DNA of 64,000 nucleotides from Amphiscolops sp. MND2022. Taxonomy: Eukaryota. Position 1 is the first letter of the stretch, and every line of letters begins with the position of its first letter. The stretch lies in assembly GCA_964187785.1 (NCBI GenBank), contig OZ076409.1, positions 5,644,001-5,708,000 of the forward strand, in the 5' to 3' direction. The notes beneath the pieces are model-generated. The model did not search any database, was not told the origin of the DNA, and saw only the letters and a list, made by a program, of their open reading frames with translations. This document shows, piece after piece, positions 1 through 64,000 of the stretch. The position numbers and the translations under genes are program-made.

Positions 1-722
1 TTCAGAGCTGGCAATAAAAAGAAGAAGTTCATGTTTAGAAAATTGAGAAGGTATGTTAGTACAAGCGTCTGGAATTCCAAATGAGTTGGTAGTTATTTCT
101 AAAAATACTTCTAAGAATCAAAGAGTATAACCGAATTTGTTCTTCAGTCTGGGTGTTTAAAGTGAAATTTTGAACGAATTGATGTTGGAAGTGAATTTGA
201 AGAATATCCGTAACAAGCCAATGATGAGGATTATTTTCAAGTGTACGAAGGTGTTCATTATTAGGGATTCAAAATAAATGTCTTTTGTGTGATGTGCTTG
301 TATAGCAGAGGGAGTGAAAAGATGATGAGGTAGGAGATTATTCTTCTCCGAGAGGTTTTTGAGAAAAGTTATGAAAACATGAGCGATGGGAATATAATTT
401 TTGGGGTAAATACTTTTACGAAAGGAATTAGTCGGATGAAGAGGAGAGGTGAAAAGTCTAGAGAAAGGACGTTCTTCAGGAGTAGAATTTACAGAATGAG
501 TGTCAATTTTTTAAAGAAATGAGTCGCGATGTTCACGAATGAGAGGGATAGTATAAAATCTTCAGAATAAGTTTCAAAAGAAAGGAGGACAGTGGTGTTA
601 TTGATAATGTTTTTAAGTGATAGTGTTAAAATGCGAGTGTTTTCGCGAGAAAGGCGAGGAGAACGAGAAGAATCAACTGCAAATGGGAGAGAAATCAGAG
701 GAGGAGGAGGTGTATCAGCCAT
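1..722 (-). pseudogene. gag: N-terminal domain of gag, element D (frameshifted)
   Basis: LISLPF...NIINNTTVLLSFETYSED aligns with B LIPLPF...NLIYNSTTPLSFETYPED and A PTPF...NIIFQYTNPLPFETEP. Confidence 0.75.
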
Positions 723-1056
723 CAGGAATGGTGAAGTGGGTGAAAAATGAGAAAAATACGATCGAGGAGAATATCAGGATCAATACGTGGTTCTGGAAGA
801 GGTGGTCGATTATTAAAAATATAGAGTTAATGGCGAAAATCTGAATATTAGGAAGAAAATTTCTGTAGAAGAAAAGAGAGGCAAGAGAAAGAATAGGAGA
901 AATGAGCAAGAGTTGAAAAACTGGAATGCAAGGGTTTGGGTTTGAAAGAAACAGAAAAATATTGAGAAAACGAATAAAGTGAGGAGTTGTTTGGTGGAAG
1001 GTGAAAGTAGTTAGGTTAAAGTGTAAAGTATATTGAAGAGAAGTGGGTAAAATCAA
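715..1056 (-). CDS. Hydrophobic upstream ORF3 of element D, overlapping the gag start
   Basis: NIFLFLSNPNPCIPVFQLLLIS matches B 29198-29434 (NLLFLLPNPCFALFQLILFS). Confidence 0.55.
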   Translation of the reverse strand: MILPTSLQYTLHFNLTTFTFHQTTPHFIRFLNIFLFLSNPNPCIPVFQLLLISPILSLASLFFYRNFLPNIQIFAINSIFLIIDHLFQNHVLILIFSSIVFFSFFTHFTIPDG

Positions 1057-1328
1057 TGAGTAGTAGTGTAATTCGGTAGGAGGTATGAGAAAGAGCGTTG
1101 GAGAGAAATTTTACTTTTGGGAAGAAAAGGGAAATGGGAAAATAGTATAGAAAGGAAGTGTGAGAAAAGGAGAGTAGGTTCGAAGATTTTTAGGTAAAAA
1201 GTGTGGTGACCAAGTTTTCAGCAAATCATAAGAAAAACAAGCATAGCAAAAATAATATGAGACAAAAAGTCTGAATGGTTGTAGCAAGGTTTTCGGTTAG
1301 AAACATTGGCTAGAGAGCGAAGAAAATA

Positions 1329-1442
1329 TCAGGGAATGAAATCAATCATGAATTTGTCGACGGCGAGAAAAGCAATTGCAAGCAGGCCACAAAAATCCAA
1401 TATAATCATTAGAGCACAGATGAGGTCATGGAGATTGTACAT
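1329..1442 (-). CDS. 37-aa predicted single-TM upstream ORF1 of element D
   Basis: MYNLHDLICALMIILDFCGLLAIAFLAVDKFMIDFIP; homologous ORFs sit at the same position in A and B. Confidence 0.6.
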   Translation of the reverse strand: MYNLHDLICALMIILDFCGLLAIAFLAVDKFMIDFIP

Positions 1443-1531
1443 GTCAAATTTAGGTTGCAAGTTTTTAAAAAAGGAAGAAGATGGAAAAGATGCACCGCCA
1501 GAAGATCGAGTCAAGAGGTTAGCACTAGAAA

Positions 1532-1767
1532 GTACCGACAAAGTCGAACCATTTTGATTAGTACAAAAGAGACGGTGTACCAGCACGTAGCTTAATCACT
1601 TCAGTGGTGATTAGTACAGAAAAAGGGTTCTACCAGCTTCGAGGCTGAATCACTTTTTGTGATTAGTACAGAAGAATTGTTTGTACTGACGACTTGGTCG
1701 AATGGTTAGTATAGAAGAAATGATGTACCGACTGTATGTCGAATCACTTTTGTTCGCGATTAGTACA
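1532..1767 (-). repeat. Five degenerate ~45-50 bp structured leader repeats (element D)
   Basis: Units gtac-[cagc/cgac]-loop-[gctg/gtcg]-aatcac-loop-gtgatt-agtac. Confidence 0.8.
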
Positions 1768-1821
1768 AAAAGAAGAAAAAAAATGTTTCGAGTAGAAAAA
1801 GGAAGGAAAGAAAAAGAGTCT

Positions 1822-1832
1822 TGGTCCCACCA
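1822..1832 (-). promoter_or_regulatory. Primer-binding site, element D
   Basis: TGGTGGGACCA on the element strand, 2 nt from the LTR; variant of the A/B PBS. Confidence 0.7.
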
Positions 1833-1834
1833 GT

Positions 1835-2135
1835 TAAAATACTTTTGGTTTTGTTTAAGTTTTGGAAAGTTATCAGATGAAATATTTCAAAGGAAAAGTA
1901 CTTCAAAGAGACGCTAACAGAGCTGCAGTGTCAGGTCTTAAGTCAAGACAACATGATTGTGAAGAGTAAGTTAGCGTTGTGTCGGATATAAATCAGATTG
2001 ATGCTTTACAATGTTGAGTATGGTATTGAATATAAATTAGATATCTTGATTACATTATTATTCAGATTACATACATCTAGTCTAGACATCAAGCAAAAAA
2101 GGGTGAATGATCGAATATGAGTTAAAAGTACATCA
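1835..2135 (-). repeat. 5' LTR of element D
   Basis: Similar to the B LTRs; starts taaaatact (B: taaagtact) and probably ends agtacatca (B: ggtatatca). Confidence 0.7.
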
Positions 2136-3287
2136 GTAATTGATCGAATATAACATACAAGTATGACTTTTCTTGCAAGGAGGTAACAGCAAAAAGTCAA
2201 TTTTTCGAATGAACCGCGCGTTTTATCGAAACGTCATCATGACCGAGAACAGTTTCACCAACAATCATTTTGAACACACCGAAAGTCCGCAATGTTTAGA
2301 TGCAATTTCCCGCCTTGTTCTAAGTGGTCAAAAGCATTTTCTGACACAGTCTAACAGTTCATGTTAATACAAAAATTGACGCCCTTCGGGCTCCAAAGAC
2401 GCATCAAAAAGCTCAAAGACATGAACGAATCAAACCTTGAAGCTACTTCTCGTTGCTTAAACTCTTTCTTCGAAAATCGCATTGCTCCAAAATTACGATA
2501 AAAACGAACACTCATGCCCAAGGCCTTGAAGACATTCAAAGTACTGGTATGTGGAATTGTTGAAGAAAATTTTTGAATGTACTTTGAATCTTGACCTAAG
2601 TCTTTGAAAAACCAAGCCTAAATCAAAGGCTAAGTCGCTCAGGTGCAGAGTGTAACGACCACGTCTAATGTCTAAATATAGTGATGTCGCGATTGCAAAA
2701 ATATTGTGAAAATTTCTATCTCCATGTTTGATGTGGCACTGAGCATGTGATTGCTCTTTCCGCAGTTTCCAAAGACAGCGAAGGAGCTAGAGCCACAAAC
2801 ACGGAAAGATTGCGAAAACCTTTGAAAAAACTCCTTTACAGGTGCTAATACCCGGTTTTTCGTGATTTCAGCAGTATGCTACCTTAAGTAGCAAAAACCG
2901 AAATTCAGTTTTATTGTCTAATTTACGAATCTGTACCTGTGGTGCCCAGCATACGAGCTTAATGTGGATGCTGCAGAACAATTATTCTGGACGTGCTTAC
3001 TGTACATTGGTGTGTTTTCATGGCTACTTTGCCAATATTGGACGTAATTCCCATGTCACATTGAATATTAGCGAAATTTATATTTCTTTTGGAACGTTTT
3101 TAAAGGCTGTCTAAGGAGTAGTTTCGGAGAGAAAAAGCGTAATTCACGTTACTGACAGCAATAAAAGACTGGAACAGAAAGACTATTGTGATGATCGAAT
3201 TTTGCGATCACGATTGATGGTCTTCGGTTTAACGACTAATTTGCTTTACTTGAGTCGAGCAAACACTCCAAGATGTATTTTCATTTA

Positions 3288-3545
3288 CTAGCTATGGCAT
3301 CTGAGCCTAACGGGAAACTTATGGTCACTGCGCAATTCTCCAAAGTAACAAACCTGATGCACTTTTTGACATATCGGACACTTTATCTCCCCAGGTTTTT
3401 CTTGACGTTGTTCCCATCGTAGCAGACACTTTTCCTCAGACTGGGGTCCGCACAAACTATGCCCGCAAAGAAGAAGCCTATAGAACAGAAGTGTCATGTT
3501 CTGATTGCTCTTGATTTTTTCAATGCAAGGAAACTGAAGCGTCTG
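3288..3545 (-). pseudogene. Degenerate RING-HC zinc-finger fragment
   Basis: LLLCGHSLC...KCL...GEIKCPICQK; the first CxxC pair is not intact. Confidence 0.45.
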
Positions 3546-4731
3546 TTTTCTGCGAAAGTTTGAATAAAAACGGTTCCTTTATACTATGAGCTAACAACAC
3601 TGTCATGTACCATAACTGTTTTCGTTGAAATTAGTGAAAGTGTGAATTGAACATTGACTTTTCTTCGTGGATAAAAATTTCATATAACACCGTAAACAAA
3701 TTTTCAATACTTTTTCTGAAACTTGAAATCTAACTAATGAGTGTTTTTCTACACTGAAAACAATGAAAAGTTCTAAAAATTAGTTTCACCGAACGAAATC
3801 GGCCCTAACTTGGTACAGTTTTATTCGTCAGTTTGTTTTTGTTGTTCAAAGTTGCATCTAAAACCATCTAGAATTTCTAATCATGTTGATTTCACTCAAA
3901 ATTGGTGATGCATGGCTAACTTCCGAACATGTTCTATCGTTTCAATTCATTGCTCTAGTTTTCTGTTTTGACTATCTCCGGAACACGTCAATGAATACAA
4001 TTTTGTCCTACTCACTTGGGGTCTTTCACTGTCATAGTACAGATGGGACATTCGATCAGTTTTCTCTTGGATCTGGAACTCATTTGGCCAGATATCGAGG
4101 GTTGCCCAGCTTGATTGCTCTTTGATGAAGAAGGGTGCATTGCTGATCAGTCAGGTAACTCTTGAAAATTTATACCAATCGAAATTTATGCGACACCAAG
4201 GGGAAGAAGCTTTGGGTTACTTCAAGTTATTTCAAATCATATAAGAGGAGAAAGATATGTTCAACAATGAATGTTTACGAAGATTTTCTGACGAAGCGCT
4301 CTGAAAATGTAGAACATCTAACGTTGCTTTGCACCCAAAATGTGAGCCAATTTTTCTTCGTTCTCAATCTATATAGACTTGCGTCTATTTTTGAAGCGTA
4401 TATTTGTTATGGGCAATCAACCGAATGTTTAATTGTAACTCATAACGTGGTTTAATTTGTATTCTAATGGCTAAGTCAGGAAGAGAAAGTTTGTCTCTTT
4501 TACTTAACTGTTTTGTGTGAAACTTCATCAAAACAATGCATCCTAAACGTAGTTTTTCATTCAACTTTGTTTGTCAACAACAAGTTGGTAGGCTAAACCA
4601 AAACTCGATAAACGGATAAACAAACGGATAAACAGTATTATTGATGTATTGGCTTTGCAGCGCCTAAACATTGGACAGGTTGTTGACCTAGCTAACTTAG
4701 CTAGTTGAGCTAGTTGACCAAGCTAGATTAG

Positions 4732-5837
4732 CAAACCCTGGTTGAAACTTCTTGATGTATGTACATCAGCAACATGTACTTTTTGCATGTACTTTAATGT
4801 TGTCAGCAACTTTTATTATGATTTTTCTAATACTCTTACGGAAACTTTCATGCGAAAATATTTACCTGTTGTATTCGATTTTATTCAAGCTGCTTGAAAG
4901 ATTCATCAAAGTTTTGGCGGCAATTTTAGTCCTTGAAGTTTTGCAGGTTTCATTAAGAAGCTGTACTAATTCTAAAACTTCAAAAAATGCTCTCAGTTTG
5001 AAAACAATTTTAATGCAAAAAACTTCAGTCACCTAATAAACTCCAAAGTAGCGTCATTTATGGCGTCCTATTTGAAAAGCGGTGATAACATCAGATGAGT
5101 TGTTGAGAAAACAAAGTGTAAATACAAAGTGGTCGTGTCGGTGATGATGATGTTGTTTTTATTTTCAAATTTAATTGCAGTAGTGCAAAATGCAGTGTAA
5201 TTCTACAAGATTTACCGCCTGATATACCACTGAATTTAATGTTTTCTAGTGGTAATCTCCAAGAGCTCCGTAGCTGAGACTGCAGGAACTTTTTACATGC
5301 TGCAGGTATGCATGCAGGGTAATTTTTTATAAAATCTAGAAATTCAGTGGTAATTCAGGTGGCGAATCTTGTAGCTCACTTCAAATGCAGTTTTTTTAAA
5401 CGTCAAAATGGCTAAATTCGAACATAAATTCCACTTCATCACCGACACAATCACTTTGTGCTTTGTGTTTACACTTTGTTTTCTCAACTACCCATCTGAT
5501 GTGATCACTGCTTCTCAAATAGGACGTTGAAAATGACACTAATTTAGGGTTTAGAACGCGACTGAAGTCATCTTGCATTAAAATGGCTTTTAAACTGAGA
5601 GCGTTTTTTTGAAGTTTTAGAATTAGAACTGTTTCTTAATGAAACTTGCAAATCTTCAAGACGTAAAATTGCCGCCAAAATTTTGATGAATCTTTCAAGC
5701 AGCTTGATAAAAGTCTAATACAACAGGTAAATATTTTCGCAAGAAAATTACCGTAAGAGTTTTAGAAAGTCTTGATAGAAATTGCTGGCAATATTGAAGC
5801 ACATGCAAAAAGTTCAAGAAATTTCAACAAGGGTTTG
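4732..5837. mobile_element. Foldback/MITE-like non-autonomous DNA transposon with ~500-bp imperfect inverted arms
   Basis: caaaccctggttgaaacttcttga at the left end pairs with tcaagaaatttcaacaagggtttg at the right end. Internal blocks also pair (tcaagctgcttgaaagattcatcaaa / tttgatgaatctttcaagcagcttga). Spacer ~5237-5340; no coding capacity. Confidence 0.85.
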
Positions 5838-6276
5838 TAACTCGAAATTGATAGTTACCATTCCATCAATCAATTTATTCATACTCAAGATGAGAAATAC
5901 CTTCTATGGTGTTTCAGCTTGCAACCTGGATGCCCAGGCACCGTGAACAGACACTAAGCTGATTGGTTCACACTGCACAATGCACTTACTACAGATGTGA
6001 AAGTATGCCGACTACAACGGTTTCTTCACGATTTTGCTACGTCAACCGCTAATTGAGTACAGTCCTTGTAGTTTTGCGTTCATATTTTTTGATGTCGGTA
6101 CTTTTTTGCTTGCTGTCGGTGTCACCTTTGTTTTCCAAACATTTAACGATCACATTTAGCGAAAGCAGAACCATTTAACAGATGATGCTGTTTTGACCTG
6201 TGCCGACGAAACACTCGATTTTTTTCCAATTTTCAGATCGTTCTGAGTGAACTTTCAGCTGAGCTACGTCGGCATC

Positions 6277-6736
6277 TGAGCTGTTAAAAAGTAGTGTTGT
6301 ATTTTCTTTTAGATGTTTTATTACAGACATAAGAAGTCTAAGATTTTAGCAGCAGAGTCGTCTTACTTTATACCTTGTAGCTAGCTAGTTCTAGGTACAA
6401 TCTATTTCTGAGATCTCAGTTCTTGAAGTGCTGGAGAGAAGACTGATCGTCAGGATGAAATCTCAATTTCTCCGAGTAGATATATTCTATTAACTAGGGT
6501 AGGTTTCATCAATTAACAATGTGACAGTAACAGGATGAACTGGTAGTAGGTTTCATCAATTAACAATGTGACAGTAACAGGATGAATCTAAGAAGCTAGT
6601 TACAGGATATATTAAATGGAGTTTCTTCTAGAATAATTAGCTTTCAAATGAGATTACATTTACTAATTACTTTGGTTAGGAGTTCAGAGTATTTCAGATT
6701 TATAGAATCTTTCAGGACATGCATCATGGCATCACA
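6277..6736 (-). repeat. 3' LTR of element A (contains an internal ~41-bp duplication at ~6499-6586)
   Basis: Matches 41375-41635 plus 60243-60397. Confidence 0.93.
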
Positions 6737-7999
6737 ATCAACCGGGAATTTAAAAATAAAATTACATTTATGCACTTTGGGTTTGAGGAGTTCTAAAAGT
6801 TTTTGTTTTAGATGTTATATGCATGGGTTTGTTTCATATGTGTTGTACTTGAGTTACATGAGTTTCGTTCTGTAGTGTACCATACTTTAGGAGTGAGAAC
6901 AACCTAAGACGATTTGACTTCTTACGTCATAGACGATTCAATTGGTGCAAAAAGGTTCAAGTTCTTTCAGTTTCTTTGACTGACAGTTTTCGGTCAAGTT
7001 ATTGTTGACAACTATTTAGTATTTCATGTTTCTTTCTTTTTCGTATCAGCCATCGGCTTGTTTGAAAAAATTTCATCAACATGAGTTAGTCAGCATTGAA
7101 AACTTTTCAAACTGAAGAATTAAAGCGTGAAGTTGTCAATGAGTTGTGGAGTTGTGAACCAACATTGGCGGGTATGTGAACCAAAAGTAAAGAAGTTTCG
7201 AAAAGTCAAGGTTCTAGTGAGAGTTCATTTTTAACGAAAGCGAAGAGTAGAGCATAAGCAAAAAGTTCAATAAAGAAAAGAACTTTGGCAATTGCAAGTT
7301 TCAAACATTGAAAAACAAGAAATTACAGTTTTGAAAAGTTCAAAAAAAAGTTTGAAAATTTTTTGGGGAATGCTTTTGGGAAGTAAAACAAAGGTGTAGA
7401 ACATGTTTTGTAAAAGAAAAATTTTTGTCCAAAATGTTAAAAAATTTCTTGTGCTGTAGGTAGGACTTGTGTTCAGCAAAAGATGGGGATTAGAGATATA
7501 TTTTTGGAGTGTATCATAGATGTAACAATAGAATTAGATAAGGTTATGTCAATGTACTATACACAAGACAATGGAAGTGGAAAATATTGCGGTTACAAAG
7601 GTAATTATAGGTAAAATTTTGTGGGGATTGCAACAGAGGGGTAATTATAATACGATTATAGAAGATTAAGATTATATAAGAGTATATAGCACTACGATGA
7701 AATGGGGGTTAAGATTATATACTGTATTGGAGTTACAATTTGATTAAAATAGATTACAATAAGCTACAAGTTATTTAGTTAAGATGAACTATATTTGTAC
7801 AATTGAGGGTTATAGATTAGTTAAAATTGGCTATATAGTTTAGTTTGAAAATTGACTCAATTTGAATCACATTGTTTGAAATTTGGAGAAGAGTGCAGTC
7901 CATTGAAGTGTGAACACCAGTCAAGAAGTCGACGAAGTAGTGACTGCCACAGAGAAAGACCAGTGAAGAGGCAGGTTGAGAAAGAGAAAGATGGGTGTC

Positions 8000-8718
8000 G
8001 GACAGAAAGACCAGTGAAGAGGCAGAGTGAGAAGAAGACCAGTGACGATGACAAGAAGAATGTTGGCAACGTCTGCGAACCCGAAGAGTGGATGGTTGAT
8101 GTTGACCATCTTGTGGGGTGTAGTGAAAGGTGTCAGCATGTGTAGGAGAAGTTCTTTGGAGGAGTGATCAGCAACCACATTTCGGAGCATCATCGAAGAA
8201 AGATGAAGGAATGAAGACGAAATGTAGTTGAAGAGTGAAATAAAAGTGAGTGAAAGTTTTTGTAAATTATTGAAACAGAGGATGTTGCGGCGGAGGATGT
8301 GCTCGATGCACATTAGGGTCGTAGTATTCAAGGGTTTGGGTGTACCCAAAATCTTTGACAACGTTATTGAAGGCTAGGATTGCTTCTTGTATGGCAGTTT
8401 TGAAGTATTGGTCTTTTGATGTAAATGCAGAATTCAAAACGAAAACAGCATTAGATGCAGTCTCGCAAATTGCGATTTTTGGGCCAGCCAAATGAATGCG
8501 AGAGTACTGTTCGAAAGTAATTTCTTCGTCTTGATCTGGGCAACATTGTAGAGAACTTTGAAAAAAGCAGTAATCGTCTTGGGGGTGATTTTATTCTTGT
8601 TGATTCCAAGAGAAAGTTTATAAGCCATTGTATGAAAGATGGCGGCTTTGAGGCTGTGTACTTTTGATTGACTGGAAGTCATAGTTATTATATCTTCTAC
8701 TTCAGCGTTGGGGGCCAT
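8000..8718 (-). pseudogene. Frameshifted accessory ORF of element A, unknown function
   Basis: ATG at 8718; overlapping ORFs 8434-8718 and 8267-8491 read as one broken protein; 3' end approximate. Confidence 0.45.
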
Positions 8719-8735
8719 GACGAGAGTGTGTTGTA

Positions 8736-8742
8736 GAAGAAG

Positions 8743-8772
<30 letters not shown>
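8736..8772. repeat. (GAA)n microsatellite
   Basis: About 12 perfect GAA units. Confidence 0.95.
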
Positions 8773-8774
<2 letters not shown>

Positions 8775-9182
8775 GAGATGTTCTGAAAGAGTATGGAAGG
8801 AGGAGGAAGAAGAATGGATGTTTCTAAAACACACGGAAAGTAAGAAATTTGACAACGACAATAGAAGAGAAGTACCATATATAAATGGTGCTAGAATGTA
8901 TCATACATTGTTTTGTGCTATACTGTCTTGTATGTTTTGTATCATTGTTTTATGTGGAGTTTTTTGACATAAACAGTTATTTTTGACATGTACTATAGGA
9001 AAGAAGTATGTACTTTAAAGATGGTCCTGAGATTCCATTCAGAAAGCAAGATATTACTTTGATTAAGTAGGCAAAAATATAAATACCTTTGATATAGTGT
9101 CAAAGATGTATCATAGAGTGTACCAGAGAAGAAAAATTAAGAGTTTTGTGTCACCTGTGGGAGAGTTTAATGAAGATTAGTT

Positions 9183-10580
9183 TTAGTTAAAAAGAGTAGT
9201 TATAGTTTTCAAAGCAGATTGAATTGCTAGGGATGATTGGGTGATGCGTTGAGAGTCTAAATCGAGTGTCTGAAGAAGTTTGTGTGTTCTGTCATAGCAG
9301 TGTAGTATATGTGTGAGTGTTGTGATAGGTGTTTCAGAGGAATTTCGTTTATAGGGTCCAAGTAAATTTGTCATGTCGCGAAGTGTTCGGTTATTCAGTA
9401 GAGAGGAAAGTTTGTCAGGAGCGTGTTTTATAGGTGGAGGGTGTGATTTATGTTCAATTTTTTGTTCAGCTTGTACCATAAAAGAAATAGTTTTTGCAGA
9501 AATAAAGAGAAGTTCATTGTAGGAATAAGTTTGCTTGTAGAGTGCTGTATAATAAGTTCTATCTTTATGGTCAAGTGGAGAAGATATTAGATGTTTAATG
9601 ACATTGAGAGGTTTGACAATTTGAGTAGGAATGTTGCAAGGCAACAAAATTTCATCGTAATGTATGAGGTATTCTTGAGGTACAATAAGTGGACGTGAAG
9701 TAATATTGTATGGAAGCAAACAGAAGTATTGTTTTATAGGGTCATAATTTCGAAGGTAGCCTGTTATACAGGAGTGGTCAAGAGTGTACATATTTGTCAT
9801 TGTGAACGGTGATGTATATTTGTAATTGACGAAGATGTGATTTTGTGGTTTCGTGTATTGTAGAAATTTAGTATACGTTTGATGATGAGTAGCTTTTTGT
9901 GAAATAGAAAGGAAAGATGGATCAGATTCAACTGTTTTGAGATCGTAGAGAGAAGGACGGAGAAAATTGGATTGTAGAGAGAAAATTTTGACTCCATTAT
10001 TGAGCCAATATTGGTATGGACCCATTATTTTGGAGGCAATTGATGAGAAGAAGTCTTGATTTTTGTCATATAAGCGGAATGAATAATCAGTAGGATGCAT
10101 ATAGAGAGAAGTTAGTTGTGCTTTAAAGACGAAATCGCCATTAGAAAGAAGTGGGGTCAAATGATCATCACAATTCGTGCAAAGTGAAATTTTTGAAGGT
10201 ATTGAAGGAGGGTATATTGGTGAAGAAAGAAAGATTGGATCTTTCATAATTTCATATCGCTTTTTTGGAGGAAGTGGTGTTGTTTGTGTATGATCAGTAT
10301 CATCTTGTGAAGGAGTAGGTTTTGAATTTTCGTGTTCAACTTTTGTGTGTTCCATTTGTTCAAGAAAAGTTGGAGGTGTTTGTTCAGAAGTCTCGATATA
10401 GAGAACGGGAGAATCATTTAAAAGAGGTCTAGTTATAAGATCTGTTGGGGTTGCTTGTTCGAGCTGTGTTTGTAGATCAAGTTGTGCCTGTTTCTGTAAG
10501 TCAAGTTGTGCTTGTGTCATTGTGTTTAAAGGAAAAACATCAACAATCACAGTGTTATCTATTCCAAGAGGCCTTAGCAC
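9183..10580 (-). CDS. 465-aa accessory ORF of element A downstream of env, unknown function
   Basis: Long open frame in AT-rich DNA, sense to the element; no recognisable motif; true start may lie further upstream. Confidence 0.65.
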   Translation of the reverse strand: MLRPLGIDNTVIVDVFPLNTMTQAQLDLQKQAQLDLQTQLEQATPTDLITRPLLNDSPVLYIETSEQTPPTFLEQMEHTKVEHENSKPTPSQDDTDHTQTTPLPPKKRYEIMKDPIFLSSPIYPPSIPSKISLCTNCDDHLTPLLSNGDFVFKAQLTSLYMHPTDYSFRLYDKNQDFFSSIASKIMGPYQYWLNNGVKIFSLQSNFLRPSLYDLKTVESDPSFLSISQKATHHQTYTKFLQYTKPQNHIFVNYKYTSPFTMTNMYTLDHSCITGYLRNYDPIKQYFCLLPYNITSRPLIVPQEYLIHYDEILLPCNIPTQIVKPLNVIKHLISSPLDHKDRTYYTALYKQTYSYNELLFISAKTISFMVQAEQKIEHKSHPPPIKHAPDKLSSLLNNRTLRDMTNLLGPYKRNSSETPITTLTHILHCYDRTHKLLQTLDLDSQRITQSSLAIQSALKTITTLFN

Positions 10581-10794
10581 TTTAAAGTGAAAGTACTTTA
10601 AATGACACTAACGAGTGGATTTATCAACTTCAGGTGAAGAGTTTTTGAAGACTGTTATGATTAGAGATGTGTTATTGGATTGAGGAAGATGAACTTCTGC
10701 AAGGGTTTCAAGCGGTGGAGGAGTAGCAAATGTGAAAAGATGAAGTAGTAGGCAAGTGTGCTGGAAAAGAGTTTACAAAAAACTGAAAGAGTGT

Positions 10795-13700
10795 TCAAGA
10801 AGATGGAGGAGGAAAAGGATAATTTATCCGTGAATAGATTTTAAATGGTGTATCCGTAGTAGAGGTGACAGAATTGTTAATTAAAGTGTCATGTTGAGTA
10901 GTTAGATTGTCATTCGGATGAACATTACGATACACATCCCGGTACGAAGTAGCTGGTTCCTGCTAGTTCGATTTTTGTCCAATCAGAGCGCGAATATTTT
11001 TTTGGAAGTTTTACACTTGTCACACATTACGCGCATTGATAGGACGTTACGCTAGTTGACACAGCTTCGTACGTTGACTAGTTTACACCATTGGATAGTA
11101 CAGTAATTGACTAGTTTACACCAATTGACTAGTTTAAGCAATTTGAGCTACACACGCCGACTCATAACTACACTGCTTGATTTGCATACACAGTATCAAA
11201 TCGCATAAACAGTAAATCTGACTACTAATGGAAGTGCTCACGACAGGGACCAAAATTACCACGTTCAATGAAGCAATCGCCCCTTCATTATGAGACCTAC
11301 TTTCATTTGTTTGGGGAGACTTGGATGGGGGGGGGTGTTGTTGGATAAGAAACAGTATTTATCTGAGGGAGGATAAGGCACATGGTCCAAACTTCGTTTT
11401 TAGTTGACTAGTTATTGAATCATTGTTTACTTTGACTGATTTACGATGCTGTGGTATGAATTGGAATTAAAATGAACACTGAGTTTTGAATGCATATGAA
11501 CATGGTGTAAGTTAGTCAAAACTTTGACTAACTTCCACTTATTGCAAGTATAGCGATCTGCAAATTGCAAAAAGTGGAAGTTAGTCAAAGTTTTGACTGA
11601 ATTACGAAAAAAAGTATTTTTGGACTAACTTCCACTTTTCACTAACTACGTGTTTTGACTAGTTTACACTATTTTTCATTACGCGCGTTGACACAGCTAC
11701 ACCGTTGAAGCATAGACCGTCTTGACTAACTTACGCTGAATGACCATTTTACGGATTACACAGATTACGCTGCGTGACTGAAATCGAAGTCACCGCTACG
11801 TGTATCGTAATGAAAGTTTTTATGAGTATAATTAGGATGTGGGGGATGTTGAACAGGAGAGAAAAGAAGTGAAGCAGTTTTTTGGTGGGAATTGTGGTGT
11901 CGTTTCGGAAACAAGTTAAATTTAGGAAATTGAATTTTGTTAGGACGTTTAGTATAGAAAGGTGGGGGGAAAGTAACATCAGTAGAATGAATAATTAAAT
12001 TTGTTGAAGTGTCAATAAAATTATCTAAGGATTTGGATTTTAAAAGTGTACTTTTGGGTTTTTTGTTTTGAGTCTCATTGAGGTCATTGATCATTCGTGC
12101 TGTAAGAACATTAAAAAAACCATGTGCTATAGAAGTAAATAAGGTAATATTATTTTTAGATTATATTTAATAGATATTGTTTTGTAAAGTTTGACAATGA
12201 ATATGAGAGTAGCTTGTACAAAAAGAAATGTAGAAAAGTATATACCACATTGTGTGAATATAACAAGGGTATCCAAAAAGTGCAATAAAAGCATCTGAAA
12301 ACCATGTAGGCGTAAAAAGAGGAGTTAAATTCAAAAGTTTATCATGTAGTCCTATACGTAATGTATTATAAGGATTACCAGGATCTTGAGGGGAATTTGC
12401 ATCATAATTAGGAGTATTAGATGAAATTAAAGAATAGCTAAGAGCTTTGCCTAGTAATTGAAGTGTAGAATCAGAATGTTTGGAAAATAAAATACGATTC
12501 CAAAATTGGTCAAGTTCTGCATTAGAATATATACCAGCATCTTGAGCTGTAAAAGTGTTAGGACGTATTGTAGTTTTAAGATGTGAAGGTGTAAACATTA
12601 GTGGAGGTTTGCGTTTATTAGGTTCAGGTCCAAGAATGTGAAAATCTTGATCGTCTGAATCAGGGTCTAGTTCGATAATATTACGTGGATTATTATCACG
12701 TGTAATTGGTGTAGCATAGTCATAAGTTTGTCTTGTAATTGGATCAACATACATTAAGGTATCTTTAAATTGGATAGGTATACGGTCAAAGCATCTATCA
12801 GCTTTATATAAAGGAGATAAAAAATGAGGACAGTCATAAAGCCAGGCGGTTGAGCCTTCAACGTATAAGAAATTACTTCGATTACCGGTTAATAGAAAAC
12901 CAGCAAGTTGAGGATTTTGTACTGACATTGCGAGTATTGTAAGAAATTGGTTTCGTTCTAATTCGCATATGGTATGTAGAGTATTTAGTTCTTGTACAGT
13001 CATTGATGTAAAAACATGTTAATAGTGTAATCTATTTTCGTGTTTATATGTGCGTCATAGTCAATGGTGGCAAAGTTGTTTGAAACATTTAATGCAGGGA
13101 AGATAACTCTGTTATTTGAAGTGTCCAATACTATTTTACCAGAAATATATTCATCAATCATAGAATGATGATTGGGTTGTCCTGTATGCATATTGAAACC
13201 ATCAGTGTATGTAACAAAAAGGTCTGAGTATTGTGTAGAATAGAGAGGGTCTGGTTTACCACAAAAGGTTTGTGCTGTAGGAAAAACTTCAAATCTTGAA
13301 AGACTTGGGTTATTTGGATGTTGTGTATGAGGAGCATAAACATAGGGATATTCTGTACCTTTGATAACAGAAGGTATTTTAGGTTGTATTGAGTGTGGGG
13401 AATGTACAAAAGAGTCTGTTTCAATCCAATATCTATCTTCAATTTTAGTCATACGGCCAATGAAGTCTTGTAATGTGAAAATTAGGCAATAGTCATCATT
13501 GAACCAAACAAGAGTAAAAGGGGTTTTCGTTGTGGGTTTACAAAAACCATCTGCAAAATAGCAGTGTAATGTATGTCCATCTATTATCATGTCATTAGAT
13601 GTGTCATCATACGTAAGTTCTACTTCAGAAATTTCTAATCGCCAACTAACTAGGTTGACTTCGAATTGGTGATGAGCAGGACAGTTATGATAAGGGTTTT

Positions 13701-14155
13701 GAGTAGGGTCATATATCCAGTTTTTATCGGCAGGCACAAATGTAAATGTACCTGTGTACATTTTGTTCAATTGGTATACATTGAAAGGAGTTTGATATTG
13801 TTCTAATCGTTCTTGAAAATAATGGTCTTCTAAGACTGTGAACGTTTTTTTGTAGTGGAGGTTGTTCAATTTTCAATATTTTATCATTTGTACCATTTAA
13901 ATGATTTATAACGTTTTTACATTCTAATGGATCAAGAGTAACAGGAAGCGGTAATGTATTATGATTCCATACCGTCCTATCAACACGACGGTATTTTACG
14001 GAATCTTGAAAGCATATTTTCCTTTCTTTCTTTGCATAAGCAACACATTTAAAAGCTTTGATGCGTTTAGCTTTTGCTCGGACATATGCACGGGCTTTAA
14101 CACTTGCATGTTTAATGTCAGAAGGAGCTTCAGTGCATTGTTTTACATTAAGTAA
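10795..14155 (-). pseudogene. env: env of element A, central and C-terminal part (class III / chuvirus-G-like glycoprotein)
   Basis: ORFs 13000-13869, 12167-13003 and 11765-12094 are colinear with B env. Contains CELER...NPQLAG...WLYDCP...CFDRIP...YVDPITR and a C-terminal hydrophobic segment. Broken by frameshifts and a TIR element. Confidence 0.85.
10923..11812. mobile_element. 890-bp non-autonomous TIR DNA transposon inserted in the env tail of A
   Basis: 13-bp perfect TIR cattacgatacac/gtgtatcgtaatg with flanking AA duplication. Removing it restores the frame HKNFHPNDNL...DTPFKIYSRINYPFPP. Internal palindromes at 11508-11598. Confidence 0.85.
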
Positions 14156-14469
14156 TAAAGTACTTGTTTTGTTATGGTTATTGGATATTAAGTTAGAAGT
14201 AGGTCTTAGTTGTAGGTTACAAGTAGTACTTTAAGAAACGCTAACAGAGCTGCAGTTATTAGGTCTTTTAAAATGAAGACAACTATTCGATGAAGAATCA
14301 ATTTAAGTGTGATTCAAATCAGAAAATATGGTATTGAATATAAAGTAGTTACATCAGACAATCAGACAATTCATTTTACATCTAGAATATTAATGAGGTG
14401 CACTGTTCTAAAGTCTAGACATATAGAGGGTGGGGGATAATTATGAATTATGAGATATTTGGTATATCA
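14156..14469 (-). repeat. 3' LTR of element B
   Basis: Near-identical to 30250-30566. Confidence 0.95.
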
Positions 14470-15775
14470 TCCGACCGGATTCTGAAAAAAAAAGTTTTAA
14501 ATTTGGTGTTGTTTTTAGGATTTATTGATGGAAAATTGTGGAATGGGAGGTTTCATTTAAATTGTCGGAAGTTGTTTTAATACGTGTTCGGAAGTTGGTT
14601 TGATACGTGTGAAGAGAAGGAATAACAAAAGTTTGGTAGTTTCTGGTATAAAATTCTATGGAGAAAAATATAAATTTTTTAAGAGGAGATTTCGGTTTTG
14701 ACTTAGAGAAAGTTGTCTTCGTTTCTTTCCTATCGTGACTTACGGGCAATATCAGAACATAGTCTGAATGAGAGTGTTAAATAGGTTCGTTAATTAATAG
14801 ACTAGAGGATATATGTTGAGTTTACAAAAGAAAAAAATTTCGGAATTTTTGGAGTTGATTGGCATCTTTATATTGGTGATAATTTTAGTATTTTAATGTT
14901 TTCAAGGTCTTTGAATTTTCATATAAAATCTATTCTAAGTTTCTTCCGAGGCAGTAAAAGATTTGATTGACAGACAGAAATTCATAACAATTGGGAGATT
15001 GGCAAGAAAGGGCGGTCTGATTGACGGAAAAGTTCAGAGTGAAAGACCAAGATTCTTAGTTGTCTGGTAACTAAGCAGTCATCTTGTTTGTCTTATGAAC
15101 AACTAAAATGGAATGGCAGAACTTCGAAGCAAAAAGACGACGTGATCAAAACACTTTTAGAAGCCAAAACAAATCAATATGAGTCAACATGTGTGCAAAT
15201 TTAGATCATGAGGCTGATTAATTGTTGATTGTGAAAAGGCAAAGAAAAGTTTGGGCGAGCAAATTTATTCGCAAAATTGGCAAGAGACAAAGAGTTATAA
15301 GCTGAGGTGAGTGAGTTTTAATATGTGATTCGGTAAGAGTAAGAAGAAAAAAGGAAAGTGTTTTAGAACCGAAGTTATAGAGAAGTAAAGTTAAATTTTT
15401 GTGGAAGGAAGGTTAAAAAATTGGAATTTTGGTTAAAAAATGTTTGTTAAAGTGGAAGAAAGGTGAAAAGAAAATGTAGCTCCACATTTTAAAAGAAATT
15501 GGGACTAGAGCAACATGCTAAAGTAGATATTTTAAAATTTAGTCAATTAGAACCGAAGTTATAAGGGAGTTTTTCCAATAAAGAGGTAGGGAAAGAAGGG
15601 GGAAATTTTAAAACAATTAAGTAAAAAGGAAGGGTGAAGTGTAAAAGTAGAAGGTCTGGGGTTTAAAATCAATATAGGGAGGGGGTGAGAGTGCCGTACT
15701 TAAAACATAAAAGCAAAGACAGTTTTGAATAAAATGTACAAATTTATTTAGGGGAAAACAATCATTCAAAATATT

Positions 15776-16651
15776 TTAATCAACATCATTTAATGAAGTT
15801 ACCAAATTATCTAAATCATTTAAGGGGGTAGGGGATTGGGAGGATGGTGTTATGGGTTCAATACGAATGGGAATTAATGCAGGGGAAAGAGAGAGAGGGG
15901 GTAAAGGAGAATGGATTGTGTCTTTAATTGATACATGTGAACAATGGGGGGTATTGCATTGAAAATAATTTTGGTAATTAGAGCAATTATGCGAGGGGAT
16001 TTGGATACTTAAAGGTGATAAATGTCGAGGTTTCGACTGAGGCGATTTAAATTTACACAATTTTGAAGGGGGGAGTGTATTATTAATCTTATCTAATTCA
16101 AGAGTAGTTTGTTGAATAAGTTCATCATGATGTGTTTCGTAAAGTTTTATTGCATCAGTATATTGTGCAATTTTCTGTTTATAGACAGCTGTGTGGACCA
16201 GTCGACGGACAGGTGGACCAATTCCATCGAGAGGTGGCTGTGGACGTCTGGGGTGCCGTGGTTTATTGCGTAGAAGATCAGTGGTCAGTTGACGGACGGC
16301 AGAATATTGTTGAAGATTGGGAGAAGTGGTGACTGCATTTTTGGGGTGAAGAGAAGAAGTGAGGTCTGTCATCTCTACTGGAGATTGGAGAGAAGAAGAA
16401 ATCACTGGGAGAGTAGTCGAAGCAGTTGTTGTCAAGAGAGGAGAAATGGGTGGCAGGTGAACAGTAGAGGTTGAAGAAACCAGTGATGTCACAGTAGTAG
16501 TTTGTGACGAAATTGAAGACGAAGTTGAAGAAGCATCAATGGATGGAAGAGTGAATGTCGAAGAAGTAGAAGAAGCGGGGAATGGCAGAAAGGAGTTGAG
16601 GAGTTGATTAAGAAGAGGATATGCCAGAATGGAAGGAGGATAAGATGACAT
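15776..16651 (-). CDS. 291-aa Ser/Thr/Pro-rich accessory ORF of element B downstream of env
   Basis: Intact ATG-to-stop frame, preceded by a splice-acceptor-like TTTTTTTTCAG. Confidence 0.6.
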   Translation of the reverse strand: MSSYPPSILAYPLLNQLLNSFLPFPASSTSSTFTLPSIDASSTSSSISSQTTTVTSLVSSTSTVHLPPISPLLTTTASTTLPVISSSLQSPVEMTDLTSSLHPKNAVTTSPNLQQYSAVRQLTTDLLRNKPRHPRRPQPPLDGIGPPVRRLVHTAVYKQKIAQYTDAIKLYETHHDELIQQTTLELDKINNTLPPSKLCKFKSPQSKPRHLSPLSIQIPSHNCSNYQNYFQCNTPHCSHVSIKDTIHSPLPPLSLSPALIPIRIEPITPSSQSPTPLNDLDNLVTSLNDVD

Positions 16652-16793
16652 TACTGAAAAAAAATGATTGTTAAGTTATTTTGTATTTGAATAATTTGGA
16701 GCAATTGAATATAGATAAAGAATGTTGTGATCAAATTTATTGATGTCAGAGCAGAAAAAATATGAGTAGGAAACTAAGTAAGGGTATTATTAT

Positions 16794-19616
16794 TCAGAAG
16801 AGAAATTGAGGTAATAAAAAGTTGGTAAATAATTCAGGAGGAAAACGGCAAGAAAAATAAACTTTGACAGGACTGTCAGGCGGGTCAAAAATATTATTGA
16901 CAGAAGTTAAAGGGATGTCGTTAGTTTTAATTGGCGGTGGAGTAGGGGGATCAATTTTAGTAGATTGCCCAATGGTTATGTATGGGGGAATCGGTAGAAG
17001 AATTATCACAATTGGTGTCATCAGGAGGAGGAGAATTATGTAAATATAGAGGAGAAGATAATGAAGATATTTGAGGGGGTCGAGGAGAAAGATTATTATG
17101 AGAGAGAAGGTGAGAATTATAAATTGGAGGAGGGGGTGAAAAATCTTCGGTGTTGAAGGATTGTGTTTGATCAGTAGGAGTAGAATGAAGAACAGAAGAA
17201 GAAAGGGGTTTGATTGGGGAAGAATTAGGAGAAGATCTTGGCATTGGGGTTTTTTTTTAAAATTAAGGATTTTTATTTTAATGTTAGTATGAAAGTTAGG
17301 CGGACGAGGTTTAGGACTAGAAGAAGAAATGTGAGTTTTCGCTAATGGGGAAAGGGGTGAATCTGAATTGTCAGATTCGGAGTGTGAATTGGATGATTTA
17401 AGCATAGCAGTCATCATGGTTTGGGTAATAGTTCCAAAGAAACCAAATCCCAAAGCAGTTAAAACAGAAATTTGTTTTTTAAGCAATTTTTGAACAGTAA
17501 AGGAACGATAAATACTGAAGAGTGTGTTAAAAGCGAATTTTAAAAAAGAGCGGTAGAGAAATAGATTCCACATTGGGTTAAAATATAGCATGAATAGCCA
17601 AAGAGTATTATGAAAGCATCGGTAAACCAATCAGGAGAGAAAAATGGGGTTAAGTTTAACATGTAGTCGTGAAGACCAATTCGGAGTGATCGGTAAGGAT
17701 TATCTGGAAAAGAACTAGTAGATTGTTGATTCTTAAATTCATAGCTAAAAGCTTTTCCAAGGAGTTGAAGAGTTTTGTCAGAATGTTTAGTAAATAAAAC
17801 TCTATTCCAAAAATGTTTTAGTTCTTTTTGAGAATAAATACCAGCATCTTGAGCAGTGAAGGTATTATGACTAATAGCAGTTTGAATTTGGGTTGGTTCA
17901 CAAAGAAGTAGGGGGTCTTTTTTAATAGGTTGAGGTGTTAAAACATAATATTGATCAGTGTCTGGGTCAAGAGAAATAACAATTTGAGGATTATTTTCAC
18001 AAGGAATTTGATTGGCATATTCAAAAGTTTGACGTGTAATAGGGTCGACATACATAACAGTGTCAAGATAATTGACAGGAATTTTTTGTCATAGCATTGA
18101 TCAGCAATGTATAAAGGTGAAAGGTGATGAGGGCAATCATATAACCAGGCGGTAGAGCCTTCAACATATAAGAAGTTACTACGGTTTTGGGTTAAGAGGA
18201 AACCAGCGAGTTGTGGATTTTTAACAGACATAGCGAGAATTGTTAAAAGTTGGGTTCGTTCTACTTCACATATAGTATGAAGAGTATTAATTTCAGCAAC
18301 AGACATGCTTTTAAAGACATGGTTTATAGAATAGTCAATTTTAGTGTTAATATGAGCTTCGTAATCAATAGTCGCGAAATTATTTGAAGAGTTTAGAGCA
18401 GGGAAAAGAAATTCGTTTTGAGTATGAATTAATTTTCCAGAGATTAACTGGGTAGTAAGTTGATTGTACTGTTCATTTTGTGGACGTTGAAGAGGGTTAG
18501 GTTTACCAGTATGCATATTAAAAACCTTCTTTATATGTTATGAAAAGATCAGGATATTGAGTAAGGTGTAAAGGAGTAGGTTTGTTACAAAACATTTTTT
18601 TTCAGGAAAAATTTCAAAGCGAGAGAGGCGGGTTTGAGGTTTGGTATCATGATAAGGAGTATCTGTTGGAATAGTAGAGGAGTGGTTATTAAAAAAGTGT
18701 TCAGTTTCAAGCCAATAAAAAGTGTTCAGTTTCAGTTATTGAGCTTAGACATTCTACCAATAAAGGAAGTATTAAAAAAGATTAAACAAAGTTCTTCAGG
18801 GAACCAAACGATGGTGAATGGTGTTAATATAGTTGGTTTACAAAAACCATCATCGTGGAGACAAGGTAAAGTATGTCCATGGTAAATTAGTTTATTGTCT
18901 TTATCATCATAAGTAATTTCAATTTCTTTTACGATAAGAGACCAGCTATCTTTTTCGATTATGTAATCATAACGATCCCAACATACAACTTTTTCTTTTA
19001 GAGTTGAGTTTAATACTAATTGTGAATTGGTGATCCAAGCGAAAGCACCATAATGAAATGTATTTAGTTTAGTAATACGAAAAGGGGGTGGTTTTGTTTC
19101 TAAAAGGCGTTGTTTTTGAATATCATCGAAGAATGTAAAGGAATTAGAGTAATTAAAAGCGTCTAGTTGAGGATTGTTAGTTCCGTTCAAATGGCGGATA
19201 GCATGTTTGCATTCTGTAGGGTCAAGAGTACGGGGACGTTCCATAGTGTTTTGATGGTAATCAGTATAATCATGACGACGATATTTGTAATCCGATTGAG
19301 CACAGACAAATTTTACACGTTTTTCATAAGCTTCACAGGTCCAAGCTTTAAGACGTTTAGCTTTAGCGCGAACGAAAACATTGACAATAGCGCGGGTAAT
19401 TTCAAAAGCAGATGGGGCTTGAGCGCATGGTTGGACTCGAGTAAGACTGAACTGTCTTAAATTATGTTGTTTAGAACAATCATAGTGAGAGACTAAGAAG
19501 TTCGAAATATCAGGATCATTGGGATCTACATGATCAGAGGAGGAAGCAAGTTGCGAAAAGACTAAGAACGGGGAAGAAAGAAAATAGAAGATCGAGTGAA
19601 AAAAGAGGAAATGCAT
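16794..19616 (-). pseudogene. env: env of element B (class III / chuvirus-G-like glycoprotein), frameshifted
   Basis: Hydrophobic signal-like segment, then SHYDCSKQHNLRQFSLTRVQPC, conserved Cys spacing, CEVER...NPQLAG, a TM segment and a Pro/Ser-rich tail; ORFs 18732-19616, 17938-18516, 17540-18055, 16794-17630. Confidence 0.85.
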
Positions 19617-19789
19617 TTTAAAATTGGGCAGTATTTTTTAAAAAGGTAAGGGTATTAAGAAATGTAATAGAGCCGTGTAAAAGACGAAACGGAGGATGGT
19701 CGCTTACAAAGTGACTAAGATTTGTAGCAATAAAAGGATGAGAAGAGATTTAAAATAAACTGTTGTATGTGAGGGAATAGGATGAGGAC

Positions 19790-20938
19790 TTAAGTTATGA
19801 AATTTAACGGTAATTTAATTTTAAGTTCTAAATTTGCGTCTTCTAGGCGAAGAAATTCTTTACGGCGACGTACATTTGAAAGGTGGGGATTTGAATTAAG
19901 TTTATGGGTGGCAAGGTAAAGAAAGCGAGGATCTTGGCGGGGGCTACTGACAAGAGTGTTATTCACGATTAAAGGGTAATCAACACGATTAGGTGTTGGA
20001 GGAGTAGAGTATTGATCAGTAGTGAGGTCAATGTTAAGTAAGTGACTATCAGAAAGGATAGTGGAATTATGAGAGGTAGGACGAGAGAAAAGGTGACCAG
20101 CGTGATTATAAGAAGAAATAGAAGAACGTTGAGAAGAGGTAGTGTCAATTCCCGAAGTGGGAGAATTTTCTGCGTTAGAGAGAGAGTCTGAAGAAAGAGA
20201 TTGAGAGTGATGGCGTAGAAGAGAAGAATTAGTACTTGCGAGAGAAGGAGAAGGGCGACGATTATTGCGAAGATTATATCGATGACGAAGTGGAGGGTTA
20301 AGAGTAGATTCAGAAGTAGTGTCAAGAAGGTTGTCTAAAGAAGAAGTTGTGTACTTAGAGGCGGAACTTGAAGGAGGAAGACGAGGAAAAAGAAGAGAGC
20401 AAGTAGTTGAATCGACTTCACTGAAGTCAGATTTCTTTCGGAGAGAATCAATAGATTCAAGGGCAGGGATTTTGAGAGGTTTAGGTGGGGGAAGTGAAGG
20501 TTGAGAGAAGATATGAGAACAAGGTGGAGGTATTGAAAGAGAATTATCTAATTGAGAGCGTCTGCGAAAAGATTTTATGGAGGTAGGTATAAGTTTTGGT
20601 GTAGGAAGGGTTGGATTATTAATATTTCTAAGGAGAGTAGGGTTTATATCACTGGGATCAGGGATATGAAAAGAAAAAGGAAGTGGAGAATGGGTAGGGG
20701 TTATATTAAAAGGGGATTCAGTATCGGAAAGTGGGAGAGTTAAAGAATTTTGAGTTTGTTGAGGAATAGAAGCTTTCAGAGGAGTGTGAGTTGGGGTATT
20801 AACAGGGGTGGTATCTAAAGAGGGGGTGATTGGTATAGGGTTCAAGGGAGGTTGGTGAGGAACTGGTAAAAAACTTTGTGATGAAGGTATAGTATCAGTT
20901 GAAACAGAAGAAGAGGGTTGAGAAGAACAATCAGACAA
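19790..20938 (-). CDS. Ser/Pro-rich ORF between integrase and env (element B)
   Basis: 382-aa frame homologous to A 30988-31557 (HRYNLR, PPTP..DYPL.V, P..DPRF). Confidence 0.65.
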   Translation of the reverse strand: MSDCSSQPSSSVSTDTIPSSQSFLPVPHQPPLNPIPITPSLDTTPVNTPTHTPLKASIPQQTQNSLTLPLSDTESPFNITPTHSPLPFSFHIPDPSDINPTLLRNINNPTLPTPKLIPTSIKSFRRRSQLDNSLSIPPPCSHIFSQPSLPPPKPLKIPALESIDSLRKKSDFSEVDSTTCSLLFPRLPPSSSASKYTTSSLDNLLDTTSESTLNPPLRHRYNLRNNRRPSPSLASTNSSLLRHHSQSLSSDSLSNAENSPTSGIDTTSSQRSSISSYNHAGHLFSRPTSHNSTILSDSHLLNIDLTTDQYSTPPTPNRVDYPLIVNNTLVSSPRQDPRFLYLATHKLNSNPHLSNVRRRKEFLRLEDANLELKIKLPLNFIT

Positions 20939-21269
20939 AAATACAGTAAGATCCAGGATGGAAACAAAAGGGAGATATATAACAATTTTCTATTAAGTAT
21001 GAAAAGATAAATAAAGATTGATATTAGGAAGGTGTAAAACTTGTAGATGGAAAGTAGTGAATAGAGATTTGAAAAGAATACGAATGCTGTTTCGATGAAA
21101 TGAAGTTTTGACGATAGCAACAGTTCAGTCAGAGTTCACTAAGGTAAAGTGAAGAAGTGTGTATAAGATACAGATACTAATTAGATTGTCGTGTGTCAGA
21201 CTTCAATAAGAGTCTAGACTAAGGACAATATGCAAAGGGAGGAAAACCAAATAAAAAATGAATATTTAA

Positions 21270-24200
21270 TTAAGGGGGGAAATCGATGTTTGGTTTGGAT
21301 GAATTATAATGTCTAGGAGGGAGTGAACGTAAATTATAAGGGGAATGAGGAGCTCGTTTATAAGTGGAGTCATTTTGAAGGGTAAGTGAGGGGGAGGAGG
21401 AAATATCAGGAGAATCAGCAATACGAGGGAAGAACTGAGGAAAGGAATCATTTGAAGAGTTCGAATAATAAATGGGGTTTGGAAGCATTTCAAAGTCAGA
21501 GTCGTGAGAATCAATAGTTTTATCAAGATTATCTTGAGAAGAAGAATGTGAAGGGTTGCGGTGAACAGGAGTAGTTGTTGGAATATTATCTAATTTGTCT
21601 TCTAAGGAAGAATAATGTGGAAAATTTTGATATCTAGGAACAGGAGTAGGAGAAGTATTGGGTTGTCTAATTTTTGAGGATGTAGGGGTTTGAGAATGAT
21701 TTGGATTGTGCGGTAAATCTAATGAGGAAAATTGAGAAAATGTATCTTGGTAAGGTTCAGTATCAGGGTTATTAATAAGGGAAGGGGTAGAATGATAGTG
21801 TTTAATATATGGAAAAATAATGGGTTCTTTGGGATAATATGGTAGAATATGATTTCGATGGGTTTGGAATGTAGAGCCATCTTGCGATAACAGTTCATAC
21901 ATTACTTCAGATAGATGGTTAAGTATTTTATATGGGCCAATTCGGAGAGGTTTGAGCTTTTTTGAAAAATTGACAGGTTTAAAATTCGTATGAATCACAA
22001 AAGTATTCAGAGGTAATTGTTTTAAAGGAGTTGTTTCAAATGTATAACTTTGAGAATTTAGTTTATGATTTAAATGGCGGTGGACAGCTGAATATATTTC
22101 TAACATTGCAGTTTCAGCTGCCAAAAGCCATGGGAAGATAGGTTTATCAAGAAGTGAATGGAAGAAGGGATTAGGGTCTTGAGTGCTATAATGTGAATGA
22201 GGGGGAAGAGACTCACAATAAGTTGCTATACAATTTTTTGAAGCATCACGAGGTAGGTTAGGAGAAAAGGTAAGAGGTATACGAAGATGGGTATGGAAAA
22301 CGATTTGATAAGGGGAAAGTTCAAGTTGAGAAAGAGGTGTTGTATTATGGGCATATGCGTACATTTGAGTTTGAAATGACCAGTTAGTAGGTGGATTTTG
22401 TAAAAATATCCGGAGATGAGTTCCAAGATTTCGGTTTTGAACTTCCACTAAACCGTTTGTCCACGGGGAGTAAGGAGTTCGAGGTGAGTGATTAATATGG
22501 AAAAGAGAACATAGATGAGCCATATCATGATTGATATATTCAGTACCTCGGTCTGCAACGAGGCATTGAGAGGGAACAAACTTGGTGATCCAGTGATGGA
22601 GTAGGGTTCGAATTGCATATTTAGAAGTGATATTAGGAGCAGGGTTAGTAACAACAAAGTGACTAAATGCGTCAATAATTACAAAAATATATGAGTTGTT
22701 TTGAGATGATGGAGAAATAGGGCCTTTAGTGTCCATAGAGATCCGGTAATTGAAATGAGTAGCACTTTCGTAAAAGGGAAGAGGGGGAGAAATATTTTGG
22801 GGTTTAATAGGAAAATGTTTTATAGTTTGACATTCAATGCAGTCATGGATGGATGAAAATAGAGAACCATAAAGGTAAATGAGGGATAAAATAAAATTGA
22901 TTAAATGTCTTAATAGAGAGTTTTTCACCTGAATGACCACGAGATTGTGTTTTACTAAATGCAGCATAAAAGAGTTTAAATGGTAAACATATACGTGTTT
23001 GGTTAATAGAAGGTTGAGTTTTAATAAAGATTTCTTCAAAAATTCGAAAGTTAGGTGTATAATATTGAATAAGATGAGTGTTTGGATCAATATATAAATG
23101 TTGGAATTGTTTATAATATGTATATAAAAAGGAGTTTGCTTTAATAATTGGGGTCAAGGAATAAGAAAGTCTTTGTTTTTGTTTTAACCATTTATATACT
23201 GTAGAAAGGACAGTATCATCTTTTTGAGCTTGAAGTAAAATGGGTACTGTTAAAAAGAAATCAGAAGAGAGAAAGAAATTATCAAATGTTTTACAGTGAG
23301 CAAAGAAGGAAGGGTCAAAGAATGGTAAAGATTGGGTATGTGTAGGCTTTGGAGAAGTTGGGGTAATAGCATTACTGTCAATAGTGTTATTACTAATAGA
23401 AGGGGAGTTGGTAAGGTTGGTTAGGATATCTTGAGACAAGTTGATATCGTTGAAGTAATGGTGTTGTATTTCAGTAAAAAGGGTGTGAAGTTCATGAGGT
23501 GGTTGCGAATACTCTTGGGGGATTCGTTTAAGAACGGGGTCGTCTGTATCGTATAAATCAGTTTCATTTAAAAGAGGATTTTCTTGGAGTAAAGTAACTT
23601 TGTTTTTGACAGGTTTTTTGTATTTATTTAAGAATGAGGAAACAGATTGGAAGGAAAAGGAATCAAGAGGAGTATATTTAACGACAATGCCTTTATCTTG
23701 GATACGAAGTGTGAATTGATCATCACCATAATCAGCTAAAATTAAATGTGAATCAATTTTATGTGTAGGAAGTACGTCTTCATGTTTTATTGGATAGTGA
23801 ATGGGTTTTAAAATAATATCGTTTTTGAGTTGAAGAAAATCAATATGTGGAGGGAGAGTTTTGTGTTGGAGTTGGCATGTTTTATTATTAATAGTTGAAA
23901 AATCTATACTGAGCATATCAGCAACAGTAAGGTTTGTACCAGCTGTATGAATTATTTGTAGGTTTGAAAATTTGGTTAATAGCATTTGACCTTTACATTG
24001 TCGAGGAGTTAGGTTACCTTTACGAGTGAAAAGAAAAAAAATAGGATTGTGATGCGTAAAAATGGTTATCGGGAATTTAGAACCAACTATAATGAATTCG
24101 TATTGAGGAAGGGCAAAAGTAATAGCACAAAGTTCTCTATCATAGGTAGAAAGTTTTTGTTCTTGAGTTGTTAAAATACGAGAATTATAAGAAATGATTT

Positions 24201-26484
24201 GCATTTTGCTTTTTAAGTTAGGTTGAAATAAAACTGCACCTAGGCCAATTAAAGAGGCATCGACAGTTATATAAAATGGATGGGTAGTACTTGGAATGGC
24301 AAGTTCTGCATCTCTAGAAAGAGAAAGTTTGATTTGATTGAAAAGTTTATCGAGAGCAGGAGTCCATTCAAACAAAATATCATCTTGGAGAAGAGTGTAA
24401 AATGGTTTCAAGGAAATGTGTAGTTTGTTGATGAATTTGGAATAAAAATTCATTGATCCTATGAAGCGCAATAATTCAGTTTTAGAAATGGGTGTCTTTA
24501 ATTGGTGGATGGCGTCAAGTTTAGAGGAGATGGGTTTGATTGTATTATTACCAATTTCATGTCCAAGAAATTTGACAGTGAGGAGGATATAGAAAGATTT
24601 TTCAGGAGCAATTTTAAGATTATTTGTTTGACAGATTTGGTAAAGTTGTTCAATTAAATTTAACATGTGAGGTTTTGTATGTGCAAGAAGGAGAATGTCA
24701 TCTATATAAACTAATGCAAAACCTTGGTCAATAAGTTTTTGAAAAAATGAATACATTTGTTTGGTAGAAAAATTGGGTAGGCCTTTAAGACCATAAAATC
24801 CATGAATAAAAGCGTAATGTTTGTCACCAGAAGAGAAACTATTTAAGGTTATAGTTTCTTCATCTAATGGAGCATGAGCGTAAGCATAAATGAGATCAAT
24901 GGCGGCTTTGAATTTTTTGTTAGCACGGGCAAGTTTGGGAGCTAAAGGTTCAATAGGCCATGATTCGGAAGATTGATCGGTATTTGAATTAAGGTGTCGT
25001 GCGTCCAAAACGACTTTAATAGTATCTCCTTTAGGGATAATAATGAAAGAGCGTTTAAAAATGTGGTGCCATATATGGATTTGTCAGAATGAGTAGAACC
25101 AATTTGGCGGATAATATTGTGTTTTTCTAAGTCATCAAGGAGTGTTTTTAATTTTTCTCTATAGTGAATAGGAACTTTTGTCGGTCGTTGGGTTTGAAGT
25201 TTGTCATTAGGTTTAAGACGGATTCTAAAAGGAGTAGCTATTTGGCCAACATCGTTTTTGTGTGTTGTGTTGCATAACAGGTACGATATTTAACAAGAAT
25301 GGAGCAGAGTTGTAAGTATTCTTCATCAGTGACATCAGAATACTGGAAGTTAAATTTATTGAGGAATTGTTGAGTGTCTGGTGAATATGGTAATGGTGGG
25401 AGGATCGGGTTAAAATTTGAGATGGTTGCAAATTGTTTATTTCAAATTGAGGGTTGCGAAGAGAAGAACGACGACGGAGAGGTTTTGGTTCTGAAAGATC
25501 AGGATAATAAGAATGAAATACAGTGTGTATTAAGGAGTTTACATCATTAACTTTATATTGAGTTGGTTGAATATTAGTGGCTGGAACCTCAAAGTATCCA
25601 ATATATCCAGGAGCAAGAATGGCAGAATGGTGGGTAATATTTTGAATAATAACAGAACAACTAGAGGGTTCGGTATTAACATTTTGGTAGACTTGGAGAG
25701 AATTAAAAGTTGAGTTGAAGCGTGTATTAAAAAATGGATGAGGTGTGGAAGGGAATATGAGTTCGTTATCAGAAGTTTTAAACGTTAAAGGAAGTGTTGG
25801 TTGAATTGGGAAATGGATAAATTGAGAAGCGTTGAGTTTAAAATAGAGCTTATTTTTAACATTGATAGTGTATATGTAAGAAAAATATGGATAATCTTTT
25901 TCCTTATGAGCTGTAAAAGGGAGGGTGTTAATGCGAGATTCATGTGGAGTATTGAATGTCAGTGACAAACTTTCAATATTAAGAGTTTTAACATATTTTT
26001 CAAAAAAGGGAGTTCCAAGAATATTGTATTTAATATTGACTGCAGCAAAAGGAATAATAAGGGTACGAGTATTTCCGTGAAGGGAGGTATGAAGTGTAAG
26101 TATTAGATTATGAAGAATAGGTACTTCGGACTTATTAGCAACGGTTTAAGTTTTATATTCATTTTGATGTGGGGAATGTTTTGAGCATTTTAAAAAGTGA
26201 TCGGCTAAAATGGTAAAAGTGGGTAAAGTTAAAACACAAATGGATGCTCCACTATCAAGTAGGAACAAGAGTTCTAATTTAGAAGGGATAGAGGTATCCT
26301 CACTAGGTTTGAAAATGTATAAATTAATAAACCAAGTGGAAGGGGTAATAGCGTTGGCATGTTCAGTATAAGTTGAAGAAAGCTGAGATAACGGAGGGTT
26401 AGGGTGACACATGTTTATTTCAAAATTAGTTTCTGTATTGGAGTGGTTTTGAAGAGGTGGTGTAGATGGATGTGTAAGATTCAT
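21270..26484 (-). pseudogene. pol: pol of element B: protease, RT, RNase H, integrase (frameshifted)
   Basis: LLDSGAS (26146-26484); YIDD and VDAS...RELCAI...ADMLS (22843-25008); ISMD, IIDAFS, DRGTEY, TNGLVE and IGPY (21270-23090). Confidence 0.95.
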
Positions 26485-29198
26485 AGATGGTTTGTATTGG
26501 GATTGAGAATAATTGTTTGAATTTGAATGAGATCTACTACGATAACGATCATTGCGTGGTTTAGAAGGGGGACGATACGGAGAATTGTATCTATTAAAAG
26601 AAGAAAAAGTTGAGGAACGTTCACGGGAACCAGGGTAATATTTGGATGGACTACGAGAAGAATTAGAGTTATAATATGTTCGTGAAGAAGTGTATGATTT
26701 ATAAGGATTTTGATTGTAATGTCTATCATATCGAGATCTATCACGATGGTGGTAAGATGAATATGTGCGGGAGGGAGTTTTAATATTATTTCTAGGACGT
26801 GAATGTGAACCTGAATAAGAACGAGATTGATATCGAGTTTCGCGAGAAGATCTGCGGGAAGGATTACTGTGACTTCGACTACGGTAACGAGGATAATGAG
26901 ATTTATTGGAAGGGCTTTTAAAATGTTGATAAAAGGTGGAGTCGGAGATCTAGATTGTGGTTTTCATTCTTTGAGCATATTAAGTCGGTGAAAGCAAGTT
27001 GAAACACAGTGGTTATTTTTATGGCAAAAGAAACAATATTTTTTGAATTGGGGTTTCGATTCATTGTTAGGGTCCATTGCTTGAACTTGTAGAGATTCGG
27101 AAGGAGGATCTTGAATAGTTGCATTTTGTTGAAAATTATTAGAGAGGGTGTTAATTTCAAGGGAAAGTTCTTGAGTTTTAATTTGTTCAAGAGTAATATC
27201 TTCGGAATCGACCATATTGACTAGAGAGTGAAAAGGATTTGATGGTTCTAAGGAACTGGAAATATGTTTGACTTGGCGTTTATTGGCAAAGTCGTTTAAT
27301 TTTTTAGGAAGACCACGGGTGAAAATTTCATTACATTTGAGGTTAATAGTAGAAGGGTATTCATTATACCAACCTTGTTTAACAAGGTTTCGACTTTGAG
27401 CGCGAAGTGACGGCCATTTTCATTATCCTTTTTACCATGGGAAAGAGCTTCAATTTGAGCATGATATGCGTGTTTTTGAGAGTAGAATTGTTTTTTTAAA
27501 GATTTGGAGAAAAGATGACCAATCATCTTTATAAACTTGTGGAAGACGATCATACCAATTGGAAGCAGTTCCTGTGAGGGAACAATAAAGGAGAGACATT
27601 CGACGAGAATGCCAAGTTAGATATGAGTGAATATCTAAAGGTTGAGGTCCAAGTTGAAATGTTACTCGTGCACTTAGATGTGCTAGAAATTTTTCAGGAG
27701 GATACGTATGGTCGTAAGAGTTTAATAGGATCTGACAAAGCAGCAAAAGGGACAGAAGGAGTGACTGGAAAAGAGAGCGATGAATATGTAGAAGAAGGGT
27801 TGAAAGCTAATGTTGAAGTAGGAGGAATAGAATTAGGGGGGTTTGGAGGGGGTTGGAGAGAATTAGTGGGGAAGTTTTGAAAAGTAGGATAGAGAGAAAG
27901 ATAAGGGTTGTACGAGGTGGATTGGGTGGTAGAAGAAATAGTTTGAGAGATAGTAGGAATTGGTGGTATAGAAGAAGAAGCAAATGGGTTTTGATTAGGG
28001 ATAAAAGGATCATGGGTGGAAGAAGGTGGGGGATTTTGAGTGATTGACTGTGAGGGGAGAGTATTATTTAAAGAAAGAGGAATAGGGGGTAATACGGGTA
28101 TGTGAAGAGCGGACGGTTGAACAGTATTATAAGGAACAGCAGGTGGAGTATTAGAAGGTGTAGTATAATGGTTCGGAAAGTTAGAAGTAGGAAGGCGTTC
28201 AGTAGTTGTGGTGATTTGAGAAGTAGAAGTGGAAGTGTGTTGATTTAAAGATGGGGTAGGGTTTAGTATAGCATTTGAAGATGAGGAGAGAGTGTGAATA
28301 GAAACATTGGAAGTTGTATCAGTTGAAGGTGGTAGAAAGTGTTGTTGCATATAAAGACGAATAGGAGGAGGAAGATAAAGATTTTTATCAAGACTGTTGG
28401 AGTCATAGGCAAGGTATTTAAAATGAAAAGAAGGGAAATCGAGAAGATTATAAAACTGAGGGTGTTCATTATCAGGAGTATCCAGAAAAGGTAAAAGCTC
28501 ATTTTGAGTAAACTGTTGAGGAAAATTTATGCAAGCATCTTGGAATTTTGAGAGCCAAATGAGTTAGTAATTATGTCGAAAAAATTTTCGAAGGAAAAGA
28601 GAGTATATCTGAATTTGTTCTTTTGTTTTGGTAGTGAGGGTAAGATTCTGAAAGAATTGATATTGAAAATGGTGAATTTGAAGAATATCGGTAGTAGGCA
28701 ATGGTGGGGGTTATTTTCAATAGTACGAAATTGTTCAATTTTAGGAAGGTCAAAAAGAGATTCCTTTTGGAGAAGGTCGTGTAAGAAAGAAGGGTTAAAA
28801 ATATGTTTAGGTAAAAGGTTATTTTTTTCTTGTAGATGATTGAGGAAGGTTGTAAAGACATTAGCAATTGAGATATAAATATTGTTAGGATAGATGTTTT
28901 TTCGAAAAGTATCAGAGCGATTTGTGAAAGAAGTAAAGGGAATAGAAAGTGGAGGTTCTTCAGAATTTTCAAAAAGGGAATGGGTGTCAATATAGTATAG
29001 ATAAGAGTCATGATGTTCACGAATAAGAGGGATTGTATGAATATCTTCCGGGTAGGTTTCAAAAGAAAGAGGAGTGGTGGAGTTATAAATAAGATTGTTA
29101 AGAAATTGAGTAAGAGTTTGTGAAATATCACGGGTGACACGTTGAGAGGTATTGAAAACAAAGGGAAGGGGAATAAGGGGTTGTATGGGTTCGGTCAT
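26485..29198 (-). pseudogene. gag: gag of element B (N-terminal domain, P/S/T linker, capsid-like region, CCHC knuckle, RS-rich tail)
   Basis: SLTGTASNWY capsid-like motif; CFFCHKNNHCVSTC; RS/RY-rich stretch ~26500-26900. Confidence 0.85.
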
Positions 29199-29434
29199 TA
29201 TGAGTGTCTATGGGGATTGAAATATAGCCAAATCCAATCCATAACAACTTCAGGATGGACGGATGGTTCAGTAGGGAGTGGAAAGAAATAGCGATGAACT
29301 TTTTGGCGAATGTAGATATAGAATGAGAAGAGAGACGTGTGAAAATATATAGGTACACTGATAAGAAAGACGGAAAAGAGGATGAGTTGAAAAAGGGCAA
29401 AGCAAGGATTGGGGAGAAGAAAGAGGAGGTTCAT
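29198..29434 (-). CDS. Hydrophobic upstream ORF3 of element B; its stop overlaps the gag ATG (TAATG)
   Basis: Homologous to D 715-1056. Confidence 0.55.
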   Translation of the reverse strand: MNLLFLLPNPCFALFQLILFSVFLISVPIYFHTSLFSFYIYIRQKVHRYFFPLPTEPSVHPEVVMDWIWLYFNPHRHS

Positions 29435-29678
29435 ACAAAAGGAACGAGAAAAAGAAAGGAGAGTGAGAAAGGTATAAGTGATGATAGTAGATTAGGTATG
29501 AATATAAAAGGGAGGAGGAAAAGGGGGAAACTTAGAAAGAAAGGAATTTAGCAGAAGAGAGATTCGACAATTTTTTCAATGAGCAGCATTAAGAATACTA
29601 GCATTGCAAAAATGTATGAAACAAAAAGAATAATGGTGGCAAGATTTTCGGTAAGAAACATAAATGAAAAAGCAGGGA

Positions 29679-29816
29679 TTATGCTCTGTATTGTTCAATA
29701 GCATGAGGAAGGAAAGGGATAATAAATTTATCAACAAGAAGAAGAACAATGGCACAGCGACCAAAAAAATAGAGGAAGATTAAGCAAATACAAACGGAGT
29801 CATTAAGGGAAAGCAT
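29679..29816 (-). CDS. 45-aa predicted single-TM upstream ORF1 of element B
   Basis: MLSLNDSVCICLIFLYFFGRCAIVLLLVDKFIIPFLPHAIEQYRA, translated by hand; aligns without gaps to D uORF1. Confidence 0.6.
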   Translation of the reverse strand: MLSLNDSVCICLIFLYFFGRCAIVLLLVDKFIIPFLPHAIEQYRA

Positions 29817-29964
29817 GGAAAATGTGGGAGGAGGTAGGAATGGGAAAGAATTTTAAATAGAAAGTTTAAGATAGAAAAATGGAAGGTAAAAAAGGGAATG
29901 AAAAAAAAGGTGTAGAAAGGAATGGGGAAATTACGTTAAAGGGATTAGAACGGGAGAAGAAAGG

Positions 29965-30168
29965 GTACCAGCGCGTAGCTGAATCACAAAAGGTGATTAG
30001 TACAGAAGAGAATGTTGTACCAGCGCGTAGCTGAATCACAAAAGGTGATTTGTACAGAAGAGATAAGGTGTACCGACTACTGGGTCGAACCACTATATGT
30101 GATTAGTACGTAAGAAGATTGAAGTTGTGTACCGACAATGAGTCGAATCACTTTGTGTGTTTAGTACA
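29965..30168 (-). repeat. Four structured leader repeats (element B)
   Basis: gtaccagcgcgtagctgaatcacaaaaggtgattagtac and variants. Confidence 0.85.
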
Positions 30169-30236
30169 GAAAGTTTGTTTGGTATTGAAAGAGAAAATGA
30201 GTACAAAAAATGTTGATAAAAAGGAAAGAAAAGAAG

Positions 30237-30247
30237 TGGTCGCACCA
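30237..30247 (-). promoter_or_regulatory. Primer-binding site, element B
   Basis: TGGTGCGACCA, 2 nt from the LTR; complementary to a tRNA 3' end ...GCACCA (possibly Gly, unverified). Confidence 0.75.
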
Positions 30248-30249
30248 GT

Positions 30250-30566
30250 TAAAGTACTTGTTTTGTTATGGTTATTGGATATTAAGTTAGAAGTAGGTCT
30301 TAGTTGTAGGTTACAAGTAGTACTTTAAGAGACGCTAACAGAGCTGCAGTTATTAGGTCTTTTAAAATGAAGACAACTATTCGATGAAGAATCAATTTAA
30401 GTTGTGTGGTACAAATCAGAATATATGGTATTGAAAATAAAGTAGTTACATCAGACAATCAGACAATTCATTTTACATCTAGAATATTATTGAGGTGCAC
30501 TGTTCTGAAGTCTAGACATATAGAGGGTGGGGGATAATTATGAACTATGAGATATTTGGTATATCA
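30250..30566 (-). repeat. 5' LTR of element B
   Basis: Near-identical to 14156-14469. Confidence 0.95.
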
Positions 30567-31980
30567 GTAAGTTAAATTGTCTCAAATTGTGTTGTTTTGC
30601 ACAGTCATAATGAGAAACCATGAGATTTGTAATATTCGGATCATCCGATGGAAGATAGTTTTCTGTGTCAGAGGGTGTTATGGGTATTGGAAAGGTGAAG
30701 TTAAATAAGTGTGAATAGAGTATCAGAATTGTTTTATATGAGGTTGTAAGGAGTTCAAAAAGAGGTAGTATATTTAAGACCTGAGTACGGGTTACAAAAT
30801 ATGATTTTGCCATATGTGATAGAAGGTATATTGAGGTCTCGTTCAAAATCAATGTGTACTACTTCAAAAGGAGCAGGAGAAGTTTTATGTTCTATCTTTG
30901 AGACGTGAAATATTGGATGTGGATTTAAACCTTGCAATTTGACTTTGACTTCAACTTTGAGTTCTAGATTCGGTGTCTGAAGGCGTTTTAGTTCTGTTTC
31001 CTTCTTTTGTGAGATAAGAGATCGTTGTTTGTAATGAAGCGTTCTGCAAGGATAGGAAATCTAGGATCGTGCTGTGGGTCGTAGATGGTTATACCATCGA
31101 CTCTAAGTGGATAGTCAGCAAATTTTGGAGTTGGAGGTCTAGATTGATCTGCAGTATAATATTCAGGTATTCTAATATGTGCGGGAACAGGAGTAGGTAT
31201 TATAACTTTTGAGAAAAGATTTCCAAAAAGGAATGCAGTCTGAGCGTCTGAGGAAAGTAGAGAAGCGGTTTCAAAACCAGATGTAAAAAATGGAGAAGGT
31301 ATAAAGTCAGAAGAAGTTGTTTCAGAAGACAACGGTTGTGCGTGTTGTCGTAGAAGTCCTAAAGTAGAATTGCTAGAAAGAGCAGATAGGTTAAGTGTAG
31401 AAGTGTCTGTACTAAGTCTGCGTGAATGAAGATCTCGAAGATTATATCTATGGTGTGGTACAAAAAGTGAGCCTGTTGTATCTTGTGATGGAGTGTATTC
31501 TGATGTATTGTCTAAGAGCTTTGATAGTGATGTAGAAGGTTTTCGAAGAGGTTTCAATGGTGGATAAAGTTTTGAGGAAGTAGTACTAAGTTCTGATGGT
31601 ATTTTCAGTGAAGGTAATTTTGTATATTCAGTATCGGGGATTTGTACAAAATTAAGTTGAGGTTGTAATCTAACAGTTTTGATAGCTGTAGGATGTTTGT
31701 AGTTAACGTATTGTTCAACACTTTCAGGGTTTGGTATGTGTACTATAGGAGTGTTAATAGGGGTTTGTTGAGTAGGAGTGTTTACATGTAATTCAGTTAT
31801 AGGTGGTCTATGAAGGAGTGATGAAAATGTTGTTTCAGAAACGTATGATCTTGGTCTTTTAGAAGGAGTAGTAGGAGTTACATTACTAGAGTTTGTAGTG
31901 TTGGATACTGAAGATTCAGGAGTAGAAGGAATACTTGGAGTTGATGGAGATATATCAGAGGAAGAATCCAGGATTCTTGA
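30567..31980 (-). pseudogene. env: Ser/Pro-rich ORF and N-terminus of env, element A
   Basis: 30988-31557 is homologous to B 19790-20938; 30538-30852 carries MVSHYDCAKQHNLRQFNLL. Confidence 0.8.
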
Positions 31981-32081
31981 AATGTTTTCAACAGGTTATC
32001 TTTTAGCTAACTTGTTATTGATTATCTTTCATTCAGCTGTAGTGACTAGTTTTGAGTGAGCCAGCGGATAGAATGATGAGG

Positions 32082-35000
32082 TTACAGTTTTGAGGGTGTA
32101 CTAAAAAGTCTATAATCTAATTTGGGTTGTTGTCGTAGTTTATAAGTAGTTTTAGTAGTTCTGTCAATTAGAGGAGGAAGTGAAGTTGTTTGGTTATGAG
32201 AGGAGTGTCTTGATCTGTCACTAGGGATGTTAGTGTGAGGGGTGGTAATTATATGTCTATATAAGGAGTTGTCATTGGTTGAGGAAGTTAAAGACTTGTC
32301 ATTGGATGTTGTAGATGGTGTATTTTGATTGGACGTACTAAATGATGATGGTGTCACAAATGTTTGAGAAGAATTATCCGTTGTGGATGGTGTCATGAAT
32401 GTTTGAGAATCTTCGTCTGATAAGGATTCGTCTGAGTTAAAAGGGGAAGAATCACTGTTTGCATATTTGGTAGGTTGTGGAATTTGGAATTGAGTTGTGT
32501 CTGAAAAGCGCATGAAACTACGCAAATGTGGATATAAGAGTGGTTCTTTTGGATAATATGGAATTAAATGATTTCTATGAACAAGTTTTGTAGAGCCATC
32601 TTGTGCAAGTAGTTCATATGTATTATCTGATAGTCTATCAATAGTTTTGTATGGTCCAATCCGAAGGGGTTTTAGTTTGTCAGAAAAATGTACGTGTATG
32701 AAATTGCGTTTTAAAACAAAGGTGCCAATAGGAAGGGGTTTACCTTCGTGGTAAATTTTCGTAATGTATGCGTGTGAATTGATTTTGCGTAAAGTGTTTT
32801 CGTATACTGTGGAAAATATTTGTAACATAGCAGTTTTTACGGCGAGAAACCAATGGGGAATGGGCTTTGAAAGTGTTTTATAAAAAAATGGGTTAAGATC
32901 TGATTTATCATAGTGGGAGTGTTCTGGAAGTTGAGAGCAATAGCGTAAAAAACATGTTTTAGAGGTGTCTCTATTAAGATTTAAATCGAACGTAAGGGGG
33001 ATTCTGGGTCTGGCGTGAAAAACAATTTCATGAGGAGAAATACTGAGTTCTGAAAGTGGTTGTGAATTATGTGCATAAGCGTACATATCGACTTGGAATA
33101 CCCAATCTTTAGGTGTGTCATGTAAGAACATTCGTAGATGTGTACCAAGATTTCTGTTTTGTACTTCGACAAGGCCATTTGTCCAAGGAGAGTAAGCTGT
33201 CCTAGGAGAATGACGAATTCCCATAAGTGTACAAAGGTGGGCCATTTCTTCATTAACATATTCTGATCCACGATCAGTGACAAGATATATGGGTGGTCCA
33301 AATTTAATAATCCAATGGTGTAGAAGAGTTTTGATTGCAGTCTTTGCGTTGTTTGATTTGATGGGTACTAAAACAACAAAGTGACTAAAAGCGTCAATTA
33401 TTACATGTATATATGATTTGTTGCGGGAGGGAGGATTAATAGGTTCTTTAGTGTCCATTGAAATGCGGTAATTCAAGGATGGAGCATGTTCTGAAAAGGA
33501 TTGTGTAGGAGCAGTTTGAATTTTCATGTTGAAGTGTTTATTGCGTTGACATTCAATAAAGTCATGTATAAAAATGGAAAGCCATTTTTCAAAAAATGGA
33601 ATGTAGTAATATTGTGCGAATGTATTATATGTAATTTTGATGCCTGTATGTGAGTGTTCATGAAGTTTGTTAAAAACAGTTTTGAAGAGTCGAAATGGAA
33701 GACATATTCGAATAGTAGCGCGTACAAAATCTGGAGTAAAAGATTGGTTTAGAGTAGTAGGGTGTTTATTATAAAAGATAAAAAGATTTGTGGAGTCATC
33801 TATAAAAAGTTCTGAAAATCTTTCGTAATAAGCATGTAGAAAAGGAGTGCCAGTAATAAGTGGTGTTAGAGTTTCAGGTTTTTCATTTTTTATGATCCAA
33901 GAATAAACAGTTCTAAGAACTGGGTCTTGGGATTGTTGTTGTTGAAGTGTTGTTTTGTCTAATGAATAGTCATCTGGGAGGAAAAAACCTTAAAAATAGT
34001 TTTTGTACTTAAAAAATGATGTATCATAGAAAGGTATATTCTGTGGACAATGTGTGAGAGATGGTAGTTTTGGTTGTACATTTTTTGCAGAAACAGATTT
34101 TGGTGAGGTTTTTGGGGTTAATTGGTTAGGAGTAGAATAGTTTTCTGTTTGTAATGTTGTGTCATGTAGGAAAGAAGAGTCAGATTTTGGAATTCTGGTA
34201 TATATATGATCTTCGTCATCGCTTGTAACGTCAGTATCATTGAGAGAGAGAGATTGTTGATGAAGGGTTTTTTTGTTCTTTTTCATAGGTGTTTTGAACT
34301 TGGTTTGAAAAAGAGTTATAGATTTGAATGAGAAAGATTGTAATGGTTTGACAACAATGTCATTTCCTTTATCATTGATACGAATAAAGAATTGCTCTGT
34401 ACCATAATCAGCGAGAATTGGGTGAGAGTCATGTTTTTGATGAGGTAAGATTTCTTCATGTTTAATTAAGTAATGTACAGGTTTAAGAGTGTTATCTTGT
34501 AGAAGTGCAAAATCAATTTGTGGTGGAAGTTGTTTGTGTTTTATTTGATTGAGTTGTAATTCAGTTTTTGTAAAAGAGCGACTTAACATGTCGGCAACAG
34601 AGATATTTTTTCCAGGAGTGTGAATTATTTTGAGTTTTGAAAATCTTGTTAATTGCATTTGAGCTCTATAAAAACAAGGACTAAGGTTATCTTTCTTTGT
34701 AAAACAATGTAATAAAGGTTTGTGATCAGTAAAAATGTGTATTGGATGGGGAGAACCAATGATAAGAAATTCATAGATTTGGAGGGCATGTACTATACCA
34801 AGAAGTTCTCTATCAAGTGTGGAGAGTTTTTGTTCTTGTGGGTTAAGTATACGAGAGTTGTACGATATAACTTTCATTTTGTTTTGTTCATTTAATTGGA
34901 ATAAGACAGCGCCTAATCCAATAAGGGAAGCGTCAACTGTAATGAAAAATGGATGTTTTGTATTTGGTATTGTAAGTACTGTTTCAGAAGTGAGAGACAT

Positions 35001-37123
35001 TTTAAGTTTTTGGAAAAGACTTTCGTGTTCGTCTGTCCATTTCCAAGGAGTGTTCTCATGTAAAAGATCGTAAAATGGTTTGAGTTTAATATGTAGTTTT
35101 TCAATAAATTTGGTGTAAAAATTGAGTGCACCAATGAAACTCATTACGGCAACTTTTCCAGTTGGAGAAGAGATTTTGTGAATAGCTGCAATTTTCGAAT
35201 GAATTGGTTTAATTGTATTGTAACCAATTTCAAGTCCAAGAAATTTGTCTTTAAGGAGCATGAAAAATGATTTTTCAGGGGCTAGTTTAAAATTGTTTTT
35301 TGTACTGATTATGTGTAATTGTTCTATGAGTTGGAAGATGTGTTCTTTAGAGTCAGATAAAAGTAATATATCGTCAAGGTAGACAAGAGCAAAACCTTGT
35401 TCTATAGGAGTTTTAAAGAAGGTAGACATTTGTTTTGTAAAGAAGTTTGGGAGTCCTTTGAGACCATAAAAGCCTCGGATGAAAGCGAAAAGTTTATCTC
35501 CTGAGGAGAAACTGGTAAGTTTAATAGTGTTTTCATCAAGAGGTGTATGTGCATAGGCATACATAAGATCACTAGCAGATTTGTACTTTTCGTTTGCGCG
35601 TGCTAATTGTGGAGCGAGAGGTTCAATAGGCCAAGATTCATCAGATTGTTCTGTATTGGAGTTAAGATGTCGAGCGTCTAAGACACATTTTATAGTATCT
35701 CCCTTGGGGATTATAATGAGAGGGTTTAAATAAGTTGTGCCATAAACGGGTTTGTCTTGTGGAGAGGAAACAATTTGTTTGATAATGTTATTTTTTCCGA
35801 GTTTTTTGAGAAGTACTTTAAGTCTCGGTAGTGAATAGGGACTTTAGAAGGACGTTTTGTCATAAGTTGAGCATTAGGTTTAAGTCGAATACGGAAGGGC
35901 GTTGAAATTTTTCCGACATCGTTTTTATGAGTTGCTTAACATGTTTTATACTTGAGTAACATATTGCAAAGAGTAATGTATTCGGTGTCTGTAAGGTCAG
36001 AAAATTGGAAGTTAAATTTATTAATAAATTTCAGATTTTCAGAAGTGTATGGTAGAGAAGGAAAAATGCGTTTTTCGGAAGTATGAGAAGTAGGCTGAAC
36101 GTTGTATAAAGGAGACGTTTGATTTGGAATGTCATCGTTTGTCATAAAAATTTGATGTAAGGAGAATTGAGGAGGAGGGGTTGTAGGATCATCGTATTGT
36201 ACAATATAGTTAATTTGTGGAAGTGGTTCAGTGATTTCAGGATGGTAGGTAGAGGTAACATTATGTATTAAAGTGTTAAAATCATTAACATGGAAGAATT
36301 TGGGTTTTTCTTTAGTAATTGGAACTTCAATGTATCCAATATGTCCTGTAGGTAGTGTTGCAACAAGTTTTGAGGTGTTTTGGATGATAGTTGCACAAAT
36401 ATCTGGTTTGTCATCAGTGAATACTTCAATGAAATCGAAATTTGTACGAAATTTAGTAGCAAAATAGGTATGAGGTACTGAAGGGAAGAAGTGGTTTTGT
36501 GGTGTTGTAAAATGGAGGTTATGATAATTTTTCATTGGAAAGTGTGCAATTTTTGAAGACTTGGGTTTTAGACGTATTTGAGTTTTTGAATTAATTCTAT
36601 AGATGTAAGAGAAATATGGATAGTCTTTAGATAGGAGTGTTGTGAACTTTGCATAATTTGAGTGTGTTTTTGATTGGTATTTGAATTCGAGTGTAAAGTC
36701 TTGCATGTTTATGTTTTGTATATTGTCTTCAAAAAATGGTGTGCCAAGAATGTTGTATTTGATATCAGCTACTGCAAAAGGTACCGAAAAGTAACGGGAG
36801 TTTTCATCAATAGTAGTGTTCAAAATTATATTTGCATAATGTAAAATAGGAACTTCAGTTTGGTTTGCAAAGGTTAATGTTTTGGAATTTCGAGTTGTTC
36901 TAACATCAGAAGTGTGATTTGATCTGATATCTAAGAGTTTCGTAAGAGTTATGTATGTTGGGTAATTTAATACAGAAATGGAAGCACCGCTATCTAGAAG
37001 GAATGCAATTTCCAATCTAGATGGGTTGTCTCTTTGTACTATACTTGATGGTGTATGTACATACAATGTACAAAACCAACTTGTAGGTTTGACAGCATTT
37101 GCCATTGCTGTTGGGTGATACAT
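32082..37123 (-). pseudogene. pol: pol of element A: protease, RT, RNase H, integrase (frameshifted)
   Basis: LLDSGAS; YLDD; VDAS...RELLGI...TDHKPL...ADMLSR; ISMD, DRGSEY, TNGLVE and IGPY. Confidence 0.95.
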
Positions 37124-40100
37124 GTGTACTTGAAGGGTCTTGGTCCTGAAGTCTGGTCTCTTGGTCTTGAACGTGGTCTGTATGAATTTGTATATTTTGT
37201 GAATTTGTTGTCTCTGGAATAGGAGCGTGATCTGTATCTAGGACGAGAGTTGTGTCGATATGGGGATCTGTATGAAGATCTGTAGGGAGAACGGTAATAC
37301 CGGGAATCACGTTTGTATGTATCATATCGTGATCTAGAGTAGTGTGGACGAGTAGTACTCTTATCGTAACTAAATCTATCTCTAGATGTAGAACGGTATC
37401 GATTTTGTGAATAGTTTTTATTGTTAGAGTTGTCTCGTGAAGTACTTCGACTTCGGTATCGATTATCATAGTGTTTTGTTCTATCGTTGGAAGGAGAACG
37501 GAAGTATTGTACAAAAGATTTTTGTGGAGATTTTGATCTAGCATTTGCTTCTCGTTTGTCTTCATCATCTCGTTGCTTTTTGAAACAAGCAGAAATGGAG
37601 TGATTTGTTCTATGACAGTATGAGCAATATGCCTTATATGCAGGATTACTTTTGTTATTTGGATCTTTGAGTTGTGTAAACATAAGTTGTTCTTGAGATG
37701 AAGGGTCAAGAGTTTGAGTGTTCAATTGTTTTGTAATATTATTAATTTCAAGTGCAAGGTCATGTGTTCTGATTTTGTCGTTTGCAATATCTTCAGCGTC
37801 AACAAGTTTTACTAATGTATGAAAAGGAATTGAAGGTTCTAAAACAGTGGAAGTGTGTTTTACTTGCCTTTTGTTTGCAAAGTCTTTAGGATTTTTTGGA
37901 AGTCCTTTTGTAAAGATTTCAATACATTTAAGGTTAATAGTGGATGCATTCTCATTACACCAGCCTTTTTCAACCAGCTGTTGAACTTTGAGTGCAAAAT
38001 GGCGTACTGTTTCATATCTTTCTTGGTTAAATTAAGGGCTTCAACTTGAGCATAAAAAGCGTTCTTTTGTGAGGAAAATTGTTATTTGAAAGCTTGTAGA
38101 AAAGCGTGCCAATCATGTTTATAGGTTTCGTTTAAACAAATGTACCAACTAAGTGCTGTACCTGTTAGAGAGCATTGTATGAAAGCCATGCGACGAGCGT
38201 GCCAAAATTTATATTCATGTTCTGATGTAGGTTGTAAACCTAAGGAAAATGCAACACGTGCCTCGATATGTTGTAAATATTCTTCAGGTGTATAATTATG
38301 ATCTAGTCCATCAAAAAGTTTAATGGGTTCTGATATAGAAGTGGAAGAGTTAATATATGTTGGGTGTGACATAGTATTATGAGATATGGTAGAGGGTGGT
38401 GTTGTATTGTAAGTAGGATTATTCGAAATACTAGTTAGGGAAGTAGTAGAAGTGTTACGAAAATGAGGGTTGGTTCTAATTGTTGTTGAAGGAGGACTTT
38501 GTATTTGAAATTGGGAAGTTTGTAATGTAGGTGTGGTTGTATTAGACGTATGTTGAAAAGAAAGAGTATTTAATGAATTGGGTGTGTTGTAATAATCTGA
38601 GATTGTTGTGTATGACTTGGATTAGTACTGGTAAGACTGTACGATAATGGATTAGTTAATATAGTTTGTAATGGAGGTCGAGAAAGATGTCTGGCAGTGG
38701 TATAATTAAAGGATGGGTTGGAACGAATGGTGTTAATATTTAAGGTAGGTTGTGTAGTTTGTACTGGGTTAGTTTGAGCTGGAGTATAAGTTGAAGTTTG
38801 TATTTCAGAAGGTGATGGTGGGGTTGGTGTTTGAAAATGTACTGTATTAGTGTTCTGTGTAATATGATGTGTATTTGATGAGCTTTGTTGAGGAGAATTA
38901 TGGGTGTTTATCTGAGTTGAGAAATGAGGTGGAACAGAAGGTGGATTATAATTTCGAGGAGATGGTACTTGTGTCTGAGAGGGTTGTGTAATATTAGTAT
39001 TGGATGTAAATAACACAGAGGTATTGTCTGGATTTGTAGTTAAAGTGTTGTCTTGACTTTGGTTGTTAAATTCGTTTTGTGTGATATTGTGGGTAGGAAT
39101 TAGTATAAGATTTGAATCATCAGTTATTGTAAAACTTCGTGTATTTTGTACAGTTTCTTCAGAGAATTCTGATGTATCGTGAATTGTAGTTGTTTCAGAA
39201 GGATTTGGTTGTTGTATATCTCAGATTTGTGATAGTGGTGGGTATAGTGGTTGTTCTTGAGGAGGATCAGAATTTTGAAAAAGGTTAGCAAGGGCTTCTT
39301 TTTCTGATTGTTCTGATTGTTGTCTCGTATATAAAGGTTCAACATTAGAGGTTTGTTCTTCAGGAGTTGTTTCAGGAGAAGTATTGGATGTAGTAAAAGG
39401 TCGGTTATCTGATGTTTCAGAATGTTCAACTAAAAAGTTGTGATCTAGGCTTAATTGTTCAAAATGTGTAACATTAAATGGTGTATGATCTCTGTAGTGT
39501 AAATGTTTGTTTTCATTTTTTATGATGTAAGGTAAAAGTTCTGTGTGTGTTAGTATTTGAGGGAAGTTAATGTAAGCTTGTTGATCTTTTTGTTCCCAAA
39601 GTAATTGATAGTTAAATCTAAGAAAGTTTAATAGGAATTGAGTAAAAATTTTCACTTGAGGTGTAGTGTCATCCGTAAGAAAAATGTTGTTAAAGAATCT
39701 GTATTGAAAATTTTTTATTTGTAAGATATCTCGTTGTAGCCAATAATGAGGGTTATCATGTCTTTGAACTTTTGTGTCAAGATCGGGGACCTCGAAATAT
39801 TCAGATCTGTGTCTTAGTTCTTGTAGGTGAGAAGGACAATAAAGTGGTGTGTCTTGGTTTTCATTGAATTCGATGAGTTTTTGCATATATGTGCGGAAAA
39901 CATCTTGTATAGAAAGTGTAATATTTTGTGGGTGAATGGTTCTATAAAATGTTCCAGAGCTTATACCTTTAACTGGGTTAAAAGTAACTTGAAAATTGGT
40001 TTGTGATGATGTTATTTCAAGTGTTTTGTATCGAATGTAATAAAGATAAGAATCACAATGTTCTCGTGCTAATGGAATAGTATGTACTGTATGGGGTTCT

Positions 40101-40222
40101 GTTTCGAATGGAAGTGGATTTGTGTACTGAAAGATGATGTTATTTAGAAAAGGTGTTACATCTTGTATGAGAGATCGATTTTGTCTTTTTTCTGTAGTTA
40201 ATGTAAATGGAGTGGGAAGCAT
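37039..40222 (-). pseudogene. gag: gag of element A (frameshifted)
   Basis: 39221-40222 N-terminal domain; SLTGTALSWY; CSYCHRTNHSISAC knuckle; RS-rich tail. Confidence 0.87.
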
Positions 40223-40237
40223 TATATGGTATAACGT

Positions 40238-40471
40238 TTAGTTAGTATAATAAGATTGCCATAAAGGATAGATGTATTGGAAAAGAAGATATTTTGTATT
40301 GAATTGTGAGTTATATGGTAAGATTTGTTCTATGAATACAACTTGTAAGAAAATTGTAAGTGCTGTACTTATGAAAAGAAGGAATGGGTTTTTTATATAT
40401 TGGATTAGTGTATAAAAAGTGTGGTAAATACTAAGCAGTCCAAAAAGAGGTAGTACTATACTTGTTAACAT
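40238..40471 (-). CDS. 77-aa hydrophobic upstream ORF of element A
   Basis: Two hydrophobic stretches; ends 15 nt before the gag ATG, the same position as uORF3 of B and D. Confidence 0.5.
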   Translation of the reverse strand: MLTSIVLPLFGLLSIYHTFYTLIQYIKNPFLLFISTALTIFLQVVFIEQILPYNSQFNTKYLLFQYIYPLWQSYYTN

Positions 40472-40490
40472 AGAAGAAAAAGGTTGTACT

Positions 40491-40613
40491 TTAAAATTTT
40501 GGTATGAATGAAATTAGGAAATTGTCAAGAAAAAGTGCAAGACCGGCAACGATAGCAACAAAGAACCAAAAGCAGACAATGAGCTTAACTACAGTGTCTA
40601 CTGAAGGCGGCAT
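40491..40613 (-). CDS. 40-aa predicted single-TM upstream ORF1 of element A
   Basis: MPPSVDTVVKLIVCFWFFVAIVAGLALFLDNFLISFIPKF; ends in the shared D[KN]FxIxF[IL]P motif. Confidence 0.6.
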   Translation of the reverse strand: MPPSVDTVVKLIVCFWFFVAIVAGLALFLDNFLISFIPKF

Positions 40614-41048
40614 GTACAATAAAGTTCTATTAAGAGTATGTAGTTCTATTAAGAGTATGTCAAGGAAATTGTATAAAAATTTATTATATAAATGTATGAA
40701 AAAATGAAAGTTGTATAAAAAGAAATATGTGATATATTTGTTATATATTTTAATTGTTATGTATTTGGATCCGTTAACTAGTTTTGAAAGAGTGTTGTAT
40801 GATGTTTGTACTATAGAAGAGATAAAAAGAAAAGTGTTATAATGGTGTTATGTAAAAAATATATGTCATTTAGGTGTGCCAACTTTAAAGTAGATCTGGG
40901 CGGCTAGAACCAAAGAGTTTTTTTACTAGCAGGAATCGCTGGTTAGCACTGTAGAAGGGCCAACACGTATCGCACATCTGCGGTTGGAACGGAAGAAAGA
41001 GAGAAAGCCAAAACGAATTCACTCAGAGGTGGTTGGAACGAAAAATTT

Positions 41049-41180
41049 ACTGACAGGAATTACGTTAAGAAACGCAGTCAGAACCAAAAAATATGACTGA
41101 CAAGAATTACGTTGAGAAACGCAGTCAGAAGCAAGAAATGTAACTGACAGGAATTACGTGAAAGGACGTAGTCAGAACCA
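41049..41180 (-). repeat. Three ~47-bp hairpin leader repeats (element A)
   Basis: ctgacaggaattacgttaagaaacgcagtcag and two variants. Confidence 0.85.
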
Positions 41181-41361
41181 TAGCAACACGAATCAATTTC
41201 GAAAAGAAATTGGTTGCAACGTTGAAGTTAATAACGGTAAGCAATATTGAGAGGTGGAGAAACTGTGTGTCGAACAAAGAGATATCGGATGAGAAAGTCG
41301 AGAAAAGGTGTACAAAAATTGTAGAGTTGTGACATGAATGGGAGAGAAAGAAGAATTTTCT

Positions 41362-41372
41362 TGGTCGCATCA
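41362..41372 (-). promoter_or_regulatory. Primer-binding site, element A (one mismatch to B)
   Basis: Plus-strand tggtcgcatca, 2 nt from the LTR. Confidence 0.7.
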
Positions 41373-41374
41373 AT

Positions 41375-41635
41375 TGAGCTGTTAAAAAGTAGTGTTGTAT
41401 TTTCTTTTAGATGTTTTATTACAGACATAAGAAGTCTAAGATTTTAACAGCAGAGTCGTCTTACTTTATACCTTGTAGCTAGCTAGTTCTTGGTACAATC
41501 TATTTCTGAGATCTCATTTCTTGAAGTGCTGGAGAGAAGACCGATCGTCAGGATGAATTCTCAATTTCTCGGAGTAGATATATTCTATTAACTAGGGTAG
41601 GTTTCATCAATTAACAATGTGACAGCAACAGGATG
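41375..41635 (-). repeat. 5' LTR of element A, first fragment (split by C)
   Basis: Matches 6277-~6537. Confidence 0.93.
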
Positions 41636-42365
41636 TGTAACGATAAGCGCTGGCGCTTGAACCGCAACGTAGAGTGGAGGAACTAGAACAGCGAATATAA
41701 TCTGGGACCTAGATCTCCGCGGCCCTAGCTCATTTTCCCTCCGAAGGAGCCAGTCCCAAGGTCGGGGAACCGTCTTGTAGGACGCTCTCTGGCCTGGTCC
41801 TAGTCTGTAACTGCTAAAAGTAACAGGCATCTTGCAAGACTCAAGACCACTGCTCAACTAGCCTTTAAAAACTGGGCTGAAAATCGATGAAGGTTGAACC
41901 GTAACATTGGAGAACCTGATAAAATCGCCAAATTGGTTAAACAGATGTTAAACAACAGCTCTCGAGCATATTAATCTACCACATCGAAAAATACAACAAG
42001 AAATCAAGAGTTCAGAGTCATTTGATGAAAATTGACCTCAGGTTCCCAGCGCTAGCGCTAGTTGCCACACAGGATACCGCAGGGATACTCAGGCGAACAT
42101 CTGGAACACTGGTTTCCTTTACTGTAGTAATGGATATCTCCTAGAGATTGACACAATACTGTGTTCTGTATGCGTTGGGGACGTCTTTTTAGTCGTCTCC
42201 GGTGCTTGTTCGTCGCGAGCGGCGATTTCTGCTTTTCTGGGGTGCTTTTTCTGGCAGGTACTTCGTCTTGAGCATGTTTGAGTGCCACGTCAAATTTGAA
42301 CGAATTTTTGACAAAATTTTCTAAACATGTCGGTTGATATTGCTGTACCAGAGCTTGCCGTTACA
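41636..42365 (-). repeat. 3' LTR of element C
   Basis: Matches 59513-60242. Confidence 0.97.
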
Positions 42366-42374
42366 TCACTCCCC
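42366..42374 (-). promoter_or_regulatory. Polypurine tract, element C
   Basis: GGGGAGTGA directly before the 3' LTR on the element strand. Confidence 0.75.
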
Positions 42375-43121
42375 AGGCTCCTGGCTTGCCGTCCCTGGCA
42401 AGCGGCGTCTGGGTCGTCTGGGAACTGCATCACAGTGACTGCTGGGAACCATCATCCACACATTGGGGAACAAGGACGAGTCCTTGTTTTTCGGCAACAA
42501 TTTTGGTCGACTTTGCGGTTTTTTTTGGAAAAAAAAGAACTTACTGCCTAGCTATTTGTACAAAACACGAACGAGGTTTTAGCACCAGCTCGAGAGCTAC
42601 AGTTTTCAGCCGGTTAAAACTCGTTTGGGCAGTCAACTTATGTAAAAACTTTTTTGCGACCAAAGTCGGCTAAAATTTCTTTTCCTTACCATTTGAGACT
42701 TCTAGTCTTCAATTCATTTCAGGCGATTAAAAACTTTTTTTAGAGCTTGGGGGCTCTTACGGTGAACAACCAACTTGATGAAGAACACTAGACTAGAAAG
42801 AAACGCAATCAAGAGGGATAAGACTTCTTTTGATTATGACAACTCAAAAACACCGCGAACGGTGCGCAACAAAAAATGATAGCTTTTTGAACAATAGTTT
42901 TCTTTTCTTTCTGCTTGGTGACTCAAGCCACTGGGGCAGGCGTACTCTATTGGCCGTAAAACCAGTGCAACACTAATGGTACACTAATTATATAACCATA
43001 ACTAAGAACAAAAATTGCACTCTGTACTGTAGCACCGTTCTGGATGAGAAGTTTTGAGGCACTGTTTGTTGGCAGTTTATGAGGGTATAGGGAGCGCGAA
43101 CGCTCCCATTAGCGGCTGGGT

Positions 43122-46100
43122 TTATTGAGCTGAACTGCGTCGGGTCCGCTCTTTAGTGGCATCATCTAGGTTCTGTTCTGGGTTATCAGTCGACACTGAC
43201 GCTCGACGTCGGGGAGAAACTTCTGTGGTAACTGTTTCAGAGTCCGACGGACTTTCGGGGAGCGACAACTCGGCAATAGGCTGCACTAGTGCTGCATTGG
43301 GAGTCAATTCGGCAGTGTGCTCTCCGGACTGCTGCTGCGAGGACTGAGGGCTCGTTCGCGACGAAGACGGGCCAACTGGGTCTGGCTCCAAGTTATGGGT
43401 TGGAAGGTTAATGGTGATCGGTTGAGAGATGGGCCGATCCAAAGACATCGCAATCGTTGGTGCGAGCATGGTAGGCGCGAACGCCTGTTGTCTCGCTATC
43501 TCTGCTCTACCTTCTACCGCTAGTGCTACACGGCGTGAGATCCATCCAGATTGGCTCCAGAGCTCGCAAGCTCTCTTCGATTTAGGGAAGCTTGCAATCT
43601 CCAACTCCAGACAGTACTCTTCCGATCTCGCTCGTTCTGTTGAGCCCAACACGGAATTTATCTCATCGTGCTGAACGATGGACATATCTCCAGACATGGT
43701 CATCTTTCCCGTAGGTTTCCATGCCGACTTCCTGGGGAATGCGCTAACGCGGGATTGGAGATTCCTTTGCCTGATCTGAGCAGCGCCTTCAATCCATCCT
43801 GGGATCTGGGCTGACTCCAAGTGTTGGATTTGGCGGTTGAACACCTCTGGGGCGCGTCCAACGGGTTTCGCCCTAGGCCAACCTAACGGCTCCTTCCAAT
43901 AGCGGTTTGGGAAGGCGATGCATTTGAAGCAGTATAAAGGGTCCACAGGTGGACCAGCACTAGTGCTGGCGCGAATCGCCTTTCTTATGAACTCTTGACT
44001 CCAGGGGAACCTAAAGGGGACCCCTTCCAAACTGAGAGGTGCAGAGTACCAGTTCACTGGTCCATGCTCTCGGGGTAGAGGACAAGCTTTCCTGGTGCGC
44101 GCGCGCAGCAAACCCATCAGGTTCTCCTCCAACTCTCTTTCGGATTTTATGGTCGTGTACCCATGCGGCATCTCACCACTCAGCACTGCATGTATTACCC
44201 TTGGATACGCCAGCGAGGGACGGCCCCGCAGGTAGGTACTAAAGGAGACCATGTGTACTTGGACGGCTGTTGCCAATGGTTTTGTTGGGTATCGGCACAC
44301 GCCCACTGCGCCAAAGATAGGGGCCAAGACAGGAGCCATGGCTGCCAGGAAATCTTCTACTTCAGCCAGGGTCAGATCTACAATCTGCTGCGGCAAGGAG
44401 AATCCTGCCGTTTCCCGTGGGATCTGCTGGTCTGAGTTATGTAGTGGTTGGGATTGGTCCACGCCCACGAATAGACCGGAGGCGAACACCAGGGTGGAAT
44501 ATAGCCAGTGTTGGATTGACGCACGCATGCGCTCCAGTTGGGCGGAATAGTCTTGCTGGTCTTTGGAAGTCATCAAGTGTCCCTAGCGGGTCAGGCTGCG
44601 TAGTTGTCCTTGTGCTAGGACCAAGTAGCTGTAGAACACGGTGAGGTCGCAGGCAATCACTATGTCGACCAACAAGGCCAGTGGTCCGGCTACAAACTTG
44701 GTTGGACCCAACGCTAGCGCGAGCGCTAGTATTTCTCCGACAGTTGCCTCTCCAATCGTTTCTAGCAGCTTGTCCGTTTGCGTGGGGGTCAGCGAGAACT
44801 CAGAAGTTAGTACCTCAAGGTTCCATCCTAGACCAAGACTGGTACAGAAGGCTTCCAATGGACAATTGAGCTCTCGAGCTACTTCTGCCAGAGTTCTGGT
44901 GGCAAACCTAGTCTGGTACCAATAGGCATAAGTGGCGGCTGCGGCGTCCACCTCTGCCTTCAGGCTTGTTGCTTCCATTGCTACGATGCACCGCAGTCCT
45001 ACAGGCAGCTTCACGGGCTCGATTCCTGAGGCGAAGTGGATCTGAGGAATTGTTCTCTCGACGGTGCGCGCTGCAGGCCATGCACCAATTTGTTTTGTCA
45101 GGTCGTCTAATTCTGCGCGCACTGGGATTTCTTTGTCCTTTCGCACTAGCCAGTTGTACCGACGAACAGCTTCTCGTTCGGTTACGTTGGACTCTCGGGC
45201 AATGCGATTGCCGTCAAGGTCAAAGGCCAATCTGCCCATCCGCATTCCATAATCATAGAGGATAGCGTGATCAATGGATAGCTGGGCGTTTCCCGAGCGT
45301 TCTATAGCCACGAGCGCTCTAGATACGGCGGCAAAGAAGGCTGGATACGATAAGGTATCTGGGCGCAGGTCCTCTCGGTCCACACGCAAGTTTGGTGCAC
45401 AGATGGCGAATTCGACTCTGCGCGCCTTGCATACCTCCAGCAGAATGTAGACGAACTTCTGCAGACTTCGTGGCCAATACATGAATCCTGGTGGGGATAC
45501 AAAGAGCGCGAGCGCTCCCAGACGACCCCGAAGGATCCATGCGGCACGTTCCATTGCACCGACCACCTCATTTACCAGGGCGGCAATGTCTCCAAGTCGT
45601 CGGACATTGGACATTATGGCGTCCAGGTCATGCAGCAACCCTTCGCAAGCCATGTGATCCAGAAGATTGGCAAAGATCACGCGCTGTGGGGGTGGTTCCT
45701 TTTGTGATCCTCTTAAGTTTGGATCGTACATGGCTCCAACCATCTCAACGACCTCAGCGAAGCGAGACAGGGGCATAGTTAGCACCAACACGTCAGGCAT
45801 TAAATTGTCAATGGGAAGGTCACTTCGGCAAGTAGAATCAACCGCCATGCAGTAGCGCGCGCTGCAGAGCTGCTTGCAATAGTGGTTTCAAAGATCTCAC
45901 ATTGCGAGCGTAGCGGGCGTTTGCTTCCCATGTCTCACCTTCTCGCAACACATACCGTGCGGGGAATTGCTCAGTGATATTGTGTTGCAGGGGGGCCATG
46001 TAATCGTTGGTTGTCATAGGCAGCTGCTCTCGAGCACGCTGTTCCCAAGCCTGCTCCGACATGTCTGCGTCACGGGGCGGAGCGAACGCGTGACTTGCGC

Positions 46101-47419
46101 CGGTATCGTGGTTCGGTTAATCTCCTTTTGCTCCGTTTCAGTTGGAGGGGTCCTTTTCTTGATAGCGCATTGACTGGGATAGAGATGCTCAGCCGCCATC
46201 CAAATGCGTTTGGTGACTACTGAGCCGGATACGTCGTCAGATGGAGGGAGAAAGGCTGGAGGATGGGCTTCCTCCACCGTCTCAGGTATCTCCAGGGACA
46301 TATCGATTGGATTGGTGCCCGAGGGCACAGAGCTCACTTCCGAGCCTGCATCCGGATCTCCAATATTGTCCGATCGCGTCTGCTAAAGACATTTGAGGTG
46401 CGCTTCGGCCTAGATGACCCTCCCGGTACGGGGGCCTAGGGATGACCACACTCTTCAGCTGGGGCCGAGGTACATCAGCGCGCTTGTCGGGAGGGGGACG
46501 ACTAGTCGGGCTCTCGGTTACCGAGCCAGCTGGGGTAACTGAGACAGTTTCTTCAGTTAGCCGCTTTCTCCCCGCTTCTTCTCGTGTGCCAGTGGCAGCG
46601 CTTGCGCTGTTGCTCGGTCCAGCGACAATTTCCATATCCATAGACGCTGTCTCGACTAAGGGAGCAGGAGGGTCACAGCCCGCAGGGCTGAGCAGCAGCT
46701 TGCAGATACGTGGCTAGTCCAGGGATTCTCTGCTCTACGGCACGAACGAAATCGGTGGAGTTGGGATAGTTCGCCACTGCTTGCAAGGCCACAATTACGG
46801 CCTGTTCGCTGGTACTCCTTCCCGTCAGCTCTGGGTTGTGTATGGGTGGTAACCGGGACCCCGAGGGCTCCCGATCAGAGACTGGTGCATTAGTAGTGGT
46901 TTGCAGTACCATGTGTGGTGCTCGATATGAGGTTCCAAAGACAGGCGAACCGGAATAAGTTGGCGTCATTGGTACTGGCTTTGGTGCTGGTGGGGGCAGT
47001 GCGACCATCTGAGGAGGAGGCATTGTTGCTACGCTGGCAGGCACCAAACACAGTGAGGCTTCTTGCTCGAATCTCGTGCCTTGGCTGGGCCCGAGCATTG
47101 TGGTAGAACGTTCATCCAGGAACTCGTGCGTCAGATCGTGGCCATCCCACGCATTGTTTTGGCAGGTTAGGGTGCGACGGTAACCGGCTACTTCGGTCAC
47201 CAGAGACACGGATACGCCCGGCAGCGTCTGCATTGTGTCTAGTTGGGTGAGTAGGGCGGCCACGCCCGCTACTGCTAACGGTGAGAGGCCGTTCCTCAGT
47301 CGTTCTTCTACGTATTGGACTTGATTAGTCCTCTGCGCTCGCGCAGGCAATTCTTGAGTCCTACTGGCGTGAGGTCCCGTCGTGGAAATAGGTACCGTGT
47401 TGTTGGGGTAATAAGCCAT
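43122..47419 (-). pseudogene. Large third ORF of element C (frameshifts plus one in-frame TAG), with a candidate SGNH-like domain
   Basis: Consecutive ORFs 46673-47419, 46282-46641, 46014-46337, 45838-46062, 44583-45848 and 43122-44576; the last two are in the same frame. Confidence 0.7.
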
Positions 47420-47704
47420 TATATCATAGGTCTAAAAAGGATTACCGTTTGGCTTACCAAGTGCATTGTGGGGAGAGCTTAAGGCTCATCATTCGGCTGC
47501 AATAGTACAAAGATGGTTCCATAGGGGAACCGCAACAAGTTTAAATTGTAGTTCAACTAACTAATTAGAACACAAAGATAGAAGTTATCTAACGCTACGT
47601 TACAATGTAATCATTTCATGGGATGGTTTGATACTTCCTCCCAGGCATAACGATTATCGGGTGGGTGAATTGAATAGGGGGAAACAAAAAGTATTTTGAG
47701 CGGG

Positions 47705-50700
47705 CTACTCCAGCCCTATGTTCAGAATGGACACATACACGCGGTTATGCAGCACCACGTGAATGCCAGTGCCCTCCAGCAAATTCGTTAGGGTATGGTA
47801 TAAGTTTACCAATGAAAGGGCGGGTCGCTCTGGGTCCAGTATAGGTAGGTTCTCCATCAAACGCTGTATCAAGTGCATCATACGACGTAGGTAGTCGTCT
47901 GTGAGCAGCGGCGCACGCTGGTTTGCTCTGATTATTAGCAAGTGAATACTCTGATTGGGGTTTGGGTTGATATACATACAATACATTCTCCTTGCCGCAT
48001 TCTCGTAGCACGTACCGTAGGGCGGCTGAGTTGGTCTCTAGGTCAGCGGGACACGCTAACACCATATCACCTTCTACTTGAAGAAAATCAGTCACATCAT
48101 ATGAGAGGTGCTCTGTTGGGGCTGGATGCAGGATTCCCGGGTAGATAATCTCTCTCCCCGGCCCATTGTCGGCAGGCAAGCATACGCGGAGCGTACGCCC
48201 CTGGATTGCAGCCAGGTCTTGCCATACCGAGCGTGGCATCGCTCGATTATCACTGCTCGCCCTAACCCATGTGTCTAGGGTGCTCGAATCTCGAAAGTAT
48301 GAGTCCACTCGTCCAGCAATCTAATGCGAGGATAATTGGGGAAACAAGTGATGATCAGCTCCAACCACCACGCGAATTTCACTTTGCCACGATACCAGTC
48401 TATGATGTGGAAGCACAGTATCAAGTCCGCGGTAGTGAGGGTCCTCAGACCTTCCAAGCAGGACAGTAGGTGCAATGGCTCCACTATTGCCTCCACTCGT
48501 GGAGCAGTGACCAGCAACCACCAGTGCGGCGCTGGGCTGTATACTCCGCCCGGATCCACGTGAATTCCGTATTTGTCACAGAGAAGATCAGCGGTGATGC
48601 ATCGGACCATTTGCACAGGCTCCCGCTTGAAGTTGAAGGGTCCAAAGGCAATATTGCTGGGTAGTGGTGGCATCACCGTTGCGAGGGTGAACTCTAACCC
48701 TTTTCCGTCGCTAGTCCACTCCTTGAATCGAGGACATGGGGCCTTCGCTACTCCAGGTAGTGATAACTTCTCCAGGATAGTGTCCACGGGATGGTCTCCG
48801 TGTCGTTCCAGGGAGGAATAAGTCTTTTCAGCTCTCACCGTAAGGCGATGTACTAGATTTTCTCCCCGCTCTGGAGGGACTCCCCGGGCTCCAGTGGGAA
48901 CCCTCCGGTTCTCATTGACGGCTAGCAAGCAAACACAGTCTCGCCACCCACAGGTCCCGCACTTATAGCGTGGCTGCCGCCTGCTTCTCAGCTGGTATCG
49001 GGGGACCTCAGAAGTCTCGGTCGGTATTGCTGTTTCCGACGGCATTATTGTTGTTGTTTCTTTCTTCCTCGTTCTTGCCTTCGCTCTGACCTGCCTTTTT
49101 CGCGTTTTGGGTGGTCTCCCCCTCCCCCTTTTAAAAGAAGGAGCGGTCCCCGCTCCGGGCAATGTTGTGGAAAGAGTAGGGACATTGGACTGAGCGTCGT
49201 CACTCTCAGTGGCGGATTTCAGAGGAAGGGAAGGAGCGGCCGGCCAAATAGGATAGCTGTTGAGGAAACTCGTTAGTGATGGATTTGTCAGTAGTGGGGC
49301 CGATGTTCCCAGTAAGGAGGGCTGTTTTTCGGGAGAGGATATTCGTGGTAACGGAGAGCGCACGCGCTCATGGTCGGAGAATAGTTGGGGCAGATAATGG
49401 GTAGGTGATATTGATTGGTCTGAAGGGAGTTGGGGTTCGGGCTCCCTGCGATCAGCATCAACGGGATCAGGAGGTACCGGTAACATGATTTCGGACAACT
49501 CGTCGTCAGTGCCCGAGGTTGAGTAGTCGAATTGCTGGTAGTGCATGCGGGAACCTCCAGCACGTAACTTTGTGCGCAGACGGGTATCCATCCAATGTTG
49601 TTTGCGCGAAGGCAATGACACGTCAGATGCTTCTGAATGTAGTTGTTCAGTTTTATATGAAGGCCGGGACTTATCGTCGTCAACTGCTTCAATGGAACGT
49701 TCAGGGTCAGGGTCCATGAGTACCACTATTTCGCCGCTGTCCGCTTGCGCGGTGGCGAGCTCAAGGGGCCCACTATGATGAGGTTTCAGGCGCTCAAAAT
49801 GAACCTTTTGGCCTGTGTCCAATACGTAGACACGTCCTTCTTGAAAAACTTGCACTATTTTGTGCGGGCCACGCCAGGCGCGCATCAGTTTTGGAGAGCC
49901 TTTTTGCGGCACGTAGCGGCAAAAAACCCAGACAAGCTCTCCCGGCTGGTAAGCTCGTGCTCGGATAGCACGATCATATTTCAGTTTTTGGTGCAATTGG
50001 GCTTGGTGCGTGTTGCGCCGGACCAAGTCGTGAATTTCTTGTTGGCGAGCCAACACAAGATCCACGTATGCTTCATGCGTGTCGAAGGACTTGGCTGCAA
50101 ATTCGGGGTACAAAAAGGTGAGGGGAATTGCTTTCTCAACACCCCTTTTAACATAAAGGGCGAGAAGCCTGTAGTGGCGTGCCGGGTGGAATTATAGGCA
50201 CCGATTACTTCATCTAAGCACTGATCCCAGTCGCGCATGCGACGTGAGCAAAAGACTCGCAACAAGGTCAAAAGGGTGCGGTTTTGCCGTTCCACCAAGC
50301 CTTGAGTTCGCGGATGTCCGGCAGTGGAGGTCACCTTAGTGACGTGAGCTGCCTTTAGGAACTCATTAGAGACTTCGGCAGTGAGGTTTGGAGCATTGTC
50401 TGATTGCATGCGAGTGGGGTTGCCGTGGCGGGCAAACACTTCTGCAACAGCAATCGTGAGGTGGTTACTGCGTCATAGTCCTGGTGACTACAAGGGACTG
50501 CCTCTGCAAATTTAGAGAAATGGTCGATGATGACCAAAATGCCAGTGTTGTTTTTATCAGAGGGGCAGATTTTTAAGTGGTCATATTGGACCAACTCGTT
50601 GAAGTAGCCACTCTGAATGTTTTTCAATTGGAATCGTACGTCACCAGGCTTGTCACGTACTTGTTGGCAGGTGAGGCATTGGCCGACGTATCGACCGACA

Positions 50701-53039
50701 CGGCGCCGTATGCCGGGCCAGGTGTGGCGCTCTTGAATTCGAGCTACTACCTTTGAGATACCTTGGTGTCCCATTGCGTCGTGCGCACGGAACAGAATCT
50801 CGTGCTGGTACAGCTGAGGCATTATGATCATGCACGAACGTTCGTGCAGTGGGCGTTGGGTGGGGGAGTATTGCACGCAAAGGACATCATTCTTGTTTAT
50901 GAACAAGAGGTCCTTTTTCTGGCGGAAGTAATTACGTGCGAACTCACGCACGTTCTCGGGAAACACATCATTATCTAGGGATTCACACTGCACGAGCTTT
51001 TTCAGCGCTAGCACATGGACATCGCGGTTTTGGGCTAAAACCAAATCCTTGATCCCATGCACGGTGTGAGTGTGTTCATGGAGCTCGGTGTCTATGTCCT
51101 TGAGGGCCATGATCGACTCGCGCACGCCACCAGGAGAGTTCTGTAGCATGGCGTTACTCGTTCCCGTCACAGAATAGATGGTGCGCGAGGGGACATTTAC
51201 TGCATGTGTTGGCAGCAGGTAATCCCCACTCGCCTCAGTGGTGACGTCTATCCAGTCTTCAGGATAGTCTGGGTAGAAGTCTTCGTGTTTTTGCAGTACG
51301 GGTGGAGGCTGAGGCGGTAAAGGCGCGGCTAGCGCCTTTGCCTGTCGTTCTCGCTTGTTCGCTCGTTGCACACGGCGAAGCACACGGAGTGCTTGGTCAG
51401 GAGCCTTAGGCTCCAAGTTCTGCAGATGCGGTGGTAGGTCAGGATGATTTGGAATGATTCGACCTTGCAGGTCGAACCATGGGGCTATGGGGAGGTTGTC
51501 GAATTCCTCAGCGGAGAGGAAATTCCAACGCTCTCCATTAGCTGGCAGCTGCGCAAGCTGCTGTTCTCGGCATCGATAATCGTTGGTTCGTTTGCTCAAG
51601 CCATCAGCATTGCGGTGTTGCGTTCGTGGTCTGTGTTCCACGCGAAAGTGATACCTGTCCAGTGTCATAATCCAACGTCCAATCAATGCTTGGTCCGTGG
51701 AGTAGGTTTTCAACCAGGATAGGGCTTGGTTGTCGACTCTCAGGGTGAACTTTCGGGGACAAAGGTAGCTGTGGTACTTGAGGATGAAGTAGTAGGCAGC
51801 AAACATGTCCAGCTTGGGTGCCCCAAATTTGGCTTGGGTGGTGGTCAGTTTCTTGCTGCCGTATACGATCGATCGTAGGCGTCGCTCTCCTGGAGCTCCT
51901 TGCCACTGGTGTAGGATACCGGAAATGGCAACAGCGCTGGCATCTGTGTCCAGCACAAACTCTCCTTCGGAATTAGGCTGCGCGAGCGCAGTCGCCTCGA
52001 TCAATGCTGTCTTGATTTCGTTGAAGGCTTTCTGTTGGTCAGGACCCCATGCAAACGTGGCATTCAGTCCCGTAACGGCGTGGAGGGGCGCCACCAGCTT
52101 GGCATGCCACGGGATGAATTCACGATAATAATTGGCGAATCCCAGGAAACTTTGCATTTCAGTTTTGTTGCGGGGGATGTCCCAATCGCGCAGTTCGGCA
52201 ACAACTTTCGGGTCCGGTTTGACACCTTCTGCGGAGACCACGCGTCCCAGATATTTGATTTCTGGTTTCATGAAGTCGCATTTGGCTACGCGCATCTTGA
52301 AGCCAGCTTCGCGGAGGCATTCAAAAACCTCGCGCAAACGCGCCATGTGATCCTCCACAGTCTCAGTTGCTATAACTATGTCGTCGATGTATCCCATGAC
52401 CATGCTGCCTTTGCGATTGAGTATTTTTTGCAGCGCTCGCGCTATTGCTCGCTGGAAGGTGGCTGATGCATTGCACAAGCCAAATGGCATTCTTCGCCAT
52501 TCAAAGAGTCCCAACTCACAGGCAAAGGCTGTTTTGTGGCGGTCCGCCTTTCGCAAGGGAATTTGCCAGAAAGCCCAGGCAAGATCTATGCTGGTGTAGG
52601 TCTTTGCATTGCCCAGTCGCGCCAGGCTTTCATCGATACGGGGCAGGGGGTAGGCATCCTTAATGGTTACTTCATTCAGCGGTCGGAAGTCACAGCAAAA
52701 ACGTAACTCCCCGCTTTTCTTTTTCACCATTACGATACCATTTGCCCATGGGGACAGTGAAGGTTTTATCATCCCTAAGGCCAATAAGCTCCGAACCTCC
52801 TGGTTGGCTCGTTCAGCCTTTTCGGGGGACATTCTGCGAGCACCTTCACGGTGCGGTACAGCCTCAGGCTCTACATCTATGGTGTGTTTAGCAATGGTAC
52901 AGCGGCCAATATCCGCCTTGCGTTTCATGAATAGGTCGTCAAACTCGTTAAGAATGTTGTCTAAGGACTCGCAGGCGCTAGCGCCCCAGAGTTTTTTGAC
53001 TTCTTGCAATTGAGAATCGGGCCCAGGGATCGGGGCCAA
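47705..53039 (-). pseudogene. pol: pol of element C: RT, RNase H, integrase and a long C-terminal extension
   Basis: MPFGLCNA, YIDD, LDTDAS, VDNQAL, NADGLS; H-x4-H...CLTC; IIDHFSK, SDNAP, QGLVERQN, WRGPH. Confidence 0.95.
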
Positions 53040-56000
53040 TAGGTCGGGATCGGTTCGCTTGCGAATCTCGCGCTCCGAAAGCCCGCTTCACTTGGATCCG
53101 TCGAAGACAAAAACTCAAATTCAGATGAAGAAGTTAACTCAGAAGCAGTGGATAGATTCATTTCACTGTACACTTTATAAACAAAATTTGCTCGACTGTT
53201 GTCGGCTTCAGTTTTGTGGTCAGCTTCCACAGTAGCATCCAGCTTTTGGGGCACAGCCTGGTATACTAGAGACACAGGCACTACCGTGCCTAGGTGGGCA
53301 CCACATCGTACACGCTGCTGGTTGCTGGTGAGGTTTACCAGGCTCACATACAGTGTTCCTGTCTCACTGACAGTGGCCACGCTGTCCTGGGTGTGTGCAT
53401 GATGCCAGACGGGCTTCACGGGTGCTCGCACCACTATCTTCATGGAGGTTAGATCTACCAAGACTTGGTAGGAACGGAGGAAGTTTCTACCCAACAGAAA
53501 GTCCTCCACGCCCATTGCGTCATCTACCACGACGAAATTGGTTTCGAGTTCATACCCTCCCAACTGGAAGCGTATCTGCTCAGCCAACCCGAAAGTCTTT
53601 ATTGTATTCCCATTGGCAGCGTACAAATCAATTGGATAGGGTTTCAGGACCACTCCGGTCCGTGCAGCTACCCGGTTGAAGGCGGAGAAGGTTAGTATGG
53701 ATACTCCGGAACCAGTGTCCACCAGGCCTCGCTGTGGAATAGGTGCCGCATGGGGCACCACAAAGGAGACAACGAGCGACGCACGCTCATCTATTCGCGC
53801 TTCCCCGGTGGGTTCTTGGTGGTTGATATTATAGCATTTCAGCTCTTGAGGTCCCAAGCATAAGCCGGGTGGGAATACATCTACCACCACACAGGCCTCG
53901 AATTTCACGTCCACGCCGTCCATCGTTGCGCAGACTGGTACTGGCGAGTATGTAGTAAGGGTCTCCGACTCTCCAGGGACGTGCCACTGTTTTGAGCGGG
54001 GCAATTCCATCCGGTTATAGAGGACAGATAGCTCAACCCAGAATTTCGCCAAGGTTAGCGTTGGTCTACGCACCTGCTCGGCTGCCAGCATAAGATGAAT
54101 CGAGATCAACGTTCTCCCTTGTGGATCGAACCTGGTAGGCTCCAAGCACGTCTGAATCTGCTTTGTCCCACATGTAACTATCAGTGGGGGGTGAAACGCT
54201 GGGGGCTCCGCTGGGTGTAGCATTAATACGCGATCATCTTCCAGGGGTACCGTGTGGGCGGCCACACCAGCGGATTCCACCTCGGCCCATCGATTGTAGG
54301 CCAATTCATCATTAGGCCTCGGAGCTTGAGAATGCTCACTACAGGGGACATCCACATGGTCATAGACTCCACAGTGCGCACACTGATGAATGCCTGGATA
54401 GCTCTCCAACACGCCATCAGTTACGTCTTCAGCAGTGACTTTCACGCCTTCTGGTTCAGGAGCTGCCACTGGTTTGCGAGCTTGATCACGGGTGGGACAG
54501 TCCCGGGCAAAATGCCCAGCTTGTCCGCAATTATAGCACGCGCCAACGGGCAGGCGTGCCGCAGGCTGCACTGCTGCTTGATTGGGGGGAGCATTACTCG
54601 CAGGTGGGGGAGGCATTACTCCTTGTGGTAACACCATTTTGTTGGGGGGTAGTGGCGCGAAGGGATGAGGTCGAGACCTCATTGCTAGTCTGGGGTCATA
54701 GGGTTGAGGGAATTGGTTAGGTTTGGGACGGTTGCGCTGCAATTGGCGGGTGGTGAAGCGGAGGGATTCCACCGTAGGTGGCTCGGTCAGGAAGACTTCC
54801 GAGGCATACACTATGGCCAGCTCCCGCCTCAGCGCTGGGTTTCGTACACCTTCCATGAAGCGCTGGAGGATTTCATAGCGCTTGGTGGTGATTGTCTCTT
54901 GCGGAAATCCTTGACTCCGAAGACCCTCTAGAGCGTCCAAATACTGCATCCAGTCTTCTTTCTCATGTTGAATGCGGGTCTGGAAAGCTTGTCGTACTTG
55001 CATACGATTTCCTCCAGCGCCGAAGCGGCTGGATAACAATTCGAACACCTTCGCGGGGGTGTCACGTTCGAATTCCGCTTTGTTGATGATGTAGTTGCGG
55101 GCTTCACCTTCAAGGTGACCGATGATGCTCCAGGCCTGGTCCTCGGCTGAGACCTTGGTTTGCGTTCTCTTCAGGTATCTCTGCATAATAAGGATCCACC
55201 CATCAATGGATCCGTCTTTAGAACCGCGATATACATTGGGTCTCGCCTGAGCCAAGTCTCTGCCGGCGAGTAAGGGCGCTAACTCTTTTGACATCGCCTT
55301 TGATATGGCGGCCGTGAATCTCAGCTACTCGGGGGATATGGCTTCTCCTTCATCGGCCTTGGCCTCCCCCTCGCGTGTCCTGTCATGACTACCAAGAGGG
55401 GCTTGTATCGACAGGTCAGCGATTTCGTCCTTTTTACGAGTGCTGCTAGCACAGGGAGTGCCCGAGGGCAGTCCATGTTCGGCTGACAAGTCTGCGGTCC
55501 AGTATAAGGAATCTGGTCCTGACATCGAAATGGGGGCAGTTGCAAACGTTGCTCCCTCGGTTTGAGAGCCTAGGGTTGCTTTGGTGTTAGATAGGTCGAC
55601 TTCAACCGAGGAATCAAGATAAATGGTCGACATCGGGTCCACGCCTTGATCTCGAGTGGTGCTCTGGATTGCAGAAGGCATCGATGATTCTGCTGAGTCG
55701 TGATGTCCCCTCATCTGCACTCGTGCAGGCTTGCGCTCTGCCTCAGGCGTGGCTATCACCAAATTTCCGGCTACTCCTTCATCTTTCCGGGGCGCAGGCA
55801 CTGCCGGCCTGGAAGTGCTAGGCTTTAGCGCGCTCGGCAGTTCCGACTTCACTACCTGGCTCGGGCACGTCGGCTCCGCGATACGGACTGGGCCTCCATT
55901 CCGCACGCCTCCACTTGCACTGGGCTGCCGCGGGAGTGACCTCTCACGCCTCATGACATCAATGGCATTGAGTACCGTGTGCATCTGATTGCTTAAGTCG

Positions 56001-56801
56001 TTGATCTGCGTTTCCACGCGCAACTCGCGAGCCATCAACGTGTCATTCATCTCTCCTATCCGGTGACCCAATGAGTCCACTCGAGCATTTTGCACATTCT
56101 GCGCGGTACGCAATTGATCGCTGACCTGCAGGCCCTCACGCATCGTCGTCTGCATCACTTTAATGTTCTCCACGATGGCAAGATGTTGCTAATTGCATTC
56201 TGGCCAGACCTGCTAGGGCCCGTTGGATTTCGGCTTGGGCATCCAGTAGCGCTGCCTTGTATACTGAAGACCGTTGCGACGAGGCCAGTGAGCCTGTCAT
56301 ACTCCTGACACGAGATACCTCTTGACGTGGCTCGCCTACCTGTAGTATGGGTGGTCGCACCTTCTTGTGCTTCCCGTAGGCTCAGAACCGGGTAGGTCCT
56401 CGAGTGGCCCCGAGTCCTCGCTGTCGCGCGTAACTCATGCCCCCCACATAAGTGAGGTCCTGCTCTATTTCGGTCTGTGAGCCAAGTTGTCTCTCTCCAG
56501 CCGGGGGTGCGCGCGAGCACCCTTCCTCAGCCGCCAATTCATCGGTTGCATTCGAATTGGGCCAGCCCTCTTCCACTTCATTGGCTCTATCGCGGCAAGT
56601 TTCGTCGACCCACTGCTCGGTTCGGCGTGAACTTCCAGAAACACTGGAGTTCTCTGAGGGAGGAACCATAGCGGCCAATTCCTCTTTTCGCTGTTGTTCG
56701 ATAGTGACTTCGTCAGACATGTCGTCTGAAAAACGCGAACCCTCTATCGTGACCCATGATTGTGAACCGGTATGGGGCACCGCCATCGGTTCGGTGGCCA
56801 A
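52961..56801 (-). pseudogene. gag: gag and protease of element C (frameshifted)
   Basis: HLEGEARNY capsid-like motif; CYNCGQAGHFARDC knuckle; LVDTGSG...FLLGRNFL protease. Confidence 0.9.
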
Positions 56802-58023
56802 CGCGTTAATCAGTAACGATCGAGTTACCGCTCACGATTACTCGGAAGACTCAAAATTGGGTCTCCGAACGCACCAGGGTCTTCAATTGGAAGCTGATCC
56901 CTTGGTCGTCCCGGTGAGCACTTAGGAAATTTTGATGGTATTCAACGTTCTAGATTTTTCGAAACACGTTCTAGAGCTCGTAGGCTGTTCAAATTTGCAC
57001 AGCGCTTTCCCACAAGCACACTGAGCTAGAAAATCAACCTGGTTTAGGGCCAAGAGTCTCCGGTCACTCACAGGAAGAATTTCAAAGAAATTTTTTGATT
57101 TTCCAAAAATCGCACAACAGCACTCAACAGGCTCGTGTGTGCGCTAGAAGCGCGGTATCAAGCCCAAAATTGACCAGCAGATTTTAGGTACACGTAGGTT
57201 TACGAAAATGAACGTAGTTTTGAGCTGCGCCCCTTCTACACGGTTTCACCTAGGTACAGACGTGCGGTACCTCTATGTACCGAAATGCACTGTTTTTCAC
57301 GTCTTTTTCAAGATTGCGGTCCACTGGAAAGACCTAGCAAGCTCAAATTCTCTGCAGCAACGTAGGAACTAGCACAGGTTACGATGATGGGCTGCAATAT
57401 GGCCCCACCTGTCGGCTAAGGTGCCCGGGTTACTCGGAAAAATTAAGAAAAAACTGCCTTTTTGCGTACCTTTTTGGGTGCCACGTTTTTCCTATTTTCT
57501 CAACAAGTATCACACAGATCGGCACCAAACTTGGTAGTTTATGCCAGTGGGCACCTACAATGCCACTAAAATGGTCGATTTGAAGCGCGAGCGCTTATTT
57601 GAGGTTTCGACCCACTATGCACGTTTTACACGAAAAAACACTGTTTTTGACGACTTTTCTCACAATTTGACCAAGAGGATCACCTCAGGAAGTGGTACGG
57701 CGGGTAAAATGGGACCAGCGTGTTGCCCCACTATCCGTAGCACTGGGATAAACCCTCAATTGGTTGTGCCCGTTAGGTATAAGGCACTGACAATCCTGCA
57801 GTTTTGGATTTTTTTGGCTTTTTTGTGCTTTTCTGAAGTCGAAACGTCAGAGAGCTTTTCTCGACTTTGGTGAGCGGTACGCTCGCCAAATTCTCGGCAC
57901 TAACGTTAATTTTTGTGGTGGTTACGACAATGCAACCACCTTTTGGCTAGGGTTCAGGAATCGATGACCCGACCCTAGCTCAGAGACAGTCCGGTTTAGT
58001 GGAAAATTGATCAAATTCAGTGC

Positions 58024-58310
58024 GTTTTTCCACTTTTCTCAGCACTGAATGGGAGTTTTTTCACGCGGTTTTCACCACAATGCGTTGTTTTTATTATAAA
58101 AACAGAAAATGAGAGCGCGCGGGCTCCCCGGTCTCGAAAACACTGAGTGCCCCAGAGGTTTTAATGATGCACTCTGGCACTCCTGAAACTGGCCAAAAAT
58201 CGAGGTTTTTCAACTTTTCTCAACGCTGAAAAGGAAGTTTTGCACGCGGTTTTCACCACAATGCGTTGTTTTTGCTGCTAAAATCGGAAATGAGAGCGCT
58301 CGAGCCCGCT
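58024..58310. repeat. Imperfect ~180-bp-period direct duplication in the leader of C
   Basis: cacgcggttttcaccacaatgcgttgttttt...aaatgagagcgc occurs at ~58062 and ~58243. Confidence 0.8.
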
Positions 58311-59480
58311 CTCTCCGAACAAGCTTCACTCTGGGTGTTTTTGGTTAATGCACTTTCTCTGCTCGAAGATGCCAAAAATCACGAGTTTTTCGCACTGTAT
58401 CAGCCCCAGGATGCCTGAGTCCGCTACCAAAAGTTGCAATTAGTATTCTGAGGGTCAACTACACTTGGGATAGTGCCGTACACTGTCCTTTTACACTTCC
58501 ATACTCGTGTACGTTCACATTTTGGGTGCCTTTTTGGCCAAATTCCCCATTTTTTCCACATTTTTTGGCATCAAATTGGCACTTTTATCACAATCAAAGG
58601 CTTCAATCTCGCCTTTCGTGCCTTGTGCCGGCTTCCTCGAGCCTTGCAGCTGCTTTTTCAAAACTTCCTACCAAACTTTCTTGGCTTCTGTGAGCACTAG
58701 TGCTCGAAACCAAGAAAAATACCAAAAAAAAACGCAAAAATGAGGTTTTTTCTCCAAGTGCTATCTTTTTCGCAGAAAAGCACTTCGTAGGGTGTCGTTA
58801 CATTTATAGTAGAACGTCACTGACCTGCACCAACGATTCTCCATCGAAAGAGGTGTATTTTCAAAATTATCGCCAACCATACTCCATCTGATCGACTCAT
58901 CTGGTCATCGGGGGTGCATCTTCACCACGTTATTTCTCCACATCTAGACCAGACAGAAACACGCGGGTGGGACCATTAGCACCGTCTGTCGTTGCACTTG
59001 CTGTCCACCAAAAACCATGCCTCTATGACGTCTCCACGAGAAATGGGAATAGGAAGTAGGCAACACAAGATTTGTCCCCTTCTTCGCCTCGCTGGAGTAT
59101 GGTCAACCATCCATCCGGTACTCTCTTGCATGGCATAAAATGGCTGAAAATAGCTCAAAAACCCTGTTAGACACCCGTAGCCACGTGCTACGGTCCTCTA
59201 CACCTGCAAAAGGGTACCCGCTGATGGGTACACAACACATCACACATAAAGAGCGATTTCCTTCTAAAATTCCCAAAAATACCATTTTCGCACCTGAAAA
59301 CACGTTTTCTTCGGCATTTTCTCTGGTTCAACGCCTCTCCCAGTTCCAGTAGGACGTAATGCGACTAAAAAGAGGTGAAACTCTGCTTCTCTCTCCTGTC
59401 CAGAGTCGAAAACGGGCTTGGCGCTGATCACCAGGGGGCCAGATCTTTTAAAAACCGCTAGGGAAAGCTTCCCAAGACGA

Positions 59481-59497
59481 TCCCTCTGTGGTCGCCA
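59481..59497 (-). promoter_or_regulatory. Primer-binding site of element C (tRNA-Arg-like)
   Basis: TGGCGACCACAGAGGGA, complementary to ...GTGGTCGCCA, an end typical of metazoan tRNA-Arg. Confidence 0.75.
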
Positions 59498-59512
59498 AAA
59501 AATGAGTTTCTA

Positions 59513-60242
59513 TGTAACGATAAGCGCTGGCGCTTGAACCGCAACGTAGAGTGGAGGAACTAGAACAGCGAATATAATCTGGGACCTAGATCTCCGCGGC
59601 CCTAGCTCATTTTCCCTCCGAAGGAGCCAGTCCCAAGGTGGGGGAACCGTCTTGTAGGACGCTCTCTGGCCTGGTCCTAGTCTGTAACTGCTAAAAGTAA
59701 CAGGCATCTTGCAAGACTCAAGACCACTGCTCAACTAGCCTTTAAAAATTGGGCTGAAAATCGATGAAGGTTGAACCGTAACATTGGAGAACCTGATAAA
59801 ATCGCCAAATTGGATAAACAGATGTTAAACAACAGCTCTCGAGCATTTTAATCTAGCACATCGAAAAATACAACAAGAAATCAAGAGTTCAGAGTCATTT
59901 GATGAAAATTGACCTCAGGTTCCCAGCGCTAGCACTAGTTGCCACACAGGATACCGCAGGGATACTCAGGCGAACATCTGGAACACTGGTTTCCTTTACT
60001 GTAGTAATGGATATCTCCTAGAGATTGACACAATACCGTGTTCTGTATGCGTTGGGGACGTCTTTTTAGTCGTCTCCGGTGCTTGTTCGTCGCGAGCGGC
60101 GATTTCTGCTTTTCTGGGGTGCTTTTTCTGGCAGGTACTTCGTCTTGAGCATGTTTGAGTGCTACGTCAAATTTGAACGAATTTCTGACAAATTTTTCTA
60201 AACATGTCGGTTGATATTGCTGTACCAGAGCTTGCCGTTACA
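59513..60242 (-). repeat. 5' LTR of element C
   Basis: Matches 41636-42365. Confidence 0.97.
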
Positions 60243-60397
60243 ATGAATCTAAGAAGCTTGTTACAGGATATATTAAGTGAAGTTTCTTCTAGAATAATTA
60301 GCTTTCAAATGAGATTACCTTTACTAATTACTTTGGAAAAGAGTTCTGAGTATTTCAGACTTGTAGAATCTTTGCGGACATGCATCATGGCATCACA
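60243..60397 (-). repeat. 5' LTR of element A, second fragment
   Basis: Matches ~6582-6736 and is followed by the CATC TSD. Confidence 0.93.
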
Positions 60398-60657
60398 CAT
60401 CTCCACTGGTAACGCAAAGAACGTTAGTTTACTGACTCTTCGTTGATTTTTTGAGTACTACACAAAGTCGAATGCCCTTCCTCTAAATCTAATTAAAACA
60501 TGAATCGATTCCAGACCAAACTATGGTCAAAAATATCGGAAGTTTCGAATTGTGACACATATTCCACGATAACTCGACAAACATTCATCAAAAATTGAGC
60601 GTTTGCTAGCGTTTACACAGATAAAGTTTCTGGCGAACGAAATGATATCGATATCCG

Positions 60658-63600
60658 ATGAAGCGCTGTATTTTAAATGATGATCAAATTTTTAATCTTA
60701 CAAATCACAATATCGATTGCAACTCCAACATTAAATTTCATGCCTCAAAGAATACTGATGGGTTGAAACATGAATGGTCTCACCATGTGAGCCACCAGTT
60801 ACCAAACACTAAACCTCATTACTGGGACCACCGAGTGCTACTGAACCGTGCTGGTGACATAGAACAAAATCCCGGTCCATGCCGAATATACAAGTTCGTT
60901 TGCGAAACAATCTCCAAAAATAAAACAAAACTAAAATATGTAAATATTAACTGTCAAAGTCTGACCCAGAAACGAACCCAAATTGAAACACTCTTAAATG
61001 ACCTCGGTAGAAATACTGTGTACGGTTTCACTGAAACATGGCTCAAAGATCATGACCATGTGAAACTCTGGGAAATGAAATCAGAACATTTTGAAACATT
61101 TCGAATTGACAGAAAAACAAAAAAAGGTGGAGGAATTATGCTCCTAGTACCAAAATCTCTACATCCGAAAGAACGAAAAGACCTCAATCATTTAAATCAG
61201 AAGTTATTTGAAAGCCTATGGGTTGAATGTAACCTGAACAACAACTCATCAATGAAACGAAAACAACTTATCAACATCAGTTACAATCCACAAAAGTCTC
61301 TTACTGATGCTTTTCTTGAAGAACTATCTACTAGTATCGACTATGCAATTGTCGAGAATAAACCCATCACGTTGATGGGTGATTATAACATCAACTATCT
61401 CAACCCCACAGAGAAACAAAGCTTAGACACAATTACAGTCCCATATGGGTTTCGAATACTAAACACATCAAGCCCGACAAGAATACAAAATAACTCAAAA
61501 TCTTTAATTGACTACATTATCACTGACTTACAATCTAATGAAAACTTTGAAACTATGGTTTGCGATACGCCGCTTAGAACTAGAAAAAACACGGACATTG
61601 ATTATTTAGCTACCGTTTGTATAACTGATATCCAAATGAAATCAAAAAGCAAAGCATTTATAAAAGAGATATTCGACAAATCAAACTACAACAAAGACAC
61701 ACTATGCGATGTAATAAGTCGTAGTAATTGGGGAAATTTTTACAATCAAAGCTGCCCCGAAGGAATGTTTACTATTTTCACACAAATTCTGGAAGATGCT
61801 ATAAAACAGTGTGTTCCAAAAAAAGAGTTTTCATACGAAACGACAAAAGCAGCCTTACAATCCACGAAAACTGGGTCAGCCAAGAAACAAAGAAACTCTA
61901 CCGAAAATTAGATAGAAGTATGCATCCTACTGATCAAACCTACATATCACTTAAACGAGTTTTCCTTGAAAACCTCGAAGCAAACCGCCTTGAAGATCAA
62001 ATAGCAAATTTCAACAACCTGACTACGGAAAAGGACAAATGGAAATTTATAAACGAATCCATAAATGCAAGGCGAACAAAAACTGAAATAACAAGCCTAA
62101 AGAACTGTTTCGGCGACCATGTAACAGACCAAAAGAAAATTGCAAACCTACTAAATTTTCGGTTCTCAAAATTAGGGGACTATATGGGGACTGCTAGGCC
62201 TTACGATCCGCCAACAGTACCCGAAACAAAAATCACGAAAAAAGTATTCTCGTTTCAACCCACTGTAGAAACGTCATTGCTGAGCCCCTTTGCTACCTAA
62301 TCAATGCCTTCATCATGGAAGGAAATATTCCAAATCATTTGAAACACGCTTTGGTAACTCCTATTTATAAAAAGGGAAACAGAGAAGACCCATGCAATTA
62401 TCGACCCATCTCAATAACCCCTGCCCTATCAAAAATTTTCGAAAAAATTCTAAGAAAACAAATGAATGAATATCTGGAGGAAAATCAGTTATTAAGCGAA
62501 ACACAGTTTGGTTTTCGAGCACGTTTTTCAACAACCGATGCATTACTTTATGCTACTGAAACTATCAGGAAAAATTTAGACGATGGCGAAAATGTCGCAC
62601 CAGCTTTCTTGGATTTATCAAAAGCCTTCGATTCCATATCGCATGAAATCTTGTTAAATAAATTAAAGCAATATAACTTCGACCCGATGTCAATCTCGAT
62701 GATACGAAGTTTTCTTTCCGAAAGATACCAAAAAGTAACACTTCCAAACTGTCACTCAGATTGGATAAAACTATACCAAGGTGTTCCTCAAGGAACCGTA
62801 CTCGGTCCATTACTATTCAACATCTACGTTAATGATATGCAGCATGAGGTTCAAAATGACTGCAATCTTTTGCAATACGCAGATGATACCATGGTGTTCA
62901 AATCAGATAGTAACATCGACAAAGCAATAGCCTCACTTGAACAAAATGTGAAGAAATTAGTATTCTTTTTTGAAAGTCACCGGTTGACCATCAATGCTGG
63001 CAAGACTGAATTTATATTTTTTTGTAAAAAAGCAAAAAATGATTCGATGAATAAACTGAAACTCAAAGTTCACAACCAAATAATTCCGGCAATCTCTAAT
63101 GCGAAATATCTCGGTGTTTATCTGGATCAAAATCTGAACTACCAAATCGAGATCAAAAATATCCTCCGCAAGATGGCACTGGGAATAAAAAGTCTGTACT
63201 CTGTACGAGACATATTCCCCCAAAAAACCAGGAAACTGCTTTTAAACGCCCTAGTGGTGAGCCACTTGCACTACTCAGCTATCTTACTAAGCGGAATTTC
63301 AGAAAACCTTCTTACCACTTTAGAGAAACAGTTAAATTGGGGAATAAAAGCATGTTTTAACCGTTTAGAATATGATCATTCATCAGATCTCAAAGTTCAG
63401 CATGATATCCTTGCAGTCCGATATCTCTTTCAAAGCAAAAATGCCAACTTCTACTGGAAATGGAAAAACAAAAAACTTCCGGCTTTTGCAGGGAAAATGA
63501 AATTTCCTACCGGTGACATAAGATCCCACGAACGAACCAAAAAAGTCTACTTCAACATCCAATGCAAAACTGACTTTCTTAAGAAAAGCTTTTTCAATAA

Positions 63601-63751
63601 AACAGTGCCCATATGGAACGAGTTACCTGACAAGCTAAAAATTGGGAAATGTACCTACATAACAACCAAAAAAAACATCAAACAATACTTCCTAAACAAA
63701 TATGTAAGTGAAAAAGACAATTTCGAATATGGAAAAAAAATGTTGGAGTGA
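60658..63751 (+). mobile_element. CR1/L2-group non-LTR retrotransposon ORF2 (APE endonuclease + RT), disrupted
   Basis: NCQSL, GFTETWL, GGGI, MGDYNI, SLIDYI; NYRPIS, QFGFR, FLDLSKAFD, GVPQGTVLGP, YADD, KYLGV. Frameshift near 61820 and an apparent deletion plus frameshift near 62260. Confidence 0.93.
60856..60879 (+). other. 2A-like (StopGo) ribosome-skipping motif
   Basis: LLNRAGDIEQNPGP fits D(V/I)ExNPGP and lies just before the APE domain. Confidence 0.88.
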
Positions 63752-64000
63752 ATATCGCTTTCGATAGATTATCTGTATTGTTTCTTGCAAAACTTAATGA
63801 TACCTCTTTCCTACTTTAAACTAAAAAAAATGTAAATACACTACCTTCTGAAAATAAATTACTATTTTATTGTCATTTATTAATGAAGGAAATACAGTGT
63901 TTTTTTTTTATATCCAACGGATCCTCATATCGATTTTTTCAGTCCGGGTTCAATTCGATAGCGGAAGAAAATTAAAACGACCTTTTTTGAAATAAGTATA

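Follow-up and report, generated by a model that had tools for sequence, protein, structure and literature searches.

We find that the 64,000-nt window analysed here, one strand of the Amphiscolops sp. MND2022 assembly (GCA_964187785.1, OZ076409.1:5644001-5708000), most probably (at a probability of roughly 0.85) contains two dead, nested copies of an abundant, env-bearing, errantivirus-like Ty3/gypsy family in a metazoan genome. Both copies, termed A and B, lie on the minus strand, as do all features located below, and are decayed members of one retrovirus-like family of 16-18 kb, with B inserted into the env gene of its relative A.

Element A (6277-60397) is flanked on both sides by the target-site duplication GATG, read directly from the sequence at 6273..6276 and 60398-60401. 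Its 3′ LTR (TGTGATGCC...AACAGCTCA; 6277..6736) aligns to a 5′ LTR split into a 3′ part (41375..41635) and a 5′ part (60243..60397), with 19 mismatches over 416 aligned bases and one 44-nt indel; the insertion in this 5′ LTR is element C, an unrelated, GC-rich Gypsy element of 18,607 bp (41636..60242). Element B (14156-30566; 16,411 bp) interrupts the A env gene, which is cut at 30567 and continues from 14155. It is bounded by the duplication TTAC (14152..14155 and 30567-30570) and by a 3′ LTR (TGATAT...ACTTTA; 14156..14469) and a 5′ LTR (30250..30566), between which the alignment of 317 positions shows 8 mismatches and a single gap. Because A env is split by B, the interval 10795-30860 comprises both ends of A env with all of B between them, a nesting of which the sequence-only reading made no mention. 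An unrelated 877-bp repeat (10933..11809), with 2131 first-look candidates across the genome, a figure that is not a copy number, is also inserted in the A env tail. The order of events is that A integrated first, with its 4-bp duplication GATG, and B later entered A env, and LTR identity increases along the nesting order (95.4% plus one indel in A, 96.5% in B and 98.6% in C). The LTRs of A run from TG to CA and those of B terminate in TA rather than the usual CA; reading of the sequence upstream of the 3′ LTR revealed no purine-rich tract in A or B.

The earlier suggestion of three diverged family members holds for A and B, whose pol sequences are about 57-60% identical and whose env sequences about 52%, and for a fragment truncated by the window edge, element D (16..1997), identified by self-BLAST and comprising a gag N-terminus and 5′ UTR/LTR. 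Two of its segments, 16-617 and 1577-1997, are 69% and 68% alike to B 28486-29102 and 29965-30420, respectively. The suggestion does not hold for the 31-41 kb stretch, rejected as a third element since it is A's own gag-pol. Element C was likewise rejected as a family member: it belongs to a different lineage, with 730-bp LTRs and a reverse transcriptase (RT) 24% identical to those of A and B, and a search of the window found no class III env within it.

The coding capacity of both copies supports their assignment to the Ty3/gypsy elements by domain set and order, as the sequence-only reading had proposed. Pfam domains of the gypsy type were recovered from pol in the expected sequence (RVT_1, RT_RNaseH_2, RT_RNaseH, Integrase_H2C2, rve and SH3_Tf2-1), with RT preceding integrase, and the translated frames display a DSG protease motif and a CCHC knuckle. 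In B, the gag-pol region (21270..29207) is split over several frames and encodes, in order, an N-terminal domain, a low-complexity stretch, the CCHC knuckle, protease (DSG), RT (YIDD), RNase H and integrase. In A it occupies 32082..40237, with integrase at 32082-33989, RT-RNase H at 33990-35843, protease at 35936-37237 and gag at 37039-40237. A primer-binding site, TGGTGCGACCAC(T/G), begins 2 nt past the LTR; it reads TGGTGCGACCACT in B (30235..30247) and is decayed to TGATGCGACCAAG in A (41360..41372), where the natural copy has TGGTGCGACCACG. The B site is complementary over 13 nt to the 3′ end (CCA included) of tRNA-Leu(TAA) genes in the host genome and over 12 nt to its tRNA-Val(TAC) genes. 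The coding strand contains only 9% G, and third codon positions 4%.

As anticipated, both elements carry a Cys-rich protein gene after integrase, separated from it by a distinct open reading frame of about 400 aa (ORFx), and the env motifs quoted by the sequence-only reading are present in both. The B env gene, encoding the candidate class III fusogen, runs from 19616 to 16833 (16833..19616), contains SHYDCSKQHNLRQFSLTRVQPC and CEVERTQLLTILAMSVKNPQLAG, and is broken by at least five frame changes, near 18732, 18070, 17546, 17253 and 16967. The A env gene begins at 30813, in a frame open from 30858 that carries SHYDCAKQHNLRQFNLL; its first 82 residues, including a signal-like segment and SHYDCAKQHNLRQF, lie at 30567..30813, up to the interruption by B. 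Its main part, with the ectodomain from about residue 74, the anchor and part of the tail, follows at 11810..14155 and changes frame twice, near 13870 and near 13018. The final 45 residues of the tail were located at 10798..10932 by tblastn with residues 857-901 of the A-type env P0008 (89%). The A gene is also broken by the B insertion and the 877-bp repeat.

The overall layout of env is that of a type I membrane protein: a signal-like segment at the start precedes an ectodomain of about 640 aa, and a C-terminal membrane anchor is followed by a long tail rich in Ser and Pro. The intact B-type env (P0001) is hydrophobic over residues 1-21, and P0008 presents two hydrophobic windows, 27-45 and 715-735, the second of which precedes a tail of about 170-220 residues. 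The signal, anchor and tail described from the sequence are thus recovered in the A type and the signal in the B type, the B-type anchor (about 661-700) falling below the hydropathy threshold. All 14 of 14 ectodomain Cys residues are common to A-type and B-type env, and neither P0001 nor P0008 contains a furin-type R-x-K/R-R motif.

The family assignment of env derives from PF24664 (Monjiviricetes_fusion), whose curated cut-off is 27 bits. Four broken env pieces from the window match this family (E 9e-13 to 2e-4), two of them at 47.5 and 35.5 bits, and an intact natural env matches it at 96 bits (E 1.8e-27) as the sole family at E<=1; the likeness far exceeds chance. At the same threshold the intact env matches neither the herpes gB family PF00606 nor any F-type env family, and a sequence search of PDB chains returned nothing at E<=10. 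An AlphaFold model of the natural env ectodomain (pLDDT 70.2, with 142 residues under 50) includes a helix at 393-438. Searched against the PDB with Foldseek, it finds herpes gB as its best solved match (E 1.9e-11, probability 1.00), all rows listed being herpes gB; the low TM-scores (0.25-0.30 to solved gB) and high rmsd are expected for a monomer model of a multi-domain protein, yet weaken the fit. VIA-align of the model against 48,161 chains ranks class III fusogens in all of the first 11 positions (Z 9.3-5.1), with gB at 9.3 (2gum_A, 405 aligned), 8.9, 8.5 and 7.0, rabies G at 6.0, Chandipura G at 5.9 and Bourbon Gp at 5.2. In BFVD, glycoproteins of chu-like and xinmo-like viruses head the named rows (E 2e-25 to 1e-24, TM 0.36-0.39), the first gB row coming at rank 28 (E 4e-13), and ESM Atlas features concur with the class III reading. 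Env resembles gB only in its predicted fold. Because the model matches both chuvirus-like glycoproteins and herpes gB, the evidence supports env as a putative class III fusogen that most closely resembles chuvirus-type glycoproteins and is not of the F type, in agreement with the reading made from the DNA.

Besides env, the elements encode several accessory frames. ORFx, Ser/Pro-rich and 399 aa long in B (19790..20989), persists in A as a 335-aa frame (30988..31995), and natural A and B versions are 34% identical (E 7e-33). Downstream of env, A retains a 474-aa frame of a conserved gene, ORF4 (9183..10607), which is 36% identical to its B-type counterpart (E 2e-66), has a dN/dS of 0.15 and is found in open frames of 466-522 aa in 90 of 90 scored genomic matches. 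The window copy of B lacks ORF4 between env and ORF5, where a natural B-type copy has one of 496 aa. ORF5 itself is a Ser/Thr/Pro-rich frame of 299 aa in B (15776..16675), and A has an ORF5-like frame of 129 aa (8434..8823) that reaches 179 aa in the natural copy.

Copies A and B are dead, so the window reveals no activity of these elements themselves; GAG, Ty3/gypsy POL and gB-type ENV are uninterrupted within one multi-copy element in natural copies and not in the window copies. The family is very abundant in the genome, first-look candidate counts not being copy numbers, and many open copies lie outside the window, with a gag-pol of about 2,640 aa and an env of about 920 aa. In natural copies, the first LTR is followed by a primer-binding site of the tRNA-Leu/Val type and about 1 kb of 5′ UTR; a single gag-pol frame, an ORFx of about 420-450 aa, an env of about 900-925 aa, an ORF4 of about 450-500 aa and an ORF5 that varies then lead to the second LTR. 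The one natural A-type copy measured spans 18,132 bp, with 421-bp LTRs 99.5% alike and a duplication ACGT; together with B in the window, it bears out the proposed size of 16-18 kb. Among scored matches, 70 of 131 for B-type env lie in open frames of at least 900 aa; all 50 for A-type env show 98-99% identity to P0008, their open frames measuring 916-938 aa (49 of the 50 stop-free), and 34 of 60 pol copies have an open frame of at least 2,500 aa. Cross-reading of these matches gives 26 places in which env and pol are both open, with pol about 4-5.5 kb from env. Among B-type copies, env dN/dS (NG86, for which the extreme base bias may distort values) is 0.036-0.072 at dS 0.03-0.90; between A and B types it is about 0.25 with dS saturated. 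The ratios of 0.036-0.072 indicate that env is under strong purifying selection.

It is unlikely that the family is a purely intracellular retrotransposon, with env open only through the youth of its copies or retained in a role other than entry. Many copies are indeed very young, as the near-identity of A-type env and of the LTRs of one copy attests, the expression and fusion activity of env are inferred, and window copy B, which has LTRs and no ORF4, may have been copied in trans. Copy youth, however, cannot explain an open env that is conserved across sub-lineages at synonymous divergence up to 0.9 with dN/dS of 0.07, and the ectodomain Cys residues are fully retained between A and B types. 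We also consider it very improbable that env reflects a recent capture from a chuvirus-like RNA virus, which would make the family a newly arisen retrovirus lineage. Among named structural matches, env comes closest to the glycoproteins of chu-like and xinmo-like viruses, and its Pfam family is named for the Monjiviricetes; yet env and pol have diverged in step between A and B, and the pairing recurs in contigs from other sources. Of eight metagenome loci, two (L032 and L039) are long enough for context, and in both a gypsy pol is followed by a PF24664 env and by additional ORFs. Their env is 22-29% identical to that of A and B, downstream of a pol 34-42% identical, the latter to be compared with 23-24% between A/B and the neighbouring element C. 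The same order in other-source contigs suggests that the pairing is inherited. These related pairs in other organisms argue against recent capture, and for the A/B family the earlier description of env as captured is not borne out. Co-divergence of gB-type env and pol across phyla, described in the available text of PMC13524379, points the same way. There is almost no likelihood that an endogenous chuvirus fragment, lying next to retrotransposons without belonging to them, accounts for the env-like frames: chuvirus glycoprotein insertions of this kind are common in arthropod genomes, according to the available parts of PMC7642597 and PMC10084718, but in both A and B env is enclosed by the LTRs and the target-site duplications, and it occupies the same position in the natural 18.1-kb copy and lies about 4-5.5 kb from pol in the 26 cross-read places.

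Under the favoured reading of an env-bearing, errantivirus-like family, the intact element would replicate as a retrovirus does, through tRNA-primed reverse transcription in Gag particles and integration with a 4-bp duplication. Env would presumably be translated from a spliced or subgenomic RNA and, by analogy with Drosophila gypsy and ZAM, may enable particles to enter other cells by fusion, passing for instance from soma to germ line. ORFx and ORF4 would be accessory genes that the element needs.

Drosophila gypsy, ZAM and Idefix, elements of about 7-8 kb, are likewise Ty3/gypsy elements with env after pol, and gypsy generates a 4-bp target duplication; their env is a class I protein of the F type, unlike the A/B env, which matches no F family. 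Giant Gypsy elements with extra ORFs include Ogre in plants and Burro in planarians, which are not known to carry a class III env. Chuviridae/Jingchuvirales glycoproteins share Pfam family PF24664 with the A/B env, the BFVD matches (E about 1e-25) including Tacheng Tick Virus 4, Soybean thrips chu-like virus 4, dermapteran chu-related virus 142 and a xinmovirus. They are encoded, however, in RNA virus genomes rather than in a reverse-transcribing LTR element, their identity in structural alignment is only 12-15%, and the A/B env has its long tail after the anchor. Herpesvirus gB has the class III fold in common with the predicted A/B env at about 10% identity. Troyka, defined in the available text of PMC12440569 by a 3-bp duplication and CG...CG termini, was rejected as the identity of A and B, which have 4-bp duplications and TG starts. 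Mosquito BEL/Pao elements, as described in the available part of Dezordi et al. 2020 (PMC7642597), carry the same glycoprotein type on an LTR retroelement with a BEL/Pao rather than a Ty3/gypsy backbone; this Chuviridae-like glycoprotein, structurally gB-like, also adjoins gypsy POL according to the available portion of PMC13524379. The host of the A/B family is probably, on tentative grounds, something other than an arthropod, a search for Chitin_bind_4 having given no match. In that same work, Chary and Hayashi (bioRxiv 2023.10.26.564294; eLife 2026, PMC13524379) document Ty3/gypsy elements that carry a gB-type env across the phyla of metazoans, so that the A/B family is not, as had been thought, an undescribed kind of element. 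As far as the available portions of their paper extend, their errantiviruses share with A/B the GAG-POL-ENV order, a class III env with signal peptide, Cys-bridged ectodomain and membrane anchor, a tRNA primer-binding site and multi-copy intact ORFs. The A/B family has two added conserved ORFs (ORFx and ORF4), and its span of 16.4-18.1 kb exceeds the LTR-to-LTR spans of about 7.4-12.6 kb in the available part of Supplementary file 1. The A/B env motifs and primer-binding site were not found in the supplement cells of up to 400 characters that were searched. With a gag-pol-env block of 12.4 kb and a POL-ENV gap of 1.65 kb, such elements would be dropped by the prefilters that the available text gives (10 kb length; 500/1000 nt POL-ENV gap), because their sizes exceed 10 kb and 1 kb. 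Ty3/gypsy elements with a gB/chuvirus-type env are a known kind, of which the present family is unusual in its size of 16-18 kb, its ORFx and ORF4, and its 9% G.

All long reading frames between 6 and 60 kb of the window lie on the minus strand, and self-comparison of the window yields three pairs of direct repeats, corresponding to the LTRs of three nested elements whose ends can be read from the sequence. Element A (6277-60397, minus strand) has GATG on both sides and LTRs (TGTGATGCC...AACAGCTCA) at 6277-6736 and, in two parts, at 41375-41635 and 60243-60397. Its 5′ LTR is split by element C (41636-60242, 18,607 bp, minus strand), an unrelated Gypsy element with 730-bp LTRs at 41636-42365 and 59513-60242. 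Element B (14156-30566, 16,411 bp, minus strand; LTRs at 14156-14469 and 30250-30566) starts with TGATAT, ends with ACTTTA and has TTAC on both sides. The likeness of paired LTRs tracks the order of nesting, with 19 mismatches in 416 bases plus a 44-nt indel for A, 96.5% likeness for B and 98.6% for C. Self-comparison also reveals a fourth element, a relative of B at 16-1997 (minus strand), cut by the window edge. A 44-nt tandem duplication is present in the 3′ LTR of A (6537-6582) and missing in its 5′ LTR. Element C has a GC content of 52%, ends reading TGTAACG...CGTTACA, a flanking duplication of only 3 bp (CAT) as read, and, beyond integrase, open frames spanning about 5 kb (43122-48320), none of which has a Pfam match. 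A non-LTR retrotransposon on the plus strand (60646-63751; endonuclease family, E 1e-3; RVT_1, E 2.7e-39) adjoins the insertion site of A.

The env gene of A is distributed over three minus-strand segments. It starts at 30813, in a frame open from 30858, and reads ...SHYDCAKQHNLRQFNLL down to 30567, where the LTR of B begins; tblastn with an intact protein of the A-type (the natural relatives of A elsewhere in the genome, as B-type denotes those of B) places its continuation at 14155 to 11810 and its end, past an 877-bp repeat, at 10932-10798. The env gene of B (19616-16833, minus strand) changes frame near 18732, 18070, 17546, 17253 and 16967. With the former interrupted by B and by the repeat, and the latter frame-shifted, both env genes in the window are dead. 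The 877-bp repeat in the tail of A's env (10933-11809) is probably a small non-autonomous transposon; its first 401 bp occur elsewhere in the genome at 96-99% identity (2131 first-look candidates), and its bases 205-303 match in reverse orientation too. The sequence-only reading, which had described a giant Gypsy family carrying a class III env, drew its limits around A's env with B inside; all the env motifs it quoted are found in the window, and its observation as a whole is borne out.

Elements A and B share the domain order reverse transcriptase (RT), RNase H, integrase, with Pfam matches to RVT_1, RT_RNaseH_2, RT_RNaseH, rve, Integrase_H2C2, Integrase_p58_C and SH3_Tf2-1, and a CCHC knuckle, a DSG protease motif and YIDD/YLDD can also be read in their frames. 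Two bases past the 5′ LTR of B lies TGGTGCGACCACT, which a genome pattern search combined with ARAGORN identifies as complementary over 13 nt to the 3′ terminus, CCA included, of tRNA-Leu(TAA) genes and over 12 nt to that of tRNA-Val(TAC); the corresponding reading in a natural A-type copy is TGGTGCGACCACG. Together, the domains, motifs, LTRs and primer-binding site (PBS) assign A and B to Ty3/gypsy. Troyka elements, for which the available part of a published account (PMC12440569) gives a 3-bp duplication and CG termini, were excluded, since A and B have the wrong termini and duplication length, and BEL/Pao was dropped because the domain families are the wrong ones. Elsewhere in the genome, ten tRNA-Leu(TAA) genes stand in tandem at intervals of about 270 bp and five tRNA-Val genes are clustered (loci L023, G000:C11:22444504-22447523, and L019); the 3′ ends of these genes match the PBS of the family. 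A purine-rich tract before the 3′ LTR is absent in both elements (14470-14485 in B and 6737-6750 in A). Directly upstream of the 3′ LTR, A and B have in common a CCGGT(C/T)G motif that is present in the natural copy too, and the 5′ UTR of B contains a direct repeat of about 35 nt in two copies just downstream of the PBS (29965-30060).

The env of A and B is predicted to be a chuvirus-type class III fusogen. The intact natural B-type protein P0001 (923 aa) matches the Pfam family Monjiviricetes_fusion (PF24664) with 96 bits against a cut-off of 27; no other Pfam family matches at E≤1, and a sequence search of the PDB returns nothing at E≤10. An exhaustive profile search with env retrieved 2,726 proteins at E≤1e-3, 367 of them at E≤1e-30; none of ten clusters of distant relatives carries a name, and a scan of IMG/VR with the env alignment gave seven pattern matches and no relatives. 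The 641-residue ectodomain was modeled with AlphaFold2 on an alignment of 33 of the profile-search sequences (pLDDT 70.2, pTM 0.46). In a Foldseek search of the PDB with this model, all matches listed are herpesvirus gB (best E 1.9e-11, probability 1.00, with a TM of only 0.25-0.31). VIA-align, a method independent of Foldseek, was run against 48,161 representative chains and ranks class III fusogens exclusively in positions 1-11, including gB (Z 9.3, with 405 residues aligned at an rmsd of 14.8, then 8.9, 8.5 and 7.0; 6.5 for gB domain IV), rabies G (6.0), Chandipura G (5.9) and Bourbon virus Gp (5.2); Thogoto Gp takes rank 13 (Z 4.2). When the model is compared with predicted viral structures, the named entries that match best are the glycoproteins of Tacheng Tick Virus 4, a xinmovirus, Soybean thrips chu-like virus 4 and dermapteran chu-related virus 142 (E 2e-25 to 1e-24, TM 0.36-0.39), and herpes gB first appears at rank 28 (E 4e-13). 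ESM Atlas features agree with a class III, chuvirus-type env, and the protein has a hydrophobic start, an anchor region and a long Ser/Pro-rich tail, with 14 ectodomain cysteines common to the A-type and B-type; an R-x-K/R-R site is absent. The class III or chuvirus-type affinity initially proposed from motif spacing is thus corroborated by a profile match and by two independent structure searches.

The family is represented by many open copies in the 1.07-Gb assembly containing the window, where the first-look candidate counts obtained with env and RT queries are not copy numbers. Residues 1-301 of B env returned 131 scored matches from 8,042 such candidates, 70 of them in an open frame of at least 900 aa. 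The intact A-type env protein P0008 has 50 scored matches (11,871 candidates), each at 98-99% identity and within a frame of 916-938 aa; 49 contain no stop. An RT piece of B gave 60 scored matches, 34 with a frame of at least 2,500 aa (commonest length 2,640), from a pool of 34,477 candidates that must take in other Gypsy families. Cross-reading of the B env and RT matches locates 26 places at which the gag-pol and env frames are both open. The genome is that of an animal, with 146 matches to the rhodopsin-type receptor family 7tm_1, and probably not of an arthropod: the cuticle-protein family Chitin_bind_4 has no match in it, though it had none in the control genomes either. One natural A-type copy, covered by two stretches read separately, measures 18,132 bp; its 421-bp LTRs are 99.5% alike and its duplication is ACGT. 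It encodes gag-pol with one in-frame stop, ORFx (the frame between integrase and env, 418 aa), env in a 927-aa frame, and two frames after env, ORF4 (449 aa) and ORF5 (179 aa). In a natural B-type copy, the corresponding lengths are 453 aa for ORFx, 952 aa for env, 496 aa for ORF4 and 308 aa for ORF5. At 16676-16832, the window's B lacks a stretch of about 2.3 kb with ORF4 that lies between env and ORF5 in the natural B-type copy (L031:4661-7136), so its 16.4 kb is the size of a deletion derivative.

As judged from sequence divergence among natural open copies, env is under purifying selection. Nei-Gojobori estimates of dN/dS, whose absolute values may be distorted by strong base bias, are 0.036 for L013 against L014 (dS 0.03), 0.062 against L016 (dS 0.22) and 0.069 against L015 (dS 0.90), the pair L013/L031 being left out as the same locus; between A-type and B-type env, the ratio is about 0.25 with dS saturated. 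Despite the base bias, pN (0.059) lies far below pS (0.52). ORFx and ORF4 are likewise maintained by selection: A-type and B-type proteins are 34% identical for ORFx (E 7e-33) and 36% for ORF4 (E 2e-66), and ORF4 of A in the window compared with a natural copy gives a dN/dS of 0.15 (dS 0.39). ORF4 has no Pfam match, no usable match in the ESM Atlas, no likeness to the post-env ORFs of metagenome relatives and only E 0.59 and 0.81 in a profile search of the PDB; its AlphaFold model (pLDDT 33.9) is useless.

The coding strand of A and B (6277-41635, and likewise the natural copies L028, L029 and L031) contains 30-35% A, 24-28% C, 8-12% G and 30-36% T, and in open natural copies only 4-7% of third codon positions are G. 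In the flanks G and C both stand at 18.5%, element C is balanced, and metagenome relatives show a milder G-poverty (13-18%). The low G characterizes the living family and does not stem from decay. G-to-A editing was considered as its cause and dropped, because compared with the flanks the excess is in C, not in A. Such a scarcity of coding-strand G may be relevant to the error spectrum of reverse transcriptase or to editing by the host.

A scan of metagenome contigs from other sources identified eight loci with an env relative. On L032, a whole 13.2-kb contig, gag, PR-RT-RNase H and integrase are followed by a PF24664 env (E 7e-38) and then by two more ORFs; on L039, pol is followed by two ORFs of no known type, a PF24664 env and an additional ORF. 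The RT-RNase H of these two contigs shares 34-42% identity with that of A and B (23-24% for C against A and B), and their env 22-29%. The combination of pol, env and post-env ORFs in both contigs implies that the pol-env pairing and the habit of carrying post-env ORFs predate the A/B family. One ORF between pol and env in L039 is 1,032 aa long, and the post-env ORFs L032:9651-12092, L036:2318-4060 and L039:13404-15254 show weak mutual similarity (E 2e-26 within L032; 3e-5 to 3e-4 between contigs).

The available parts of Chary and Hayashi (PMC13524379) describe 1,512 intact Ty3/gypsy elements with an env, drawn from most animal phyla; this env is of F-type or 'HSV/gB-type' and co-diverges with pol. 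A gB-type env on Ty3/gypsy is thus of a known kind, and the proposal that the family represents a new one does not stand against that account. Its prefilters, as given there, drop regions of more than 10,000 nt and POL-ENV gaps above 500 nt in insects or 1,000 nt in other genomes; the gag-pol-env block of the A/B family measures 12.4 kb and its POL-ENV gap 1.65 kb, so that, had its host been among the genomes screened, the family would probably have been filtered out. Four env motifs and the PBS were not found in the supplements of that study, a result that shows little given that long cells were covered in part. Literature searches found nothing related for PF24664 and, among the titles and abstract beginnings of the papers listed, no match for giant env-bearing gypsy elements in invertebrates.

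By analogy with retroviruses and with Drosophila gypsy and ZAM, a tRNA would prime reverse transcription inside Gag particles, integration would yield the 4-bp duplication, env would be translated from a subgenomic message, and Env-driven fusion could allow particles to cross between cells and reach the germ line. Beyond the anatomy, the open frames of the family, the modeled env fold and the purifying selection, which the data demonstrate, we tentatively propose (probability of roughly 0.35) that A and B belong to a lineage of 'complex' giant errantiviruses of 18 kb, with five ORFs and a G-depleted genome (9% G overall, 4% at third codon positions). Their ORFx and ORF4, with no detectable relatives outside the family, would be kept by selection like the accessory genes of complex retroviruses; the family would number thousands of copies, active now or very recently, in a non-arthropod animal, and would have been missed by the published screen through its size and gap filters. 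Similar layouts of pol, env and extra ORFs on contigs from other sources suggest that the lineage extends beyond one host.

The case adds a well-documented example to the recent proposal that Gypsy elements bearing a class III env are old and widespread in animals, and supplies exact ends together with the order of nesting, intact relatives and figures for selection. It illustrates that env-bearing elements can reach twice the usual size, with extra conserved genes, so that screens with 10-kb limits undercount them, and, with so many open copies, the family is a candidate system for studying cell-to-cell movement in an invertebrate retrovirus-like element. Compared with those published errantiviruses that could be checked, as far as the available parts of the sources describe them, the A/B elements are larger, and the family is distinctive in its extra conserved genes, its striking lack of G, its great abundance and its many open copies.

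Follow-up and report, generated by a model that had tools for sequence, protein, structure and literature searches.

A cassette of small putative membrane-protein genes upstream of gag in env-carrying Ty3/Gypsy elements of Amphiscolops sp.

By analogy of organization, the closest known case to the small ORFs which we describe here is the pair sORF1/sORF2, found upstream of gag in Drosophila elements of the MDG1 group; the members compared are 412, mdg1, Stalker, blood and Tabor (PMC11952523). It was reported in 2025 that fly retrotransposons which lack env can move from the soma to the oocyte by means of small membrane proteins whose genes precede gag (PMC11952523). The same report describes a pair of small accessory ORFs before gag, of which one encodes a transmembrane protein, in the MDG1 group and in 105 arthropod Metaviridae consensus sequences (PMC11952523). 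The sORF2/FAST-like proteins have 63–107 aa (Voichek et al. 2025, PMC11952523). A myristoylation motif, MGxxxS/T, was the search filter for sORF2, and according to the report it is missing in two of six fly sORF2 (PMC11952523). A survey of 249 drosophilids states that sORF2 and ENV are never found together (PMC13486581).

We have studied a window of 64,000 nucleotides from Amphiscolops sp. MND2022 (GCA_964187785.1 OZ076409.1:5644001-5708000). A sequence-only reading of this DNA had proposed a conserved cassette of small membrane-type ORFs upstream of gag in three diverged elements (A, B and D), and had taken it as something which is not a standard feature of Gypsy elements. The latter needs qualifying, since paired small ORFs upstream of gag are already described (PMC11952523); for the three-ORF cassette, a literature search of limited extent gave no earlier description. 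The presence in three elements stands for the first ORF only: uORF1 is found in A, B and D, while uORF2 and uORF3 are found in B and D and the second ORF of A is a different one. All these small ORFs lie on the minus strand of the window, between the primer-binding site and gag, and the features given below are on that strand. They were compared with 93 further copies, all from the one 1.07-Gb genome which holds the window. One of the families that bear the cassette has thousands of copies in this genome.

Element B has its 5' LTR at 30250..30568. The direct repeats 14156-14469 and 30250-30566 have 96–99% identity, and the partner 3' LTR begins at 14154. Reading of the flanks shows a target duplication of 4 bp, AAGT, at 14150-14153 and 30569-30572. 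The core of the primer-binding site (TGGTGCGACCA, 30237..30247) comes directly after the LTR; the same motif follows the LTR of D and served as an anchor in 30 copies. From the position of this site it follows that everything downstream would sit on the full-length RNA. In the ORF list gag starts with a 223-codon ORF in the window copy (28527..29198), after which we find CCHC, protease, RT, RNase H and integrase, in that order. The domain matches are PF00078, PF17917/17919, PF00665 and PF24664, the last one in a piece of the env-like ORFs at 17540-19637 (35.5 bits, cut-off 27). By its LTRs, primer-binding site, domain order and env-like ORF, B is a Ty3/Gypsy (Metaviridae) LTR element with env. 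It shares with the errantivirus-like Ty3/Gypsy elements that have a Chuviridae-like or gB-type env the LTRs, the primer-binding site, the 4-bp duplication and the order RT-RNase H-integrase followed by a PF24664 env-like ORF (PMC13524379). The text available from that survey has no mention of 'upstream of gag' or 'small ORF' (PMC13524379). Element A has an env-like gene of the same type as B; the two have 39% identity in gag and 54% in RT. Element C (41636-59812), of balanced composition, was inspected for similar uORFs and none was seen.

The leader which precedes uORF1 in B (29817..30236) has no ATG at all in the window copy. In 30 copies the mean number of ATG between the primer-binding site and uORF1 is 0.37, against 4.0 expected, and 20 of the 30 have none. 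Within it TRF finds tandem repeats of about 52–58 nt (29938..30167), each made of two short hairpins; they fold with z = -3.1 with respect to shuffles. The leader has no match in Rfam, and the leader of A has no nucleotide similarity with those of B and D. The strand has only 6–12% G, which makes stop codons scarce; codons for F, L, I, S and P are common. By our estimate from composition, chance alone would leave about 24% of 37-codon frames and 5% of 78-codon frames open. The AUG contexts of the cassette are weak, but equally weak contexts arise by chance in such a pyrimidine-rich strand. Several short ORFs ahead of gag are also present in the long structured leader of Rous sarcoma virus, where what is conserved is their position and length and not the peptide sequence. 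Caulimovirus leaders with ribosome shunting also combine several short ORFs with a long structured leader, and in them position and length are again conserved and not the peptide, whereas the peptides found here are hydrophobic and themselves under purifying selection (PMC5902531).

Such a composition raises the question whether the frames are simply by-products of a T/C-rich, G-poor strand, in a region conserved as RNA for packaging, dimerisation or internal ribosome entry. The structured repeats of the adjoining leader agree with this explanation, as does the chance opening of about a quarter of 37-codon frames. The length of the ORFs is indeed unremarkable on this strand; their conservation is far beyond chance, as we describe in the following paragraphs.

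The first ORF, uORF1, has 45 aa in B (29816-29679), with a short N-terminus, a hydrophobic core and the motif D-K-F-I-I-P-F-L-P. It has 37 aa in D (1329..1442) and 40 aa in A (40491..40613); across clades its length is 37–48 aa. The three copies end as it had been noted, in D[KN]FxIxF[IL]P, and those of B and D align without gaps. It is full length in 25 of 30 B copies. In A the same stop is found in 16 of 21 copies, 19 of the 21 have no frameshift, and among the scored matches in the genome all 150 are at least 93% identical and stop-free. The peptides of A and B are related with z = 5.9, those of A and D with z = 4.1 (5000 shuffles). The C-terminal motif, which ends in Pro, is the most conserved stretch, and it is followed by 0, 1, 2, 8 or 11 residues before the stop, depending on the clade.

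In B the second ORF, uORF2 (29548..29661), begins 17 nt past the stop of uORF1; across clades this spacer has 9–19 nt. It would give a single-pass hydrophobic peptide of 37 aa. In D (1226..1306) only a 26-aa ORF is left, with the rest (IFAMLVFLM) running on in another frame; the frameshift which had been noticed is a feature of the D copy. The opening MFLTENLAT is common to B and D with the synonymous differences reported in the sequence-only reading. Intact forms are present in 22 of 30 B copies, and the 37-codon form is kept at 11 of 30 D-clade loci. An alignment of 16 copies from four clades has 37 columns without gaps, with 68–95% identity over all 37 positions. Between uORF2 and uORF3 there is a pyrimidine-rich non-coding spacer (29435..29547; T 50%, C 33%, G 2.7%). 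It has no codon periodicity (21, 20 and 17 variants by position), and between B and its sister family B2 it shows a p-distance of 0.42 and 7 gap columns.

The third ORF, uORF3, has 78 aa in B (29198..29434). Its stop codon TAA (29200-29198) shares the last A with the gag ATG, so that the junction reads TAATG as had been claimed. D reads TGATG (724-720), with the stop TGA at 724-722 and the gag ATG at 722-720; here only a remnant of uORF3 is left (722..960), its start codon changed to ATT and its frame broken. Across copies uORF3 has 75–80 aa, and intact 79-aa forms exist at two D-clade loci, L035 and L042. Of the 30 B copies just 6 keep the full frame: the length of a run of five to seven T at about 29285-29291 is variable, and groups of copies have frameshifted forms in common. 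These two observations suggest that the C-terminal half may be dispensable in family B. The overlap T(A/G)ATG is present in 40 of the 42 copies with a located gag start (26/27 in B, 14/15 in the D clade); 60 copies were examined, and the 18 of them without a located gag start were left out. The cassette and gag recur in further diverged copies (L082-L094), and the overlap is also found in L082, L083, L087 and L091.

Element A has instead a second small ORF of 77 aa with two hydrophobic stretches (40238..40471), which starts 19 nt past uORF1 and ends 15 nt short of the gag ATG at 40222. Variants common to at least two copies fall 1, 4 and 21 times at the three codon positions (p = 1.5e-6). It was considered as a homologue of uORF2 or uORF3 and rejected, with a negative shuffling test and an hhalign probability of 0.2%.

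The sequence-only reading had called these ORFs selected micro-proteins. Tests at codon level in many family copies found the excess of synonymous change and the conservation of frame that should accompany selection. Each of the three ORFs evolves like a protein-coding gene constrained by purifying selection, a conclusion strongly supported by frame-specific pN/pS values of 0.09–0.29, by shared variants being in excess at the third codon position and by the lack of indels. The ratios are NG86 counts pooled pairwise from copies which are not phylogenetically independent. Within B all 30 copies were used, in frame and in the two shifted frames. The values are 0.45, 0.75 and 1.41 for uORF1, and 0.12, 1.46 and 2.17 for uORF2, while uORF3 has 0.44 and 0.21 in frame. 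In the same copies gag has 0.45, and the non-coding leader controls 0.51–1.06. Between B and B2 we compared 5 x 5 copies whose ORFs are all intact: uORF1 has pN 0.105 and pS 0.48 (ratio 0.22), uORF2 0.061 and 0.64 (0.09), uORF3 0.16 and 0.54 (0.29). The non-coding flanks differ by 0.42–0.48 with 7–13 gap columns, the ORFs having only 0–0.6 gap columns. Synonymous divergence, 0.48–0.64, is about that of the flanking leader; at non-synonymous sites the divergence is smaller by a factor of 3 to 10. The gag genes of B and B2 differ by an indel, and gag was left out of these divergence figures.

Comparison of B with the D clade, in copies with intact ORFs, gives ratios of 0.45, 0.27 and 0.60 for uORF1, uORF2 and uORF3. 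Permutation of the positions of the substitutions in such copies shows a deficit of non-synonymous changes (median p 0.04, 0.003 and 0.01 respectively). Comparisons within D are near neutral (0.61–0.74). The codon patterns show selection in the lineages that kept transposing. uORF1 offers the weakest case: its B–D ratio is near the lowest non-coding control (0.51), and p < 0.05 is reached in only 57% of pairs. Variants common to at least two copies are distributed over the codon positions as 10, 2, 14 in uORF1, 4, 4, 16 in uORF2, 13, 7, 23 and 4, 3, 11 in uORF3, and 37, 47, 67 in gag. Singletons are flat, and so are the leader, spacer and LTR controls, in which none of 173 windows has p < 0.05. 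Intactness by itself shows no selection, since the 25/30 and 22/30 intact copies of uORF1 and uORF2 are close to what is expected from the decay rate of gag, which is open over 223 codons in 16 of 27 copies.

Conservation as RNA alone becomes very improbable in front of these data. The nucleotide diversity of uORF1 and uORF2 is as low as that of gag, as it would also be in a conserved RNA. However no non-coding control has the three-base periodicity which the shared variants of the ORFs show, and the synonymous sites diverge like neutral flanks while the others are held back. The uORF1 peptide is conserved between A and B without nucleotide similarity. The lack of an Rfam match, of a consensus structure at the gag junction and of a hydropathy explained by composition points in the same direction. 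The codon-level tests largely refute an RNA-only conservation; an overlapping RNA function may exist beside coding.

The membrane-type character which had been attributed to the ORFs is supported by hydropathy and by structure prediction. The cassette has KD19 values of 2.25–3.02 (uORF1 2.63, uORF2 3.02, uORF3 2.42). A value of 2.5 is reached by none of 98 leader windows and by 2.8–3.6% of the element-internal windows, so that the cores exceed what a T-rich, G-poor composition of the same kind gives, and hydrophobicity is not a matter of T-richness only. For uORF3 AlphaFold2 predicts a long helix at residues 10–50, with a block pLDDT of 80–86. Some 10 residues come before the hydrophobic core in each of the 9 aligned copies. 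The hydrophobic helix is followed by a basic juxtamembrane stretch and then by a linker rich in Pro, with another helix at the C-terminus. Net charge goes from 0 to +1 before the core to +3 to +5 just after it. Residues 31–50 contain 5–6 K/R/H, with R43 and K45 invariant, and a Tyr lies near the helix end; Y39 is the sole Tyr that occupies a single column in the alignment of 9 copies. None of the 9 copies has Gly at position 2 nor the motif MGxxxS/T, and no uORF1 or uORF2 peptide begins with MG.

These features allow a comparison with the MDG1 elements, as they are described in the published report. In both cases sense small ORFs with low dN/dS lie between the 5' LTR and gag on an unspliced full-length RNA, which is predicted in our case (PMC11952523). 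In predicted architecture uORF3 (75–80 aa) resembles sORF2 (about 70 aa): it would be single-pass, with a hydrophobic helix and a helical tail, and the basic stretch with Tyr after the helix may correspond to that of sORF2 (PMC11952523). Its length is inside the 63–107 aa range of the sORF2/FAST-like proteins, and uORF1 and uORF2 (37–48 aa) are below it (PMC11952523). However there are three ORFs here, none of them like the helix-turn-helix sORF1 of about 110 aa, and the last one overlaps the start of gag, unlike in MDG1 (PMC11952523). The membrane segment of uORF3 is preceded by some 10 residues instead of an ectodomain of about 30 with an amphipathic motif, and the motif used as a filter for sORF2 is absent (PMC11952523). 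sORF2 has one TM segment with the N-terminus outside and the C-terminus inside; in uORF3 one hydrophobic core is found, inside the predicted helix (PMC11952523). Finally, the cassette elements carry an env-like gene, which MDG1 elements lack (PMC11952523).

We consider it fairly probable that the small ORFs are accessory genes for membrane micro-proteins in a clade of env-carrying Ty3/Gypsy endogenous retroviruses, with an sORF2-like role suggested by analogy. Each of uORF1, uORF2 and uORF3 would give one single-pass membrane micro-protein, and family A would have uORF1 and its different 77-aa ORF. By analogy alone, they may be membrane-associated accessory factors in the cycle of the virus-like particle. 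uORF3 would be the architectural counterpart of the sORF2/FAST-like proteins, which MDG1-group elements use for cell-to-cell transfer, with uORF1 and uORF2 as small partners. The same evidence for coding and membrane character would be equally expected if the genes are real and have another role, for example as viroporins that form ion channels, in modulating the class III env glycoprotein, or as antagonists of a host membrane protein. We think this is unlikely, and nothing favours any particular one of these roles: the three peptides have no family in Pfam, and uORF3 has no fold or motif match in the ESM Atlas (its best score, 0.80, is also attained by shuffled proteins in one case out of three). 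It gains from the length of uORF1 and uORF2, far shorter than the sORF2/FAST-like proteins (PMC11952523). With an env-like gene of their own, the elements also have no obvious need of a second device for entry, and sORF2 and ENV do not co-occur in the drosophilids of the published survey (PMC13486581).

The arrangement of the ORFs suggests how the proposed micro-proteins would be translated. Because the leader before uORF1 is depleted of AUG, the AUG of uORF1 would be the first one met by scanning ribosomes. Weak AUG contexts and the short spacers of 9–19 nt between uORF1 and uORF2 would permit leaky scanning or reinitiation along the cassette, and the conserved UAAUG/UGAUG overlap would link the initiation of gag with the termination of uORF3. 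Known termination-reinitiation systems are influenza B M1/BM2, calicivirus VP1/VP2, hypovirus CHV1 ORF A/B and the SART1 non-LTR retrotransposon (PMC10275272; PMC2699510). As in these, the stop of an upstream ORF of more than 30 codons overlaps the next start (UAAUG), here kept across diverged families (PMC10275272). The known cases depend on an upstream element that binds 18S rRNA (TURBS) or on RNA structure close by, neither of which was detected here (PMC10275272). A crude scan of the 90 nt upstream of the junction against a genomic 18S copy (L081), with helix 26 unmapped, gave duplexes equal to those of shuffles in 7 of 7 copies, and RNAalifold predicted no pairs in 10 diverged junctions (-60 to +95). 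A further difference is that the downstream ORF is here the main gag gene, instead of a minor product (PMC10275272).

The serial arrangement ahead of gag, the short spacers, the stop-start overlap and the AUG-free run before uORF1, which shows selection on scanning, would also suit regulatory uORFs acting in cis, whose nascent chains stall or release ribosomes and set the supply of gag with no role as free membrane proteins. Selection at the amino acid level is equally expected in that case, and in uORF1 conservation is highest in the C-terminal motif with its final Pro. However the constraint extends along whole peptides and not just over the last residues (in uORF2 over all 37 positions), and the stop of uORF1 is not fixed, as it comes 0 to 11 residues past the motif. 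There is no reason why three stalling peptides should all have cores whose hydrophobicity ranks in the highest few percent for this composition. Moreover A has exchanged uORF2 and uORF3 for an unrelated ORF which is again hydrophobic and constrained. Regulation in cis seems quite unlikely to us.

It is possible, at somewhat less than even chances, that the leader is a kind of operon, with two or three genes for micro-membrane proteins translated serially from the genomic RNA and the last one coupled to gag through UAAUG. They would form a new class of accessory genes alongside a class III env, smaller than the sORF2/FAST-like proteins and unrelated to them in sequence features.

The alignment of uORF1 found four short proteins in protein databases, apparently gene calls on copies of this same genome; one of them (P0001) is the same reading as a 47-aa ORF at locus L040. 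The alignment of uORF3, searched with HMMER against 1.84 billion representatives, has 12 matches at E <= 0.001. Among those fetched, four read like loci of the same genome and two more were located there with 99–100% identity; the remaining fetched ones are untraced, and no relative from another species is found among the protein matches that were checked. The gag alignment has no relative in metagenome contigs and viral contigs. With uORF1 or gag of family A as queries in the genome, the matches listed are filled by A copies.

A cassette different from that of flies, with up to three still smaller putative membrane-protein genes, is kept by selection in these env-carrying elements of another animal. 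The new class of accessory genes beside an env, if real, would go against the mutual exclusion of ENV and sORF2 seen in flies. If the peptides are made, the repertoire of accessory genes in Metaviridae would widen, and the AUG-cleared leader, the short spacers and the UAAUG junction would offer a natural system for polycistronic translation in eukaryotes. It would also mean that routine cut-offs of ORF length hide conserved genes in the leaders of retroelements.

The genome that holds the window is eukaryotic, with a size of 1.07 Gb. The first 59.8 kb or so of the window is a nest of LTR retroelements with all of its coding on the minus strand. It contains 26 of the 28 ORFs of at least 150 aa in the window, all of them minus, and in 1–59812 at least four elements are nested in one orientation. 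Element B (14154–30568, minus) has LTRs which are 96–99% identical and is flanked by four matching bases, AAGT (14150–14153 and 30569–30572). After the LTR come the primer-binding site (PBS), gag with a CCHC knuckle, protease, RT, RNase H, integrase and env-like ORFs, which match the Monjiviricetes fusion-glycoprotein family PF24664. With these LTRs, PBS, gag-pol domains and PF24664-type ORFs, B is an animal Ty3/Gypsy provirus that carries env. The env-like frame of element A, whose 5' leader is found in 40222–41375 (minus), resumes beyond the 3' LTR of B in 13724–14230; together with the AAGT flanks this makes B a nested insertion in the env of A. Element D (1 to about 2000, minus) has only its 5' end inside the window. 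The neighbouring element C has 99% identical LTRs (41636–41935 and 59513–59812) and a balanced base composition. In A, B and D the coding strand is rich in T and C and has just 6–12% G; their long pol frames stay open in spite of this depletion (1–41635). Family A is highly abundant: a first look gave 7774 gag candidates and 2671 uORF1 candidates genome-wide.

Each of the small ORFs which the sequence-only reading had placed ahead of gag is found at its coordinates on the minus strand. In B they are uORF1 (29816–29679, 45 aa), uORF2 (29661–29548, 37 aa) and uORF3 (29434–29198, 78 aa); the last A of the uORF3 stop TAA is the first base of the gag ATG. Element D retains an intact uORF1; its uORF2 has the frameshift that had been claimed, and its uORF3 has lost the ATG, but the gag junction is nonetheless TGATG. 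The cassette had been attributed to all three elements. This holds for uORF1 and not for uORF2 and uORF3, since A carries a different second ORF of 77 aa (40471–40238, minus), which starts 19 nt after uORF1 and stops 15 nt ahead of gag. A database protein of 152 aa (P0013) corresponds to uORF2, spacer and uORF3 in one open frame, so that one copy or more must have lost the stop of uORF2 and have both ORFs in phase.

On a G-poor strand stop codons are rare and ORF length proves nothing: strand composition leads to an estimate that about one in four frames of 37 codons is open by chance. Since T-rich codons also favour F, L and I, a codon-level test on many copies is needed. We compared unaltered copies from the same genome: 30 of family B (84–90% identical), 30 loci of the D clade (67–79% identical to D and far more diverse than B), 20 pieces of family A and 13 additional, diverged copies that were identified via uORF3. 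Four B-family copies (L012, L013, L016 and L017) lie in one contig with a spacing of about 20 kb and have in common an internal uORF2 stop and a T5 run. This suggests a tandem segmental duplication and not four separate insertions, so that these copies would not be independent. In family B uORF1 is intact in 25 of 30 copies and uORF2 in 22, while gag is open over 223 codons in 16 of 27. The two uORF values are close to what this gag decay predicts, so that intactness alone is no evidence of selection.

Codon-level conservation, in contrast, is clear in family B. Nucleotide diversity falls from 0.15–0.26 in the flanking leader to 0.05–0.13 in uORF1/2, equal to the gag level. The pN/pS ratios (Nei-Gojobori, pooled over pairs which are not independent) in the own frame and the two shifted frames of the 30 copies are 0.45, 0.75 and 1.41 for uORF1 and 0.12, 1.46 and 2.17 for uORF2; the two parts of uORF3 give 0.44, 0.66 and 1.41, and 0.21, 0.97 and 2.14. 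For comparison, gag has an in-frame ratio of 0.45, and two stretches of non-coding leader range from 0.51 to 1.06. Variants found in a single copy correspond to decay after insertion and are even over codon positions. Those present in at least two copies represent change in lineages which were still transposing; they concentrate at position 3 and are scarce at position 2, with counts at positions 1, 2 and 3 of 10, 2, 14 (uORF1), 4, 4, 16 (uORF2), 13, 7, 23 and 4, 3, 11 (the two parts of uORF3) and 37, 47, 67 (gag). This excess is absent from the leader, spacer and LTR controls (p < 0.05 in 0 of 173 windows). The codon-level check proposed by the earlier reading comes out in its favour: replacement changes are held down, in a frame-specific way, and silent changes are in excess.

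The same pattern is found between families. In B2, a sister family of B (L087, L088, L089, L091, L094), the three uORFs and the gag start are all open. Comparing five ORF-intact copies of each family, pN and pS are 0.105 and 0.48 for uORF1 (ratio 0.22), 0.061 and 0.64 for uORF2 (0.09) and 0.16 and 0.54 for uORF3 (0.29). Non-coding divergence is 0.48 in the 120 nt before uORF1 and 0.42 in the uORF2–uORF3 spacer, with 13 and 7 gap columns respectively, against 0–0.6 in the ORFs. As pS is similar to non-coding divergence and pN is low, silent sites have drifted like non-coding DNA and replacement sites have not. A comparison of B with the D clade gives 0.45 for uORF1, 0.27 for uORF2 and 0.60 for uORF3. 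When substitution positions are permuted, the replacements seen are fewer than those permuted (median p 0.04, 0.003 and 0.01), with p < 0.05 in 57%, 99% and 88% of the pairs; uORF1 is the weakest case of the three. Comparisons of D copies with each other are near neutral (0.61–0.74), as expected for old dead copies. Sixteen uORF2 copies, which represent four clades, align over 37 columns without gaps; uORF3 of B and D has a single one-residue gap and 35–42% identity.

In family A all 150 scored genome matches of uORF1 are stop-free and at least 93% identical. Its shared variants are distributed as 8, 2, 9 over codon positions, those of the 77-aa ORF as 1, 4, 21 (p = 1.5e-6). The leaders of A and B have no nucleotide similarity outside gag; their RT is 54% and their gag 39% identical. 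The uORF1 peptides are nevertheless alike when compared with 5000 composition-preserving shuffles (z = 5.9 for A–B, 4.1 for A–D). The 77-aa ORF has no similarity to uORF2 or uORF3.

Of the 30 B copies, just 6 have a full-length uORF3. The cause is a T run at about 29285–29291 (minus), which has 5, 6 or 7 T in different groups of copies; its length decides the frame of the C-terminal half (L002–L030). The variation could be real polymorphism, slippage or a homopolymer assembly error. The low count means either that family B can do without the C-terminal half or that the run is mis-assembled. The 7-T form reads U UUU UUU in frame, which has the shape of a slippery site. B2 (5/5) and clade E, a further diverged family (2/2), have no T run and keep the uORF3 frame.

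Over its best 19 residues, the Kyte-Doolittle mean is 2.63 for uORF1, 3.02 for uORF2 and 2.42 for uORF3 of B, 2.87 and 2.25 for the small ORFs of A and 2.68 for D. Hydrophobicity due only to T-rich composition had been named as the alternative. Stop-free windows of equal length on the same strand seldom reach such values: 0 of 98 reach 2.5 in the non-coding leader, while in the element interior, over all three frames, 2.8–3.6% reach 2.5 and 0.4–0.6% reach 3.0. Composition alone is therefore insufficient for the hydrophobic cores. An AlphaFold2 model of uORF3 from the alignment has a helix at residues 10–50 (block pLDDT 80–86), which a proline-rich linker joins to a short helix at the C-terminus. 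The net charge is 0 to +1 before the core and +3 to +5 after it, an imbalance which points to a C-terminus on the cytosolic side.

The PBS is necessarily on genomic RNA, upstream of the cassette, so that the uORFs are on full-length RNA unless spliced out. Between PBS and uORF1 there are on average 0.37 ATG, against 4.0 predicted from composition, and none in 20 of 30 copies; the uORF1 AUG is thus maintained as the first one that the leader offers. Position -3 of the uORF AUGs is a pyrimidine, a weak context which could be due to chance on a pyrimidine-rich strand; gag of A and B has A there. The uORF1–uORF2 spacer is 9–19 nt in every clade. Among the copies with a located gag start (it was not located in 18 of 60), 26 of 27 in family B and 14 of 15 in the D clade have a uORF3 stop that overlaps the gag ATG. 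Clade E and B2 copies preserve the overlap as well, and where the uORF3 frame of B is shifted, the TAATG still closes an ORF of 14 codons. From this geometry we infer a possible coupled termination-reinitiation at gag. The proposal depends on geometry because 18S complementarity upstream of the gag junction is not above shuffled controls and no conserved RNA structure was found around the uORF3/gag junction. UAAUG coupling is described in influenza B, caliciviruses, a hypovirus and the SART1 retrotransposon (PMC10275272). Between PBS and uORF1 each leader also has 2–4 tandem units of 47–58 nt on the minus strand (B 29938–30167, D 1555–1673, A 41041–41180). The units of B and D each fold into two short hairpins, AAUCAC/GUGAUU and either CAGC/GCUG or CGAC/GUCG; the second stem varies through paired changes. 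Those of A have another sequence in an equivalent place. The repeat region of B folds better than shuffles (z = -3.1). The repeats may serve in packaging or protein binding.

Every database match that we traced proved to be this genome's own, and scans of two sequence collections (metagenome and viral contigs) with a gag alignment found no relatives. Gypsy elements with Chuviridae-like or gB-type env are reported from several arthropod orders, in an account which does not mention small ORFs before gag (PMC13524379). Among described systems, the two small ORFs ahead of gag in Drosophila MDG1-group elements come closest: sORF1, of about 110 aa, is nuclear, and sORF2, of about 70 aa, is a transmembrane FAST-like protein which goes with capsids into the oocyte and has look-alikes in 105 arthropod Metaviridae consensus sequences (PMC11952523). 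uORF3 resembles sORF2, as described there, in position, size range and overall architecture. It lacks two of the features by which that group is defined, the ectodomain of about 30 residues and the MGxxxS/T motif, and uORF1 and uORF2 have no counterpart in that system (PMC11952523). Furthermore, the uORF3 elements carry env, whereas sORF2 and ENV are stated to co-occur in none of 249 drosophilids (PMC13486581). For these reasons we do not file uORF3 as a member of sORF2: the cassette is akin to the sORF1/sORF2 arrangement, yet it stands outside the sORF2 family and is set apart by the features described.

Follow-up and report, generated by a model that had tools for sequence, protein, structure and literature searches.

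Tandem arrays of putative RNA modules in the leaders of env-clade Ty3/gypsy elements from Amphiscolops sp. MND2022

Introduction

Core encapsidation signals of retroviruses, such as the tandem three-way junction of HIV-1, micro-psi of RSV and SL-C/SL-D of MoMuLV, are located in the 5' leader ahead of gag and are described as single nested folds with exposed guanines or conserved tetraloops (PMC7599994). Such packaging signals employ three-way junctions and tandem hairpins (PMC7599994, PMC13736810), and it is exposed guanines that zinc knuckles recognise (PMC7599994). Packaging sequences of Ty1 lie within the first 380–580 nt, and those of yeast Ty1 and Ty3 lacked precise definition as of 2016 (PMC4974528). 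In coronaviruses, short structured repeats of lineage-specific type (two to eight copies, some in the 5' UTR) have been linked to packaging; these motifs are nested in a single larger stem-loop and take their definition from the sequence of a loop or bulge, one type being a conserved bulge (PMC8206606).

Tandem leader motifs have also been described in env-carrying Ty3/gypsy elements, namely the Drosophila errantiviruses, where the Su(Hw) insulator of gypsy (12 sites), the enhancer of ZAM and the six repeats of gtwin act as DNA sites for protein binding (PMC3383448, PMC1885662). The symmetric, multi-copy motifs of Sirevirus retrotransposons, found in the LTRs and before env, have been interpreted as DNA regulatory CpG boxes (PMC2829016). 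The A-repeats of Xist, a host lncRNA, offer a case of ambiguous pairing within and between repeats (PMC6917512).

Here we describe tandem arrays in the leaders of three related elements, designated B, C and D, within a 64-kb stretch of the Amphiscolops sp. genome (hereafter the window). The arrays resemble the retroviral signals in their pre-gag position in the 5' leader, in the use of junctions or tandem hairpins and in the association with a CCHC Gag. Unlike the retroviral signals, they consist of 4–7 near-equivalent modules of 30–45 nt, separated by pyrimidine spacers, with drifting loops and, in B and D, with 0–1 unpaired bases at the junction. In layout the arrays also resemble the lineage-specific repeats of coronaviruses, one type of which has a conserved bulge, as in C: B and D have 4–5 modules of a single type, and C has 7 of a different type. 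The arrays differ from the coronaviral motifs in not being enclosed in one larger stem-loop or defined by loop or bulge sequence, and coronaviruses belong to another virus class, with no sequence relation claimed. Symmetry and presence in multiple copies are shared with the Sirevirus motifs and ambiguity of pairing register with the Xist repeats. With the errantiviruses the elements share tandem leader motifs; unlike those DNA sites, the C modules keep complementarity despite sequence change.

Results and Discussion

Elements carrying the arrays

The window contains a nest of LTR elements, almost all of them on the minus strand (Table 1). The nesting is triple, with B inserted into the env of C and A into the 5' LTR of C, and element D is cut off by the left window end. 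B and D match at ~68–69% in local alignment blocks covering the gag start, the leader and the LTR, whereas the RT regions of B and C share 336 of 572 residues at the protein level. The two LTRs of B are identical at 306 of 314 aligned bases (8 differences); gag, pol and env of this element are all frameshifted.

Table 1. Positions of the arrays and of their host elements in the window.
Feature	Position	Strand	Remarks
Module B1	30128..30168	-	CGAC/GUCG type; 6-bp hairpin with one A-A mismatch
Module B2	30070..30109	-	CGAC/GUCG type; 6-bp hairpin with a U-G wobble
Module B3	30016..30056	-	CAGC/GCUG type
Module B4	29965..30004	-	CAGC/GCUG type; both loops identical to those of B3
Decayed fifth B module	29930..29951 (approximate)	-	aligns with D5
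Rest of B leader	29199..29964	-
D array	1532..1767	-	D1 1724-1767, D2 1683-1712, D3 1630-1670, D4 1576-1618, D5 1532-1565
C array	40926..41217	-	seven modules: 5-bp stem, flush hairpin and 6-nt bulge
C modules	41183-41217, 41144-41175, 41097-41128, 41050-41081, 41008-41036, 40960-40987, 40926-40946	-
Element B	14156-30566	-	16.4 kb; env-type Ty3/gypsy, LTR-gag-pol-env
Element C	6277-60397	-	related to B; split by B and A
Element A	41636-60242		GC-rich; interrupts the 5' LTR of C
5' LTR of B	30250..30566	-	TG...TA; 4-bp target duplication TTAC
3' LTR of B	14156..14469	-	pairs with the 5' LTR of B
PBS-like site of B	30236..30247	-	2 nt after the LTR
PBS-like site of D	1821..1832	-
PBS-like site of C	41361..41372	-
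Gag nucleocapsid region of B	26146..27419	-	two frames; one CCHC zinc knuckle, then RS-rich tract
pol of B	21270..25083	-	RT, RNase H, integrase (Ty3/gypsy order); frameshifted
env of B	17540..19637	-	three fragments, each with Pfam PF24664 (Monjiviricetes fusion)

The overall organization, LTR-gag-pol-env in an invertebrate host and with a fusion gene of class III type, is that of the metazoan env-carrying Ty3/gypsy elements surveyed in PMC13524379; element B, the env of which was typed here by Pfam, exceeds in length the 14-kb distance above which LTR pairs were dropped from that survey. The PF24664 matches of the three env fragments have E values of 4e-9, 2e-5 and 2e-4, one of the three being above the curated cut-off. 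A second env gene in B was considered and rejected: the fragments concerned (12167-14230) are not within B but belong to the env of C, the target of the B insertion. Open reading frames of 300–470 aa that flank env in B and C (9183-10607, 15776-16675, 19790-20989 and 30988-31995, minus strand) had no Pfam match and are possible accessory genes.

The combination of a CCHC knuckle and an RS tract in Gag recurs in 5 of the 7 relatives examined. The tract contains 17–24 RS/SR dipeptides per 100 residues (26146-27419 and 37039-38031, minus strand; P0001, P0002, P0004, P0005 and P0008). This layout resembles that of SR export adaptors.

The sequence TG(G/A)TG(C/G)GACCA is conserved 2 nt after the LTR at the PBS-like sites of B, C and D. 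For that of B no exact match was found in a published tRNA table, the closest being the ends of Arg(UCG) and Gly tRNAs, and no tRNA genes were found in the 64-kb window. But for two additional bases after TGG, the B site is identical to the Arg(UCG)-type PBS that element A carries (about 59486-59497). Both LTRs of B terminate in TA rather than CA (30250-30251 and 14156-14157, minus strand); the same TA end precedes the PBS in D (about 1835, minus strand), and the LTR of C ends in CA. A polypurine tract ahead of the 3' LTR is absent from B and C, where 9 and 8 purines, respectively, were counted in 25 nt, versus 18 in A. At the place where the tract would be expected, B (14470-14494) and C (6737-6761) have, on the minus strand, a UCC(C)GGU motif that is similar in the two elements and is preceded by a U tract.

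Module arrays in the leaders of B and D

A sequence-only reading of the window had described four repeated units at 29965-30168 (B) and five at 1532-1767 (D), beginning ~55–70 nt past the PBS. All nine are present, and the measured distances are 67 nt in B and 53 nt in D. B and D run on the minus strand, however, and the sequence given in that reading must be reverse-complemented to obtain the array RNA. In this orientation unit B4 is GUAC U AAUCAC-loop-GUGAUU CAGC-loop-GCUG GUAC. The proposed pattern of two hairpins within an outer stem is found in eight of the nine units and fails in D2, where the AAUCAC/GUGAUU hairpin has been lost.

The units of B and D are positional orthologues. Both leaders are ~1 kb long, and each contains 9 AUGs in the stretch ending at or close to the start of gag; that of B is U/C-rich (G 9%), with eight AUGs ahead of the likely gag start near 29198. 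A covariance model built from the nine units found no further significant copy in the 64 kb (next match, E 0.87). A loose three-way-junction shape occurs at 28 places on the minus strand of the window and at 41 on the plus strand, and because this shape alone is so common, the signal of the arrays lies in repetition and selective conservation.

Conserved stems and drifting loops

In the three pairs of intact orthologous units of B and D (B2/D2 left out on account of the deletion in D2), 80 of 84 stem positions are identical, as against 16 of 36 in the loops (Fisher P 1e-9). An unedited alignment, which takes in B2/D2 as well as one misaligned unit end, puts stem identity at 94/107 and that of loops together with spacers at 38/74 (P 7e-8). 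At four-fold degenerate sites in gag, B and D agree in 13 of 31 positions (8/23 and 5/8 in two in-frame blocks), so that the loops have drifted like neutral sites and the stems are under selection.

These figures bear on a neutral explanation, that a chance palindromic unit was duplicated in tandem and homogenised by conversion. In its favour, the loops shared by B3 and B4 indicate a likely recent duplication or conversion, and decay has affected one unit of D, one of C and the fifth of B. Yet, since divergence between orthologous units matches that of four-fold sites in the loops but not in the stems, neutral duplication is a very improbable source of the arrays; the covariation and constant bulge of the C modules described below also speak against it, as does a descriptor of these modules with five matches on the minus strand and none on the plus strand (mean of 0.09 in shuffled sequence), albeit one derived from the modules themselves.

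Compensatory change in B and D is scarcer than had been claimed. The concerted switch between CAGC/GCUG and CGAC/GUCG is real, but it spans only 2 of 15 pairs and, because the unit order CGAC, CGAC, CAGC, CAGC is common to B and D, it probably reflects one ancestral event; all four substitutions are transitions that could have passed through G-U intermediates. Overall, 93.8% of 128 cells pair, and the two pairs altered on both sides both belong to the 4-bp hairpin. This count does not exceed that in shuffled alignments (201/500), whereas the covariation score does (0/500), although the latter is inflated by the relatedness of the sequences. The 6-bp hairpin includes three G-U cells and one A-A cell. 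Comparison of the strands gave no clear preference, with 3 G-U versus 2 A-C cells; the latter, which would form wobbles on the opposite strand, are both in the damaged D2. The array itself is real and selected.

A different module type in element C

The leader of C carries an array of its own, which begins 143 nt past the PBS. One module (40926-40946) has lost most of its hairpin. Six modules were aligned first; 91% of their cells pair, and two-sided change affects 5 of 10 pairs (12/500 shuffles). A model of these six recovered a seventh directly upstream (E 0.3 over the window, 0.003 in the 700-nt neighbourhood), which has a novel 5-bp outer stem and a novel 7-bp hairpin next to an unchanged 6-nt bulge. 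Across all seven modules the outer stem is paired in 33 of 35 cells, and three of its five pairs have been altered on both sides, as have the first four inner pairs, of which one runs through A-U, G-U and G-C in the transcribed strand. Two-sided changes are thereby seen in seven pairs. The bulge, AU(U/A)CNU, is present in 7/7 modules. When the arms were permuted among modules, the observed level of pairing was reached by 12 of 5040 arrangements, or by 2 of 120 with the near-identical C1–C3 collapsed. A descriptor built from the modules that it detects matched five of the seven on the minus strand of the window, with no other matches on that strand. Together, the covariation, the permutation of arms, the constant bulge and the descriptor results indicate that the C modules close within units and that structure outweighs sequence.

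The covariance models of B/D and C do not detect each other, and a common role of the two array types is therefore suggested by position and layout. The arrays lie 53–143 nt past the PBS in all three members of the clade in the window (B, D and C) and are alike in copy number, period (~35–60 nt), A-U and C-G pairs at the edge of the junction, and spacers made up largely of pyrimidines (137 of 178 nt). The AC/GU junction pairs and an AUUC stretch common to B/D and C are only suggestive as a sign of homology.

The arrays could instead be enhancers or insulators at the DNA level, bound by a transcription factor, with the hairpins a by-product of palindromic sites. The errantiviral insulator, enhancer and repeats provide precedents at the same position (PMC3383448, PMC1885662), the arms of B and D keep sequence and not merely pairing, and folding energy gives the transcribed strand no advantage, with z-scores of -3.4 (B) and -2.4 (D) against -3.8 and -2.4 for the opposite strand. 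However, the arms and hairpins of C differ among modules and are nevertheless complementary, which a protein reading DNA sequence would not need, and the spacing of half-sites ranges over 3–8 nt. An array of DNA sites is accordingly rated as quite improbable. Since complementarity outlasts sequence change and half-site spacing varies, selection of some kind at the RNA level is very probable.

Pairing register of the B/D module

In the three-way junction proposed for the B/D unit, closure by the outer stem is uncertain, as none of its five pairs covary and an alternative register exists. Being palindromic, the outer GUAC arms are also able to pair across neighbouring units. In the context of 600 nt, the predicted probability of outer pairing is 0.00–0.27 within units (8 units) and 0.45–0.84 between units (three B junctions); for the 4-bp hairpin it is 0.42–0.94 in seven of eight units and 0.22 in D5, and for the 6-bp hairpin it is above 0.6 in five of eight. 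Where the three-way junction is drawn, it has 0–1 unpaired bases, with one unpaired U in eight of the nine units, and loops that are not conserved.

These predictions raise the alternative that the GUAC arms join neighbouring units, or two RNAs, into a chain of hairpins lacking three-way junctions, with a function like that considered below for packaging; this fold overlaps the other readings. It is the one preferred by the partition function in B and used by the minimum-energy folds even when coaxial stacking is allowed, and the Xist A-repeats are a precedent (PMC6917512). Fixed-structure energies of B, by contrast, are better for the register within units (-38.1 versus -36.5 kcal/mol; -42.6 versus -30.5 with coaxial stacking), and the outermost arms have been retained in both B and D. 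In C the program likewise pairs across units, yet covariation favours closure within them (33/35 cells versus 26/30 in the inter-unit register). As a modelled fold, the chain is possible and, on balance, rather unlikely.

Possible functions

An array placed between the PBS and gag occupies the position of retroviral psi. The idea of a multimerised cis-element at the site of a packaging signal, put forward in the sequence-only reading, gains from the selection on the stems (80/84, against 16/36 in loops and 13/31 at four-fold sites) and from the independent, covarying array at the equivalent place in C, although compensatory change within B and D probably took place only once. We tentatively propose, as a reading that may well prove correct, that the arrays are lineage-specific repeated RNA motifs for genome packaging or dimerisation. 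Against the background of a U/C-rich leader with little structure, each module would fold locally, as a three-way junction in B and D or a bulged hairpin in C. Gag, with its zinc knuckle and RS tract, might then bind several junctions or bulges at a time, one molecule to each, so that capsid formation is nucleated on full-length RNA; the number of modules would confer avidity and tolerance of the loss of single units, and the interchangeable GUAC arms could additionally pair between two RNA copies.

Against packaging stands the scarcity of guanines: only 7 of 16 B/D loops contain G, at no fixed place, the spacers have 10 G in 178 nt, and the C bulge has G in 3/7 modules. As conserved exposed guanines are lacking, recognition would need the shape of the junction or bulge. 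A search upstream of the arrays of B and D revealed no strong splice donor by which env mRNA would be freed of the array; one strong donor motif is present in the LTR of C.

The modules might instead serve another step in the life of the RNA, such as export, localisation, protection from splicing or translation from a long leader, through binding of a host protein of the STAR/SF1 type or of the RS tract of Gag. The 5' strand of the B/D units reads UACUAAY in 7/9 and ACUAA in 8/9, and ACUAA/UACUAAC is the site of SF1 and Quaking (PMC13004596, PMC6847458). The ~1-kb leaders with their 9 AUGs would fit such a role as well, some errantiviruses have IRES sequences (PMC3383448), and Cer1 requires a dedicated export protein (PMC10309623). 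On the other side, UACUAAY represents one ancestral event that was spotted post hoc, has 16 more copies elsewhere on the strand and is mostly paired in the predicted fold, and ACUAA is missing from the C modules, whose arms vary. We regard a role in such a step as possible, although it is less probable than a part in packaging or dimerisation.

Within the packaging reading, a further and unlikely extension can be envisaged, whereby each env-clade family would have its own RNA shape code: interchangeable modules in a row, perfect three-way junctions in B and D and hairpins with a 6-nt bulge in C, would be read by the family's own zinc-knuckle/RS Gag, co-expressed relatives would in this way sort their genomes into the correct particles, and palindromic arms would swap between two RNA copies, dimerising them at many points. 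If true, such a code would give Ty3/gypsy elements, the signals of which lack precise definition, a packaging signal that is modular and present in many copies. Packaging by the arrays, if confirmed, would mean that LTR retroelements share with RNA viruses a strategy of repeated motifs. In two module types at one position, natural variation has already set the retained parts (arms, 6-nt bulge) apart from the freely changing loops, and the modules offer small, defined RNAs suited to binding and probing.

Searches for relatives and earlier descriptions

Comparison with Rfam gave no matches at the gathering score and otherwise noise (E>2) that included no ribozyme. In agreement with the initial observation that hammerhead core motifs are absent, there is no ribozyme match in Rfam, and the junction has 0–1 unpaired bases. 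An exonuclease-resistant RNA requires a loop pseudoknot; this possibility was rejected because the loops vary freely.

Stricter module patterns had no matches in metagenome contigs, prokaryote genomes or viral contigs. Three single matches of a loose pattern in viral contigs, which bore no resemblance to the window, were rejected as chance. Locus searches that started from proteins were also without a relative. For 28500-30600 no sequencing run was listed, which has no bearing on expression. The protein search itself retrieved 8 close Pol relatives among 101 matches (46–92% identity), which fall in clusters of 285 and 1183 members, and the families are therefore probably large. No description of the modules was found in the open-access literature, subscription papers being outside the scope of that search; in the main text of PMC13524379 the words acoel, tandem and stem-loop do not occur and leader structures are unmentioned.

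Other features of the window

The LTRs of B and D share an identical 24-nt block (about 30325-30360 and 1900-1935, minus strand), which supplies a predicted hairpin with its loop and 3' arm and is possibly an R-region signal. The very long leader of element A includes a two-copy 101-nt repeat (82%) with a spacing of 181 nt (58024-58305). Long inverted repeats mark a MITE-like element of ~1 kb and a small palindromic insert within C (4775-5816 and 11507-11640), and a LINE with endonuclease and RT domains is located at 60646-63751 on the plus strand.

What the first reader, a model, noticed from the sequence alone, without database searches (positions are those of the whole stretch)
47705..48670. 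Two tandem Poa1p/TARG1-like macrodomains apparently fused behind the integrase of C
Seen: repeat 1 reads MVRCITAD...WWLLVT...LLSCLEGLR...KVKFAWWLELIITCF. Repeat 2 (across frameshifts) reads LSYDVTDFL...MVLACPAD...SIHLLIIR...YLRRMMHL...LPILD...LSLVNLYHTLTNLLEGTGIHVVLH. Known: TARG1/OARD1-type macrodomains follow GDLF...LAHCIS.D...IYYLITK...LQKSLEAM...MPRIGCGLD.L.W..V..MIEEVF...IKITVY. Order and spacing fit, but the Gly-rich loops and the catalytic Lys appear lost. Inference: degenerate ADP-ribose-reader modules, perhaps for chromatin targeting or anti-PARP counter-defence.
Basis: inference. Interest (0 to 1): 0.75.

Follow-up and report, generated by a model that had tools for sequence, protein, structure and literature searches.

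The report
Twin disarmed macrodomains on retrotransposon integrase
A family of jumping genes ends its integrase-bearing polyprotein with two back-to-back domains predicted to fold like the ADP-ribose-removing enzyme TARG1 but lacking its key catalytic and binding residues, so they likely work as a repurposed tether to a host chromatin partner; the copy in this window is broken.

Summary
Observation confirmed. 47705-48670 is the end of pol in an 18.6 kb Ty3/Gypsy element. The window copy has two frame changes here, but relative P0002 (3,113 aa) reads Gag to tail in one frame, and 54 of 59 long integrase-bearing relatives hold both repeats at the C-terminus. Both repeats are predicted TARG1-class macrodomains: repeat 2 Foldseek E 1.4e-9, Z 17.3; repeat 1 folded alone E 2.3e-6, Z 12.3. 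Sequence evidence alone is weak (E about 0.2, no Pfam hit). The 'reader / anti-PARP' reading is disfavoured: repeat 2 has Arg for Lys84 (229 of 238) and Glu for Gly123 (194 of 205), and G123E blocks ADP-ribose binding in TARG1 (PMC5928194). Both repeats share a D-x-x-R loop, suggesting duplication after disarming. Best reading: a conserved non-catalytic tethering module in the slot where other Gypsy integrases carry chromodomains; partner untested. The scan noted single TARG1-type domains in retrotransposon Pols before, on other DNA (unchecked notes); fish ERV macro domains are published. New variant; interest 0.5.

The parts
48305..48667 (-). M1: compact TARG1-class pseudo-macrodomain (about 120 aa), unbroken in this copy; Ala/Ser at the Lys84-equivalent place, D-x-Y-R-G-K in place of the phosphate-binding loop
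   Evidence: AF2 pLDDT 88.9, pTM 0.83; Foldseek top 8 all C6orf130/TARG1, best E 2.3e-6; VIA Z 12.3, rmsd 2.9, 117 aligned; coordinates; residue census
48114..48304 (-). M1-M2 linker (about 69 aa in relatives, two predicted helices, low confidence); frame change near 48285 in this copy
47741..48113 (-). M2: full-size TARG1-class pseudo-macrodomain (about 145 aa in relatives); frame change near 47970 in this copy; Asp20-equivalent kept, Lys84 place Arg, Gly121-Asp125 place D-P-E-R-P/S
   Evidence: model of P0002 tail; Foldseek 4j5s E 1.4e-9, TMt 0.81, rmsd 2.5; VIA Z 17.3, rmsd 2.4, 139 aligned; profile-to-TARG1 alignments E 0.19-0.34; census
47705..47740 (-). conserved terminal R-V-Y-V-S-I segment and stop of pol
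   Evidence: 54 relatives end 11-20 aa after M2
48929..48961 (-). CxxC-x4-CxC cysteine cluster upstream of M1 (likely metal-binding; inference)
   Evidence: sequence; present in 60 of 60 long relatives
49106..49132 (-). AT-hook-like K-R-G-R-G-R-P-P-K motif followed by a basic run
   Evidence: sequence; Pfam AT_hook only E 1.2, below cut-off, on P0002; R-G-R-P in the last 900 aa of 59 of 60 long relatives
50098..50819 (-). integrase zinc finger and core, split over frames in this copy
   Evidence: Pfam Integrase_H2C2, rve, rve_3; frame changes near 50430 and 50150
50355..53087 (-). RT - RNase H - start of integrase frame (Ty3/Gypsy order)
52961..56188 (-). gag, zinc knuckle and aspartic protease frames
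59513..60242 (-). 5' LTR, 730 bp, TG...CA
41636..42365 (-). 3' LTR, 730 bp, 10 mismatches to the 5' LTR

Best explanation
The region is the C-terminal end of a Ty3/Gypsy Gag-Pol polyprotein and holds two tandem domains predicted to have the TARG1 macrodomain fold, which have lost TARG1's catalytic Lys/Asp and glycine loops and likely act as a non-catalytic tether that docks the integrase on a host chromatin partner. Shown: in-frame position behind integrase in natural relatives; family-wide replacement of the residues. Predicted: both folds. Inferred history: an ancestor carried one TARG1-type domain at the Pol end; its phosphate-binding loop changed to D-x-x-R; the altered domain was duplicated; M1 was then shortened. 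Inferred working: after protease processing the tail stays on integrase; the basic run and AT-hook-like motif contact DNA, and the two pseudo-macrodomains present new conserved surfaces (Y-R-G-K in M1; R at the Lys84 place and D-P-E-R in M2) to a host protein or chromatin feature, biasing where the element inserts. The window copy itself is broken in pol at five places and cannot make this protein.
For: One frame Gag-PR-RT-RH-IN-tail in P0002; both repeats in 54 of 59 long relatives, ending 11-20 aa from the C-terminus. Folds; the five best VIA rows for each repeat are C6orf130/TARG1, DarG, 2afc, DarTG and Poa1p. Disarming (register, ungapped from the Lys84 strand to the end): Lys84 place R 229 of 238, K in 1 (P0285); Gly121 place D 204 of 207; Gly123 place E 194 of 205; Asp125 place S or P 193 of 203; Gly43 place A 250 of 262. 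G123E and G43E TARG1 neither bind ADP-ribose nor hydrolyse (PMC5928194); G128E cuts SCO6735 activity (PMC9411070). Shared D-x-x-R loop: M1 D 260 and R 256 of 271, M2 D 204 of 207 and R 200 of 203, in the same columns of the M1-M2 alignment, also in the most distant fragments P0273 and P0285. Kept under selection: between P0002 and the distant subfamily M1 45-47% and M2 40-43% against 32-34% in the linkers; 50 of 2000 neutral simulations of M1 kept an open frame at 47% identity. Position matches that of chromo and Tudor reader domains on Gypsy integrases (PMC12477816; 10.1101/2021.11.30.470311). Tandem macrodomains that lost ADP-ribose binding and bind other ligands exist (SARS SUD, PMC2674928).
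Against: No partner, insertion bias or cleavage site was tested; the tether role rests on position and analogy. The residue register comes from HMMER alignments of E 0.19-0.34, and for M1 only through the M1-M2 alignment; the model coordinates could not be inspected. The Asp at the TARG1 Asp20 place is kept (248 of 261), and SCO6735 is an active hydrolase without Lys84 or Asp125 (PMC9411070), so loss of these residues alone does not prove inactivity. The domains are much less conserved than the integrase core (70-72%). Counts include many near-identical and dead copies, so they are not independent; most of the 59 long proteins belong to one subfamily. No DNA of relatives was available for dN/dS.
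Confidence: 0.5

Rival explanations
1. M2 (or the pair) still senses ADP-ribose or poly-ADP-ribose in an altered way, as a reader that steers integration to ADP-ribosylated chromatin or as a decoy against host PARPs.
For: Asp20-equivalent kept in 248 of 261; conserved Arg at the Lys84 place and in the loop could contact phosphates. The class tolerates loss of the dyad (SCO6735; ALC1-type readers; PMC9411070, PMC7050489). Retroelements carry ADP-ribose-related domains (PMC4977317; NADAR, PMC12477816).
Against: Both glycine loops are gone and Glu stands at the Gly123 place in 194 of 205; G123E blocks ADP-ribose binding and PAR-dependent recruitment of TARG1 (PMC5928194). M1 lacks the Asp motif altogether (F-G-P at that strand).
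Confidence: 0.2
2. The pair binds nucleic acid, like the coronavirus SUD tandem macrodomains, and acts on the element's own RNA or cDNA inside the particle, possibly as a separately cleaved product.
For: TARG1 binds RNA independently of its ADP-ribose pocket, G123E included (PMC5928194); SUD binds G-quadruplexes (PMC2674928); conserved Y-R-G-K and several invariant Arg.
Against: Both domains are net acidic: median charge -2 (M1) and -3 (M2) over 35 sequences, whereas TARG1 uses basic patches. SUD chains score low against both models (Z 7.0-7.7), so the likeness is by analogy only.
Confidence: 0.18
3. The domains have only a structural role (folding, oligomerisation of integrase or capsid packing) or are slowly decaying leftovers of a once-active eraser.
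For: Identity (40-47%) is only about 10 points above the linkers and far below RT (81%) and integrase core (70-72%); no confident packing between M1 and M2 in the two-domain model (pTM 0.45).
Against: Open frame and C-terminal end kept across subfamilies at about 40% identity and in fragments at 22-30%; near-invariant replacement residues in loops point to a new selected surface, not drift.
Confidence: 0.12

Closest known systems
Human TARG1/OARD1/C6orf130 (PDB 4J5S, 4J5R, 4J5Q, 2LGR, 2EEE), ALC1-like macrodomain class with DarG, Bt_1257, Poa1p
   Same: Predicted fold and element order in both repeats; top structural match for each; only PDB sequence hits of profile A2 (5 of 5, E 0.19-0.3)
   Different: 12-17% identity; Lys84, Asp125, Gly41/43, Gly121/123 replaced; tandem; fused to a retrotransposon integrase; M1 about 25 aa shorter
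Macro-domain-bearing fish endogenous retroviruses (Basta et al. 2009, seen only as cited in PMC4977317; paper not held)
   Same: Macrodomain captured by an LTR retroelement
   Different: Retroviridae, described in the review as additional ORFs; whether any is tandem, degenerate or integrase-fused could not be read
Integrase C-terminal reader domains of Gypsy elements: chromodomain (chromoviruses, MAGGY), Tudor in Ectocarpus Gypsy-10 (PMC12477816 passages; 10.1101/2021.11.30.470311 passages)
   Same: Captured host-type domain at the very end of Pol, behind integrase
   Different: Different fold; their targeting role is described, here it is inferred
SARS-unique domain SUD-N/SUD-M (PMC2674928 passages)
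   Same: Two tandem macrodomain folds of a virus-like element that lost the glycine loops
   Different: Other macrodomain class (Z 7.0-7.7 to the models), basic nucleic-acid-binding surface, RNA virus; independent origin (inference)
NADAR-bearing Gypsy Pol of Ectocarpus (PMC12477816 passages)
   Same: ADP-ribose-related domain inside a Gypsy Pol
   Different: Unrelated fold, N-terminal in Pol, described as highly conserved

Membership tests
Ty3/Gypsy LTR retrotransposon | Two LTRs with TG...CA ends around gag-pol | tested here: met
   730 bp LTRs, 10 mismatches
Ty3/Gypsy LTR retrotransposon | Domain order PR-RT-RNase H-integrase | tested here: met
   Pfam on window frames and on P0002
Ty3/Gypsy LTR retrotransposon | Placement in a named clade by RT phylogeny | not tested
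Macrodomain fold, ALC1/TARG1-like class | Minimal alpha/beta/alpha macro fold with TARG1/DarG/Poa1p as nearest structures - repeat 2 | tested here: met
   predicted model: Foldseek E 1.4e-9, TMt 0.81; VIA Z 17.3, rmsd 2.4, 139 aligned
Macrodomain fold, ALC1/TARG1-like class | Same, repeat 1 | tested here: met
   predicted model pLDDT 88.9: Foldseek E 2.3e-6; VIA Z 12.3, rmsd 2.9, 117 aligned; ranks 1-3 within about 1 Z
Macrodomain fold, ALC1/TARG1-like class | Significant match to a Macro sequence profile | tested here: inconclusive
   PDB profile hits to TARG1 at E 0.19-0.34; Atlas Macro cluster 0.89; CDD Macro_Poa1p-like profile not available
TARG1/DarG hydrolases | Catalytic Lys84 (DarG Lys80) | tested here: not met
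   M2 R 229 of 238, K 1; M1 S or A 251 of 261
TARG1/DarG hydrolases | Asp125 of the TARG1 dyad | tested here: not met
   S 124, P 69 of 203
ADP-ribose-binding macrodomains | Glycine-rich phosphate-binding loop (TARG1 Gly121-Gly123) | tested here: not met
   M2 D 204 of 207 and E 194 of 205; M1 D-x-Y-R
ADP-ribose-binding macrodomains | Glycine loop 1 (TARG1 Gly41-Gly43) | tested here: not met
   Y/N/S at 41, A 250 of 262 at 43
ADP-ribose-binding macrodomains | Asp after strand 1 (TARG1 Asp20; its adenine-binding role is recalled, not from a call) | tested here: met
   M2 D 248 of 261; not seen in M1
ADP-ribose-binding macrodomains | Measured ADP-ribose binding or hydrolysis | not testable with these tools
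   needs biochemistry
Integrase C-terminal targeting modules | In frame at the end of Pol behind integrase | tested here: met
   54 of 59 long relatives
Integrase C-terminal targeting modules | Stays on mature integrase and biases insertion sites | not testable with these tools
   no host genome held

The most novel reading that the evidence does not exclude
An ADP-ribose eraser once carried by retrotransposons was disarmed, duplicated and turned into a new class of integrase-targeting module: a tandem pseudo-macrodomain whose D-x-x-R loop closes the ADP-ribose pocket and reads a different chromatin partner, alongside chromo and Tudor domains as a further way for Gypsy elements to choose insertion sites.
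Probability: 0.3. Interest if true: 0.75.

Novelty: new variant of a known kind. Interest (0 to 1): 0.5.

Why it matters
Domains at the end of Gypsy integrases decide where elements insert, and macrodomains on retroelements are usually read as a sign of conflict with host ADP-ribosylation. Here a whole multi-subfamily lineage keeps two such domains while carrying, in nature, the same substitution that biochemists use to switch off TARG1. It gives a small, well-folded, testable example of an enzyme fold reused by a mobile element, and it warns against annotating every retroelement macrodomain as an anti-PARP enzyme.

Tried and rejected
No host genome is held, so copy number, insertion sites and dN/dS could not be computed. 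Sequencing runs: none was listed. Pfam: no Macro hit on 11 window frames, 6 long relatives or 35 tails. PHROGs: only single-member weak hits, best phrog_335 'phosphatase' E 0.0066 in 1 of 35. PDB by sequence: 0 hits for a single M2 and for the 4-sequence profile; profile A4 gave 2 unrelated weak hits and no TARG1; profile A5 gave TARG1 in 5 of 9 weak hits, mixed with unrelated ones of like score. ESM Atlas: nothing for M1; for M2 unnamed phage and bacterial clusters at 0.90-0.91 and a Macro cluster at 0.89, leads only. No match in phages or metagenome contigs. No relative with intact TARG1 loops was reached: searches list only unnamed ENA proteins of this family, and only the best 150 of 377 hits were visible. 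The other two pol remnants in the window show no M1 or M2 match. Rejected: chance motif likeness (fold and shuffle controls), separate ORF behind pol, active TARG1-type eraser. Ten literature searches listed no paper on tandem or degenerate macrodomains fused to an LTR-retrotransposon integrase; the library lacks most subscription journals and Basta 2009; supplements were not read and Repbase-type reports are not covered. No complex prediction was run, as no specific binding partner is claimed.

Full report
Setting. The finding lies on the minus strand inside an 18.6 kb element bounded by 730 bp LTRs (59513-60242 and 41636-42365) that begin TG, end CA and differ at 10 positions. Pfam finds zinc knuckle, aspartic protease, RT, RNase H and integrase in the Ty3/Gypsy order. 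No host genome is held; earlier notes of the scan call it an animal genome (unchecked). The window copy is broken: against relative P0002 the frame changes between protease and RT, twice in integrase and twice in the tail.

Observation. A search with the tail of the window's frame 50191-48278 among longer proteins gave 59 proteins, all with an integrase core and up to 3,114 aa. P0002 (3,113 aa) is one frame from Gag to the tail, and its residues 2259-2894, 2904-3009 and 3020-3113 match the three window frames at 80, 77 and 78%. Of the 59, 57 hold a full repeat 1 (M1), 54 a full repeat 2 (M2) and 54 both, ending 11-20 aa after M2. Most of these belong to one subfamily about 40% identical to the window's tail, so they are not independent. 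The tail reads: integrase core, W-R-G-P/H-F-E-R-L-K region, low-complexity linker, AT-hook-like motif with a basic run (R-G-R-P in 59 of 60), CxxC-x4-CxC cluster (60 of 60), a short conserved stretch, M1, linker, M2, end.

Fold. Sequence profiles barely see the domain: no Pfam Macro hit, and a 35-sequence profile finds 5 PDB sequences, all human TARG1, at E 0.19-0.3, aligned end to end on M2. The AlphaFold2 model of the P0002 tail (mean pLDDT 65.6, domains confident, linker not) gives TARG1 as the best 8 Foldseek rows (E 1.4e-9, TMt 0.81, rmsd 2.5) and VIA Z 17.3 for C6orf130, 16.1 DarG, 14.4 2afc, 14.2 DarTG, 13.9 Poa1p, all on residues 204-351, that is M2. The window's own M1, folded alone, reaches pLDDT 88.9 and pTM 0.83 and again gives TARG1 as the best 8 Foldseek rows (E 2.3e-6) and Z 12.3 (rmsd 2.9, 117 aligned), followed by 2afc, DarG, Poa1p and DarTG at 10.2-11.4. 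M1 and M2 profiles match each other (score 29.8, E 2e-4; 30 shuffles at most 18.3). Both repeats are therefore predicted members of the ALC1/TARG1-like fold class.

Active site. In the printed alignments with TARG1 the register is ungapped from the Lys84 strand to the C-terminus. Over all 403 stored proteins (redundant, dead copies and fragments included) M2 has R at the Lys84 place in 229 of 238 (K once, in the distant P0285), D-P-E-R at Gly121-Leu124 (D 204 of 207, E 194 of 205, R 200 of 203), S or P at Asp125 (193 of 203), A at Gly43 (250 of 262), and keeps D at Asp20 (248 of 261). M1 has S or A at the Lys84 place (251 of 261, by way of the M1-M2 alignment) and D-x-Y-R-G-K in the loop (D 260, R 256 of 271). 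Lys84 and Asp125 are TARG1's catalytic dyad (PMC9411070, passages; PMC7050489, passages, writes Glu125). G123E and G43E TARG1 lose ADP-ribose binding and activity but still bind RNA (PMC5928194, passages); the corresponding G128E lowers SCO6735 activity (PMC9411070; PMC5087735, passages). Against over-reading: SCO6735 is active without the dyad, and I could not inspect the model coordinates.

Selection and history. Between P0002 and the distant subfamily, identity is 81% in RT, 70-72% in the integrase core, 45-47% in M1, 40-43% in M2 and 32-34% in the two linkers. A stop in the tail would leave RT and integrase whole, yet the frame stays open; 50 of 2000 neutral simulations of M1 (substitutions only) stayed open at 47% identity. 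The replacement residues are nearly invariant, also in fragments 22-30% identical. The shared D-x-x-R loop, absent from TARG1, suggests one disarmed domain was duplicated inside the element (inference; no tree was built, as no intact TARG1-type sequence was held).

How it likely works. Shown: position, conservation, loss of residues. Predicted: folds. Inferred: the tail stays on integrase and acts as a tether, in the slot where other Gypsy elements carry chromo or Tudor readers (PMC12477816, passages; 10.1101/2021.11.30.470311, passages), with the AT-hook-like motif touching DNA and the pseudo-macrodomains binding a host protein or chromatin feature (0.5). [quoted passage not shown]

Novelty. 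Macro domains in fish ERVs are published (Basta 2009, seen only as cited in PMC4977317, passages; not held), as is a NADAR domain in Gypsy Pol. PMC3417536 (passages) had nothing on this. The scan's own unchecked notes describe single TARG1-type domains in retrotransposon Pols in two other genomes and on two other pieces of this genome; look-ups by sequence with the window DNA, P0139 and P0147 found no look-alike, so I could not tie them to this family. Ten searches (listings) showed no report of a tandem, disarmed pair on an LTR-retrotransposon integrase; subscription journals and supplements were not seen. Verdict: real, new variant of a known kind, interest 0.5; the bolder reading, a new class of integrase-targeting module, has probability about 0.3.

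Noticed in passing
window 41633-41635 and 60243-60245: The target-site duplication looks like only 3 bp (ATG), judged from both flanks and from a paralogous empty-type site near 6580; Gypsy elements usually make 4-5 bp (recalled). One insertion only.
   Followed up: partly
window 43122-47431 (-): Three further long frames between pol and the 3' LTR (252, 434 and 486 aa) with no Pfam hit.
   Followed up: partly
P0285: The most distant fragment keeps Lys at the TARG1 Lys84 place of M2 (1 of 238) while already having the D-x-E-R-G loop, suggesting the loop changed before the Lys.
   Followed up: partly
window 48670-48850 (-): A conserved stretch of about 75 aa between the cysteine cluster and M1 (36-57% identity between subfamilies) may be a further small domain; not folded.
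   Followed up: no
window about 22270-25030 and 32990-35750 (-): Two distant pol remnants (23-29% identity to P0002 RT and integrase) in a low-GC, strongly G-skewed region; no M1 or M2 match.
   Followed up: partly
window 41375-41635 and 60243-60397: The element is inserted into another repeat whose second copy lies at 6277-6736.
   Followed up: no
window 4775-5816: Large imperfect inverted repeat, arms 80-90% complementary, MITE- or foldback-like.
   Followed up: no
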